Both the position numbers and the translations under genes were made by a program. Shown one piece after another: positions 1-64,000 of a DNA stretch of 64,000 nt. The notes beneath the pieces are model-generated. The model did no database searches, was not told the DNA's origin, and worked only from the letters and a program-made list of their open reading frames with translations. The number at the start of each line of letters is the position of its first letter. Positions within the stretch are counted from its first letter, which is position 1. The stretch is from Rhina ancylostomus (Eukaryota), in NCBI GenBank assembly GCA_030265395.1, contig JARFYF010000002.1:70853744-70917743 (forward strand), read 5' to 3'.

Positions 1-487
1 TGCTCTGCCCAGGACCGTAAGAAACTGCAGAAAGTTGTGGATGCAGCCGAGCACACCATGGAAACCAGCCTCCCCTCCCTGGACTCTGTCTATACCTCTC
101 ACTGCCTTGGTGAAGCAGCCAGCATAATCAAAGACCCAACCCAGTTGGGTCATTCTCTCTTCTCCCCTCTCTCATCAGGCAGAAGATACAAGAGCCTGAG
201 GGCATGTACCACCAGGCTCAAGGACAACTGCTTTACCACTGTTATAAGACTATTGAACGGTTCTCTTGTATGATGAGACGGACTCTTAACCTCACAATCT
301 AACTTGTGACCTTGCAGCTTATTGTCTACCTGCATTGCACTTCCTCTGCAGCTGTGACACTTTACTCTGCATTCTGTTACTGTTTTACTCCCTTGATGCA
401 CTGTGTAATGAATTGATCCGTACGAACGGTATGCAAGGCAAGTTCTTCACTGTACCTTGGTATAAGTGACAATAATATACCAATACA
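1..487 (+). mobile_element. Rex1/Babar-type LINE 3' end (post-RT C-terminal region plus 3'UTR)
   Basis: Encodes CSAQDRKKLQKVVDAAEHTMETSLPSLDSVY...SIIKDPT..HSLFSPLSSGRRYKSLR..TTRLKD. The tail reads tcactgtaccttggt..gtgacaataa followed by a ccaata-type repeat. Near-identical to 47830-48310. Confidence 0.85.
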
Positions 488-1376
488 AGGATTAAACAAG
501 GCTGAAGGAGCAGTTTTGGTTAAGGAAATAATTACAGCTGTAGAAGGACGTTATGCTTGACTGATCAACTAATGAGAGTTACCATGTAATTTAAATGAAA
601 ACAAAAACAGAGAAAGTAAATTATTGAGGGTGTACCACAGGCCCATGAAGAGTCAGATGGAAGTAAAAACAGTTCTGTCAGCAAATCTTTGTGAAGTGCA
701 AAAATTGAGGGATTTCAGAAAACCATCTGAGACAGAAATAGTTTAAAATTTAGAGGTTGCAGATATCTTAAAAGCCATTTTGACTAGCACATGGCAAGCT
801 CATCAGGAGAAGGACCACTTCTGAGCAGTTGTAGAAAATGAAACTTGAAATAGTCAGAGGTGCATCTCGATGTTAGTGATTGTAATTAAGTGAATCTATC
901 ATGTTTATCAATGGATAAAGGTGGACCAAGAGAGAAATTTTCAATGAAGGTAAGGGCCAATTTTTCTAGTCTGAGATGCAATTTAGCAGACGTGGACTGG
1001 AAGCACCTCTTTGAAGGTAAATTAGTGGGAGTAAGGATTCAGATTAAGAGGGTTCCCATTGGAGGATGGGACTCCAATTCTAGACTACTGCTCCACTGCA
1101 CTTGGAAAAGCATACTGTATATTGTAGGATAATGGAAAATAAAAAGAACCCATGTCTGATACCCAGAACTCAATACTGGATAAAACCTAGGGGAATGTAG
1201 AAAGTGCAGGGTTGAAATTCAGAAAGAAAATATACTAGACCTTAATGTAGGGAGCATGATGAGGGAGTTTGAAGATCTTGCATATAGTATATGGGGTACA
1301 TCTGTGGGCAGAAGGCTGCAGGATAAGATCAATGGACAGGGTAGAAAGTGGCAACTGAAATGTTGTCTGGAGAGGT

Positions 1377-1428
1377 GTGAGTTAGTGCATATAATAAAAG
1401 TTGTGAGTTCGTGCATATAATAAAAGTT
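1377..1428. repeat. 26-bp tandem duplication (gtgagtt[a/c]gtgcatataataaaagtt x2)
   Basis: Two adjacent copies with one mismatch, read directly. Confidence 0.9.
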
Positions 1429-1506
1429 AGGATTCTGAAAAATGTGGAGGATCCTTGGAGTGCATGTCCACAGATCCCTGAAAGTGACAGTTGATAATGT
1501 GATACT

Positions 1507-1754
1507 TGTAGCAGCTAGCTACACTGAATAAAGACACGAGACACTTATTTGAAGTCCAAGAGTCGAATGAACGACTGGGGTGCGCTGCCCCTTTAATAAA
1601 CAGTTCCCACGCTGACGTCACGTGCAGGTCACGTGACCTTCCCGCACATGGGCTCCACTAGCCCAACGAAGGAGGAGTGCCCCGCGCCATCTTGTGTCAG
1701 GGCCTCCGACACTCGCGATCGTGGGAGCCGGTTTGTGAACGGTAAGTCGCCACA
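1507..1754 (-). mobile_element. Solo LTR, 248 bp (Gypsy/BEL-type; orientation tentative)
   Basis: Starts TGTAGC and ends GCCACA (TG...CA with a short imperfect inverted repeat). Flanked by a perfect 5-bp TSD ATACT (1502-1506 and 1755-1759). CpG-rich, unlike its surroundings. Confidence 0.88.
1613..1694. promoter_or_regulatory. TF motif cluster inside the LTR: CRE TGACGTCA (1613-1620) overlapping E-box CACGTG, palindrome AGGTCACGTGACCT (1626-1639, USF/CLEAR-type) and YY1-like CGCCATCTTG (1685-1694)
   Basis: Exact consensus matches read from the sequence. Activity is untested. Confidence 0.5.
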
Positions 1755-1899
1755 ATACTTTATTAGCTGAGGCGTAGCGAATAGGAACAGGGAAGCCACA
1801 CCAGGACTATAAAGTCCTAGTTAGGCCACAGTATTGTGTGCAATAATGGTCACCACATTACTGAAAGAACTAGGGAGAACCATGGCCAGATTGACTATG

Positions 1900-2109
1900 G
1901 AGACACATGTGCTGGAATCTGGAGCAAAAAACAAATTGCTGGAGGAACTCAGTGGATTGAGCAGCGTCTGTGGGGTGGTGGTGGGGAAGGAATAGCCGAC
2001 ATTTCTGGTCCTAATGCAGGGTCTCAACCTGAAACATTGACAATTCCTTTCCTCCCACAGATGCAGCTTGACCTGCTGAGTTGTTCCTCCAGTTTGTTTC
2101 TTGCACAAG
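1900..2109. mobile_element. Palindromic Penelope-derived mini-element with a degenerate hammerhead core
   Basis: Left arm caaattgctggaggaactcag..gcagcgtctgtggg is inverted in the right arm cccacagatgcagc..ctgagttgttcctccagtttg. The centre has CTAATGC-agggtctcaacct-GAAA (2011-2034). Confidence 0.75.
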
Positions 2110-5100
2110 ATTTAGTTTGATATTCCCAGGATTGGAGAAGTTTAGGATCTTTGGAACAGAAGAGACTCTGGTGATTTAGTTGAGATGTATAAAATTATCA
2201 GAAAAACAAACAGGTTGGATTGAAAAGATCTATTTCTATTAACAAAGAGGATGTGGATGGTAACTCGGGAGTGTACATTCACATTATCAGGCAGCACAAT
2301 TAGAGGGGTGTTGAGGAAATGTATTTTTCCCCCAAGAGTGGTGAGTGTCTGGAGCTTTTGCCTAATTGGAGTGTTGAGGCTGAAATCCCTACCATTTTTA
2401 ACAAGTACCAGGGTGAATATTTGGAGCAAAGTGAACTACTTTGAACTCAGGCTGTAGACTGAGAGCTGATAAGTGGGATTGTGCTGAATAATGCTTCCTC
2501 AGCCAGCAGGGGCCAATGATGTGGTGTGCTATAAATTTCTATGATTCCATGGATTTGAAAGGCTGAAATGGCCTATTGTTGTTTCTGTAGTGTTTCTCTT
2601 TCATGTTAAAAGAATTGAATACAGCGGTCACATTTTGTAGCATTTTCTGTTGTGAAAACAAGGCCCTCTTTTTCTCTCTCGGGGATGTAAGTGGTCTTGT
2701 GGCACTATTCAAAGGAGAAAAGGAGGACATCCCAGCTGGTGATTACCCCTCAACCAACATCATCATCGTATTGCAGTTTTGTTGGCAAATGCTAATGGAG
2801 GCAAACTGGTTGCTGTCCCTATTCGCTATTTCGGGGTCTTCAGAAGTTGGTGTGCTACATTAATGTTCTTTGGGGTGACTTGCACTTGTGAAAGTTACCA
2901 TGTAAATACTAATCTAAGTTCANNNNNNNNNNNNNNNNNNNNNNNNNNNNNNNNNNNNNNNNNNNNNNNNNNNNNNNNNNNNNNNNNNNNNNNNNNNNNN
3001 NNNNNNNNNNNNNNNNNNNNNNACACTAACACCAAAAAAGGAGTGCTGGATGTTAGTGTGAATTGGTGTGCATACTTAATTTTCTTTCCCTCTTGCACTA
3101 AAATGCAGTTGCACGTTGAATCAATGGTAGCTGGTTCAACAGTAATTTAGTAGTTGTGGAATTATTTTCTTCATAAATAATGCATGAGAGGAAGATTCCA
3201 TGCCACGAAACTAAAATGTGTTGCTTGTCAAACATTAACATATTTGTGCTTTGGTACTGTTTTGAATTTCTGTAAAGTATCTACTTAGGAAATAATGAAT
3301 ATGATGGCATGTGCATGGGGGAAGTGTGAGGGGGTTGATCACGGCCATTGATTATAATACAAACCACTTACCATAGCTACCTTCACATAAGTATGCTGTT
3401 GGAAATTGCAGGGTTTAACAATGATCCTTGCAGATGCAAATGAAGTCAACATAATCCTGAGAATTTTCCCATTGGCGTGATAGCAGCTCACCTGAACATT
3501 TAACTAAAAGGCTACTTTAATATCAGAGGAAGTATGGAACAACGTGTACTGAACTTTATGTGGAAATTAGTGTTTTGTGATCAACTCTATGATCAACTTT
3601 TATCAGAATTTTTTTAGAATTGTGATATTCTCTTCTTTGTGCATTAAGATAAACTGTTGTATCGTATCCTTATTGAATTTTGTGACCCTAATAATGTTAA
3701 TAAAAACTGTTAATGCCAAAAATGCATGTAACTGAATGAGTTGTGCATGTATAAAGTTAAAATTGGAACAAGAAAAATTCCTGAGGTGTCATTGAAAGGT
3801 GCAGGATTTTGTTGCAGTCATAGATTTAAAGCTATACTTTTCAAACTCCTGAAGTGCATCAGCTGATGGAATTACAATCCTACTGTGTCACATTGCAAAC
3901 ACATCCTCCGAAAACTTCGAGCCACATTTTCCTCCCCTCATCTTCCTACAATTTGACTTAAAATAATATAACTACCTGAAGTAAAATTCCTGCGTAAATT
4001 TGTAATGTCAAAATCAAATAGTCAAACTTTCTCTTGTCCCTATACAGAATTAATTGCAGGGAGAAAATAAAATGCTAAATGTGACCTATTAATATGCTCA
4101 CATTCTGGAAAGAAACCAGCTGATTTGAAAGTTGAAGCAGGATTGATATTTCAGTTTTACATTAATCTATTTGAGAGTCACTATAGCTGAATGTTACTTG
4201 AACAGCTTTGTATATTCAGTCTTTTTATAAGTAAATACGTTATTGCTATCTGATCCTAAAACTTGCACAAATCATTATCTGAGANNNNNNNNNNNNNNNN
4301 NNNNNNNNNNNNNNNNNNNNNNNNNNNTGTGTTTGCTGTATTTCCCGCGTAGATATGAATACAAATAAACAAAAAAAAGCAAACGTGAAAGTGTTTCTAT
4401 TCTTTGGTTTTGATCATGTGCAGAGGCATTTTGTCACAAGCATCTTAAAGCCTACTGTATTTTCCCTTTGACATCTGATTTTTAGAACTTTTCTCCTATT
4501 TTTATTTTGATGAGGAACCTTTTTACCTCATTAATGTTTTTCTTTTGTTGCTGCATCCCAATTAAGTTTTACTATTTTCTCACTTCCTGAGTTCTCACTA
4601 TGCTGGATCCCATCATAAATGGCATGCCCTGCAATAATGTATTAACAGATTTTCCAACCCAGTTTAATATATGATCTTAAAATCTCAAAGTCTGTTCTAA
4701 TAGCTTTCATCAAAATTACAAATGATGTGGTAATCCATGACTGTATTGGTTACAGGGCTACAGTGAAATAGAGAATTCACTTTGGGTTAGATGCATTAGA
4801 AGTGTGTGAGTAATGTTGGATGGAACCAAGATATAGAAATCAAATAATGTCATTTAACTTGGAAAGACAATACTTGATGTATAGGTACATTAATGAAGAT
4901 CTAAAACTAAGGTTCCTGGATAATTTGTTAGTATAAGACTATGCACTAAATATCATTGCTGAAATATAGTTATCAAAAATGTAGGAATGATGATGGGAAA
5001 GGGAATCCATGCATGAAAAGTTGGAGGAGATTGCTGTGGTAGAAAGGAATAGGGCAGGATTTTAAGTATGAAGCTTCTGATATGGGATCTAACTGTCAAT

Positions 5101-6369
5101 TCTAATTATTTAGAACTGCATCTTAAGTAATAAAAAGAATAATAAGAAAGTGGTGGGATCACTCAGTGGGTCATGCAGCATCTTTGGAAGGAGTAAGAAT
5201 TGACATTTTGGGACAGTGATCTTTCAAAATAAAGATATTACTGAGACAGTTTATAAACAAAAATAGAACAAAGAAAATATGGAGGCAGGAAAAAAACACA
5301 AGGGTGACATTTGTGAAAGGTTAGTGGGCAGGAGTAATCAAGTGACTAAAGGAATTACCATGCACAGCAGAAAGTGGAAACTGACAAAAGATGGGGACAG
5401 CAAAGATATAAATGATGACATCAAATACTGCTTCAAATGAGATTTGGAGAAAGTATCAATGGTGGAATTCAATTGTTCTGTTGCAGAATTGCATTTAAAT
5501 TAATTTGTCTTTTGAAATAACGCTAAATTTCAATCTCTGCTCCATCAACTGCAATCTTGTATGTATGTTTTGTATTTTATTGTAAGTTTTTATTGCATGT
5601 TGATCAAATTCTCTCAGGAGACTTAGTTTTGTGCTGTCATCTATGGAATGCAGCAGGTCAACGACATTCTCATTCCACACTTAAGCTGGTGTACACTCCA
5701 GAGTACTGTACCATGTTTCACTCTCCCTGACTCAGAGTGGTATGATTTTAAATGCGAGAAGTACCTGATATCGTTAGGGATTGTATTTGCCTGTAAAGGC
5801 AAGAGTTGTCACTGCAAAATGTTTGGTTTAATCTTTACCTTCTTGCACGTTTCATGACCTCTTAAAAAGCGAGAAAAATTATACTTTTTGTATTGAAATA
5901 GCAAAACTAAAACAAGAAATTGAAGGGATACACTGAGTGTTTATACTTGTTTACGCTTATGTTTACACTTTTTTAATGTTCAGAATTTTGGTATGATGCA
6001 TAACTAAGGAAGACTGCTGGGAATGTAAGAATTCAATCAAAACTGCATAGCTTCTGAATTCAGGGACTGTAAAATTAAGCCAGATCTAGACAGGAACTGC
6101 GGCCTTTTTGCTCTTGGGAGGGCTTTTGTGGTTGAACAATTAATTATTTCCTATGTGGGGGGGGTCTGAATTATACTCTGCTTGAATAAAGAGGGGTGGA
6201 ATTATCCACCATTTGATGCATTACAAAATCTAATGTGTAGTTTATTGGCCAAACTTGTCTATTCTCTAGAATGGTCAGTTTATATATTGTTTAGATCTAG
6301 TAAATAGCCAAAAATTGCAGGCTGTGAGTGCAGCTAATGTTTGAGTCCCCACCCTCAAGAAAGTTTAAT

Positions 6370-6800
6370 GCTGTTATACCCTGTGAAGACTTACCTGAGC
6401 AGCAACTTTCACTTACAAATCTCCTGCAATATGGTTAAGATGTTCAGAGGGTCTTCCCAGCAGAGCTATCAAAACAAAAGGACTCAAAGTCACATGAGCG
6501 ATATTGGTACAGGTTTTAAGGGGAGTTGCAAAAGAGGAAAGGTAGAGAGGTTTTGGGAGGGAATTTCAGAGCTCAGGCCTTGTCAGCCAAGAGCAGGGTC
6601 ACCAACACGTGAGAGATAAAATTCAGGGTTTGCGGGAGTCCAGAACTGAAGGAAGCAGTTTTCTCAAGTAGTTATTGTCTGGAGATTATGGATAACTGAA
6701 AACGGGGAATGGGGGTAATGTTGGCGATTGCCACAGTTGAAATTAAAAATGGAGGAATACTGAACTGGAAGCCACTGAAGATCGGCAAGCTGAGGGCACT
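6370..6800 (-). mobile_element. Degraded L2-like LINE 3' fragment
   Basis: gagaggttttgggagggaatttcagagctcaggcc resembles an antisense L2 3' end. Highly diverged. Confidence 0.45.
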
Positions 6801-7724
6801 TGTTTCACTGCTGACCACAAAGACCCATCCCATGTAATCTGGGCACGTTTTCCCTAAAAAAAACAATGAATGGCAAGGGGTAAATAGGATTGCTGTGTTT
6901 ATGATTTGCAAAGTAATATAGGCTATGATTTAGCTATTACATCTCACTGGAACAGCACATCTGAAGGATGCAACCTGAGTTTGAAGCAAAGTAAATTCAA
7001 AACTAATTGACACAATGGTCTGAATTTTAATCTGCAGGATTGTGCAGGTTTGGGAGTAGGTGGAGGGTTGGGGGGGGTGGGAATACGAGGGGTGGTGGGG
7101 GTGTGGTAATGGTGATGGTTTACCCAGCATAATTGTCAGTGTGTCAGATAGCCAAGTCCACCCCTCAACATCTCAGTGGAGCAGGTTTGATCACAGGCAG
7201 GCATCCTCTGTGGGAAAGGCATTTTGTCAATGACCATTTATTATCACTCAGAGCAATATCTCATCCAACTTTTCAGTTTGTTTTCTGGTTTCCTGAATAG
7301 TGCAGTGAATAGGAGGCATGAAGCATGAAATAGGGTTTATAGCCAGAGACAGTTTCTGTGCTATATCTCAACACATGTGCCTCAGAAGGCTCAGGCTGTT
7401 AATTCATATGATGCTAGACAACCTGTTGAATGCAGATGGACAAATATTACCAGTGGCCGTCAAAGTCATCATTGACTCAACATTCTGGTCTCCAGATTTT
7501 TCCAAGGTTCTGTTGGTGATGTATCCAGAATCTCTCAATTTATTGTCTCCTCATGCATGAAACAGAGTTGTTTACTAGGGTCAGCAATTGAATCAGCTTT
7601 GTTTCTGGTGGCAGTCAAAAAATGTAGCAACTCCACTGTGTACAGTCAACTGAAATCCAGACTCTCCCAGAAGCAGAGTTACCATGTGCGGCTGGTGTCC
7701 AACACCAAAATCAAATGTTTATCG

Positions 7725-8250
7725 AGACTCAAGAAAGACTGCAGATGCTGGATATCTGGAGCAACATTCAAACTGCTGGAGGAACTCAGCGGGTCAGGCA
7801 GCATCTGTGGAGAGAAATAGATAGTCACCGTTTTGGGTCGAGAACCTTCATCAGGACTGGAAAGAAAGTGGGGAGAAGCCAGAATAAAAGTGTAGGGGGA
7901 GGGAGTGGATCAAGAGCTGGNNNNNNNNNNGGGCGCGCGTGGGCATGATGCAAGAAGCGGGAAGGTGATAGGTGGAAGTGACAAAGTGATGAAGAAGACG
8001 GAATCTGATTAGAGAGGGCAGTGAACCATGGAAGAAAGGGAAGGGAGTGAGGAGGGCAACTGGTGGGAGGGGTGTTGGGGATGGGCAGATTGAGAGGGTG
8101 AGGAGGAAAAGAGAAAGGTTGATGTAGGATGAACAGTAGGATAAGCGAAAACAAAGTGGGGACAGAGGGGAGTGGTTACGGGAAGTTGGAGAAATCGACA
8201 TTCATGCCATCAGGTTGGAGGCTCCCAAGGCAGAATATGAGATGCTGTTC
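7725..8250 (-). mobile_element. Penelope-like element 3' end (end of GIY-YIG region, 3'UTR and hammerhead motif)
   Basis: The minus strand encodes QHLIFCLGSLQPDGMNVDFSNF. The motif cagtc-CTGATGA-aggttctcgaccc-AAAA lies at 7823-7859, followed by the shared acagatgctgcctgacccgctgagttcctccagca tail. Confidence 0.8.
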
Positions 8251-11200
8251 CTTGTTAAAGGAACTGTCAGGTGCTGTCAAATGTTTATGGAGTTGTGTAC
8301 AAAATTACTGGGCAGTTGTATTGATGTATGAAGGGATGATAGAAAGAGGGCAAGGCATCGCATTTGAATGTAATGGTTCTTCGATTATAATATTATCTTT
8401 GTAAGTCTTTATTTAGCTCATTAATGTTCTTGACCCAATATCTATTGTTGGGTGCTGGGTAGAGAGAAGCTTCCTATCTTGTTTAGCCTTAGAGTCGTAT
8501 AGAACAGAAATAGGCCTTTCAGTCTACCAAGTCCATGCCAACCATCAAGCACCCATCTATTACTGATTGTTATTTACCAGCACTTGGCCTTCTATGCCTT
8601 GGGTGTTCAAGTTCTCATCTGGATACCACCCACTCCATTTCTATCCACTATGCTTTCTGCTTAACTGCTTTCTGACCCACTCCATCTTGGACACACCATC
8701 CCCAGCCTCTCAGTACATTCCCTTTCTCTGCCCTCCACTTCGCCTCCCCCCCCCCAAACTCTCCCTGTATGGCTGTGTCCTTTGAACCTGCTCCACCCGC
8801 CCCTCCTCAACCCCACGTGATCCTTTCTCTGAATACCTTCTCGGTGGTTTTCTTTGATTTACTTCCCTGTAATCTCTGCAATACAGAGTGATTAAGGAGG
8901 AAGGGCCCATTCTATTGCACATAACATCTTGCGGATTGTGTGTGCTGGAGTATTGTTGGTTCATCAGTAGATCAGCTGAAGTATGACCCATAATTTGGAT
9001 GTCTTTGATCTATATAAATGCAAGCTGTGGATTATATTTGTGTAACTAAGGCTTGGGCTTATTTTTTTGCAGGAAGGGTGTTGAGACAATGTACAGAATA
9101 CAATGGAAATTCATCATAGGTCTGCTTGATATAAAGAATCACAAACACATGGTTCTTTTTTCTTTAGCAGAATTTTTCCACTTAATTAAGTAGGAATCGA
9201 TATAAGATGACCCAAAAAAAGGTTAGTTAGGTAAGGGAAAGAGACAAGGGGTGAAGGGACTACAATGACTTGTGGAGGATAAATACCAGTATGTACTGGA
9301 TGGGCCACTTGTTATAAGTTCATTATAACCATTATATTTCTACTTGTCTGAAAGCAGATTAAAGTTTCACACTGTTCATAATCCTGAACTATGACGTTGG
9401 TGTTTGTTAGTTGCCCCAAAGAATAAACCTTATTGGTGGATGACTTTTTGTCATCTGATTACTTGAGCTTCTGATAGGTTTAATGGCCGCACCGTATATA
9501 ATTATTTGAAATACAGTTAGACTCTTTATGTGGTAAGCTGACAATATAAGTTAAATTCTTCATTCATCAAAGCTCTCCTCATTATCCCAAAGGTTCGACT
9601 ATCCCTGTGCAGAGTAATGAAGCTGCAAATCAAATTCCCAGCAAGGGCAATTAATTCTCTTGATGATTCTTTTTTTTCTTAAAATATCAGGATAATTATT
9701 TGGTTGGCTGCCCAGTGAATACAGATGAATGATCAGATTCTGGAATGTTGATGGATTACTATGATTCCTGTGCTGCAGGCACTAATTGGCCAGCTAATTA
9801 AGAAATGTCACCTGTGGTTAACCGATGAAAGTATTAATAAATGATAGCTTGATATTTTGGCTTTTTTTTTCCTGGATTTACCTTGAAGAAATTTTGTGAT
9901 ATATTTTTGTATGGTTTAACCAGTGGGGCTGAATCAAATTTCTTGGACTCCACCCTACTTGCTTAACTTCCTTCAGGAAGATGGTCAGCAAGAGAAAGGG
10001 GCTTGATGGGCTGAATAGCCCCTTCTTCCCTGCAACATTTTCTTATATTGGTATTTCTTGTGCAGCCGTGGAGGAACAGTTCCTTTGAATGATTAAACAA
10101 TGCATCAAAGCAATGGATCAGCAAGTGGGCTTCGTGGTGTGCACCTTTGCCAGTTATTGGAAGGACGTTATTCAATAGTGGAATAAGAGGTAATGCTTCT
10201 CTTAAGTCTTTTTTTTAAATGTTGACTGCAAGCAGCAATTCTCTTCATTCAATGTAATCCACTTTAAATTCTAACGGTCTTTGCAGTGCGACAATATGGT
10301 GACTTGCTAAGTTGAAATCCTTTGCAGTCTTGGCCTGCTTTGTAGTTTGCCCAGTATAAGTGTGTTTGATCAGGAAGTGTATGTAGAACTGACAAGGTTC
10401 TAACAATGAAACTTTCAAAGTATTCAAGATCCCTCAGATTTTCAATTTGTTTCATATGTATATTTTATTTTCTATAGAAGACCAAATTGCATAAAAGTGT
10501 AAAGCTGATGACTTCACTTCTACTTTGGCTTTATAATTCTGAAAATAGCTTTTGGTTATTGTGGAGAAGAAAGATGAAACTTTGATATTGAAATCATATC
10601 TGCGGTTTTTGGGACTCACAAAAGGGTAGGTAATTTTAGACCTGATCCCCATATTAAGCAAGGTTGGATTGTGCAGAACAGCTGTCTGAAAATTAACATG
10701 CTGTTGAACAGCTGGCAAAAAAAAGTATTTCTAAACTGAGGATGCTGGTGGGGTGTGAGATGTATGTTGTTACTGAACTGGGAATGTAATGGCTTAATCT
10801 CAACATTTGGTGACCTCTAATTCCAGGCTAAGGAACAGAAGGATATAAAAGGAAAGAATGTTGCCTGGAAATTGTCAGTAGTACTTAGCACATATAGCAA
10901 CATCAGCACATTGTATACTACCTCTGAAATTCATTGAATGAAGTTAATGGAATGGAATTTGGAAACAGAGTACAGTATTCTTACTTTACTATACACAGTG
11001 TTTACCACTACCAACCAGGAACGTATTTTGAGGCACATATACTTAGTTAATTTTGTGTTGGAAAGTGTTTTATAGCCAAAAGATTACTTTTGACGTTAGA
11101 ACAAAAGTTGCTGACGCTGATAATCCAGAACAAAAACAGAAATGCTTAGATCATTCAACAGTTCTGGCAGCATCAGTGACAAACAGTCACTGTTGAGTGG

Positions 11201-11756
11201 CTATCATACTCCTCAGGGTCCTATCTTGAAAGATGACTGAGTAGGAAATCAATTTTTTAATCCTATTTTTCCAGGGGGACATTATAATGCAATCTGCCTT
11301 TCAGCATTGTAATAAGGAAATTCAATTCATTTTAACTATGAAAATATTTTGGAATGAAAGGAGTGCCACTATCTCTCAGTCAATTTTCTTTTGTTCAGGT
11401 CTGAAAATGCTAAATATTCTCAAAATGAAATAGAGTTTTAAAAAATAATTTGGTTGCCAGATTAAATTAGGAATTAAAAGATTGCTTTTTGGAATACTCT
11501 TAGAAAATTATTTTCTTATACATGGTGCCCATTAAATTGAATGAAATGCTAACAGCTTTTTTGCAAGTTTATCTCAACATATTTCGGTCTCTCTGAAACA
11601 CTGAATGGTTGGTGTCAGATTTATTTTTGATAATCTCTAGTACTGAGTCCAAATTTGACTGAAACTGAAAACAGAAAATGGTAGAAATATCTGCAGAACC
11701 TAACAACACTTGAACTGTTTTGGATAGGAACCAGTGTTATGATTATATTATATTTC

Positions 11757-12255
11757 AGTGGTGTTGAGGATAATGTGGAGGGCTGTCGAAGCTTAGAGGG
11801 ATATTGATAGGATACAGAGCTGGGCTGAGAAGTGGAAGATGGAGTTCAATATGGAGAAGTGAGGTGGTACACTTTGGGGGACAAACTCCANNNNNNNNNN
11901 NNNNNNNNNNNNNNNNNNNNNNNNNNNNNNNNNNNNNNNNNNNNNNNNNNNNNNNNNNNNNNNNNNNNNNNNNNNNNNNNNNNNNNNNNNGAATTTAGGT
12001 AGTGGGTGGGAAGTTCAAGGGAGATATCAGAGGGAGGTTTTTCACCTAGAGAGTGGTTGGTGCATGGAATGCGCTGCCTGGGGCGGTGGTGGAGGCTGAT
12101 ATGTTAGTCAAGTTCAAGAGATTGTTAGATAAGCATATGGAGGAATTTAAAATAGGGGGATATGTGTGAGGAAGAGGTTAGGTAGTCTTAGGCAAGGTTT
12201 AAAGGTTGGCACAACATGTGTGGGCTGAAGGGCCTGTATTGTGCTATATTGTTCA
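11757..12255 (+). mobile_element. CR1-clade (HER1-like) LINE 3' fragment
   Basis: Contains gctgggctgagaagtgg..atggagttcaat..gaagtgaggtggtacactttgg and FFT.RVVGAWNALP, and ends with the tail gggctgaagggcctgtattgtgct. Confidence 0.85.
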
Positions 12256-13849
12256 AAAAAAAATTGCACAATTGAGTTTTCTTTTCGGAAATCAATATTA
12301 TCAGGGCACCTCATGAAAATTTTAATTGCCACACACAGCCGCAGAAAGAGTGTCACGTAGGAACGAACACTGTAAATCAATGCTAATTCCCAAGTACCAT
12401 GTTCTCGTTATTGTACTACATATGATTCTACAAAAATGAGTTTGTGCAGGAAAGATTGCCATTGATAGAGAATTGACTCTCAATAACATACAATAGAGAG
12501 TAATGAAGATTTGCCTAAACTCAATGTAATTTGAATGAGGGATGATCTCAGTAAGATGTACAGGATTTTGAAGAGTGAGTTTCCTTTAGCTGGAGAGCCT
12601 AGAAAGTTGGGGCACAAGAGTTGGTCATTTAGGATCAAGATGAGGAGAGATTTCTTTAGACAGAGGGTTGTAAATCTTTGGACTTCTCTTCGTCAGAGGA
12701 CTGTGAATGCTCTGTTGTGGAGTATGGTGACGGGGCTTTAAGATTTTTGGACCCCAAGGAAATTGGGCAGGACTTTAGGTACAGGATCATTGGTGATAGT
12801 GAATGGAGGAAGAGGCTGCACAGAGACCTACATGTCTTCTACTTTTTATGTTACATTCTGATTAGTCTGTTATGTCCTTTTGAATATCTGCCTCCTCCCA
12901 CTCCCATCTCCGCTACTGTTTATAAACAAATGTCTCCTTTGTANNNNNNNNNNNNNNNNNNNNNNNNNNNNNNNNNNNNNNNNNNNNNNNNNNNNNNNNN
13001 NNNNNNNNNNNNNNNNNNNNNNNNNNNNNNNNNNNNNNNNNNNNNNNNNNNNNNNNNNNNNNNNNNNNNNNNNNNNNNNNNNNNNNNNNNNNNNNNNNNN
13101 NNNNNNNNNNNNNNNNNNNNNNNNNNNNNNNNNNNNNNNNNNNNNNNNNNNNNNNNNNNNNNNNNNNNNNNNNNNNNNNNNNNNNNNNNNNNNNNNNNNN
13201 NNNNNNNNNNNNNNNNNNNNNCTGTAAATATCAGGAACCTCATGGATAGCCCCAATAGCAACAAACCTAAGGGTTGCTCTACTATCAGAGCTTGGGAATT
13301 CAGATGCTTGACATTGACATCATTGACCTGGGTTGGGCAGGAGATGGTCAGCTTGAAGAACAATGCAGTGAATGCACCATCTTCTGGAAGGGTAAGCTGG
13401 AAGTGAGCGCTGTCGTCATGTTGTGAGCTTTGTTGTCAAGTGTGAGTTAGTCTGGTATCTCTAAAAGTGTACATCTTGTGACCCTTTGGCTCAACCTAAT
13501 GTGGGACTATCACACTACAGTCATTAGTTCACATGCCTCAACCCTAATGGAAATGGGGAACTGGCCAGCATCCCAGAGGTAAGCAGAGATAGTGAAGGAT
13601 ATAATCCTCTGGCAAGGTACGATTAGCAAGAAGGGAGAAGGGAAGACTAAGTTTGACAGAGTCCTCCTCCTTACAAGATGCCTGTTGTTCCAGAGACATG
13701 AACACAAGATCTCACAGTAACACACCTACGCCAAGTGCTGGCATCTGTTAGAGATCGTAGTACGAGCGGGAGACTGCAAGCATGTCCATATCGCCCATGC
13801 TGCGATGAGCACTAGTCGCTAATGGAGCAACCAATGCCTTAGATGCTCT

Positions 13850-15520
13850 GTTACCACTAATAACCTGATCCCAAGGCAAATGCAGCAACAGGAACATTGC
13901 TGCAAGGAAATCAGTGCTGAAGGTTTCGAGGACTTCACAAAGATGGCTCTTCTCAGACACCTCCACCTGACAACCTCCAAACAGCATGAGCTGTAAAGTG
14001 TCCATAGTGTTTAGACTACTCTGAAGTCTACCTCAATTAGCACCTGCGAAGAGACTCTTGGTTTACCTTTCCGAATGCACCAGGACTGGTTCAGTCAGAA
14101 TAACCAAGAGATCCAGGAGCAGTGCAGGGCTTCCTTGGACTGGAAACCCATTCTCCCAGCCTTCAAGGGAAAATAATCAAGTCTACAGCCACCTGGGGGC
14201 TGAGGTACAACAGGCAACTTGTGGTGGGAGGAAAATGTGCAGGAGGTCAGCTACTCATTCACGGATATGAAATGTCTGGATTCTTCAGCAGCGCCAAGGA
14301 CAAATGGAGAGATGGTAAGCACCCTGTGGAGGGAACACTTTGGGAGAAACTCCTCCAGTCTGTCCTTGACTTGACACAAGCACTCAAGACTCTTTTCATT
14401 ATCTGGTCCAGCTTTGTCGATGCACTTGACAAGAAAGAAGTTGAAAAGTCTATGGCAAACAGCAACAAGGCTTCAGCAGCAGATAATATCCTTGCCGAAG
14501 TTATAAAACTTGTGGGAGAAGGAACTTCACTCACAAATTTATTAATGTTGCCTCCCATGTGTGGGTAGCAGAAGACATGGTAATGGACTTCAGATGCCAT
14601 AATTGTGTCAGTCTTCAAGAAAAGAGACAAATCTTGTTGCAGGAACCAAAGGGTGGTCTCCCTGCTGTCTGCCACAGGAAAGTCATCCACAATTGTTTTA
14701 TCCAAGTGGTTCAAAAGCTACTTCCATGTGGATTCCAACTGCCTTGAATCACAGTGGACATGATCTTCACCATGCATCCACTCAGAGAGATTTATTAGCC
14801 ACTGAGGGCAGAATGCAGACTCTTGCGTTTGTTCATAGGCCAAACTACATGTCGTCAACCCTTTGTTCACTGAAGCATGTGCAAGATTGGTCTTCAATGC
14901 TGGAGAAACAAAATTTCTCTAGCAATCAGTTCCCACTGAACAACAATGCCCTTTGACGACAGGGGTCCACAAGGAGAGCCTGGTTAATGTTGATTGTTCC
15001 TTGCATCTTACCAGGTTCATTGGCCAGACCACAACACTTGCATCCCCAGCACCAAACTCTTGGAGCAAACACCCTGCTCTGAGTTCTGTCATGGCAAGAG
15101 ATTACCAGGAGAACAGAGGATACACTTTAAGAATTCTTTCCAAACCTCCTTGGAATAAATATAAGATTCTTGCTGACTCATCCCAGGCCCATGACTGAAC
15201 AAAATAGAGAAGAGCAAGAGGTATAGTGCTGAAGACCTTGAGTTTCTTGGCTGAGAAAATGGAAATCCAGTGTAAAATGTGGAAAGAGTGTAGTGTCACA
15301 CAAACTCTCCACCCTTTCAAGCTCTTCCTGTCCCACCTGCCAGAGTTTGGGAGTCGTACATTAACCTTAGCATTACTTCAGGATCCACAAAATTAGACTT
15401 GAAGCAGATCACCTTTGATCTCTAGGGATTGCCAAAGAAGGCGTTCCAATATAAAGTCAAAACTGAAAAAGCTAGGGACCTCAATGGCATGGTAGTAATG
15501 ACCACCTCCAGGAGAGGAAG
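13850..15520 (+). mobile_element. Degraded RTE-clade LINE (RT region)
   Basis: Frameshifted motifs HQDWFSQNNQEIQE, NKASAADNILAEVIKLVG and VFKKRDKSCCRN..V.LLSATGKVI are typical of RTE/BovB-like ORFs. Confidence 0.7.
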
Positions 15521-15839
15521 GAAGTCCAGTTGCAGGACCTAGAGGGGGTCTCCCTACTGTCTGCTACACCAGAGTCGTCATCAGGGATGTCTGCGTGTGA
15601 GGCAGCATCTGTGGGCGGACAGAGTAAATGTTTTCAATCAATGGCCTTTTTGTCAGAGCATGTGAAACATTACTACTGCTGTGTTCATCACAGAAATACA
15701 ACTGTATATCTATCCTATCAGACCATAATTTTCAAAATATCTATTAGATCACTCCCACCTTTTTATTTCCCAGAGAGGACAGCCTCACTTTGTATTCTTT
15801 CCCGGAAGCTTGAGAGTCTCTCAGTTCTGATAGATAAAC

Positions 15840-16135
15840 TATAAGATATCTTTATTAGTCACATGTATATCGAAACACACAGTGAAATGCATCGTTTGCA
15901 TGGTGTTTTCTGGGGGCAGCCTGCAAGTGTCATCACACTTCCAGCACCAACATAGCATGCCCACAACTTCCTAACTTGTATGTCTTTGGAACGTGGGAGG
16001 AAATTGGAGCACCCAGAGGAAACCCACACAGACGCAGAGAGAGCATACAAGATCCTTACAGACAGCGGTTGAAACTGAACCCAGGTCGCTGGCGCTTTAA
16101 TAGCGTTACGCTAACCGCTGCACTACTGAGCCTGC
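15840..16135 (-). mobile_element. tRNA-derived V-SINE with a Rex1/Babar-like tail
   Basis: On the minus strand: a tRNA-like head (tagtgcagcggttagc...gggttcagtttc), a V-core gtgtgggtttcctctgggtgctccaatttcctcccacgttccaaagac, and a tail atgcatttcactgtgtgtttcgatatacatgtgactaataaag. Confidence 0.8.
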
Positions 16136-18159
16136 AATATATACTTCAAGAGAGTTCAAGATTTCTTTATTTGTCATTGTACTGTTGCAGAACAACACAA
16201 CGAAATTACGATGGCACTCCCTTGCCTAATAAAAACCAGAACTGTAAATTGATAAGAACAATTATAACTATAAAATAAAACAAACATACTTACACAAATA
16301 TAAGGTATACAAAAAATGAGGCAGTGTGCAAATGGACCATGATAATAATAGTAATGATAATCAGCAGCATATCAATATCAATATAGCAGCATAAATCATT
16401 AAATAACATCATGGTACTTGAGAAGCTTATATGTACCTTCTCCAATGCCCATATTTTATTCTGCAAGATCACTGACCAGAAACATTAACTCTGGTTCTTT
16501 CTCCAAAATGCTGCCTAGTCCCCAGCATTTTCTGCTTTTATCATGTTCTCCATGCTCTCGCCCTCTGTCTTGCTTCTCACTCTGAAGGCTGTTTATTTAC
16601 ATGTGGGTTTCAGCCACCCACACTGTCAGTCATCAGTCTGGGCTGGGCAAAAATTGAATGGTGTTGGACAATACGAAGTGGACCGCTAAGTTGGTCTCAA
16701 CTAACTTGGGAGCAAAGTGCTTTGGGTGGTCAGATGGTTCTGCTTCCCTGAAGGCCATTGGATTCACCTGATTAGTCAACAAACCTGTATTGCTAAATGA
16801 AGTATTTTTGTATTGCTAAATGGAGTACACGTGACCCTGTGCTGTGAGGTGGTTGAGTTCTTGGAAAATCACAATACAGACTGTTTTCAATTACGTGAAG
16901 CTACATCATCTGTGCATGCATCAAGAAATGCAAGTTTTAAAAAAAAGTTTATTTATTTACTTTTTTTCCTATGTAAATTTTGTGTAGTTACTTTTATTCT
17001 TGGGTACAGGCAGGGAGTGCCTTTTCTGGGAGAGAGGTAGCTGGCCCAGAAAAATAGGCACACCATCTGAAATAAAAATTCTGCATTGAGCTTTTTTTAA
17101 ATCATGAATGATCTCAAAACTCTTCAGAAGGGCATCCAGTTATTTTAAACAATAACTTGTTCACAGCTCTTCGAGATAACACTAAAAGTATATTGTTAAC
17201 GACACATATATCTGTTTATGTAAAATTAGTTCATGCCTTCTGCTCAGTATGGTGTTGCAAATTTTTGTTTTAAGCCATTTATTTTCTTGGTAAGGAAGAT
17301 GAAAATCACTGAAGCAAACACTGATTTTTGTTTTTAACTTGAATGACTACTGCGGGTGCTGAATTTCACAGCTAAGAATCCTGATCGTTCCTTTATGGAA
17401 ATCCGTTAAATCCCCTGTTGCTGTTGCCTCTGTAAGATTTAAATATTTTTGCAGCTCAGATGGCTCAGCTGAACGCTGACAAAGGCTTGGATTTGTGCTT
17501 TAGCAATCTCTGCAGACCTGTGATAATCAGAGTGCCTGCTATCGCAGTTAATTATGTAGTCTATATCCAAAAAAAGCAGTGATTCTTTGACTCTTCAGGT
17601 GCTATGTGGATGCTGTCCTTCCCTCCTCCTCTCCAGCAGATTGTTACATCCATCCTGTTCCCTTCTTAACAATAACATAGAAAGGAGACTAGAGCAATGA
17701 GGTACAGAGATCAGGTATCAATTAGTTTACTTAGTATAACACAACTGCATTTATAAAATATGCACAGGAAGCAGAGCCTACTCATTATACTGATCCAGCA
17801 CAGATTGAGAGCTACATGTTTGTGAAAACCTGTTCCCGAGCTTGACTGTCAATGTCGCACAGAGCACAGAGATTGCGTCTTGCCTCACCTTTTCTGCTGT
17901 TGCAGCTGAATCTGCAGCAGAACCAGAAGGAAAGAATCTGACTTCCCTTCAAAGTTAGTTGGAGTCTTCTCACTCGAGATACAGCCCACATGCTGGAGGC
18001 CAGGGTGGAGCAGAAGTGTCTGAGTGTTCCAGAACTTGTATTGAAAACACTGAATGATGGCTGTCAGCTTTCAGTTTCCTGAATTACAGCACAGGTTTCT
18101 GATTGGGACAGGAATGACCATCATTCTAATTACAATATTGAGCACATGCTTGATAGATG

Positions 18160-18712
18160 CAGTTGATTGCAGCATTAGGTGGTACAGCAATTCCAACACA
18201 CAGGAACGTAAAAGGCTGCAGAGAGTAGAGGACACATCCCTGTCCATCATGGGCACAGCCCTCCCTGCCATTGAAAGCATCTATGTGAGGTGCTCCCTCA
18301 AGGAGCTGGCATCTTTCATTAAGGATCCCCACCATCTGCATCATGCCCTCTTCTTGCTGCCCTCATCGGGCAGATGGTACAGAAGCCTGACATCCCACAC
18401 CACCAGGTTCAGGAATAGTCACTTTCCTACAAACGTCAGCTTCTTGAACCGATGCGCACACCCCTAGTCCGACTTGAGCAACAGAATACTATGAACCACC
18501 TCTTGCACTACCATGGACTGTCTCCGATTGTGTTTTTTGCACTAATGTGCTGTTTTGCACAGTCTTTTTCTTCAGTCTTGTATACTTTATGTATAATTTA
18601 TGTCCTGGGTATTGTCTGAATCTATGTGCTTATGATGCTGCTGCAAGTAAGTTTTTCATTGTTACCTGTACCTCACCATATTTGTACACATAACAATAAA
18701 TTTAACTTGACT
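18160..18712 (+). mobile_element. Rex1/Babar-type LINE 3' fragment
   Basis: Encodes WYSNSNTQERKRLQRVEDT..IMGTALPAIESIY...FIKDPHHLHHALFLLPSSGRWYRSL.SHTTRFRNS. The tail ends in acaataaa plus a short repeat. Confidence 0.85.
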
Positions 18713-20094
18713 TTACCTTGCAATCTATTAATTTTTTAGGCACTGGTATGTTTCAAGGTATTTGCATTAAGTGATTTGTTGCCATATTTTAAGATCAATT
18801 CAATGACACCTGGAAAATTGGGGGGAAATTATGAAGTTGTAAACAAGCAATTTTTAAACTGCTGATTTGTAGCACATGTAGTTTGTCAAACTAATTGCTC
18901 TAATAGTGTGGAAGAGTTGAAAGCAGTTCCCAAGATCAAAAAAGCTATCAGCAATCATAAAGCTAGGTCGGGCAAAATTTGAATGGTGTTTGATGGACCA
19001 TTATGTATGTCTGAAGTACCTTTTAGAGTCAATTGATTTGGGTGAGGTTAGATAATTCTGTTTCCCTCAGGGAGGTTAGATTTAAGGCTGTTGAACTGAC
19101 TGAGCCTCCTCTGCACTCCTCCAGTTTCCGTAGGTACAGGCATTGTGAATTTGCCCCAACCCATTATCCTAGCATTCTTATGATTCAAGCAATTATTTAC
19201 GTATCAGTATAACTCCATGGCCTTTAAATGTCCCTTCGCGGATGAGGTGCCAAATTGTGCATTATATTGCAGACTTAAGAGTTAATGTCCTGTGCTAACT
19301 AAATGTTTAAGGCCCAGCTAAATTACTGAATAGATTTATATCAGAAAACTTAAACGTCCGTGTGGTGGATGTATCTTCATTATAGAAGAAACGTGTTTAT
19401 GAAAGCAGACTTGAGTCAGTCACTGAAACACATCCAGTGACAGTGAAGTCATTATGAGCCAAACTAATGATGTCCCAAGTGCAACATGACACTATTTCAT
19501 TTTGTAGAATACATTTGTTTTAACTGTTATAACTCTAAATTTGCAATATAATAGACAAGTTAACTGATACAGCAATTGGCTCCTTTTTCTCCCAATGTCC
19601 TTTCACTCTAAATGGTCATTTGCACCCTCCACAAGCTAACGTTCTTTTTTTTGGTGCATCCCTATCTCCTTTCCATCCCCATAATAAATGTGTTTGAATT
19701 CCTTCATGTAATGCCTCTGATATAGTGGGTGGGGTGGTGGATGCTGGAAGGGAAGATGTTTTGTAGTTTGGTTTCTGGGACAAGTTTATTGCATGATGTT
19801 AACTTACATCGCCATACATGATAAGTATTCCAGTTCTTAAAAGGTCTAAATATAGTGAACTGTTTTTGCTGTGGATGAGACTACATAATAATTATTAGAG
19901 TACTGTTGAAGCATGTTTGAGCTAAGATCTGCAAGGTTACTTTTATATTGACCTCAGGACTGTGAAATGACATTCAAGATTATTCTAGAGCATTTGTTGG
20001 GTTATGACTAATTCATAACATTCATAGTATTAAAAAAAGATGTGTTTCATGATTCTGCCCTCTTCCCCTGAAGATGTTTACTCACATTGTCATA

Positions 20095-20690
20095 GAGAAT
20101 CATAGAGTCACATAGCACAGAAACCAGCCCTTTGGCCCACCATGTCCTTGCTGACCTTTTTGCCCATCTACACTAATTCCATTTGCCTGCATTAGGTTTG
20201 TATCCTTCTATGCCTTTCTATATGTTTCTTTATCATAGTAACTGCATCTGACTCCATCACCTCCTCTGGCAGCGAGTTCTGGTTATCAGCCACTCTTATT
20301 GTAAAAGAAAACTTTACCTCATCAGGTCCTCTTTAAAACTCCTTTTTCTCGTCTTAACCCAATGTTGTCTTGTTTTTGATTAATATTACCATGGGAAAAG
20401 ATTTTGACAATCGACCCTAACTACGTCTTTTATAATTTTGTATAGTTCTGTCAGGATCCCCCATCGGCTCCCTTTCACTCCAGGGATAACCCTGCTTATC
20501 CAATCTCTCCCCCTTACTAAAGTCCTCCAAACCAGGTAACATCCTGGTGAATTTCCTCTGCACTCTGTCCTGTGCAACCACATCCTTCCTATAGTGTGCC
20601 AATCAGAACTTCACACAAGGTTCCAAGTGTGGTCTAACCAGTGTTTTGTAAAGTTGCAGCATCATGTCCCTACTTTTATATTCTCTGCCT
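20095..20690 (-). mobile_element. CR1-clade LINE 3' fragment
   Basis: Minus ORF AHYRKDVVAQDRVQRKFTRMLPGLEDFSKGERLDK, with a catagagt-type microsatellite tail. Confidence 0.85.
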
Positions 20691-22589
20691 TTTATATGCT
20701 ATTGAGTTGAACTTATGTGTGTTTGTTACTAAACTCAACCTGTGAATATTTTTGGACCACACTTGTAACTAACGGTTTTCTATAGTCAAATATCCAAGGT
20801 AATTTTAAAAATTAGAGTAACCTGAGGAGTTTTCTGATGTATCTTGCATTGCAGGTTTGAATATAATTTTTCACTTTGCTTTTATTTTTCACGGGTTGCA
20901 CATTAATTATTGTAGAAATGAGATTTAGTGAAATTCCGCAAGCGTTTCCTGAGTAATACATCTTAATGCAAAGTTTATTCATTTTATCTATAAATCACAA
21001 ACGGGAGCTATGCTATGAAATTGATATCAAGTCATCTGTAACTTGCCGTCCACCCTGTATCCCTTCTCTTCACTGGCGTGAATGCCGAACCAATAATCGT
21101 GACACTAAAGCTATACTTGGGCTGTTAAACTCTGGGCGGTTCCCAGTTATTGGCTGTTGGGTTGCTTGGTATAACTCTTTGGATGAGAACCTCCAGCTCA
21201 TGTTCTCACAAGGAGTACATGAGTGGAAGAGTGTGCACAGAGAAAAGTAGTAGGAAGAAATTATCAAAGAGTTCTTGGTTCAAAATGCTAGAAATCTGAA
21301 ATAAAACAGAATATGCTTGAAGTATTCAGCAAGAAAGGCAGCATCTGTGGAGAAAGAAACTGAATTAACATTTCGGGTACAAGAAAAAATATTGGGTTAT
21401 CTGAACTTTGAGACAACAAAGCTCTTTTCGTGGATGGATTGTACGATCCATTTCTTACATCTATTCACTGCTTGCTATAAAATAACATTTTACTTGCTGG
21501 TTATATTAGGGTAGTTTTTTTTGTCCCAGATCACTGATTGCCTGTTGCTGGACAATACTTTTTTTCCAGTGTGGCCCTGGGAGCAATGTGGCATAGAGCA
21601 GCATGGTAGCTGGGCCAGTACTGATATCCTGCTCACAGAATAGCTTTGACAGCCAGTGAGGCACTTGGAACTGGTTTTTAAAAAAAAGTATTACAAAATA
21701 TTTTGCATTTAAAGCTAAATAAATTGCATAGAAAAGGTATTTAAATAAATGTGATTTAATTTGAAGAAAAAGCTCTATTTGCCTTTCTCAGTGATATCTT
21801 CCTGTCATTTGAATGTAGCCACTGTGACTAATCTGGCACAGGGTGAGCACATCTGCTTCCCAGCTTGAGAGGTTCACATTGCTGCATTGGGCAGGTCAGA
21901 AGATGTTGTCACCAGTTTAGGACGGTGCCAGCAATGGAAATCAGAAATTCCATGGATAAATGTGAGTACTTTCCAGTGTTATCGCTGGTCTGGTAATGGA
22001 AGATCTAGCTCTTTTTATTTGGTTAATCTATTACATATATTTTATGTGTTAGTATTTAGATTAAATATTTTTAATCATGTAGTCAGCAATGTTTGGGTTG
22101 TTAAAAATCTTGTCATAATGTAAAATTATAAAAATAGTTGCAATAATGCTAGGGACCATGTATATATCCATGGAGTAGCTCAGCAACAACTTATTTGCTC
22201 TATTTTGGAGTACTCCAAATTAATTTTGCTGTGAATTTTCATTCTATCACCTCAAACCGTGGTTTATTAGCCATCTGTTTCTGTATTCAAAGTCTATCCA
22301 CTGTGGCCCCCAGTTGTATTCTTGTTAGCCTGTCAGTCACTGGTGGTGTGTCTCTTAAAAAGCACTGCTGCCTGGCAAATGTGCTGATAAAAACAGTAAA
22401 GGTCAGTGAGTGTGACAATTGGCCTGACCCATTACATCCCAGTCTGCCTCGCCCTGGATCTGCTGAGAACGGTGGTGTGCAGCCTGAAGAAGTATGCTCA
22501 AACCTCCTTCACCCCCACTTTGAGGAAGTAAATGCCTTTCTCAAAGGAAAGGAGGAAATTTGCTGTGGGTAAATCTTTGAAGCTGATGT

Positions 22590-23160
22590 TACAAGATGAG
22601 AAGGTTGTTAAAGCAATCGGTATTGTTGGCTTTATTGTAGGAAGTACTTAAGCAAAGAAGCTGCACCATTCTCTGGTTAAGCTCCAGCTGCAGTTTTGTG
22701 TTCATTTCTGAGCACCACACTTAAGGGAGATGTTAAAGCATCTGGGAAGGTCCAAAAGAGATTTCACAAAATGATACCAGGAATGAGTTATGTCGAGAGG
22801 CTGAAGAAGTTTGGATTAATTTCCTTCGCATGGAAAACATTGAAAGGAGTTTAACAGGTGTTGAAATCTTGAAGGGTTTTTATCAAATAAAATGGAGGTA
22901 AACATTTACTGTGATAGAAGGATTATTAACTAGATGACATGGACTTCATAATGAGATGACATGGCACTGTCTGAAAGGATGGAAGAAGCAGATTTGACTA
23001 CAGTTTCTATATGCTGGATAATTTGGAAATGGGGAAAAATAGTGCCAATCTGGTAAAAGAATTGGAGAAATAGGACAATTGGATAACTCTTTCAAAAAGC
23101 TGGAAAAGACATGATGGGGGTAAATAGCCCTCATGTACATTATCATTCTTTGATTCTATG
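22590..23160 (+). mobile_element. Degraded CR1 3' fragment
   Basis: tctggttaagctccagctgcag..tgtgttcatttctgagcaccacac..agagatttcacaaaatgataccaggaatg matches the CR1 RT C-terminal region. Confidence 0.7.
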
Positions 23161-25989
23161 TTGATTAGGAGTTTGTCCAGAAAAAAACAGGTATTTTAAC
23201 TTGGGTAAAATAAATAAGCACAACAAAGTGGGAATGGGAATGTACTAAAATAAATCAAATTTTCAGCAAGACTGTATGAAGGTAGGAAATAATGTTGCCT
23301 AGTTTTGGACGTACAGAATTGAGTTTTCTTGATCTGTTTGAAATATGTTGCACAAAATTACTTGCCAATCATGTTTATGATTATTGCAATAATGCTGTTA
23401 ATAATTGAAGCTTAAGCTTTGAGGGTGAGTTGCTCTGGAACTTTTCGATTTAGCTAAAATTCAATGTGACATTTGTAGCATCAACTTGAGTGTCTTCAAA
23501 CTTTTTTTACAATTTTCTGTATGTCATTTCAGATCAGTTTCATGATATGCTTAAGAACAGCCACCAATGACCTCTTTGACCTCTGGCCTGTTTGGAACTT
23601 GGTCCAACGGTAAGTAGATTACTGCAACTAAATTTGAAAAACTGATGAAATGACGAGTGAAACTGATTAACGTATAATTTATATGAATTTAACATAGACA
23701 TGTAGCAATGTACATTATGGTTATTAGTAGTTTGAGAAATGCAGTTTGCTAAGGTTATAATAGTTGTTAATTTTGTGCTGTTGGAAAAGAGAGTGGAAAA
23801 CACTCCAGTTTACGACTGTTAACTCAGGATGTTAATAAACTGATTTGCATACTTTTAAAAAGTGTTACAGAATGCTCCACTAATATTTCCAAGCTAAATG
23901 TATCCATGGCTCTGGAAGTGTGTGCTATACAATTGAATTTTTGAGGGGAAAAAAGTGTCAGGGAAGTCGGCGGCAAACCACAAGGATTGCAAGATCTATG
24001 ATATTACTTCTGAATCCTTTGAGTGCCTAACACATGAAGATATAGAGGCATGGTGATCTCCAGCAGTGTGCCACATGTGACTGAATGCCATTTTCATACG
24101 TTTTATTTTCATTTCTGTGTGAAGGTGTCCTTCTGTGTATGTGAGCCTGCTTCAATGAAACTGCCTGAATAGATCNNNNNNNNNNNNNNNNNNNNNNNNN
24201 NNNNNNNNNNNNNNNNNNNNNNNNNNNNNNNNNNNNNNNNNNNNNNNNNNNNNNNNNNNNNNNNNNNNNNNNNNNNNNNNNNNNNNNNNNNNNNNNNNNN
24301 NNNNNNNNNNNNNNNNNNNNNNNNNNNNNNNNNNNNNNNNNNNNNNNNNNNNNNNNNNNNNNNNNNNNNNNNNNNNNNNNNNNNNNNNNNNNNNNNNNNN
24401 NNNNNNNNNNNNNNNNNNNNNNNNNNNNNNNNNNNNNNNNNNNNNNNNNNNNNNNNNNNNNNNNNNNNNNNNNNNNNNNNNNNNNNNNNNNNNNNNNNNN
24501 NNNNNNNNNNNNNNNNNNNNNNNNNNNNNNNNNNNNNNNNNNNNNNGTCCCCCCCTCGATCGGTCTGATTATGATCAGAACATTCTCCCCCCCCCTTCCC
24601 CACCTCTAGCTGATGACAACCTTGACACCCCACTCCACCCAATGCCCGATCCTGACCTTTGAGATTCCCACCCTGAAGCTGGTGTCTCTTCCAGGCATTG
24701 ATGAGTGAGTGGAAAAAAGATCTTTGAATACTTGATGTGTAGCTTCTGTCTATTCCCTCGGGTCTCATGTGCACTAGAATTTTGCAGTGGTGGGCCCTCA
24801 CATAAAATCGTTCATCGGCCCATTAGAGACTGCATGTATCCTGGCGGCAAAGCATATTTACTGTAAGTCTTATCATTTAAACTGGATATGATATTCCTCA
24901 CTGAGGAATTGATTTACCTTTTGGACTTAGCATTTAAATATTAATGCAGCTTTTCTGGTTGCTGTCTAATTGAAGTAGCACTATGAACATTAAAGATCAC
25001 TGGATTTAAAATGGTTCAAAGAAACTAAGTTTGTTTTCCAATCACTTTGAACTTTTCACTTATTGAGTTATCATGCAATGAGGAGAGATTGTTTATAAAT
25101 GCGGCTGCTCATTCGTGTAAACTAGTACTGTAAGTAATTTTTCATGCACGAGAGAATCTTTCTGCTGTGGAATACACTGTCTCAGACGGGTGGATTGGGG
25201 ATGTTGCATTTTAATCTTCGTTGTCAGTGAGGCAATTTCTTCTTGATTGATGGATCCCATGAAAACTTAGCACCAACTTTCCTGGCGGTGGAAGTGGTTT
25301 CTCCTCTTTTTATTCTTCCTGGGAACTGCCACCACATTTCAATAGTAATTTCAGCCAAGGTTTAGCAGGTGCAGACAGGTGTTTGGTGGCAGTGGGATGA
25401 ATCCTGAAGGAAAATCACCTTTTGTACGCTTGTGGAATGGGCCCATCTTGCATGTGCCAACCCTCACAGTAATCATTTGGTCTCATTGCCCTGGTACTTT
25501 GTCAAGCCTTTTTGTTATCAAGCATTTGTCTACTTCCTTCTTCGGCTTTTATAAATTCAGTGCTCAACCCTATTTCTGGTTGGGAATTCCATATCCTAAC
25601 AATTCTAATTGCGATATCCTCATCGTTGTAATCTGTTTTTTAGCCTAGCCCTTTTTGTTTTGTGATGGATTTAAATTTGTGCTTTTAATGACTGGCAGAG
25701 CAAACTCTGAAAATATTTTTTCCCCCAAATTGCCTTTTCAAAGCTTGCAAGTAAAATAAAACATGGTTTGTTTCTTCTAATTTATCTGAGATAATGAAGC
25801 TAATTATAATGCCTAATCTCAGTTGAGATAAGCGAGTTTTGCATGGAATAGTAATTGAACTGGGAGTTTCCTTTTGAAATGACTATTTATCATGGCAGAG
25901 TTTTAGAAGTGAATTGGTTGTGGGAATAAAAAGTTCTGGGGGTTTAAATAGGGAGCTCTTCCAAGGTGCATGACAATTTGACAAAGTTA

Positions 25990-26600
25990 TGGAATGGACA
26001 AAAGGCATTTGCAATCCTTGGCCGCAAATAGATGCGAGAAGTATAAAAGCCAGGGAATTATGCCAATTTTTTTGAAATATAATATGGTGATTATACTGTA
26101 TAATGGCTGGAGTACCACGTGCTATTTTAAGAAAGTTTCAAGACCGTGGAGAGGATGTGGGGAAGATTTACCAGGGATGAGGGATTCATTTACCTGAAGA
26201 ACTAGAGAAGCCATAACTGTTCTCACAGCAGAGAAGGTTGAAAGGAGATTTAAAGAGGATTTCAAATTCATGAAAAATTTTTTAAAAGGATAAAAGAGGA
26301 GAAACTACTACCACTGGCAGGAAGGTCGGTCACAAAGCAGGAGTAAAATTCTCCAAGGAGATTGAAGTTAGATGAATTTCTTTATAATGCAGAGAATTAT
26401 TATGATCTGGAATGTATTGGCTGAAAGTTTGTTAGGGCCAGGTTCAATAATAACTTTGAATAACAAATCCGATAAATGCCTTAAGTGCAGGTGGTTACCA
26501 GACTCTGGGGAGAGCAGTGGACTGGGACTTATGGGGGAGCTGTTTCAAGGAGCTATCTTAGCCGCAGTAGGCCGTGACTTCCATGCTGTAAGGTTCTGCT
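25990..26600 (+). mobile_element. Degraded CR1 3' fragment
   Basis: Contains agatttaccagggatgaggga, cagcagagaaggttgaaaggagattt and NFFIMQRIIMIWNVL. Confidence 0.65.
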
Positions 26601-26981
26601 ATAATTTTCCATACAAATGTTGCTTGTTTAGAAGCATTATGAAATTCTGGCATGTTAACAACTGCAATAATCAATTGCCTTTTAGGCAATGGAGAAATTG
26701 AACTATTTATCTCTAATTGAAGCTGGTAAAATTGTGCCTGCAGTGATGTGTATGGCACAGCTTTACCTTCCAAAATAATAAGTGTTTACTGCCACATTGT
26801 GTTATGCATATTACACTGTAAACATTCAAATGTGACAAAAGCTTGTTGGTTTGAGGGGAGTCATCAGATGCTAGTATCTCATTTCATAGCTCTGGTGTTG
26901 TTAATGTTATGTTTTTTTAATCAACAAGTGATTAGATTGTTGCACTTGCAGGTATTTTCTTTCTTCCAGATTCAACTTACA

Positions 26982-27116
26982 ATGACAACAGAAAGGTATA
27001 GGCCTACTTGGGACCTGGCATTGGATCCCCTTGTATCCTGTAAACTGTGCCTTGGGGAATATCCTTTAGAGCAAATGACAACGATATCACAGTGCCAATG
27101 CGTATTCTGTACTCTG
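26982..27116 (+). CDS. RNF144A: RNF144A coding exon 1 (MTTERYRPTWDLALDPLVSCKLCLGEYPLEQMTTISQCQCVFCTL; start of RING1)
   Basis: The translation matches the RNF144A N-terminus as I recall it (MTTxRYRPTWDLALDPLVSCKLCLGEYP). Acceptor ttcttccag ends at 26969, ATG is at 26982, donor GTTGGT at 27117. 135 nt, phase 0. Confidence 0.97.
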
Positions 27117-30100
27117 GTTGGTATAATTATTTTTGTTACTCTGTAACTGCTGTAGGAACTTGAAACAATTTTGCAAATCTTTCAATTCCCCCATATACAA
27201 TATATTTAATAGATTTGACATGTATTACACCAATTTCCTTAATGTATAAAAATTGCAGCAAGCACAATTACTGCTGAATTTGCATATCACAGCATGAAAT
27301 AGCTAAAATCTTTTGAACCCAAGAATGGGAAGAATAACTTAAATATTAATTTTGTAATCTGCTAATTTAATATAGTACTATTAGTTCATAATTTCTCCAA
27401 AGCTATGTCTCTTTGTCATTTATGTATTTTCTTTTTATTTCACTGATATCTGTTTGTGTTCTTTGATCTTGAATGATAATTAAATGACTTGCAACAATTT
27501 TAATTTTGTATTGTTCAATTTATTGTTACCAGTAATGCTGCTTTAGCTTTTATTATCCAATTCAAAATGTAGATTTGTTTTGCTTTGTAGTGACTTTTCA
27601 TTTAAAGCAAATCCTCTTCTCTGGTTGGCACTCAAGACAGATTTTCTATTTTAAGAGCTTTTAACATTGGGGAATTTTTTTTACATCCTGTCACAAAATC
27701 TGGCTTATTATTATTTCTGGTCTCTATTGCTTATTGAATTTAAAATGATGCACTTTCTGCTTTTAATGCAACTTGTGTAATTCTTCATGATATTCTTTGG
27801 CCTATTATTTTTCCTGACGCACTGCATTGTGGGAAGCCACAGCAGCCATGGCCAGCTCCTCCAAGTAATCCCTCAGCCTTCACTCCGCTTTCACTAAGTC
27901 ACTGTCTCTGACCCATTACCCCACGGAACTCTTCCTACACCACCTTTCTCCCAGGAAACCCGATCCGTGAATACCATCCCTTTCCATGATATCCCCGTTT
28001 CCTAAACCCTTCCCTAATCCATGAGTTTTGTGCATCAAAGAAGTTGCCTCACAGATGAAGTGCACAGCAGTGCTGNNNNNNNNNNNNNNNNNNNNNNTCG
28101 GAAATATCTGATGTCCTCAGACTGGAGAGGGTGTGGTAAAGGAAGGACTCAGCTGTAACTGCCAACCCAATCGACACGGTGATGTCATATCTAAATCTTA
28201 CTGCCCCACAGTATTGTGTGACTAAAAATGAAAATTGACAAAATTTGTTGTTTCTTTCACACTAACCTTGTCTATTCCCCAAGTCTAGTTGGCCTCAGCT
28301 GTTAAATAATGGCGATGGGTCACTTTGTCTTCACCAATAAAATGGCTTAATATGAGAGAAAAACATGCCATAGGAATGCATCTTTGCTTATAACATGAGA
28401 TTCAATGGGAAAAGGGGGATTGCTTAACGGAAAATTGCAATATGGACTTTTTTCTAGGAACATAACTTGTCTGTAATGTGGGGGCTGCTTGAGTAAACCT
28501 ATGGATATTACTGCCCTTGTAATTGTTCCACTAATGACAAATATTTTAAATCATCCTTCCATGGAAGGTCCAAAGCCCAGTTGTTAGTCAGTGCAGATCT
28601 CATCATGTAAGATGGGATAAAATTGACTGGAGTGACATTAAAGCAGGTTTACCCTGAATATTATTTCATTTTAGAATAAGCCAATGTAAATTTAAGTTCG
28701 TGAAAGGCAAAATCAATCTTGGAAGAGCAAAATCTTCACTCAAAATATGAAACACATTTGGAATATTGTTGAGCAACATAATATAGTGTAGATCTAATCA
28801 GAGACTAATGCAATGCAGAAAAATTATCACTGCTGATATTTTGTAGAATTTGCATAAACCATGAAGTAGCAAAAATATATACGTACATAGATTCACAAAA
28901 AAAAGGATAATCAAACTAAACTAGTCACAGCAACAGATAAAAACAATTAAAGTCATTAACAGAGCAAGTGTTTTTGCAAATGACACACAATACTAGAATG
29001 AAACAGCACAGATTAATCTGTTTTAACACTGAATGTCTTGGAGGTTACAGCTTTGGTAATATTGTTAACTGTCAAAAATGAGTAGTAAAATTAAATTTGG
29101 TATGTGGGCATATCCACGGGTTTTAATGGAATATGGATTGCTTTACCTTTAGATGTAGGAAAATAAGGATTTGAGTAGAAGGTAATAATTGAGCTGTAAT
29201 TGAATTATAGAGAAGAATATTGAAAGGGATGCTCTTTCATTTTTAAGTGCATCGTCCACATGGATGTTTACCAAACTGTATTTAGATATTTACTGTGTTG
29301 AATCACATTTTGCATTATATGCATTACAGCCTTTGAACCAATTCTCTGTAACTGAACTGCTTTTTGAAGCAGTAACAGAAATAGATACCACACCTTTTGT
29401 ACTCAAATATAACAAGATGCTTTAAGAATATTAAGATTTCTAGGCATCAAAATTGTTTTACATATAACATAATACACAAATACCCACTTCATAGTACAGC
29501 ATGGCTCCCAGTGAGTATCTTAAGTACTCCCGGGACATCCTTGTTGTGTAACAACTCAATACTCAAGAAACTGGTTGTGTTGAAAGTCCCATTTACTGGA
29601 GTTATCACGTGACGCCATCAGTGTAAGCTTTTAAAGGTAAGAAATAGGAGCAATATGTGGTGAAAGAATTCCCATTGGAGTACAGTTTTTGTCTGGAAAT
29701 GTGTTAAAATTCTGTGCTAAAATTCAGTCCAGTTCAAAGGGAATTTGTGAAGGGTGGAACATCACTAATTGGCTGCCTCTGGTCAAAGTTTTCACCAGTG
29801 TCAATATGTAGTGACTATTGCCTTTTTTGAAGTTGAAGCATTATTGAAAAGACTTATAAAGGAGAAGTGATACATGAAGTAAAAACCCGTCCAGTCTCTT
29901 TCAGGTTTCAGAGGTCAGAAACTGGACTGTTAACTCCCGCACCCTGAATTATTAGTTTTTGATACTGAGGTCCTGCAGGAATCAAAAACCCTTTGTGAAA
30001 GTAACCATTCTTCACCTTCGTGTCTGAAGCTTGAACAATGGATAGCTAGACAGCAGTGGAGCTGGAATCCTGACTTTTATCCTGATTCCTTCAGTTCAAA

Positions 30101-30366
30101 GGTTACAGGAGTATTGACAGAACCTGGGACGCTCATGATGGAGATTAGTTTATTTGCCAAAATCAAGAAATCAAATTTGGGATGACTTTAATTTGCCTAG
30201 CCAGTTCCATATCTGTGAGTCATTGGAGATTAGGACATCTCTGATATGATTGCTAAATTAATTTTATTTTTTAAGCCCAGTTGCCCTCTTCAGTTTGCTT
30301 CGGGACTGTCTTGAACTTTATACAGAAAGTAGGCCCAATCACTGTTACCATTGAGATAAGTTTCAG

Positions 30367-30613
30367 TAAATGAAAATTAAAGCCGCAGATGCTGGACATT
30401 AGAAATAAAAATAGAAAATGCTGGAAAAACTCAGCAGGTCAGGAAGCATCTGTGGAAAGAGAAACAGTCAACGTTTCAGTTCTGCGGCCCCTCGTCAGAA
30501 CTGAGAAAGAGCAAGATGCAAGTTAATTTTCAGTAGGGGAGAAGGTACTGAAAACTAACTTGTGCCTTACTCTTTCCCAGTTCTGATGAAGGTTGCAGAC
30601 TTGATACGTTGGC
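30367..30613. mobile_element. Penelope-derived inverted mini-element with hammerhead motifs on both strands and a 15-bp TSD
   Basis: Inverted arms 30465-30535 and 30546-30615 with a 10-nt spacer. Flanking direct repeats tgagataagtttcag (30352-30366) and tgaaataaatttcag (30614-30628) match at 13 of 15 positions. Confidence 0.8.
30465..30503 (-). ncRNA. Minimal type I hammerhead ribozyme motif (best-preserved core; stem II is weak)
   Basis: The minus strand reads CAGUU-CUGACGA-ggggccgcagaacu-GAAA-CG-UU-GACUG. Stem I is CAGUU/GACUG, both conserved boxes are intact, and stem III is the palindromic ACGU. Confidence 0.65.
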
Positions 30614-31544
30614 TGAAATAAATTTCAGGTTTTGTTTAAATATTGCTGATAAATGGCCTCCTGTCTTTGGTCACTTTACCTTCTGATGTACAGGATATCA
30701 GCATGTATTTCAAATATCTGGATGGCATGATGTGTCAGGAGTTTTTAGTCAGTTGTGGCTCAGCTGGTGGCATTTTCACCTGAGGTGGGGGACTGTGGGA
30801 TCAAGGCCATCTCCTGCTTTTAATCCAAACTGACACCTTGCCAAAGGAGAGGAAGAAGAGAGCACTGAACTGATTTAATGTTAAACTAAGATCTCATTGC
30901 CATTCCTAGGTAGATGCAGTCTGTATTTGCCCCTCACCCAATATCACTAGAACAGAATGTCTGCTCATATTTTCATCACTATATATAGAATCTTGCTTCA
31001 TGCAAATTCTCTGCATGTTCACAGCAAGAGTAGATTTGGGGAAAAAAGTACTCAGTGCTAAAGCACGTTGGATGTGAACAGCACAATATAAACCAAAGTC
31101 TTTCACACCATCTTTTAAAACCCAGCTGAGTGTGTTGGGACCAACGTCTCTGCACGTTGGAAGTTAGGGTCAGTTTTAATTCATCTTCTATTGGCCATTT
31201 ATTCCCATAGCACAAGCCTGCTGATCTTCTTGTTGCTAAGTGGCAGTCTCAGTTGAAAGCTTGTGTGATAGCTCGTGTCAACATGAAACCATGGCACACT
31301 GCTGCTCCACTGGTTGAGCCAGATAAACTTTGTTGAGGAAGCTTTATCTGAAGCTGGTAAGCCCTGGCATTGTTTTGGATATGTATAGATGGGGAGAGGT
31401 AGAGATGGATGGGAACTGGGCATGAAGTGTACTTAAGTCAACCTTTTTAATGTTTCTTTAGGTGCAGTGAGAATTCACCCACAAGGTGGAGAAGAATATA
31501 TACGTCAGAACAGTTAAAAAAATTTCTCTCTGGTTTGCCAACAG

Positions 31545-31649
31545 TGTTTGAAGCAATATGTGGAGCTTTTAATTAAGGAGGGCTTGGAATCTGCAGTTAG
31601 CTGCCCTGATGCTGCTTGCCCTAAGAGAGGTCACCTACAGGAAAATGAG
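31545..31649 (+). CDS. RNF144A: RNF144A coding exon 2 (CLKQYVELLIKEGLESAVSCPDAACPKRGHLQENE; end of RING1)
   Basis: Acceptor ccaacag, donor GTATTT at 31650. 105 nt, in frame. Not in the ORF track. Confidence 0.96.
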
Positions 31650-31963
31650 GTATTTCCCAAATTTAATGACAAAATAATTACAGAGATTACAAGTCTTTCA
31701 TAACACTCTCCATGTGTCTGTGCACTCACCTGGGTGAATCTGTGACTCTCTCTTCATCACAGTAGTAATACTTGGCATTGGATAATTATGACCCAGTGGG
31801 CTTTCTAATTACAAATATACTTTACATGAATGATTTCTGAGTGTAACACAGAAACTCCAGAACTGTTTCCAATAACATCTTCAATAAGCACTTTATAGTC
31901 CTTTTAGCTTGATTTTTTTTTCCCCAGTCTATAACTGTATTTCATTGTTTATCTTACCAACAG

Positions 31964-32024
31964 ATTGAATGTATTGTAGCAGCAGAACTTATGCAGAGAT
32001 ATAAAAGGCTGCAGTTTGAAAAAG
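31964..32024 (+). CDS. RNF144A: RNF144A coding exon 3 (IECIVAAELMQRYKRLQFEK+G), with a GC donor
   Basis: Acceptor ccaacag. 61 nt. Only the donor AAG|GCAAGT at 32025 keeps the frame into the next exon. Confidence 0.93.
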
Positions 32025-32629
32025 GCAAGTAAATAGTTATATGTAAACTGGTAACTGCTTTGTATTTTTTGTCTTATTCTTCAAATTCATTTTGATTTCA
32101 GTTGCATTTCCTGTGTAAGAAGATTTTTCTTTTTTTAATTTTAAAACCTGGTTTTGGAAAACTGCTGTAATTTATAACCTACTGCAGCATATATTGATAG
32201 ACTATTTGTCAATATAATTGCCTATCCTTCTATCTTACTGTCCCATTCATTTTGGCCGAACACTGATCATCAACAGAAAAGCGATCTTTTAACATTCACT
32301 TTCGTTTTCAACTTGGCAACTAATGAAGCAACCCAGGTCCTGGTACAGCAAGGCAACATTTTGGCTTGCACTAATGAGTGACAAGCAACACTCTACACAT
32401 TGGCCAGATGGTGACCATCTTCCTGATAAGAGAATATTTAAGTACCTTCTTTTGACATTTAATGGCATTGTGTCTTCATCAGTCCGCTGAGGATCATGAG
32501 ACTTGTTATGGCATTGAAGGCCCATCAAGTCTCTGCTGGCTGCTGGTAAAGCAATCCCATCAGTCGAATTCCTTTGCTTTTTCCCTACAGCCCTGCATGT
32601 TGTTCCTTCAATTTATGTACCAGAAGCTT

Positions 32630-33170
32630 AACTGCTCTAGTCGCATAAATACTGTGTCTACAAGAGCAAGTTATAGGCAGGGTATCCAATGGTAAGTGAC
32701 TACCCTAAGTCTTTGCACCATATGCAAGGCATAAGACAGGGATGTGATGAAATACTCTTCAGAGACCCAAGAACTCAGGGGTTCGCATTCTCTGGAACCC
32801 CATTCACCACTCAAAATTTTCACTCCCTGCACCATCATCTGATGTGCTGGCAACTGCAAAATTCACTGCTGTAGTTCACCAAGGCTTCTTCCAAACATTG
32901 ACCTTTGCCAGTCAGAAGGATGAGAGAAATAGCCACCTTGAAATGAGACCACCTTCAAGTTCTGCAGCAGGATGCACACCGTTCTGACATGGAAGTACTG
33001 TCCTTTCACGGTCACTGAATCAAAATCATGGAACACATTGCTCTATCACACCATGGGAGTTCCTTCACAGAGGACTGCAGCAGTTTTAAAAGGCAGATCA
33101 CCATCAGCTTCTCAAGGGGGAAGGTGGGGGTGTCAGATTTGGGCAACAAAATACTGGCAGTGACACCGCA
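32630..33170 (+). mobile_element. Degraded LINE (CR1/L2 group) 3' fragment
   Basis: Contains cactccctgcaccatc, caaaatcatggaacac (SWNxL-type motif) and gactgcagcagttttaaaaggcagatcaccatcagcttctcaaggg. The family is uncertain. Confidence 0.55.
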
Positions 33171-36100
33171 CTTGGATTTTTAAAAATATCTTTGGCTTTT
33201 ATGACCAGATATCCTATTGAAGAAAGCTCTCTGATGAGCCTTTTTAATGTAGTGCTATGATTTGTTAACTTCATTTTTTAAGTGATCTTTTATCCCTTCA
33301 AGTATCCTCTTTCCAAAAGCACTAGACAATCAGAATAATAAACATATTTGGTTGAAGTTATCAAAAAAATTGACAAATTTCTAAATTCAGCATAAAGATG
33401 TGGGTTTGTCTCAAAATTAAGAGTCAGATTTTAAAAACTGCTCAAATCCTGAAACAAGGTCTTTTCTTGCTCGTCCTATTTATATTTACATGCTAAATGG
33501 GCTATATTTTGTTATACGTTCAAAGTAAGTTAACATCATCTTTTGTAAACTGCTTATATGATGCATGTGCATGGTTTTTAGAAGAAGTCTTATGTCACGT
33601 TATTTAACAGTATAAAACAAATAAATTACAAAACTTAATGTACTCCTTTAATACTTCTCATATTATGGATCTACAGCAGAAATATTAGAAGATTTGTGAA
33701 ACAATTTATAGAGGATGATGCACCTGCAAACTGACTGGGTAGTACAAGGGTGCAGCATGTTTTAACCTTGAGCTGTGACTGGCCTTGTCAGCTGGAATGG
33801 GCACGGGCAAGATGTGTAGCTAGATACCAGAATATTGATTTGGGAGGTCCAGAGGAAGCAGAACAGCTGGAAAAAAGGCCAAAGTATTAATTCCAGCAGA
33901 GAATCAGAGTGCATATGTTGATCATAAACCAACGTGTGAGCCAGAGAAACGTAAAACTTGTTAAAGATAAATAGAAAAAATGTTATGGTAGAAGCAGGAC
34001 AATAATTACAGTGCAGATAGACTAATGGAATATTCCATTTCATATATTGTAATGGTGAAGGCAATGTCATATAACTCGTGCTGTATTCATTTGTTTTTTA
34101 AATTATGTGTTTCTCTTTGGGAGATAGACTTTTGTGTGCTGCTCTTCCTGATTTTAAAGTTGTTGTTTGCTGCTAGTCCACGTGCCTGCTGAACTCCAGT
34201 GAGGTTTAATTGGATGGGATTGATTTCCGTTGTTTATTTTGAAACTGTCAAGGCCTCTGAGAGTTGGGTTATTTATACCAAGAAGTCCATTCATTGGAGA
34301 GAGCTGTGTAATGTGAAGGTGCCTTTTTATCCACACTACTCAGCTTTAAAGGAAAAATTCAAACATACAGAGTCATAAACAGAGAGGGGACTCTACCGGC
34401 TGAAATATTCTTACTATTAAAGAAAACTGTTGATGCATTCAAGAGGTTAGGCTCTGAAAGGTGTAAAATCCTAAGTATTCAAATGTGTATGTAACTACAT
34501 ATGTAACCAAATGGATAGGTGTAGGAGTGTGTTCCATGATTCACCAGTTGCCTTCTTCATGGAGCTGTCGTCACAAGTGAACCATCCATTTTTGTTTGCA
34601 ATTGTACGCAACTGAAATGGTTTGTCTTGAACTCCTTGTTGGCTAGGACATTCCTGGGTTATCCTGGGCATTCATCCTGAATAACTATCAAGCCCATCAT
34701 TTGCATAACCCAATCACCCCTTTCTGATCCCACTGCTAGATTGGATTATGTTGGATCACATCATGCTTTCTGATGCATCCAGTTTTCTCTGCCTGTGAGC
34801 AAATCTCAAAGGAACTTCTGGAAGCTGCTCTGCAAAGTAATGGGGACTTTTTCCTTTTTTTCTAATTTGGGAGCTAGGAAAAGTAGAAATGTTCCTTGTT
34901 GAACTTGTAGGCTGCTGCCAACCAGAGCATACCTACAGCAGCTCCAGCCCTTCTCCCTCCTCTACCTAAGCATTAGTGTGGGCCTAGTGCTGGGGTTATC
35001 AACAGCTGATCTTCATTCTTGCCATCACCATGAACTTCAACATGCAAACTGCATCCTAAAGATGTAGATGGACTAATTTTGTGTGATCTGTGCACAAAAC
35101 TGTGTGGGTTCTTGCCCCAAGAATCATTAGCATTTTCTTGTGTTAAGCAGCCCATGAAATGACAAACAGTTCATGAGTTAAGGTGTTACTTGGTCATGGT
35201 AAATAATTATAATAAGTAGTTAACTTGTGTCAAGGTGAATCAGTAACAAGGTGAATAATTTGTGGTAGCCTTGGGTGCAGCATTCATTGGTGCGAATCAG
35301 GACACAAAATTCCATTGCTAAGTTGCTGAAGAAAAGCTGCTTTCATTATCGTAGGATGGGAAATAAAACTATTGTCTAAAAATTGGATTTTACCCCGATA
35401 CATGGCTATGGTTAGCACCAACAATCAAGGGGTTACCTGTAGAAAATCTTGAAGTTGGCTAAAATCTAGCTGGAAATGTTGGGGTGATCTACACCCAGAA
35501 ATGAACACTGAACTGGGACCCATGTGATTCTACATTTGCACATCTTCTTTTGCTTTGCTGTGTGGTAATCACAGAGGGCTCAGCTCTTAATGGCACCCAC
35601 CCCATGGCTGCTATTCAACAGCAACACTCTTTGGAATCCATGGAGGAGATCTAGGCTTTGGGGAGAGGGAGTTAGATCCCAAATTCACACCATGGAGCAT
35701 GGAGGTTTGAGTAAACGTGCCTGGATGAAGGAGCAGTGGGTGGGGAGGCGCGGGTCAGGGGACAGGAAACCTGCCAGGATTACCATAAGAAGAGTCTCGC
35801 AGGAGATGGCCACAGTGGTTTCTACCAGGAGACAGAACCTGCACACAAAGACAAAGCTAATCAAAATTTCATGATATACGAGGTACATTGAGGTACACCT
35901 GCTTGGCTCCTTACTCCAACAGATTGGAGATCCTCACAGAAAATGCAGCAGCCTGACCTGCTTAAGTGAGGTGCCCTTCATCAGGAAATGCAAAGATGTT
36001 GTAGCAAGTTATTAAAGTGAGTTCAGCAGAAATTAATTCTGTGGATCGGAGGTGACCTTATGCATCATCTGGGATCTCCCAGATGATTATGTATATTATG

Positions 36101-36369
36101 TCGGCGTTAGGAAGTGTCATTTGATTTGCATTAGGGGATTGTATTTTGCAAAAATTATCTCTCTAAGTAGTCCCTTGTGTCACTCATGGCCAGTGCTTGC
36201 CAGCCTCTGGCCACTGAGAGATGAGGCTGCAGACGTTCAGCAGAGACATTCCGCTGGTCTTCTGTCTCATGGTCCTGGGGCTCCACGGCTCCTTGCTCAT
36301 CTGTCTCTGGCAGCAGCTTCTGCCTTCAGTTGGTGAGGTGGTACAGTGTCCAGCAGATAACGATGGAGT

Positions 36370-36545
36370 CTCCACATCTCTTTGATGTGTACTACACTTG
36401 CCCCAGATGATGCAGAATCTCATATTCAGGAGACCTGTGGCATTGCCAACTATGAACTTGTTGATGATATTGGAACGTTGTCTTAGGCTACAGAGAAATA
36501 GCGATGTGTTGGTGATAGGAATCTTCCCTCCCGTAAATCCAAACA
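36370..36545 (-). mobile_element. Possible PIF/Harbinger transposase remnant
   Basis: The minus translation SNIINKFIVGNATGLLNMRFCII resembles the Harbinger DDE C-terminal motif R..VE.T.GLLK.RFRCL. Very degenerate. Confidence 0.35.
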
Positions 36546-36787
36546 CTTCACTGGAACAAAAAAAAGAGCAACTAGTACATTGCAAATTTTGCAAATAGTA
36601 AGTACTTTTTTTCAGGTTACTTACTTAGATTGAACTTGGTGCTGTGCAGAGATAACTATAAGTTTACACCGCAATCCATTATACCAAAGATAATGAGTCT
36701 GTCAGCAAAATTCATGTGGTGGGGTTTAGGTTAAGAGTTTCTGCCTTTGTGTGTGCTAAGTTGGTTACATAACTAATTGTCTTACAG

Positions 36788-36998
36788 AAGTGCTTTTGGA
36801 TCCATGCCGAACTTGGTGCCCATCCTCTGCTTGCCAGTCTGTCTGCCAACTGAAGGATGTGGAGTTGCAGCAGCCCCAGATGGTACAATGTGCAGCCTGT
36901 AACTTGCAGTTTTGCTCTCTCTGCAAAGCAAACTGGCACCCAGGGCAGGCTTGCCAAGAAAACCTGCCCATTACCTCATTCCTTCCTGGAGAAACAAG
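36788..36998 (+). CDS. RNF144A: RNF144A coding exon 4 (EVLLDPCRTWCPSSACQSVC...CNLQFCSLCKANWHPGQACQENLPITSFLPGET; IBR domain)
   Basis: Acceptor cttacag, donor AG|GTACTC at 36999. 211 nt. IBR Cys/His pattern is intact. Confidence 0.96.
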
Positions 36999-38344
36999 GT
37001 ACTCCTCTGCTTTACTGACAGCAGATCCTGCTTTTGCATTTCTCTATGCCTGTTCTGCTGTTCTATTGACAGAACTGTAACGCTTCTCTTTGTAAAGTTG
37101 TTCCCATTTGGTCCCATGCTGAACCCCATTGGATAAACTGCAGACAAGATTGCCATCAAGAGATGGTCTTATACACACGGAAGTATTTTGAGTGCAATGG
37201 AACTACTGAGCTGACATCATCCTGCCTTTCAAATACAAGTATAATCATTCATCTTTGAACAGAAGCAAGATCATTTTATTGTTACTTTCTTTATATCAGT
37301 ATAATATACTGAAAGTATAATGAGATTAGGCTTGATCATCTCAAAGGTAAAGTTCCCCATCACAAAAGAAAAGATGCAGAATATGTTCAAGTGTGATGCT
37401 TGGAGTGTTGAACGTCGTCTATTGCAGACAAAGTGCAACTGCACCATGAATTAGATTCATGCACATGCAGAACTCTGTGATAACCAGGAGCACTAGTATA
37501 AAAGGCCTTGAGCCCAGTCTGTCAGTTCAGAACTAAAAGCTGATTTTAAATGAATTATGTGCATACAACCATATCGATATGTGCTGATATTTGTGATTAG
37601 TCTAGATGGACAAAGTTGCCATAATCCTAGCATAAGATTCCAATTTGACTAGTGCAGTAAATTCAAATCATCTTGGTGCCTTAGAATGGCCAGCAGATGT
37701 ATATTTTGGCTGAGAACAAAATCATAATTTTAAGCAGTTGTTATGCAAAGGGATATGGATTTAAATGTCATCCATTGTTTTACCTTTGTTACAGCACGAT
37801 ATTTTGCCCATTTCATCTGACCACAAGGGAGGGGAGTACGTCATCTGTGCACCCATTTTTGTTTTGTTGCTTCTATTGCACTTGTTTACTTTTCACACTG
37901 GTTCCCTGCTCTGTCACTTTGGTGCAAATTGGGTCCTGCAGCTGTCTCACTGACAATTTTTCTTAAGAAGAAACAAAAAGGATGACATTTACGCCATTCC
38001 TTATCACATCTTTTGGGAGTTCAATATATTTTATACCAAACAATTAATATTAATACATACTCACTATTTGCGTTATTGCAGCTGTAGCTTCAGAACACTG
38101 CAGTGCCCCTACTTTGTGGGCATCAACCTTCAAAGTTTGATCAAAATTGAACATTTAATATACTGTATGATCCACCTGTTTTTACTGATCACTTTGTAAG
38201 ATTGCCATTTTACATCCCTTTGCAATCAATTACATTGTTACCACTGATGTTTCCAACTGTTAAATAGATCCGAAAAAAGTTCCATTGTTCTTTGTGAAAT
38301 ATTCCTTATCCAAAGTTGCCATGAAGTAAATCTGATCATTTAGT

Positions 38345-38630
38345 ATTAAGATAAGATTAAGATATCTTTATTAGTCACGTGTACATCGAAACAGACAGTG
38401 AAATGCATCTTTACATAGTGTTCTGGGAGGTGTCACCATACTCACCAACATAGCATGCTCACATCTTCCTAACCTGTACATTTTTGGAATGTGGGATGAA
38501 ACCGGAGCACCCAGAGGAAACACACACATTCATGGGGAGAACATACAAACTCCTTACAACCTGCAACTGGAATTGAACCCGGGTCGCTGGCACTGTAATA
38601 GCATTATGCTAACCTCTACACTACCGTGAC
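38345..38630 (-). mobile_element. tRNA-derived V-SINE with a Rex1/Babar-like tail (second copy)
   Basis: Colinear with 15840-16135. B-box GGTTCAATTCC on the minus strand (38569-38579) and a taaga-type terminal microsatellite. Confidence 0.82.
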
Positions 38631-39040
38631 TGAGGGTATTTCACTGTTCAATTTGGCAGTTAAGTTAGCCTATGCAAATAATCTTATGCAAAATATAATA
38701 CTTTTTTTTTCTTCCCATTACCTGAGCAGAGAAATCAGGCAAAGAACAGATAAAATTGAGTGAGGGAAATGCTACTTCATTTCCATTAGGTTTTTATTGA
38801 TAAAATCTCTTAGGTTTATGAGGAACTTTGCAGTAAAATTGTAAATAGGCTGCAAGTTTATTTGATGAGTGTTTTGCATGTTGGTGCGAATAGCAAATGA
38901 AATTCATTGCCTCAGTAGAAATTATTTTGAAATTATGCTGATTTCCACAGTACTTATAGGGTGGGTCCATTTCTGTTGTGTTGTTTGAGATACCTGAACC
39001 AGATGTTTGGAAATGATTTTTTTTTTCTCCATTCATCTAG

Positions 39041-39191
39041 TTCATTCTTTGAAAATGATGATGAGGATGATGTCCCAATTAAACGTTGTCCAAAATGCAA
39101 AGTCTACATTGAACGAGATGAAGGTTGTGCACAAATGATGTGTAAAAACTGCAAGCATGCCTTTTGCTGGTACTGCCTGGAATCCCTTGAC
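39041..39191 (+). CDS. RNF144A: RNF144A coding exon 5 ([50 protein letters not shown]; RING2 with the catalytic Cys in EGCAQM)
   Basis: Polypyrimidine tract plus tctag acceptor, donor GTAAGT at 39192. 151 nt. Shows the RBR RING2 motif. Confidence 0.97.
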
Positions 39192-39244
39192 GTAAGTGAA
39201 GAAATGATTGTTCCAATTATTGAATAAAGGTGGAAGTATGTGCT

Positions 39245-39387
39245 TATGCACATTGATATGTGCTGTATCATATTTGCACATGCCACATGGTAAAACAAGT
39301 TAAGAAACAATTTCATATGCACATTGATATGTGCTGTATCATATTTGCACATGCCACATGGTAAAACAAGTTAGGAAACAATTTCAT
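39245..39387. repeat. 71-bp tandem duplication with 1 mismatch
   Basis: The unit tatgcacattgatatgtgctg...gtta[a/g]gaaacaatttca starts at 39245 and again at 39316. Confidence 0.95.
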
Positions 39388-39409
39388 TTGCATTTCACAT
39401 AATTGACAG

Positions 39410-39890
39410 AGGAACAGAGCAAATAGGTTATTTGGCTCCTTGTGCCTTCTCCACCATCCAAGAAGATTGTGGCTGATTTTATTTTTACTTCAGTGCCACT
39501 TTCTTACGTAAACCTGGATCCCCTGATTCCCTTAATACCCAATAATCTACCAGTCTCTTTCTTGAATATGTTTCGTAACTGAGTCTCCATTGCCCTCCTG
39601 GGTAGAGTATCTCTAAAACTCTTCACACCTCTGCCCTGAATGGTGACTCCTTCATTTTGAAACTCCGATTCCTTGTTCTGGATGTCCCATCTAAGGGAAA
39701 TATCATTCCTGGATCTGTTTTGTCAAGCTCACTAAGAATCATATATGTTTCAATGGGATCATATCTCATTCTTCCAAACTCGAGAGAAAAGAGCCAGTCT
39801 ACTTAACCTCTCCTCAAATGACAAACTCCCCAGACTAGACTATATCTGGTGAACCTTCTCTGTGTTCTCTCAATAACAAGCATAACCTTC
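39410..39890 (-). mobile_element. CR1 3' fragment
   Basis: Contains ggaacagagcaaataggttatttggctcc and atctggtgaaccttctctgtg, an antisense CR1 end. Confidence 0.7.
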
Positions 39891-40399
39891 AGTAACTTTA
39901 AAGTGCAGTAATAACAGGGTAGATAGTTGAAATTGGTAAAGCTCTCATAACAGTTTAGTTAATCAACAAGCAGTAATATGCATTTATATAGCACCACATG
40001 GTTCATCACCTTAGATTAATAAAAAAGGTCTCAAGCCCAAAGAGGTATTCGGAAGAGTAATCAAAATCTTGTTTATAGAGGGTACTTTTATAGGGGAGAG
40101 ATAAGTAGTCTCAGCTCAGCAATCCCATAATCAATGGATCAAATGAAAGTTCTGAAGCCCTGGCAGTCACTGACATGAATGGTGGTGGACAATTAAATGG
40201 CTAACAAGAAGAAAAAGGTTCAAGAACATCTCCATCCACAGTGAGCAGAGCGCCCAGGGTGTGCTAAATGCAAGGCTGAAGTGTTTCCAGCTATCTTTGA
40301 TCCACCACTTGGTCCCTACAATTGCACAAGTCAAGCAATCTGATTCATGCAAAGTATGCCAAGAAATGGCTGAAAGTACAGGATATGGAAAAAATTGAT

Positions 40400-40555
40400 A
40401 CATTGGTTTATTATTGTCACATGTACCAAGGTACAGTGAAAAACTGTTTTGCATGCCATCCATATGGATCATTTCATCACATCAGTACATTGAGGTAGTA
40501 CAAGGGAAAAACGATAACAGAATGCAGAATATAGTGTTACAGTTAAAGAGGAAGC
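40400..40555 (-). mobile_element. Rex1/Babar 3' tail
   Basis: attggtttattattgtcacatgtaccaaggtacagtgaaaaac is the reverse complement of the tails at 430-487 and 48260-48310. Confidence 0.8.
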
Positions 40556-40837
40556 ANNNNNNNNNNNNNNNNNNNNNNNNNNNNNNNNNNNNNNNNNNNN
40601 NNNNNNNNNNNNNNNNNNNNNNNNNNNNNNNNNNNNNNNNNNNNNNNNNNNNNNNNNNNNNNNNNNNNNNNNNNNNNNNNNNNNNNNNNNNNNNNNNNNN
40701 NNNNNNNNNNNNNNGCCCAATGGGAGGGAGGAGAAGAGAGAATGTCCAAGCCATTAGTACTGTTAGGGTTTGTACAGACGAGTAAAATTAAAGTTAGTGA
40801 GAATCGATGGGAAGGCTCTACTCGCGCTGGGTTTTGC

Positions 40838-41610
40838 AGAGTCACAGAGTTGTACAGCACAGAAATAGGCCCTTCAGCTCACAATGTCCTTGCCGACCTC
40901 TTTGCCCATCTACACTAATTCCATTTGCTCGCATAAGGTCTATGCCTTGCCTATTTAAGTGCATGTCTCAATGTTGCTTAAATGCAGTAATTGTATCTGA
41001 TTCCACCGCCTCCTCTGGTAGTGAGTTCCAGATATCAACTACTCTATGTGCATTAAAAAAACTTTCCCCACAAATCCACTTTAAAACTTCTTCCTGTCCT
41101 GCGTCCTCTGATTCTGACTGCCTGGCCTACCTGTGCATCCTATATACCTCTATAGGATCAGCCGTTGGCCTCCTTTGGACCAGGGAAAACAAGCCTGGCC
41201 TATCCAATCTCTCTCCATAACTAAGGTCCTCTGATCCAGGCAACATCCTGGTGAATCTTCTCTGCACTCTCCAGCATAATCTCAGCTCCAGAACTGCACA
41301 CAATACTCCGTGTGGTTTTCGCAGTGTTTCATAAAGTTACAACATGACATCCCAACTCTTGTATTCCGTGCCCTGACCTATGAAGGGAAGCATGCCATAT
41401 ACCTTTCACCATCAACCTGCGATGCCACTTTCAGTGAACTATGGGCTTGAATCCCAAGGTCGCTCTGCTCGTGAACATTACATAGTGCACTACCATTTAC
41501 TGTGTATGTCCTACCCCTATTTGACAGGCCAGAATGCATCACCTCATACTTACTGTAGCCTTGGGTAATCTTCCTCACTATCCACAACGCCACCAACTTT
41601 CACGTCATCT
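40838..41610 (-). mobile_element. CR1-clade LINE 3' fragment
   Basis: Contains ccaggcaacatcctggtgaatcttctctgcactct. The minus translation has YTVNGSALCNVHEQSDLGIQAHSSLKVASQVD. Confidence 0.85.
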
Positions 41611-41810
41611 AGGTGCTCCAATTTCCTTCCACATCCCAAAGGCACGCTGATAAGGTTAAATGGCTTCTGTAAATTGGCTACTGTATGTTAAAGGGAAATG
41701 CTCAGTTATGAAAAAGATCAAAGAGGAATTGATGAACGTGCATGAGAGACAATAAATTGCAGGGCTGTAAGGGAATAAGAAGGGGAATGGGACCAATAGG
41801 ATTGCATTGT
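41611..41810 (+). mobile_element. 5'-truncated V-SINE fragment
   Basis: V-core ggtgctccaatttccttccacatcccaaag..aggttaaatggcttctgtaaattg. Confidence 0.6.
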
Positions 41811-43717
41811 TAACTTATTTTGCCACATCTTCCATAATCCATTGAAAATTGGTTCCCAATTAAAAGTATTCTGAATGGTTGTATTCACAACCTCCAGTTT
41901 GAATTTGTGTGTGATGTAACCATGTTCAATTTTTTTTAAGAAAAAACAAAATATGGCNNNNNNNNNNNNNNNNNNNNNNNNNNNNNNNNNNNNNNNNNNN
42001 NNNNNNNNNNNNNNNNNNNNNNNNNNNNNNNNNNNNNNNNNNNNNNNNNNNNNNNNNCAATTTTTTTTAAGAAAAAACAAAATATGGCCACAGGGTTGGC
42101 TAGCAGTACACAACATGCCCAAGCTTTTAGTTTTAACTCATTGTCTAGACTGCACAGCATCTCTTCATTAAAGTTAACAGCACCGGCATTAAACCTTGGT
42201 GCATCTGTGCTGTGAGTTTCACATAAAATCATAAAGAATAGCAGCAGGTGTTGGCATCCTGACCTCAAGCTTGTTCACCACACACTGAGATCATGGCTGA
42301 CCTGTGCCTCAAGTTCACTTTGACATCATGTCCGCACACCCTTTTCAAAATTTTATTGATCTTAACCTTGGATGTACTCAACACTTTGTAATTATATATG
42401 TAGGTGTGTGTCACAAAATGTTGCCAAATTATTTGACAGTTCCCAAGGAAAAGGCAACACACTGACTATTAGCTGTGAAGGTAAAAAAAAACAAACGTTG
42501 CATTAAAGATGCTTTGGGTAAAAATTCTCCACTGTTGTACACACCAGTAACATTGAACTCCACTTCTGAAATTTGGTTCTATTGGGTGGAACCAGAATTC
42601 ACAAGTGCCGATCATAAGAATAATTTTAGCAGATAATAGATTTAGAGCTCACAATAGAAGAGATGTTTCTAAAAGTATTTTTATGTTCAGTATTTCCCTT
42701 TGGTTCCTTGTGAAGTAAAATATCTGAAAATCTGAACATTTGCAAACAGAATTACAATCCATGCATAAATACCTGATTTTGCATGGATGCAAAGTAAATT
42801 GGTAATATAATGTGCATCAAAGATCCCTGTAGAGTACAAATATATTGGACACAGTTCAAAGTTCACTGCAGCATGTTGGGATTTGAACCGTACTCTTGGT
42901 GATACTGATTACATCTGCATCATTGTTTGTTGAAAGGTTTAAACTAGGATTTTATTGGCCAAGTGTATGTTTGCTTTACTGCTTATTCATTGATTGGAAG
43001 GACCCTAGCTGGGAGTTGCACAAATAGTTGCTATGTTGCATGCATACATTGGTTTTGTTCAGATGGGAAAAAGACTTGGGCATTGTGCATTTTAACTTGG
43101 GACTGAAAGCGTCTATGCTGCTATTTTAAATCTCCAGGCAGATTCTTTATAAATAGTTTGAGTTCTAGACAGCGAGGTCATTGTACAAAGAATCTTTTTA
43201 TAAAGCTTTTAATTGTGTCTATTGATGTTATCCACTGAAGAAAAGTAATAAATTCACACCCAGCTTGCAGATGTCAATAGTGGTATCATTAGGACAGTGT
43301 AATAAGGACATTTTTGTAATTTATGGAATGTATTTCTTATGACGATAACACTTCAAGTGTTAATTCTGAAACATGTTCTGTCCAGAATGTTTGATGAAAG
43401 GTCACCAATCTGAAACATTAATTACAGGGGATATACAGCACATAAACATTTGTCCCTGCAAGCACTTGCTGGTGATTATGCTGCTCATGAATTTCCTCCC
43501 ATCTTTTCTAAACCTATCAGATAACTCTGCTTCTCACTCCACAGATGCTGCCTGACCTGCTCAGTATTTCCAGCATTTTCTGTTTTTTATTTCTTGTCAT
43601 TGGGAAATATGCCAAATCTTGCAGCTGTGCTGTCTGGTCACTGTACGGTTCTTTGCCTTTCTTTGCCACCACCTACGGTTGAAATAAAGTAGTGATCTTT
43701 GTTACTCAGCTATGATA

Positions 43718-44062
43718 AATATGAACATTGAATTTTCCATTTTCAGGTAATCCACTCCCCCTGCATTCCTTTCTCACTNNNNNNNNNNNNNNNNNNNNNN
43801 NNNNNNNNNNNNNNNNNNNNNNNNNNNNNNNNNNNNNNNNNNNNNNNNNNNNNNNNNNNNNNNNNNNNNNNNNNNNNNNNNNNNNNNNNNNNNNNNNNNN
43901 NNNNNNNNTGGGCTTCTGCTCCCTTGGCTTACCCTTCCTCTCCCTTCCCCCACCCGGCTCCATCTGCCCATCATCCCTCCCATATCTGGTTCCACCTATC
44001 ACTTACCAACCTCCATCTCACCCTCGATCTCACCTCTTTATACTGGCTACCTACCCTCTAAT
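43718..44062 (+). mobile_element. Penelope-like 3' fragment (left arm of a long inverted repeat)
   Basis: Begins atgaacattgaattttcc (MNIEFS, the end of the PLE ORF). Near-identical to the reverse complement of 45030-45366. Confidence 0.8.
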
Positions 44063-44989
44063 TACCCGACAGATACTTGAATGAGCAAGGCAGAGAGGGA
44101 TATGGAATTAATGCAGGCAAGTGGGATTAGTATAGATCGGAATGATGGTCGGCAGAGATGCGGTGGGCCAAAGGCCCTGTTTCCATGCTGTACAATTCTA
44201 TCTAAGACTATTGCAGTTTTAGTATTGTGTTTGTTTATTTTCTGTGGAAAATCATTTCAGAAAATTGTAACTTTCATTTCAATTGTAATTAGCATAGCAC
44301 AATGGAGCTCACAGAAAACCAGTCACATTTGATTTTAGATTAATGTCCCTGGCATTAACATCTTTTTCACTGTTTACTTAAGTATGGCCTTTGTGTTAAC
44401 TGATTGTTGTTGATCTCATCAGAAATAATTTGAATTGAATTGCTAATCTCAGCCGTGTAACAAGAGAGAACNNNGTAGGTTAATTTGGGGTTTAAAATGG
44501 GCGGCGTGGACTCATTGGGCTGGAAGGGCCTGTTACCACGCTGTAAGTAAAATTTAAAAAAAAATTTTAAATTAGAAATTATACTGGTTATTTTACAATT
44601 CAAGTTTCCATTAAAATTCATTTGCATAATCATAAATGTAAAACTTTTGGTGATCCAGCGCATTAGGCCAAACACAGTGGAATGTATATTTTTCTTCTCC
44701 GTTAAGAAATATTCCTTGATGCATTTAGTAGTGGTAACCTATTGAAATTTTACAAATGCACTTGAAACTGAGTTTATCAACAAAAGTCATTCAATTCCTC
44801 CACCAGTGAGTAACAGGATTTAAACCTGCAAAAATGAGTATTTTAAACAAAACTGAACTAATTAATGTATTTGTTAGTGAACATTAGTCTGCTTTTAGGT
44901 CAACTCTTTAGATATGAAAATACAGTCAATAAGTGTCAACTACTGGCTGAGCACCCAGGGCAAGTACAATTTAAAGAGATTTCCTGAAG

Positions 44990-45366
44990 GAGTACAATGT
45001 TTTGGAACAAGATCCTGTATCAAGACTGAAATTGTAGAGGGGAGGTAGCCAGTATAAAGAGGTGAGATCGAGGGTGAGATGGAGGTTGGTAGGTGATAGG
45101 TGGAGCCAAATACGGGAGGGATGATGGGTAGATGGAACGGGGTGGGGGAAGGGAGAGGAAGGGTAAGCCAAGGGAGCAGAAACCCAGGTGATAGGCATGT
45201 GGGTGATGGGCAGGTGGGGAAGGATAATGAGTCTTGGTAACATGGGGGGTGGGAGGTGATGGAAAAGGTGAGCAAATGGGGAGAGATCCTGAGTGGATTG
45301 GTGGGAGTGAGAAAGGAATGCAGGGGGAGTGGATTACCCGAAACTGGAAAATTCAATGTTCATATT
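44990..45366 (-). mobile_element. Penelope-like 3' fragment (right arm of the inverted repeat) with a degenerate hammerhead at 44993-45030
   Basis: Reverse complement of the 43718-44062 copy, starting at the same point. Confidence 0.8.
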
Positions 45367-45491
45367 AGTACTATAATTCCAAGCAAGCTCANNNNNNNNN
45401 NNNNNNNNNNNNNNNNNNNNNNNNNNNNNNNNNNNNNNNNNNNNNNNNNNNNNNNNNNNNNNNNNNNNNNNNNNNNNNNNNNNNNNNNNNN

Positions 45492-46890
45492 CAATCAGTC
45501 ATGTAAACCTTCACTGTACTCTCTCCAGGGCACAGACATCCTTCCTCAGATAAGGAGACCTAAAATGCATGTAAAATTCCAGCTGGAATCTCATCATGGC
45601 CTCTAGACTTACAGCAGGATATCCTTGCTCCTGTATTCAAGTCATCTAGCCATGAAGGACAACAGACCATTCTCTTTTTATAGAACAAGAAGTGAATAAC
45701 CCCACATTTAGCCAAGTTAAACTGTATCTGCCATGCATTTGCCCGGTCACACAACTTGTCAAAATCACATTGGAGCTCTTTGCATTCACCTCACAGCTCA
45801 CTCTCTCCCCCACTTTTATGGTGTCTGCAAACTTGAAGACATTACATTTAATTCCCTTATTGATTTATATTGTGAGGAGCTGGGGGGGGCGTGGGTCCAA
45901 ACACTGAATCCAGACACACCACCAGTCACCGTCTGCTACCCAGAGAAAGACTGGTTAATGGCAACTCCTGTTTCCTGTCTGTTGACCAATTCTCAATCCA
46001 CATGAGTATATTACCCTCAATCCCATGTGGTTTAATTTTGTACACTAACTTCTTATGTAGGATCTTATCAAAAACCTTCTGAAAGTCCAAGTACACAAGT
46101 CCACTCGCTCTCCCTTATCTATTCAGGAGTTACATCCACAAAAATCTCCCATAGATTTGTTAAGCATGGCTTTTCCATGCTGACTTTGTCTAATCCTATT
46201 AAAGTTTTCCAAGTGTTCTGTCATTGCATCTTTTGATTCTAGAATTTTCCCCACATTAAGATTACTGGTCTGTATGTTCCCATTTTTTCCTTTCCTTTTT
46301 TTTAAATAGTGGGGTCACATTTGCCATGTAGAAACTCTTCCTCCAGTAGAAACTGCTTCAGTGAATTTTGGAGGAAGAGCCCAAATGCAACTATTATTTC
46401 CAGAGCCACTTCCTTTTGCACTCTGGTATGTAGATTCTCAGGCCCTGAGGACTTCGTCAGCCCTTAAACTCCACTCAGTTTCCTAGCACTAATACTGATT
46501 TCCTTCAATAGAGTCATAGAGCGCAGAAAGAGGCCATTCAGCCCACCATACTCATGCCACCTGTTGTACCGATCTACACTAATCCCATTTACCTACAATG
46601 GGTGGTGTACATAGAACGAGCTGCTGGACGAAGTGGTGGAGGCAGGTACGTTTAAAAGACATTTAGATAGGTATATGGATAGGAAAGGTTTAGATTGACA
46701 TGGGAAATAGGACAAGCTCAAGTTGACATCCTAGTTGGCATGGATGAGTTGGGCCAAAGGGGCCTGTTTCAGGGCTGCTATGATTCTGCAATAGGTCCAT
46801 AGCCTTCTTTGCCCTGGAGATTCAAGGGCTCATCTAGGTACCCCTTAAACACCATGAGAGTATCTGCCTCCACCACAGCTTGCTGCTGCT
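45492..46890 (-). mobile_element. Cluster of CR1 fragments (minus strand) with a nested plus-strand CR1 3' end at ~46600-46790
   Basis: The minus translation includes RANAWQIQFNLAKCGVIHF. The nested copy is flanked by ctacaatgggt / ctgcaataggt, a degenerate TSD. Confidence 0.75.
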
Positions 46891-46933
46891 GTGCTCCTGG
46901 AGAATCATGAGCTGCTCCTGGGATTTTCCCATG

Positions 46934-47075
46934 CAAGATGGTGCCGGCGCATGGCGACTCACTGCAAGCTGCTCTCTATGCTCTGTAATGAATTGACCTG
47001 TACGATCGGTATGCAAGACAAGTTTTTCCCTGTGCCTCAGTACAAATGACAGTAGTAAACCAATACCAATACCAA
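46934..47075 (+). mobile_element. Short Rex1/Babar-derived element (caagatggtgccgg head joined directly to the 3' tail)
   Basis: ~45-nt head, then tgtaatgaattgacctgtacgatcggtatgcaagacaag...(ccaata)n, matching the Rex tails at 400-487 and 48235-48310. Confidence 0.65.
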
Positions 47076-47494
47076 CCACAATCTGCACACAAATGGTATC
47101 CCGCTGAGTGATATTACTGTTCCTGAACAACTCCAGCCTGCTCCAGTGTGGCAAAGATCATTCCTCCGGTTGCATCATGGTGAGACTGCAAGGAAGCAGA
47201 AAGGTATTGAGTGGTCTCCATGCATACCCCCACCTTGAACAGACAGCACCGTGTAATGGCATTGTCGTTGAGCCCTTGCAAAGCAGTGAGCATCACTCCA
47301 GCATGAAGGTCATGGTCTCCTAGTCCTGAACAACAGAGGTGGACCCTTCCACACTGCTTGTCTTCTCCTGCATTGAGCCAGACAGACCTGACTGGGCCCC
47401 TAAGCAACTCGTGCTGCATCCGCATCAGGCATTCGTGGTCCTGACATGAGTCCTCAGGGGCAGTACACAAGCATGGAACCCCCATCCATGTGTT

Positions 47495-48312
47495 CACCTT
47501 AGTGTCATGGTGCCTTGTCACCAATCTTTCCCTCAATGTCAGCAAAACAAAAGAGCTGGTCATTGTCTACAGGAAGGGGGGTGGTGCGCATGCTCCCATT
47601 TACATCAACGGTGCTGAGGTCGAGAGTGTTGAGAGCTTTAAGTTCCTGGGAGTGAACATCACCAATAGCCTGTCCTGGTCCAACCATGATTATGGCCAAG
47701 AAAGCTCTCCAGTGCCTCTACTTCCTCAGGAGGCTGAAGAAATTTGGCATGTCCACTTTGACCCTCACCAATTTTTATCACTGCACCATAGAAACCATTC
47801 TATTCAGATGCATCACAGCTTGGTATCACAACTGCTCTGCCTGTGACCACAAGAAACTGCAGAGAGCCGTGGACACAGCTCACCACATCACAGAAACCAG
47901 CCTTCCCTCCATGGACTCTGTCTACACCTCGCTGCCTTGGTAAAGCAGCCAACACAATCAAAGACTCCACCCACCCCGGATATTCTCTCTTCTCCCCCTC
48001 CCATTGGGCAGAAGATACAAAAGCCTGACTGCGTGTACCGCCGGGCTCAAGGACAGCTTCTATCCTGCTGTTATAAGACTATTGAATGGTCCCCTGGTAC
48101 GATAAGATGGACTCTTGACCTCACGATCTACCTCATTGTTGCCTTGCACCTTATTGTCTACCTGCACTGCACTTTTTCTGTAACTGTAACACTTTATTCT
48201 GTATTGTTTTACCTTTTACTACCTCAATGTACTGTTGTAATGAATGATCTGTATGGACGGTATGCAAGACAAATTTTTCACTGTACTGGTATATGGGACA
48301 ATAATGAACCAA
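47495..48312 (+). mobile_element. 5'-truncated Rex1/Babar-type LINE (RT C-terminal part plus 3'UTR)
   Basis: Encodes LVSWCLVTNLSLNVSKTKELVI..VESFKFLGVNITNSLSWSNH..KKALQCLYFLRRLKKFGMS..LTNFYHCTIETIL, with frameshifts. Confidence 0.9.
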
Positions 48313-48835
48313 CTTACCATGGGCTGTAGGCTATCCAAGTGGAATATGAGGTGGTATTCATCTGGTTTGCATTTGGCCTCACTGTGGCAGTGGAGAAGGC
48401 CGAGGACAAACAAGTTGGTGTGGGAATGGGAAGGAGAGTTAAAATGACGTGTAACCAGAAGATCAAGATGACTGTTGCAGACAGAGCACAGGTGCTCTTC
48501 AAAATGGTTGACTGGTCTATACTTGGTCTTGCCAACATAGAAGAGGCCATATCGCGAGCTCTGAATGCAATAGTCCAGGTTGGAGGAGGTGCACGTGAAT
48601 CTCTACCTCACCTGGAAGGCCAGCTTTAGGTCCTTGCACGTCCTACGGTTGCAGGGGAAACTGCCAGGGGACAAGAAAGGGTGGGTGGGAAGAAATGAAC
48701 AGACCAGGGAGTCATGGAGGGATTGGTCCCTGTGGAAAGCAGAAAGATGGGTAAGAGAGGAAGATATGACTGCTGGGGTCCTGTTGGAGCTGACAGAAAT
48801 GGCAAAGGATGATATTCTGGATGTGGAGGCCAGTA
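48313..48835 (-). mobile_element. Penelope-like element, GIY-YIG endonuclease region (degraded)
   Basis: Minus translations AFHRDQSLHDSLV..PGSFPCNRRTCK..FQVR and VLGLLHCHSEAKCKPDEYHLIFHLDSLQP. Confidence 0.8.
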
Positions 48836-48849
48836 TTTTTTTGCATAAA

Positions 48850-49120
48850 AAAACATGATTGTAGTGACTCTGGGGATAACTCAATTGTGGTTAAAGGTCC
48901 TTGATAAAGCCAATATCCACAATTTTCAATATTACAAGTGGAGACCCTACCCTCTTGCTCGTACCCACATATATCTTCCAGCAAGGGGGTGGTGTCAGGA
49001 TTTGGAGCCATGTCTGGCATTTTCTCCTCCAAGCTTGGAGGAGCTTGGGGAAGTGTGGCTGCCGTGCAACCTTACTCTGTGACTCAATAAAATTAGTGAC
49101 CTTCAATGCAAACATCTTCA
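48850..49120 (-). mobile_element. Possible Gypsy RT fragment
   Basis: The minus translation TPLLEDI...RVSTCNIENCGYW....IELSPESLQSCFF resembles P.IED....FS.LDL..GYWQI.L.PES...TAF. Confidence 0.35.
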
Positions 49121-49639
49121 AGAACTGAGAGTGAGGCTTTCCTCATCTGTAGAGCTTAGATCTATGCGTGGCCTGCTACTTATTATGTTGTTGTGGATTT
49201 CTTACATTTATCATTTAACAGAGTGGGCTCTGTTGGACGATGTGTAACAGAATAGTCTTTTAACACTAGGTCCTTTCTGCAGTGCTGAACCAGCTGCCTT
49301 TATCTTACTGGCAGTCTATTGTTGGTTCTTGGGGATCCTTTCTTCTCTCCCTTGTCCCCAGTGTGCACTTGTCATGTTTTGCAAATCCTCAGAGGTGAGT
49401 GGGGGAAAAAATGAAACCAGTCAAAAACAGCTGGGGAGAAATAACAATGTCACAAGACTTGTCCTTGTAAATAAAAACAATCTGTTAATCATTTTAATTT
49501 GTTGGCAGAGATGAAACTCAAGTTTAAAATTAGAATGCATTTCAAAACTTATCTTGTACTGAAGATCCAGGAGAATGTTAACTGGATTTTGCTTTGAGTG
49601 AAATAATATAAAACTTCTGAATATGTTTTCTTTAAACAG

Positions 49640-49729
49640 GATGACTTCCTATTAATTCACTATGATAAAGGACCTTGCCGAAACAAACTTGGCCATACAC
49701 GTGCCTCTGTCATCTGGCACAGAACCCAG
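49640..49729 (+). CDS. RNF144A: RNF144A coding exon 6 ([30 protein letters not shown])
   Basis: Acceptor tttaaacag, donor CAG|GTGAGT at 49730. 90 nt. Confidence 0.97.
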
Positions 49730-51738
49730 GTGAGTGTGATAAATGCTTGCCACTTACAAAGTTATTTCAAAGATTTGATTTCGAAATGGAGACCACTTAT
49801 AGGGCAGTGATACTGATGAACTTCCTTTGCTTTAGCTGCCAGTGCAGTTCTCAGGAATCACTGGAATACACAAAAGGTAGCAAATTAATTACAAGTTACA
49901 CTGCTTTCCTTTCTCAATAAATCAGAATATGGGTAAAGTGGAGAAGAAAAGGTAAAATTTGATTGATATATTCATCACTGCCTTCCCCTCTCTGGGCGCA
50001 GCAATACAGTTCTCTCCCCTCCCCCCTTAAATGAATAGATGACCTCCCAGCTCGCCATAAGAAGAGTTGAACTGCCTTCTGGAATTTTGTATATTTGGTT
50101 CTATGACTTGGCATTTAGCGTCCCACTGTTTTACTTGCTCACTGGGTAGGTGGCTGGGATTGATGATGTTGGAATTTCTTAAGCAGCTTATCTGGCTGTT
50201 CCTTCAGCCTTGGANNNNNNNNNNAATGGTGGACCAAGTGCCCAGCAGCCGAGGGGTCAGTGTCTGCTAGATCGCATCCAAAGCTGGAGACTCGGTTGCA
50301 TGTAAAGTCTTGGTGATGTTGCTCTATTGTTGAAATGCATGAGGTGCTCTCCCTTGCCCTGGGGGTTTATATAATGTGAAGCCATCTGTATTGGCTTAGA
50401 AATAAAGTGGGTGAAACTCAAATGAGGAGCAGCCACACAACCCGAGCAAACCACTGGGCGACAGTGTTGGTGTGGTAAAGTCAGCCATCCATCTCAGCAG
50501 CACCTACTGGGAACAGCGACACAGAAATTAAATGATAAATCTTGGTCGCATTCAAGAGTGTGAAACGACTCAAAAGATGCATCTGGCACTCTTGCATTAA
50601 AACAACAGCAAAGATTCACCACTGCATCATATATACTTCCGATAATGTTCATAACTCAGAGATTTTGTCACTAATGGTGTCAGTGCAGAAAGCTGGACAC
50701 CTTCAGCCACTGGTATCCATGATGGATACCTTGCATCTCCTACAGTGGATGCATCACCAACTACAAGCTTGGTTGTCAAGCACTAGCTCGACCAGCAACT
50801 GAAATGGTCAGGTTTGAAGGGCTCCATTTCTTCCGACTGGTTGTCCAGGCAGATTCCTTAGCCAATCTGTTGTCCTGTGCACTAGCATCACCTAGCCAAT
50901 TTCAGGATGGCAAACGTGGTTGAGGTCACAGTAATCAAATACATTCAAGGTCGGGTCATGGTGTCCTGTGAGATGCAAGCAACTAAAGAAGAAGTGGAGG
51001 AATATATTCTAATGATGGGTCTTCGACCTGGAACTGTAATTCTGTTTCTCTCTCCTGACCTGCTGAGACTTCCCAACATTTTTTGCTTTTATTTCAGATT
51101 GCCAGCATCTGCAGTTTTTTTTAAGAATATATAATTTAAATCTAATACGGTATATTTGCATTCTGTACAAAACGTATTTTTCTGCTGAAATATATCACTT
51201 TGATAAAATTGGTAGTAATTCTAGCCAGTTTTAACTGTGCAAGGAATGTGTTTGACAGCCCAACATCCTGTTTACTGGTGCAGTTTCAAGAGGGTATGGG
51301 CTTGACATCCCTTTGTTCCTGTGCTAAGATATCTGCTTAATTTAGAAATTAAACAAGTTGCTACAAAATTGAGTTAAATTAAAAAAAGGTCAGTTGTGAC
51401 TGCTAAATGCAAAGCTCTGTGGGTGTGAAGATTGCCAGGTTTATAAGGTGAAAATTTCCATTGATCAGTAGTTACAGCACTTTGTAAACAACACATCTGT
51501 TCCTTATTTCTCTGCCTATTATGTCTGTCTGCTGCATATGATTATTAGATTCTGTCTGTGTTCCTTTTTGTCATTGTTACTCTTAATACAATAGGGTTAC
51601 AAAAGGACAATAAAGAAATCTTTGGTCCATTTACATGAGCAATTGACTCATATTTAATATTGTTGGATGAGAGCTTAGACTTCTTTGTTATTGCATAGTA
51701 GTATAGTGATCACATTTTATCTTCTTTCTCTCTTTTAG

Positions 51739-51870
51739 GTAGTTGGAATATTTGCGGGTTTTGGCCTTTTGCTGTTAGTAGCATCACCTTTCCTCCTGCT
51801 TGCCACACCGTTTGTCCTCTGCTGCAAGTGTAAATGTAACAAAGGAGATGATGATCCTTTACCCACATAA
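51739..51870 (+). CDS. RNF144A: RNF144A coding exon 7 (VVGIFAGFGLLLLVASPFLLLATPFVLCCKCKCNKGDDDPLPT*; transmembrane segment with GxxxG, Cys-rich tail)
   Basis: Strong pyrimidine tract plus ttttag acceptor, TAA at 51868-51870. The joined CDS is 885 nt with no internal stop. Confidence 0.97.
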   Translation, partial: VVGIFAGFGLLLLVASPFLLLATPFVLCCKCKCNKGDDDPLPT

Positions 51871-54800
51871 GCATGATGCCCCGATAAAGAAAACAGGAGG
51901 ATGGAATTTTATGAACATTCTTTCCAATATAACTATCATCTTAATTCGTCTGATTTTTGTCCCATGATATTTCCCAGAGTCAACGTTTGTTTCCCAGCTT
52001 GCACAAGTCCAGAGTCTCTGAGAGTGCAGTGAATTTTAAAAAGAAGTGTGGATAAGAAGTAATTGGGTTGTCGAGGAGACAGTTTATTCCAAGAGAATGC
52101 ACAGGAACTTGGTGTACTGCACAAACCTCTGGAATATGGGAAGCAAACTTAGAAAAGTACTTGCTTAAATGGTTCTCAAAGAAGCGATATACTTGATGGT
52201 GTACAGCTGTACATTTAAATATAAGATTTATAGGTTATATGAAGAAGGAAAATAAGTAATTTTGGAATAAACAGAAAATGGCTGAGATGCTTCAGGATAG
52301 AGAGAGGGAGAAAGCCTTCTCTTACAGTTGCAATGAATAGTGATAGAATTTGCAATGAATAGAGAACCTATCAGAATTAGAGATTTTTTGATGTAAAAAA
52401 AAAGCCCCACACCCTTTTCTATAAAGAGACAGAAGTCAATTTTACTGTATAAAATCTTTTCAAAAAGCATTTTTGACTATTTTAATTGGGGATCTAAAGG
52501 TTTCATCATTTCTAAGTCATGATTTTTTTTCATGCCATTTATCTAGACCTATCTTCAAAATAATATCTCCATGTGTTTATTTTCTGAATACGTAAAGGTN
52601 NNNNNNNNNNNNNNTTCTTAATAGATATCTGCAATAATGTTTCTGTAACTTTGACTGCAGATGGGAAAATGATTACTGACTAGGGGACTGTGAACATGCA
52701 AACTCATTCAAAACTTATCACATTCTCATTGTCAAAATGATGTTTATTGAAATTCATTCCTCAAAAGTTGCTGTGTTTTACGCTGAGCACAAATGATCTG
52801 AATTTTCACTTATTTTGACAAACAAAACATACTTATTGACTCTGAAAGGATGAAAGGAAAATGACTTGCCCTTTAAAGACCATAAATTGCTCTTTGGCTT
52901 TTATGAAATCCATTTCGTGATCTATTTCAAACACATCAGGATCACAGTCTATTAATTTTAAACCATTGTAAATCCTGTTCTTGAAATTACTGCTTGGTCT
53001 GTATAGTTGAAAGATGAATGCCTAGTGATCAGAAACATGAATTAAGGAGGTGGGTAACAAAGTAGATAAGAAATTCAGTGGATGGGTTTGAATGATCCCG
53101 GACTCTGAAACAAAAGTGGATAACAAGAAGAGAGTCACCAAAAAAAAACACACTGAGGAGTGAAATTGAGTCCTGCTAGTGAGCTCTGTATTCTAGCCTG
53201 TTTGGATGTTTATCTCTAGCTGTGTATTATTGTGTTTTTAATTTCTAACATAATTGCAAGAGCTCTTATTCTAACTTCACAAAATTATTTCTACATTAAT
53301 GCACAATTGTTAATGGCTAAAGTAACCAGGAACAGAAAACAAGCTTTTTTAGCAAGTTTATAGATTTTCAGAGTCTGAAACTGAACACAGTTAATTTTAG
53401 TGGAACTGCAAATTAAACCAAAGGTGCACAATTTCAAGGAGCATAAACTAGGAAGCAGCTTGAACCAGGTTGAACTGTAGTTAGAAAGCAACATGAATAT
53501 TGGAATATCTTGGCTACTTTGGAGAGAGTCAGGGTGGGAATTAGGGCTGTGGGGATAGGAGAATCTCTAGTTGGGTTGTGGAGACAAAAGACTGCAAATG
53601 CTGGGATCCGGAACAACATACGGAAAGCTGAAGGAACTCAGTGGGTCAGGCAGCATCTGTGGAGGGAAATGGACAGTCTGTCTCTCACCCCCCCCCGCCC
53701 TCCATTCTGTCTTTCAGTCCAGATTAAGGGCCTTGACCCAAAATGTTGACTGTCCATTTCCCGCCACAGAGGCTGCCTAACCCACTGTTCCTCCAGCTTT
53801 TTGTGTGTTGCTCTAGTTGGGTTGTCCTTGCACTTCTGTTGTTATTTTTAACAATGGCATCATGAAATGTTTCATGGTTTTAACTTCTATTTCTTCATGT
53901 CAAAACAATTACCACATATATAATTACTAAATAAGAAGCTAATGCACCATTTACTTGCTGTTGACAATTTACAGGTAGCTGTAGGATAGTGGGATAACAT
54001 TGCCGTTGCATTTACTGGGATATTTCTGTGGGATTTGCAGCTCCATGTGTCACTTTTTCATTTGCTGAGTAATAATATTGCATTCTCAAGGATTGAGTGG
54101 AGGCTTGGTTTCACTTTTTTCATCTTTACTGTTTAATACAGATGTTTTTCCAAACAGATTTATTAAACAGCAAAAGACTGAAAAATTAAAATATCACACG
54201 GTAACTTTTGTTATGGTTATTAAACTTACCTTCTGCTGAGACAAGCATGTAACTAAGTAAAGGTCAGTCCTACAATTTAAGATGATAAATTCTTTTGTGG
54301 TGTCTCTTCCTATTTTCACTGTTTACAGAAACTTCACACCAACCTTTTGATTGACCCAGGTTAAGATATACTTTCCATTAAATGACCAGGATCAAAGCGA
54401 TCTAATAGCTATGTATAAACTTTGTAAATGGAAAGAAAACTACCAAATAAGCATAATTCATACAAACCCCATGAAAGTTATGTACTTGAATTAAGTTACT
54501 TCATTCCTTCCTTAGAGTAAAACTAAAGGCATACAATCTGGGAGTGAAGCATTTTTTCCTTTTATCCTTTACAAGACACAATTAAAGATGTTCATGCCAT
54601 ACTAAATTTTAGACTAAGCACTAATCTTAAGGTATTGGAGTCAACTATTGAAATTACTATCTCGTTTATCTCCAGGGAGCAAAATGATTCTTTCTGCAAC
54701 ATTATTACACATGAATTGAGGTCAGTGCTGCATAATAAAAACACTATTTGTGAGATACATGACCTCTTAATTAGATAGCAATTCAAAAGAAAATTGCTAA

Positions 54801-56900
54801 AGGTTGGAGCTAAGAACCCAGACATTCTCCAAGAGAAATGTTTTGTACCTAAAATGAATACTTATCACATCTCTCCGTTGTTGGTAGTTGACAAGCTGTG
54901 GATATCAGTCAATTATCCCAAAGCAGTTCACGAGCCAGACCATTATTTTCATTATTTAGTGCTGATCTAATTGGCTGGTGAAAGAAAACAGTGGGTGAAG
55001 TGGCTGACAGCACCCTAAGTTAACAGCTAAATCTAATTAGGCAACGGAAGACCCACACATAAACTCTGACCGTTTGATGACCAGATTTGTATCAAGGGCT
55101 TACCTTTGACATTGGGAACCATATTGGCATGAGCGGTCAAACGCAATCCATTTCCTGCACACCTGAAGCTCACAGGCTTCTGANNNNNNNNNNNNNNNNN
55201 NNNNNNNNNNNNNNNNNNNNNNNNNNNNNNNNNNNNNNNNNNNNNNNNNNNNNNNNNNNNNNNNNNNNNNNNNNNNNNNNNNNNNNNNNNNNNNNNNNNN
55301 NNNNNNNNNNNNNNNNNNNNNNNNNNNNNNNNNNNNNNNNNNNNNNNNNNNNNNNNNNNNNNNNNNNNNNNNNNNNNNNNNNNNNNNNNNNNNNNNNNNN
55401 NNNNNNNNNNAATTGATCTTGCTGAACCTATCCATCAATGTGTAAGCAGTGCCAAGCTCAGCCTTTTTTTGAAGTCTCCACGATCATAGAACTCAAAAAT
55501 CTGCAGTTTATAAAAAAAAGCAGATAGAAAAATCTTCATAAATCCAAATTAAGCGGTGACAGAAATGAACAGTTTATTCCTCTGTATACTGAAAATCACA
55601 GTAAAATATTAAATTGTTGGTGTCAAAATAATGCCTGCAGTCTGGCTTTGGTGGGAAAGGGATGAAATACAAGGGGATGACCCAAGCTGCACCCGTTCAT
55701 TCGATATTGCCTTTCAAATCAAACTGCATAGAGTTTGACTCAAACTCCTGCATTACTGGAAGCACTTCCTAAAATATCATTCTCAAGTTGCTGTTACTCA
55801 CCACAAATTAGATGTAGCAAGTCATATGGTATCTTAGCCCAGCTGCTACATTGTTAAAGCTTTTTGAATTTGTGAAATATCTCACCCAAAGCAGGAACCT
55901 ACAGATGATTGCAAAAATTATTGTTCATTAATTTCTGGAAAATCCTACTCTGAAAGGGTTGCATAATCTAAAAACTGTATGACTCTTTTTATTTTACATT
56001 GGATTTGCCACATAGAAACAGAATAGTCATCCCAACTGAGCTGCTTCATTTCACCCTCTCAACTGAAGCTCTCTTTCTCTCTCCATGTACTTACTTAGAT
56101 CCTGCTTAATGGCATTTGCACTGCTTGTCTGAAAAAGACAATTTTGTGTGTTGGTGATTCATTTTTGGCCTTACATATACTCTGCATGCTTTCTGTACAC
56201 ATATAATTAAAACTAAACAATATTGGTTTGCCATGAAGAATAATTTTTATTTACTATCTTATAAAAATATTAGGAGAAATAAATCAGGAGTAAATACAAT
56301 AGTTTTTTGTCAGGAACCACATCATTTGGTCTGAAAATATTTTTATGTAATCATAGTAACTTGCAATTTGTGTTGCAATGCACATTGTTTTTTACCCCCT
56401 TTTTTTACTTGGTTCTTTTCATGACAGCAAAATGGTGGTAATTGTCTTGAGAACTTTTAATGGTTTCTTCATAGCTAGGTTTTCATGTGGAAATGTTGCC
56501 AAAAATGTTACTGTGTATGTTTTTTTAATGTTAATGATAAGGAATATCCAAATAATGTCAGCTTTATTTTTCCTTCTCCTCTCCAAAATTTTGCCAGTGA
56601 TTTAAGCCCAGTCTCAATTTCTGATTGATCATCTATGTATTGTGCTAAGGGTTCAATTTTATGCCTTAAAATGCTTCTGTGAACCATGTCAATGTTAAAG
56701 GAAATGATCTATATTTAAATTATAACTTGCCAGTGCAAAATATTTGTATAATCTCATATTAATATGTGAAGCTCTCATAATCTCCATTCTGTGTATTGCT
56801 AAGCATGGACTAACCGTCTGTAAATAACTAAATGTGTTTAAAATATATATATAATTGGTATCGTACTTTTTCTAAAATAAAAGAATGCAGATATCCAGAA
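51871..56900 (+). other. RNF144A: Probable long 3'UTR of RNF144A
   Basis: AT-rich stretch after the stop codon with few LINE fragments. It ends at an AATAAA plus GU-rich element, after which dense repeats resume. The end point is inferred. Confidence 0.55.
53580..53810. mobile_element. Palindromic Penelope-derived mini-element with a perfect 15-bp TSD, inside the putative 3'UTR
   Basis: Direct repeat ctctagttgggttgt at 53565-53579 and 53811-53825. Inverted arms at ~53610-53678 and ~53748-53813. Degenerate hammerhead cagtc-CAGATTA-agggccttgaccc-AAAA-tg-tt-gactg at 53715-53752. Confidence 0.85.
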
Positions 56901-56913
56901 TTCCTGTGTTGTC
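56876..56913 (+). terminator. Candidate distal polyadenylation signal: AATAAA at 56876-56881 with downstream GU-rich ctgtgttgtc
   Basis: Canonical hexamer, upstream TGTA motifs, and a GU-rich element ~25 nt downstream. Other AATAAA hexamers occur at 52266, 54734 and 56278. Confidence 0.55.
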
Positions 56914-57949
56914 AGAATTTAAAGTTGTCCTAAATTTTTAGTGTATTTTGAAATTGAAATTGGACGTCCATAGCTTGGAAAGGTTTAGAAGGTTATGGGC
57001 CAAGTGCATAGATTTGATGGGGCATCTTGATCAGTATGGACCAGTTGGGACAAAGGGCCTGTTTCTGTGCTGTACAACCCTATGAACTCTGTCAAAGTGT
57101 ACTGAAAGGGTTTTCAGTACAGCACTTCTCCCATTTCTGGGCAAGGTCCAGTGGACACCTGATTTTTCAGTTGGTCTTCAACAGAAAAATAATTCCATTA
57201 AAAATCCTGAGACTTCCATCATAAAAATAAAGATGCATTGTTTTCAAAAAACCAGCAACAGTGTCACAAAGGAAATAGTCCAGCATCATCCCAGTGGTAT
57301 GATTTGGGAATCTTTTCCAATGTTTTTAAATTAATGGCCTGGAAATTCTATTCAGTAATATTATGCACTAATCGATGGAATGTTATCAGAAATCCTACTT
57401 TGTGTTCCAATAGCACATGTTGATATCACTCTCAAGATTGATCTGCATATGCAAGGCTTTCGTGTGGCGTGGGGCCTACTTACAGATGCAGACCTTAACA
57501 AGAAGGTTGGGAACTACTCGGGCATTAGATAAAGGGAGCCTGACCTTAGTTGACCCACCATCAGGGAGCCTGAAACATTCATCTTCCAGGCAAGTTCTTC
57601 AAAAGGTTTAAATGGTGTTTGCTCCCACCCCCCCACTGCCAATATCCTCAGGCTCTACTACTGCCCAGTACCTGCCCCCAGCCTTCGCCTCATCATCTAG
57701 AACTGACACTCCATCATCTGATCATGACTCAGACCCAACCCCCATCTCATTCTGTCTTTACTGATAATGGTGTACTTCTCGAGTTAAGCAGTAACAACAG
57801 TAACAGTCCCAATCCATTGGGAGGTAACTTGGACCAGCTTATCCTGGGATTGATCATCGTTGGACATTCCTCGGACAGCACTGCGTGACGAGCATCCCTC
57901 AGGCTGGTTCCGTCAGGTCACCTCCCTCTGTGCAGAATCCACATCCCTT

Positions 57950-58650
57950 TCTAGCCCAGCATTAAGTTCATAGTTGTGCAGGTCATGGTTCTTTTAAGTA
58001 CACACCCAAGTGCTGTTTAAATGCGGTGAGGGTTTTTGCCACTACTGCCCTCTGAGGCACTGATTTCCAGAGCTCTGTCATCCTCTGGGTGAAGAGTTTT
58101 GTTTCCTCGATCTCCCGTCTCATCCTTCTACCACTTGTGTTTAATCCATGCCCCCTTGCTTTTAACCACATTGTTTAAGGGCATTATATTCTGTCCCTTT
58201 TCTGTCCAGGCCCTTCATAATTTTATAAATCTTAATTAGCTTTCTGCTCTGCTTTCTTTGTTTCCAAGAAATCGTAGCTTATTCAAATTTTCCTCATATT
58301 TAACATTATCCAGCCCCCTCATCCTTGTAAATCTCCTCTGCATCCTCACCAGTGCCACAGATTTTGTCTTACAAAGTGCTGACCAGAATTGTATGCCATG
58401 CTCAAGCTGTGTTTGTAAAACAGATTTAACATACACCCCACCAGACCCCTGCCCCCACCCCAAGAATGTGGAAAGTATGCAAAGTTCTAAAGCAATGAGC
58501 TGTAAGGCAGACCAGGGTTTATACCCACTTTCTGGAAACCCTCTGTTTCTCTGTTTAGAATCCATCTATTTATTGTGTATTGTCTTGCCTTGTTTGCCTC
58601 CCTAAATATACTATCTCACATTTGTCCAGACTGAAATTCATTTGTCACCC
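57950..58650 (-). mobile_element. CR1 3' fragment
   Basis: Minus translations ARGHGLNTSGRRMRREI..LFTQRMTELWKSVP and QLEHGIQFWSA...LVRMQRRFTRMRGL. Confidence 0.85.
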
Positions 58651-59499
58651 CACCCCCAGTTAAAGGCTTCAAACGGAGTACGGCAGCACACGCATATGTC
58701 TGAGATCTTGGGGCTTTAGTACCGGTATTCCAAGGCAATGCTGTTTGAGGCACCTGCTGCCGCCAATACATAGGCTGTTCAATAGTTTGAAAGCTGTTTG
58801 AACTAGGAGACAAATGAGAATAAGAATCCATGGAAGTCAAAAATTACTTTATGTCACAAACTGTGGGGCTGAAACATCTTTCCCTGTGTTAACTCATTTA
58901 AATGACTGGGCAGATTTCCCANNNNNNNNNNAAGAGCACAGAATGACCATTTAAAAAGGACACAGTTCACCAGATTTCCAATACTATCATGCCATTGTGT
59001 AATTCAATCAATCAGAGATGTTAGGATAAAGGTTTTTATGCAGAGAGCAGTTACAATCTGGAATTCTTGACATGCATCAGGTTTAAAACCTTTCATAATA
59101 CAGACTAAAGTGATGGTTAAAAGTATTATGCTTGGATGTTTACAGGAATTCAACTGTAATAGGAGATTTAAAACCTGAAGTTTTCCCGAGCAGCATGGAC
59201 AGTGCCCACAGTGTTTTTGTAATAACCATGTTTATGCCAACTCTTCATACCAGTCCTTGAGTTGCAGTGTTGTACCTACCTACATGAGGATGTAGTGTCC
59301 TGCACCTACAACCCATCAGTCTCTGTGCAGGATGAGTACCCACCCCCTTTACAATGGATAAAAAGCTCAGATTGCGGGAAGAACTCAGTGGGTCAAGCAG
59401 TATCTGTGCCTAATCTACTGAGTTCCTCTAGCATTCTGTGTAATGTTCCTGATTCCAGCATCTGCAGTCTCTTGGGGATTAGTCTGGAGTTATGAAATT

Positions 59500-60450
59500 A
59501 TATGGATAACAGGTAGTAATAGTGTTGAATAAAGACCCTTTATACCTCCCAGCTACAGCTTCTGTGTGGCTAAGTCGCAACATATCCTTACAAGGGGTAT
59601 TATCCCAATTCAACAGAGCTAAAATTTTAGATCTACCCTATTCCTTGTACTTTGTACAGAATCTCTTAACAGACTTTGTGACATTCTCATCTTTGCCTTT
59701 TCATTGTTGATAAAGAGTTGATGGTGTCATGAGTCAGCTCCCCCTATCCCCTCAGCTCTAACAGAAAGATGACAAACTGATCCATTATCAATAACCAGTG
59801 TGCTTGGTCTTCCAAATCTAATGAACGTTATTTGAAGTGCTTTTGAAATACTGCTGGTGGTAGCCAAAGGAAGTCCATGATTTTTGAGAAAATTAATAAT
59901 AATTAAACACAATGTAACCAGATAGTTCACAACCTCCACTTGTCTGGCCACAAGGTTATCCCAACATTAAGGTTCGACGAGCCAAACAAGTATATTTGAA
60001 AAATATTGTTTAAGCTCAATGTCATTCAAGGCCTAGAAAGGCAATTTTGGCCTGTACGAATACAACCCTCTACACCAGTGTGTGTTGAACGAGAAACTAA
60101 TATTAGCTCTTTATGCAACACAGCTGGTATCACATGTTACTGTTCTTTGAATATCAATTCCCCATGGACAAACAGTTCACCTTGGAAGTGGGCGGAGGCA
60201 TTTGGGCTCCTCTGATTTGTTATAGACCCAGCTGTGCTGAATAATAACCTGCAGCTATTTCTAAGCCTGGTTATTTGCTGCAAGATGATCAAGTTGCTGC
60301 CAATGTGCATCTCTGACTGGAAGGAATTTGTGGCAATCACTTTCTTCCAGCTGATGTAAAATTACAAGCAATAATGACAGCTGGCCAGTGTGTTTGTTAG
60401 GACTGTCTTTTCCCCCTTATAAGAGACTTTCAGGCAAGATGTCTGGAGCC
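59500..60450 (-). mobile_element. Degraded Gypsy-type pol/integrase remnant
   Basis: Minus translations GELFVHGELIFKEQ.HVIPAVLHKE (upstream of the H2C2 domain) and TTSSISKALQITFIRFGRPSTLVIDNG (integrase core F..FG.P..LV.DNG). Confidence 0.7.
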
Positions 60451-60609
60451 TAAAACATTCATAGGTACACTATTTGTAGGTTTGTGTGCATTTGATTTTA
60501 ACGNNNNNNNNNNNNNNNNNNNNNNNNNNNNNNNNNNNNNNNNNNNNNNNNNNNNNNNNNNNNNNNNNNNNNNNNNNNNNNNNNNNNNNNNNNNNNNNNN
60601 NNNNNNNNT

Positions 60610-61330
60610 TTTAAGTTCCTTGAAGCAGAGGTGACCGGTTGTGCATTCTGCATCATTGCAACTCCAGCTAACTGGTGGCCCAACTCCAGTTTAGGTCCAA
60701 CACACGACTTGCATTCAATAGCACCAACATTTCTACTCTGTATTGGTTACTCCAGCTGTTTGTGTGCCAACGATCCTTTCCTGTGACATTTTGCTGTGGT
60801 GTGGTTGTTTTTCTCTCACACGGCATGCCTTATCACGCGGCAGGGCATCACTCGTGCATGTAGAACTCATGCTTCTGCCTGCTTTGGGGAATTGTTAACA
60901 TTGCCCCCTGAGCAGTTGCTTGAGGGTCTTGGGGTTGCCCAGCTTCAGGTATTGGACTCATTCTCTCCTGTCGCCTCCCAAGTAACTTGGAGTTGTGCCT
61001 TCATACACCCAGCCCTGTGGCATATCTCACCAACCTACTCAAAGGTCAAATTACCTTCATAAAGCAATCTCTGCTACACCCTCCAGTCTAAAGTGCTGAC
61101 TAATATTTGGTCTTGGGGTACTTATTCTGGTGTTATTGTACTGAACTCTCAAACTTTGTCAAGTTTTCAAAATGCTCTGGGACATTCGACGTAGGCCTCA
61201 CCAGTTTCCCAAACTCTCCTGTTAAATTTTTATCTCTCAGGAGAGACAGACAAAGTTTGCTGCAAACTGCACAAACATTGCCAGCACCACCACTGTTGTA
61301 CTCAGCTTCATCCTCAGCTTGTTCGTCCAA
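60610..61330 (-). mobile_element. Degraded RTE-clade LINE fragment
   Basis: Fragmentary motifs from the RT C-terminal part (CSKLCLSL..KN, VPEHF, and an LRWAGH-like ctggagttgggccacc on the minus strand). Confidence 0.5.
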
Positions 61331-61622
61331 GTAGAATAAACTTCGGGTAGTTCTGCCCTTATTGCAGTGTTGTTACCTGAACTTGTTCTGACCCAAAGAT
61401 GGTCAGCAGGTGAGGGGATGGGCAAGAGGAGTTCTCACTTGGTTCCCTCTCCACTTCCCTGTCCTCCTACTCCAGTATCTCCCACTCCTTATACTCAGTT
61501 TTATGAGGACCAAGGATATTTTGTAGGACAAGGATAAAGTATTTTCTGAAACAGTGAATCTGCAATCAAAATATCTCAGTTTGAAGTGAAGATATTTTAT
61601 AAATGGATCTCTCTGTCTATTG

Positions 61623-61925
61623 TGGGCAGCACAGTGGCACAACTAGGAAAGCTGCTGCCTCACAACTCCTGTGGACTGNNNNNNNNNNNNNCCTTAGATG
61701 CTGTCTATGTAGAGTTTGCATCTTCTCCCTCCTGTCTTCTCCCTCCCTCGAGTGCTCTGGTTTCCTCCCACATTCCGAAGGCATGCCAGTTGGTAAATTG
61801 CCCCTTGTGTAGGTGGGATGGGAATATGGAGACAGTAGGCCACAGAGAAAATAGATGCTAGAATAGGGTTGTTCTATGAGCCAGCCTAGACTCAATGGGC
61901 TGAATGGCCTTTTCACTGTTGTGAG
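61623..61925 (+). mobile_element. tRNA-derived V-SINE with a CR1-type tail (HE1-like)
   Basis: Head gggcagcacagtggcacaactagg..gctgctgcctcaca, V-core tgctctggtttcctcccacattccgaagg, and tail gactcaatgggctgaatggcct..tgttgt, which the CR1 ends in this window share. Confidence 0.8.
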
Positions 61926-63599
61926 GAAATAATGAAATATGGGAATGTTCCTTGGCCTCCTAAGAAATAAATTACCCCCTGTCTCAGCAGCTGTAGTATG
62001 CACATGTGAAGAAAATTTTCAACCAACATGAATCCACTTTGATTTAAAGTACATAAATGTAACTAACTTTTTTTTCAAACTATTCTGAGCAAAAATAAAC
62101 AAGAAACCCTGAAAGAACACACATTAGAAATGCTGCCTTTGCCAACGTCACGAGCTGCTTCGTGCCACTTTCAACATGGGTTTGCACCATGGTCTGATTA
62201 TTCAGCAGATGCTGGCAAAGAAGACCAGCCATCACCTTAATGAATGGCAGAGAAGGCCCAAAGGGCGATGTGGCTTCCTCCCACTCCTAGTTCTTACTTA
62301 CCAGCAGGAAGGGTTGGCTTGACAAACTTGGCTCAAGCTGATAATACACATCCTGCTATTCCATTTCCTATTTAATTTCATCTATTCATAACAAATTATA
62401 TCAAGAAAACATTAAATATAACGTTTGCAAAATGTGGCATGGAATTTTCCTCAAATATATTGGAAATCATATTCTCACTATATCTCATTTATTTGAAACT
62501 ATAATAACTATAATTGAAACATAGGAATATATTCCAATTTCCAAGCCCATAAGAAAATCAATTTGCAAAGCTACTTTTATACTTGTGACATAATGACATA
62601 ACTAGAGAGAACCNNNNNNNNNNNNNNNNNNNNNNNNNNNNNNNNNNNNNNNNNNNNNNNNNNNNNNNNNNNNNNNNNNNNNNNNNNNNNNNNNNNNNNN
62701 NNNNNNNNNNNNNGAACCTTGGTGTTGGTATACGATATATACTTGGAGTAAATTTTCAAGATTATGATGCTGTAAATGGATGTAATGATCCAGAGATTCA
62801 CTGGGTTCACATTACCCTGTTGTAACCGGATAGTCCAGTTTTCTCCCACATGTTGGTTAGTAGAACTTATTACAGCAGCCAATTAACCTTAGCATTAGTA
62901 GTGGCAGGAAAATCAAAAGGAGAATTGAGATCTGAGAGATGATAGTTACAAGGAAATAAGCTGGTAAAGGCTTGATGGGTGTTAGTGGCTCCCATGTGAG
63001 AAGAGAATGTGAGAAATTCTCTCTTGTATATATCTTTAAGAAATAGTGTAGGTCACTCACAGTAGCAGCACTGGTGCCATTTACAGGGGGACATCAAGCA
63101 TGTTACTTTGTTGGGCAGTCAGGTGCCAATCATCTCTATTCTTTCCATGAGCTAGACAACTATAGATGTAAATGTTAGATGGAATCTGGTTGAGTGCTCA
63201 GCATTTTAATCATTTTATTATGGATGACCATGGCTTCTTTTGTCATGGAATAAAAGCAGAAAATGTTGAGAAATAGAGTTAGTAGAGTTTACTGATGATA
63301 TCAGTAAACATTGATTCAGTTTTGCAGGTGTGTGGTATTGATTCAAGAACAAATGTTTAATGCATGGCAATGGTAAAATCAATGCACCAGTTCTGCCTCC
63401 ATCTCCAATGCTCCATCTCTGCCTCACCTCAGCTTCAAATAAATGGAAGTAAGGTTATGGTGAAATGGTTGCATTAAGGAAACCAATATATGAGGAAAGA
63501 TGGCAGAAGAGATTTCTTTGCTTCCTAAAAACAAAGGCTGTCTCACCTTTCCCTTAGGAATTATAAGAACATTCGGGAGGTTTGTAACATGGTCAACTG

Positions 63600-64000
63600 G
63601 AAAGGGATGATGGGAAAATAGGCCAGTAAGCAGGCCAGTAGGTGGTTTAAAGGTCATGCTAAATGAGCAGAACATTCACTCGATCAGGGAATTACAGAGC
63701 ATAGCTCGCTGGAGCACTGGTAAACAAATGGAGGTTGCGATATAGGCTAACTGCAGGAGAACTGATCATAAGTAGAGTTTTGACAGAAGGACAAGACCAT
63801 AAATTAGAGCACCCAGTTGTAGGGAGAATGAAGACCAAAAAGGCTAAAATCAGCCCAAAAGAAGATAAGGACAACTTAAAATGTTATAATTATGGAAAGA
63901 CAGGACATCTTGCAAGGGACTGTCAGGAAAGGAAGGATAAGATACCTGTCCAGCCACGGTGCAGCAGTTATTGGAACATGGGATGCTTATCAGAAGATGG
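63600..64000 (+). mobile_element. LTR-retroelement gag remnant with a zinc knuckle (CYNYGKTGHLARDC at 63882-63923), running off the window
   Basis: Fits the CX2CX4HX4C pattern with the second Cys changed to Tyr. It is preceded by a basic stretch and followed by a second degenerate knuckle (PRCSSY..). Confidence 0.6.

Follow-up and report, generated by a model that had tools for sequence, protein, structure and literature searches.

The 64-kb stretch of DNA analyzed here, referred to below as the window, contains scattered end fragments, truncated and mutated, that belong to a very abundant repeat family. This family lies behind a Penelope-like endonuclease gene and is likely to represent the pseudo-LTR of a Penelope-like element (PLE) of a shark or ray. 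Its pattern is that of a minimal type I hammerhead (min-HHR) predicted to cut only with the help of a second copy or of a protein, and the nine copies of the motif in the window are likely inactive. We assign this reading a probability of about 0.9. The family, its intact core and stems at the family level, the adjoining endonuclease end and the defects of each copy were observed directly.

A dispersed repeat family in the window

A profile search seeded from four window copies yielded 17 matches of 12.5–129.6 bits, including the four seeds, and four weaker matches of 3.2–8.2 bits; the top score among the controls (20 shuffled windows and one reversed window) was 9.5 bits. The copy at 43391 lay outside the 17 matches and was added by hand from the sequence. 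Altogether, the family occupies 13 loci, a density of one locus per 4.8 kb with Ns left out, similar to the figure of about one per 6 kb given in an initial annotation of this DNA. A recognizable min-HHR is retained in nine copies. The places and strands of the nine motifs listed in that annotation were reproduced within a few bases in an anchored table, and the two partial copies that it noted near 5200 (−) and 16480 (+) were both recovered by the profile search. The features are as follows.

1909..2005, −: inverted arm, 5'-truncated, beginning approximately at the GAAA of the motif
2006..2115, +: min-HHR copy with tail; G5 and A9 changed; right arm of the inverted pair
5145..5224, −: partial copy with tail; remnant of stem II, without G12
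7735..7821, −: conserved 3' segment after the motif (profile and tally); family depth drops at ~7722–7737
7822..7859, −: best-preserved min-HHR copy (anchored alignment and family tally); G12 and U16.1 changed; C3 at 7854, G12 at 7834, cut predicted at 7827/7826
7860..8174, −: pyrimidine-rich pseudo-LTR/3' UTR, between ORF stop and hammerhead
8175..8253, −: final residues of a Penelope-like GIY-YIG endonuclease, with the stop codon (protein search)
11113..11194, −: truncated, diverged copy beginning a few bases before the predicted cut; absent from the earlier list
15591..15661, −: heavily decayed motif with short tail; G8 and U16.1 changed
16463..16549, +: partial copy with tail
21284..21378, −: truncated copy beginning in the 3' arm of stem II; absent from the earlier list
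26982..51867, +: host gene RNF144A, seven coding exons (context)
30386..30516, −: sole copy with every core base (motif 30503–30465); two of five stem II pairs broken
30565..30615, +: min-HHR copy, A14 changed, ending directly after stem I; back-to-back with the 30386..30516 copy
43386..43424, +: decayed motif; C3 changed, palindrome lost
43520..43586, +: tail beginning approximately at the predicted cut, ~100 nt 3' of the 43391 motif
43718..44060, +: ORF end and pseudo-LTR without hammerhead; near-identical inverted twin of 45366–45035
44991..45366, −: ORF end and pseudo-LTR with a decayed motif (C3, G8, A9 and G12 changed), ending approximately at the predicted cut
48321..48830, −: broken remnant of Penelope-like linker and GIY-YIG endonuclease; no pseudo-LTR attached
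51004..51111, +: decayed motif with tail (G5, A13 and U16.1 changed), in the last RNF144A coding intron
53595..53680, −: inverted arm beginning at the first base past the predicted cut
53702..53830, +: min-HHR copy (53715–53752) with tail; U4, G8 and G12 changed; right arm of the inverted pair
59352..59464, no single strand: inverted pair of tail-only fragments, no hammerhead

In the initial annotation the motif was usually followed by the same tail, and the tail lies directly 3' of the motif in six of the nine copies; it is missing at 30578 and 44993 and lies ~100 nt away at 43391. This conserved 3' segment of ~100 nt probably represents the beginning of the following tandem unit and not the optional 30–40 bp "tail" of PLEs. 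Same-strand motifs in the window are separated by 2.7–28.6 kb, and none of the five tandem arrays in the window contains the motif. Because there is no tandem partner within the window, dimer formation in cis is ruled out here.

Two further observations are weak leads. Five of 16 fragment ends fall near the predicted cut, which is above expectation in a post hoc count; the contig tally described below lists no accumulation of starts or ends, although contigs are unable to reveal one. In addition, a splice-acceptor-like site (pyrimidine tract and CAG) follows the predicted cut in eight of nine tails. The ATG after this site was considered as an ORF start and gained no support: its frames vary between copies, and the peptide occurs in none of the fetched proteins.

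The repeat adjoins the end of a Penelope-like ORF

The copies at 7725–8250 and 44990–45366 had been described as attached to the end of a PLE ORF, and both attachments were confirmed, the first by a protein-level match and the second by DNA alignment. The endonuclease end at 8253–8175 shows 70% identity over 23 aa (E 1e-8) and is matched by 86 of 150 relatives; this decayed endonuclease was missed by Pfam, and a word-index search returned no relatives, whereas a full HMMER search did. The 7822..7859 hammerhead copy lies ~315 nt downstream of the GIY-YIG endonuclease stop codon, and the order of ORF end, pseudo-LTR and motif is repeated at 45366–44991.

The nearest named relatives of the endonuclease come from sharks and rays: 18 of the 20 relatives looked up could be traced, and 16 bear shark, skate or ray names. 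RVT_1 and, at the C terminus, a GIY-YIG domain are found in all five long PLE-like relatives, with two RVT_1 and four GIY-YIG scores under the Pfam cut-off. The nearest relatives also have the cysteine linker CX2-5CxxC (Neptune/Nematis), which is partially present in the 48830–48321 remnant, to which no hammerhead is attached. The window yielded endonuclease remnants only, and none of a reverse transcriptase.

The hammerhead pattern across four organisms

In a tally of the core positions, the 7859–7822 copy served as the reference for runs on 45,029, 43,582, 57,665 and 1,420 contigs (organisms A, B, E and D, respectively); this design biases the tally toward the reference letters. The tens of thousands of contigs support the very large genomic family that had been proposed. 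Among the variants listed, none reaches 5% at C3–A9, the extra base, A13–A15.1 or the 5' arm of stem I, and this holds for 7854–7847 (CUGANGA and the extra base) in all four runs. The family letter at 7844 restores a stem II pair in 95–97% of the depth, U16.1 (7828) is present in 85–90%, and the outer stem I pair (7822) is restored in 83–92%. Position 7838 varies between A and G (30–36% G), with the stem II pair kept as a wobble, and C11.1 is changed in only 5–13% of the depth. G12 is present in 39–50%, against an A-bearing, decayed reference, and C17 in 29–38%, although the reference letter is decayed here as well; position 17 is C or U. The CG of the palindrome is the majority at the family level, with CpG decay of 12–28% per side, and at the two CpGs that are intact in the reference both directions of decay occur at similar rates (12–28%). 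Taken together, the family pattern consists of an intact core and paired stems, with G12 eroded at a CpG, which supports the CpG decay proposed in the initial annotation. Many tail positions likewise have no variants, so that the tally shows an intact master copy and not selection on the core.

The abundance of the family is probably of the order of 100,000, compared with ~4,000 copies in the coelacanth and ~9,000 in Xenopus (PMC4209133). This likely cartilaginous-fish family is common to at least four organisms and probably exceeds the published vertebrate counts by far.

All nine motifs in the window are defective

None of the nine copies is an intact min-HHR: core changes are present in eight, and stem II is broken in the ninth. 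Judged by these sequences, all nine are likely inactive. The earlier statement that most copies are dead needs correction in that all nine are defective. The majority sequence of the nine copies, a consensus of the kind that had been called for, contains all the core bases, and both stem I and stem II form in its fold. With the anchors of the motif alignment and the stem-cell pairing table set by hand, 63 of 90 stem cells are paired, compared with 34 ± 5 (maximum 54) at random places. The pair 10.1–11.1, which closes stem II, is paired in all nine copies (three G-C, four G-U and two A-U). G12 is kept in six copies and changed to A in three, as well as in the partial copy near 5200. The palindrome 15.2–16.2 is kept in only three.

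In 12 aligned motifs, 11 cells are changed on both sides, a value reached by one of 500 shuffles, with half of the stem II cells out of register and the signal coming in part from the row of L001, a locus of an unrelated animal. The number of pairs with double changes (five of nine) was equally high in 107 of 500 shuffles. The double-sided changes affect four of five stem I pairs and one of four stem II pairs, in a small set that includes the L001 row.

A strict min-HHR descriptor found no sites in the window, a relaxed one found five compared with one to four in 12 shuffles, which is chance level, and Rfam gave no hammerhead match in the window at an E threshold of 10. L001, whose motif looks intact, likewise goes unrecognized by Rfam. 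Single copies fold no better than shuffles. Structure alone is not above chance; the hammerhead reading derives from the family pattern and from no single copy. For the 30503–30465 motif another hairpin is the predicted fold, and for two of the inverted pairs the predictions have stem I captured by the opposite arm. ViennaRNA cannot score a kissing dimer, and its two-strand minimum is another pairing; folding is therefore silent on the active dimer.

Comparison with known hammerheads

The min-HHRs of metazoan PLE pseudo-LTRs were described by Cervera and De la Pena 2014 (PMC4209133). The family layout equals that published consensus position by position, as the initial annotation had recognized in naming a minimal type I layout: type I topology, CUGANGA with one extra base, G10.1-C11.1, GAAA, a palindromic 15.2–16.2, no loop III and NUH. 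The location downstream of an endonuclease ORF and the occurrence as mostly solo copies with some opposite-strand pairs are also shared. Opposite-strand PLE min-HHR pairs 100–700 bp apart, solo copies and inverted 5'-truncated PLE copies have all been published before. Two differences from that study are that no cartilaginous fish is among its Fig. S3 rows as read and that stem II is short here (4–5 bp).

As in PAc (Poseidon of Anolis carolinensis; Frangieh et al. 2024, PMC11167929), the hammerhead is located in a pseudo-LTR. Genomic copies of PAc end 85–92 nt after the cut, as calculated from the stated positions, compared with ~95–105 nt here. PAc is a Penelope/Poseidon element, whereas the relatives here have the Neptune/Nematis linker, and its ORF begins inside the motif, whereas the AUG of the motif is at most a candidate ORF start here. 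In the anole PLE, hammerhead cleavage depended on the protein and was not required for in vitro insertion, and none of the RNA reads had its end at the cut (PMC11167929).

Animal non-LTR retrozymes (PMC7229834; bioRxiv 10.64898/2026.07.22.740005) are likewise noncoding, dispersed monomers with a type I hammerhead. They are defined by tandem hammerhead-bearing units (PMC7229834), and no such tandem is present here. The catalytic core and an open stem I are shared with canonical type I hammerheads (Schistosoma, newt, amniote intronic), but the stem III loop, the 6 bp stem I with loop-loop contacts and the Rfam match are lacking.

A pattern scan gave no matches in viral contigs or in prokaryote genomes, and none with the tail pattern in metagenomes; the core pattern matched two near-identical metagenomic loci of an unrelated animal, with no tail and no DNA match to the window. 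By title or start of abstract, no report of a chondrichthyan PLE hammerhead was found in the open-access literature; the preprint (bioRxiv 10.64898/2026.07.22.740005) reports retrozymes in one chondrichthyan.

Origin of the copies and alternative explanations

In the proposed scenario, an active tandem PLE would be transcribed across its pseudo-LTR, and two motifs would pair via the 4-nt ACGU palindrome, supplying the stem III that each lacks, so as to cleave after position 17. From ~100 nt downstream of the cut, reverse transcription would then mostly stop early or fold back, and short solo ends and inverted pairs would result. Neutral DNA decay would follow, with four CpGs, including the one at G12, changing fastest.

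Unlikely, in our view, is a family in which the hammerhead shape has no working nuclease and is a passive passenger or has a role for the PLE in protein binding, as a promoter or in splicing. Such a role would fit the weak in vitro activity of min-HHR dimers and the proliferation of Naiad PLEs without a hammerhead, both known from the literature, the dispensable, protein-dependent cleavage of the anole element (PMC11167929), and the pyrimidine tract and CAG 3' of the cut. However, the catalytic G8, G12 and NUH triplet are all kept at the family level in four organisms, and L001 has the same core with different stems.

It is less probable still that the short copies constitute a separate, self-mobilised non-autonomous element, retrozyme-like or a fold-back SINE, derived from the PLE end. 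An ORF end is absent from 11 of 13 loci, inverted pairs account for four of the 13, depth in the contig runs is ~12 times greater over the tail than over the motif, and the preprint (bioRxiv 10.64898/2026.07.22.740005) proposes an origin of animal retrozymes in PLE pseudo-LTRs. Yet the motif is found in no tandem array, the depth ratio also reflects subfamilies that have the tail in common, and the junctions of all four pairs in the window, as well as the six opposite-strand joints listed in the contig tally, differ in place, as expected from truncation and not from one master.

RNF144A has several copies in its introns and one pair 1.7 kb past its stop codon, and the 30503–30465 copy has every core base, so that domesticated ribozymes acting on RNF144A RNA might be envisaged. 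This is very improbable, because the latter copy is antisense to the gene, broken in stem II and predicted to misfold, all sense copies have core changes, the closest same-strand motifs are at least 2.7 kb apart, and stem I is predicted to be captured in two inverted pairs. A chance likeness to a hammerhead within a real repeat, compatible with the descriptor, Rfam and single-copy folding results, is equally improbable and already largely refuted by the family-level tally, given the agreement at eleven core positions, at the extra base, in the palindrome and in two stems, in the exact context of known min-HHRs.

Returning to truncated PLE ends as the preferred origin, the kind itself has been known since 2014, and the addition is an abundant cartilaginous-fish family with a tally of its decaying core positions. 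For annotation, the copies are to be treated as dead repeat ends and not as host ribozymes. With its large number of copies, the family also offers data on the question of cutting by PLE hammerheads during transposition. If a share of the templates were hammerhead-cut RNAs, insertions would start or stop at position 17; it is conceivable, but unlikely, that the ends of the hundreds of thousands of genomic fragments preserve such in vivo ribozyme cutting as a fossil record and that a cut just before a 3' splice site couples self-cleavage to splicing of a PLE 5' intron. If true, this record would answer whether PLE hammerheads act during transposition.

Decayed motifs in a genuine repeat family

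The repeat family in the window is real. A profile built from four motif copies retrieved 17 segments of the whole window at 12.5–129.6 bits (the four seeds included) and four further segments at 3.2–8.2 bits; the top score among 21 control sequences was 9.5 bits. The profile missed the motif at 43391, the addition of which gave 13 loci in 62,105 non-N bases. All nine motifs and both partial copies that the initial annotation had assigned to minimal hammerhead ribozymes lacking a stem III loop (min-HHRs) were found where it had placed them. Four of the 13 loci are opposite-strand pairs:

1909-2115, opposite-strand pair
30386-30615, opposite-strand pair
53595-53830, opposite-strand pair
59352-59464, opposite-strand pair

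The pair at 53595-53830 lies 1.7 kb past the stop codon of the host gene RNF144A, and a long hairpin is predicted for it (z −9.5); should it fall within the 3' UTR, this hairpin could serve as a substrate for the editing of double-stranded RNA. RNF144A (coding exons 26982-51867, + strand) has its best matches among ray proteins (87–88%), which makes a cartilaginous fish the likely source of the window. At 43386-43586 (+), about 100 nt of other DNA splits motif from tail near the predicted cut, possibly within one interrupted copy. Two copies of the flanking repeat (pseudo-LTR) of a Penelope-like element (PLE), 43718-44060 (+) and 45366-45035 (−), are 94–97% identical and inverted; roughly 1 kb separates them, and each abuts an N gap. 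They represent either a local duplication or an assembly artefact. Near-exact local duplications at 39245-39392 (a 71-nt tandem) and 41927-42088 (31 nt flanking an N gap on both sides) are possibly assembly artefacts.

The hammerhead structure of individual window copies is not in excess over chance: a strict min-HHR descriptor found 0 sites in the window, and a relaxed one found 5, versus 1–4 in 12 shuffles. The proposed check with the Rfam hammerhead models gave no match in the window. This silence is weak evidence, given that the intact-looking min-HHR at L001:2085-2123 (+), whose stems differ, goes undetected by Rfam too. The L001 motif lies within an intron on a metagenome contig from an unrelated animal and recurs in a second such contig, L002. 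We take the gene hosting this intron to be a von Willebrand A repeat gene.

Core changes, one to four each, are present in eight of the nine copies; in the ninth (30503-30465), two of the five stem II pairs are broken and the predicted fold differs from a hammerhead. Judged by sequence, the copies at these loci are likely dead; the earlier statement that most are dead was right about the defects and too low in number, as all nine are defective (eight in the core, one in stem II). The palindrome (15.2–16.2) is kept in three of the nine. When the copies were aligned, the plain column majority (n = 9) retained every core base, and stems I and II of this consensus fold. With manually set anchors, 63 of 90 stem cells were paired, versus 34 ± 5 at random places. 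In a 12-row alignment that included the two partial copies and the L001 motif, both sides had changed in 11 cells, a count reached in only 1 of 500 shuffles; such changes affected only five of nine pairs, mostly in stem I, a number reached in 107 of 500 shuffles. Stem covariation is therefore suggestive only.

Family-level variation

Contigs from four of 19 listed runs (45,029 from organism A, 43,582 from B, 57,665 from E and 1,420 from D) were aligned to 7690-7920 at 80% likeness, with the best-preserved copy, 7859-7822 (−), as reference. They represent three independent organisms, not four, because the window itself may derive from one of the runs (X1). Among the positions listed, no variants of at least 5% occurred at C3–A9, the extra base, A13–A15.1 or the stem I 5' arm. 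Three private changes of the reference were reversed in most of the depth: at 7844 (95–97%, restoring a stem II pair), 7828 (85–90%, restoring U16.1) and 7822 (83–92%, restoring a stem I pair). G12 was found in 39–50% and C17 in 29–38% of the depth, values biased toward the decayed letter that the reference bears at both positions. At the two CpGs intact in the reference, both directions of decay were seen (12–28%). The tally thus fits an intact master copy with neutral CpG decay, in line with the suggested loss of G12 by this route; G12 is missing from three of the nine window copies. It is no proof of selection on the core, because many tail positions are just as variant-free. Neither contig number nor summed depth equals a copy number; window density and depth ratio both suggest an abundance on the order of 100,000, as expected for the very large genomic family proposed initially. 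At the loose ends at 7810-7812, consensus lines reveal sister subfamilies, with C17 and other outer bases in the stem I 3' arm.

Sequence ends and a splice-like site

Internal alignment ends lie at most ~6 nt from the predicted cut (after position 17) in 5 of 16 cases; counting the motif at 43391 as well makes this 6 of 17 (binomial p 0.007–0.024, for an interval picked post hoc). Two of these ends may belong to one interrupted copy, and stem I is an inverted repeat, inviting template switches. Only one of the six opposite-strand joints among those listed in the contig tally is at the cut.

In 8 of 9 tails, at least nine of the 11 bases before a CAG ~20 nt past the cut are pyrimidines, a feature of 6% of the CAG sites in the window; as the copies are related, this is a single observation. 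At 7822-7806 (−) and in equivalent tails, the pyrimidine tract, CAG and an ATG ~20 nt past the predicted cut resemble a 3' splice site. A branch-point-like sequence overlaps the predicted cut if position 17 is U.

Association with a Penelope-like element

The claimed attachment of two copies to the end of a PLE ORF was borne out. A search with the frame at 48599-48315 retrieved 444 relatives at E ≤ 0.001, and this frame also has GIY-YIG look-alikes. Of 150 relatives, 86 matched 8253-8185, the final residues ahead of a stop at 8175; the motif at 7859 follows about 315 nt downstream. DNA alignment places ORF end and motif in the same order in the copy at 45366-44991. The cysteine linker of Neptune/Nematis, candidate clades for the window element, is present in relatives. 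No reverse transcriptase remnant was found within the window.

At 48321-48830 (−), the PLE endonuclease remnant is broken, being truncated by a 3' fragment of a second repeat that recurs at 1-486; the fragment resembles a LINE end. Five predicted host proteins (P0004, P0006, P0012, P0035 and P0062) contain PLE endonuclease pieces, and some of these proteins are annotated as something unrelated (mucin-2, neuromedin-U receptor), reflecting exonisation or gene-model error.

Comparison with known systems and a probable mechanism

A canonical hammerhead identity was rejected for the window family, as was a retrozyme identity, since tandem arrays are a feature of non-LTR retrozymes and the motif lies in none of those in the window. 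At the family level, the sequences share every testable feature of metazoan PLE min-HHRs, with stem covariation no more than suggestive and cleavage as a prediction. According to PMC4209133, min-HHRs lack stem III and are located in PLE pseudo-LTRs; monomers do not cleave, and dimers cleave weakly. The inverted pairs of the window cannot supply the dimer partner; two of these pairs have a predicted fold in which the 3' strand of stem I is base-paired with the second arm. Same-strand motifs are at least 2.7 kb apart.

As described in PMC11167929, reverse transcription initiates within the RNA, 85–92 nt past the cut, and the ribozyme depends on the PLE protein, with cleavage dispensable in vitro. 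In the contig tally, copies end ~95–105 nt past the predicted cut; therefore, the conserved 3' segment (7735-7821) is probably the beginning of the next tandem unit. An active tandem element would have borne a working hammerhead, assisted by dimerization or protein, and the present ends were probably left behind by truncated or folded-back cDNAs. Strong 5' truncation, inverted truncated copies and introns in the 5' UTR are given as typical in PMC8557442.

The rows seen of the 2014 min-HHR alignment (PMC4209133) include no cartilaginous fish, and a 2026 preprint (bioRxiv 10.64898/2026.07.22.740005) reports retrozymes in one chondrichthyan. An open-access literature search found no paper on the window repeat family. 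The hammerhead is of a known kind; what is new is a very abundant member family.
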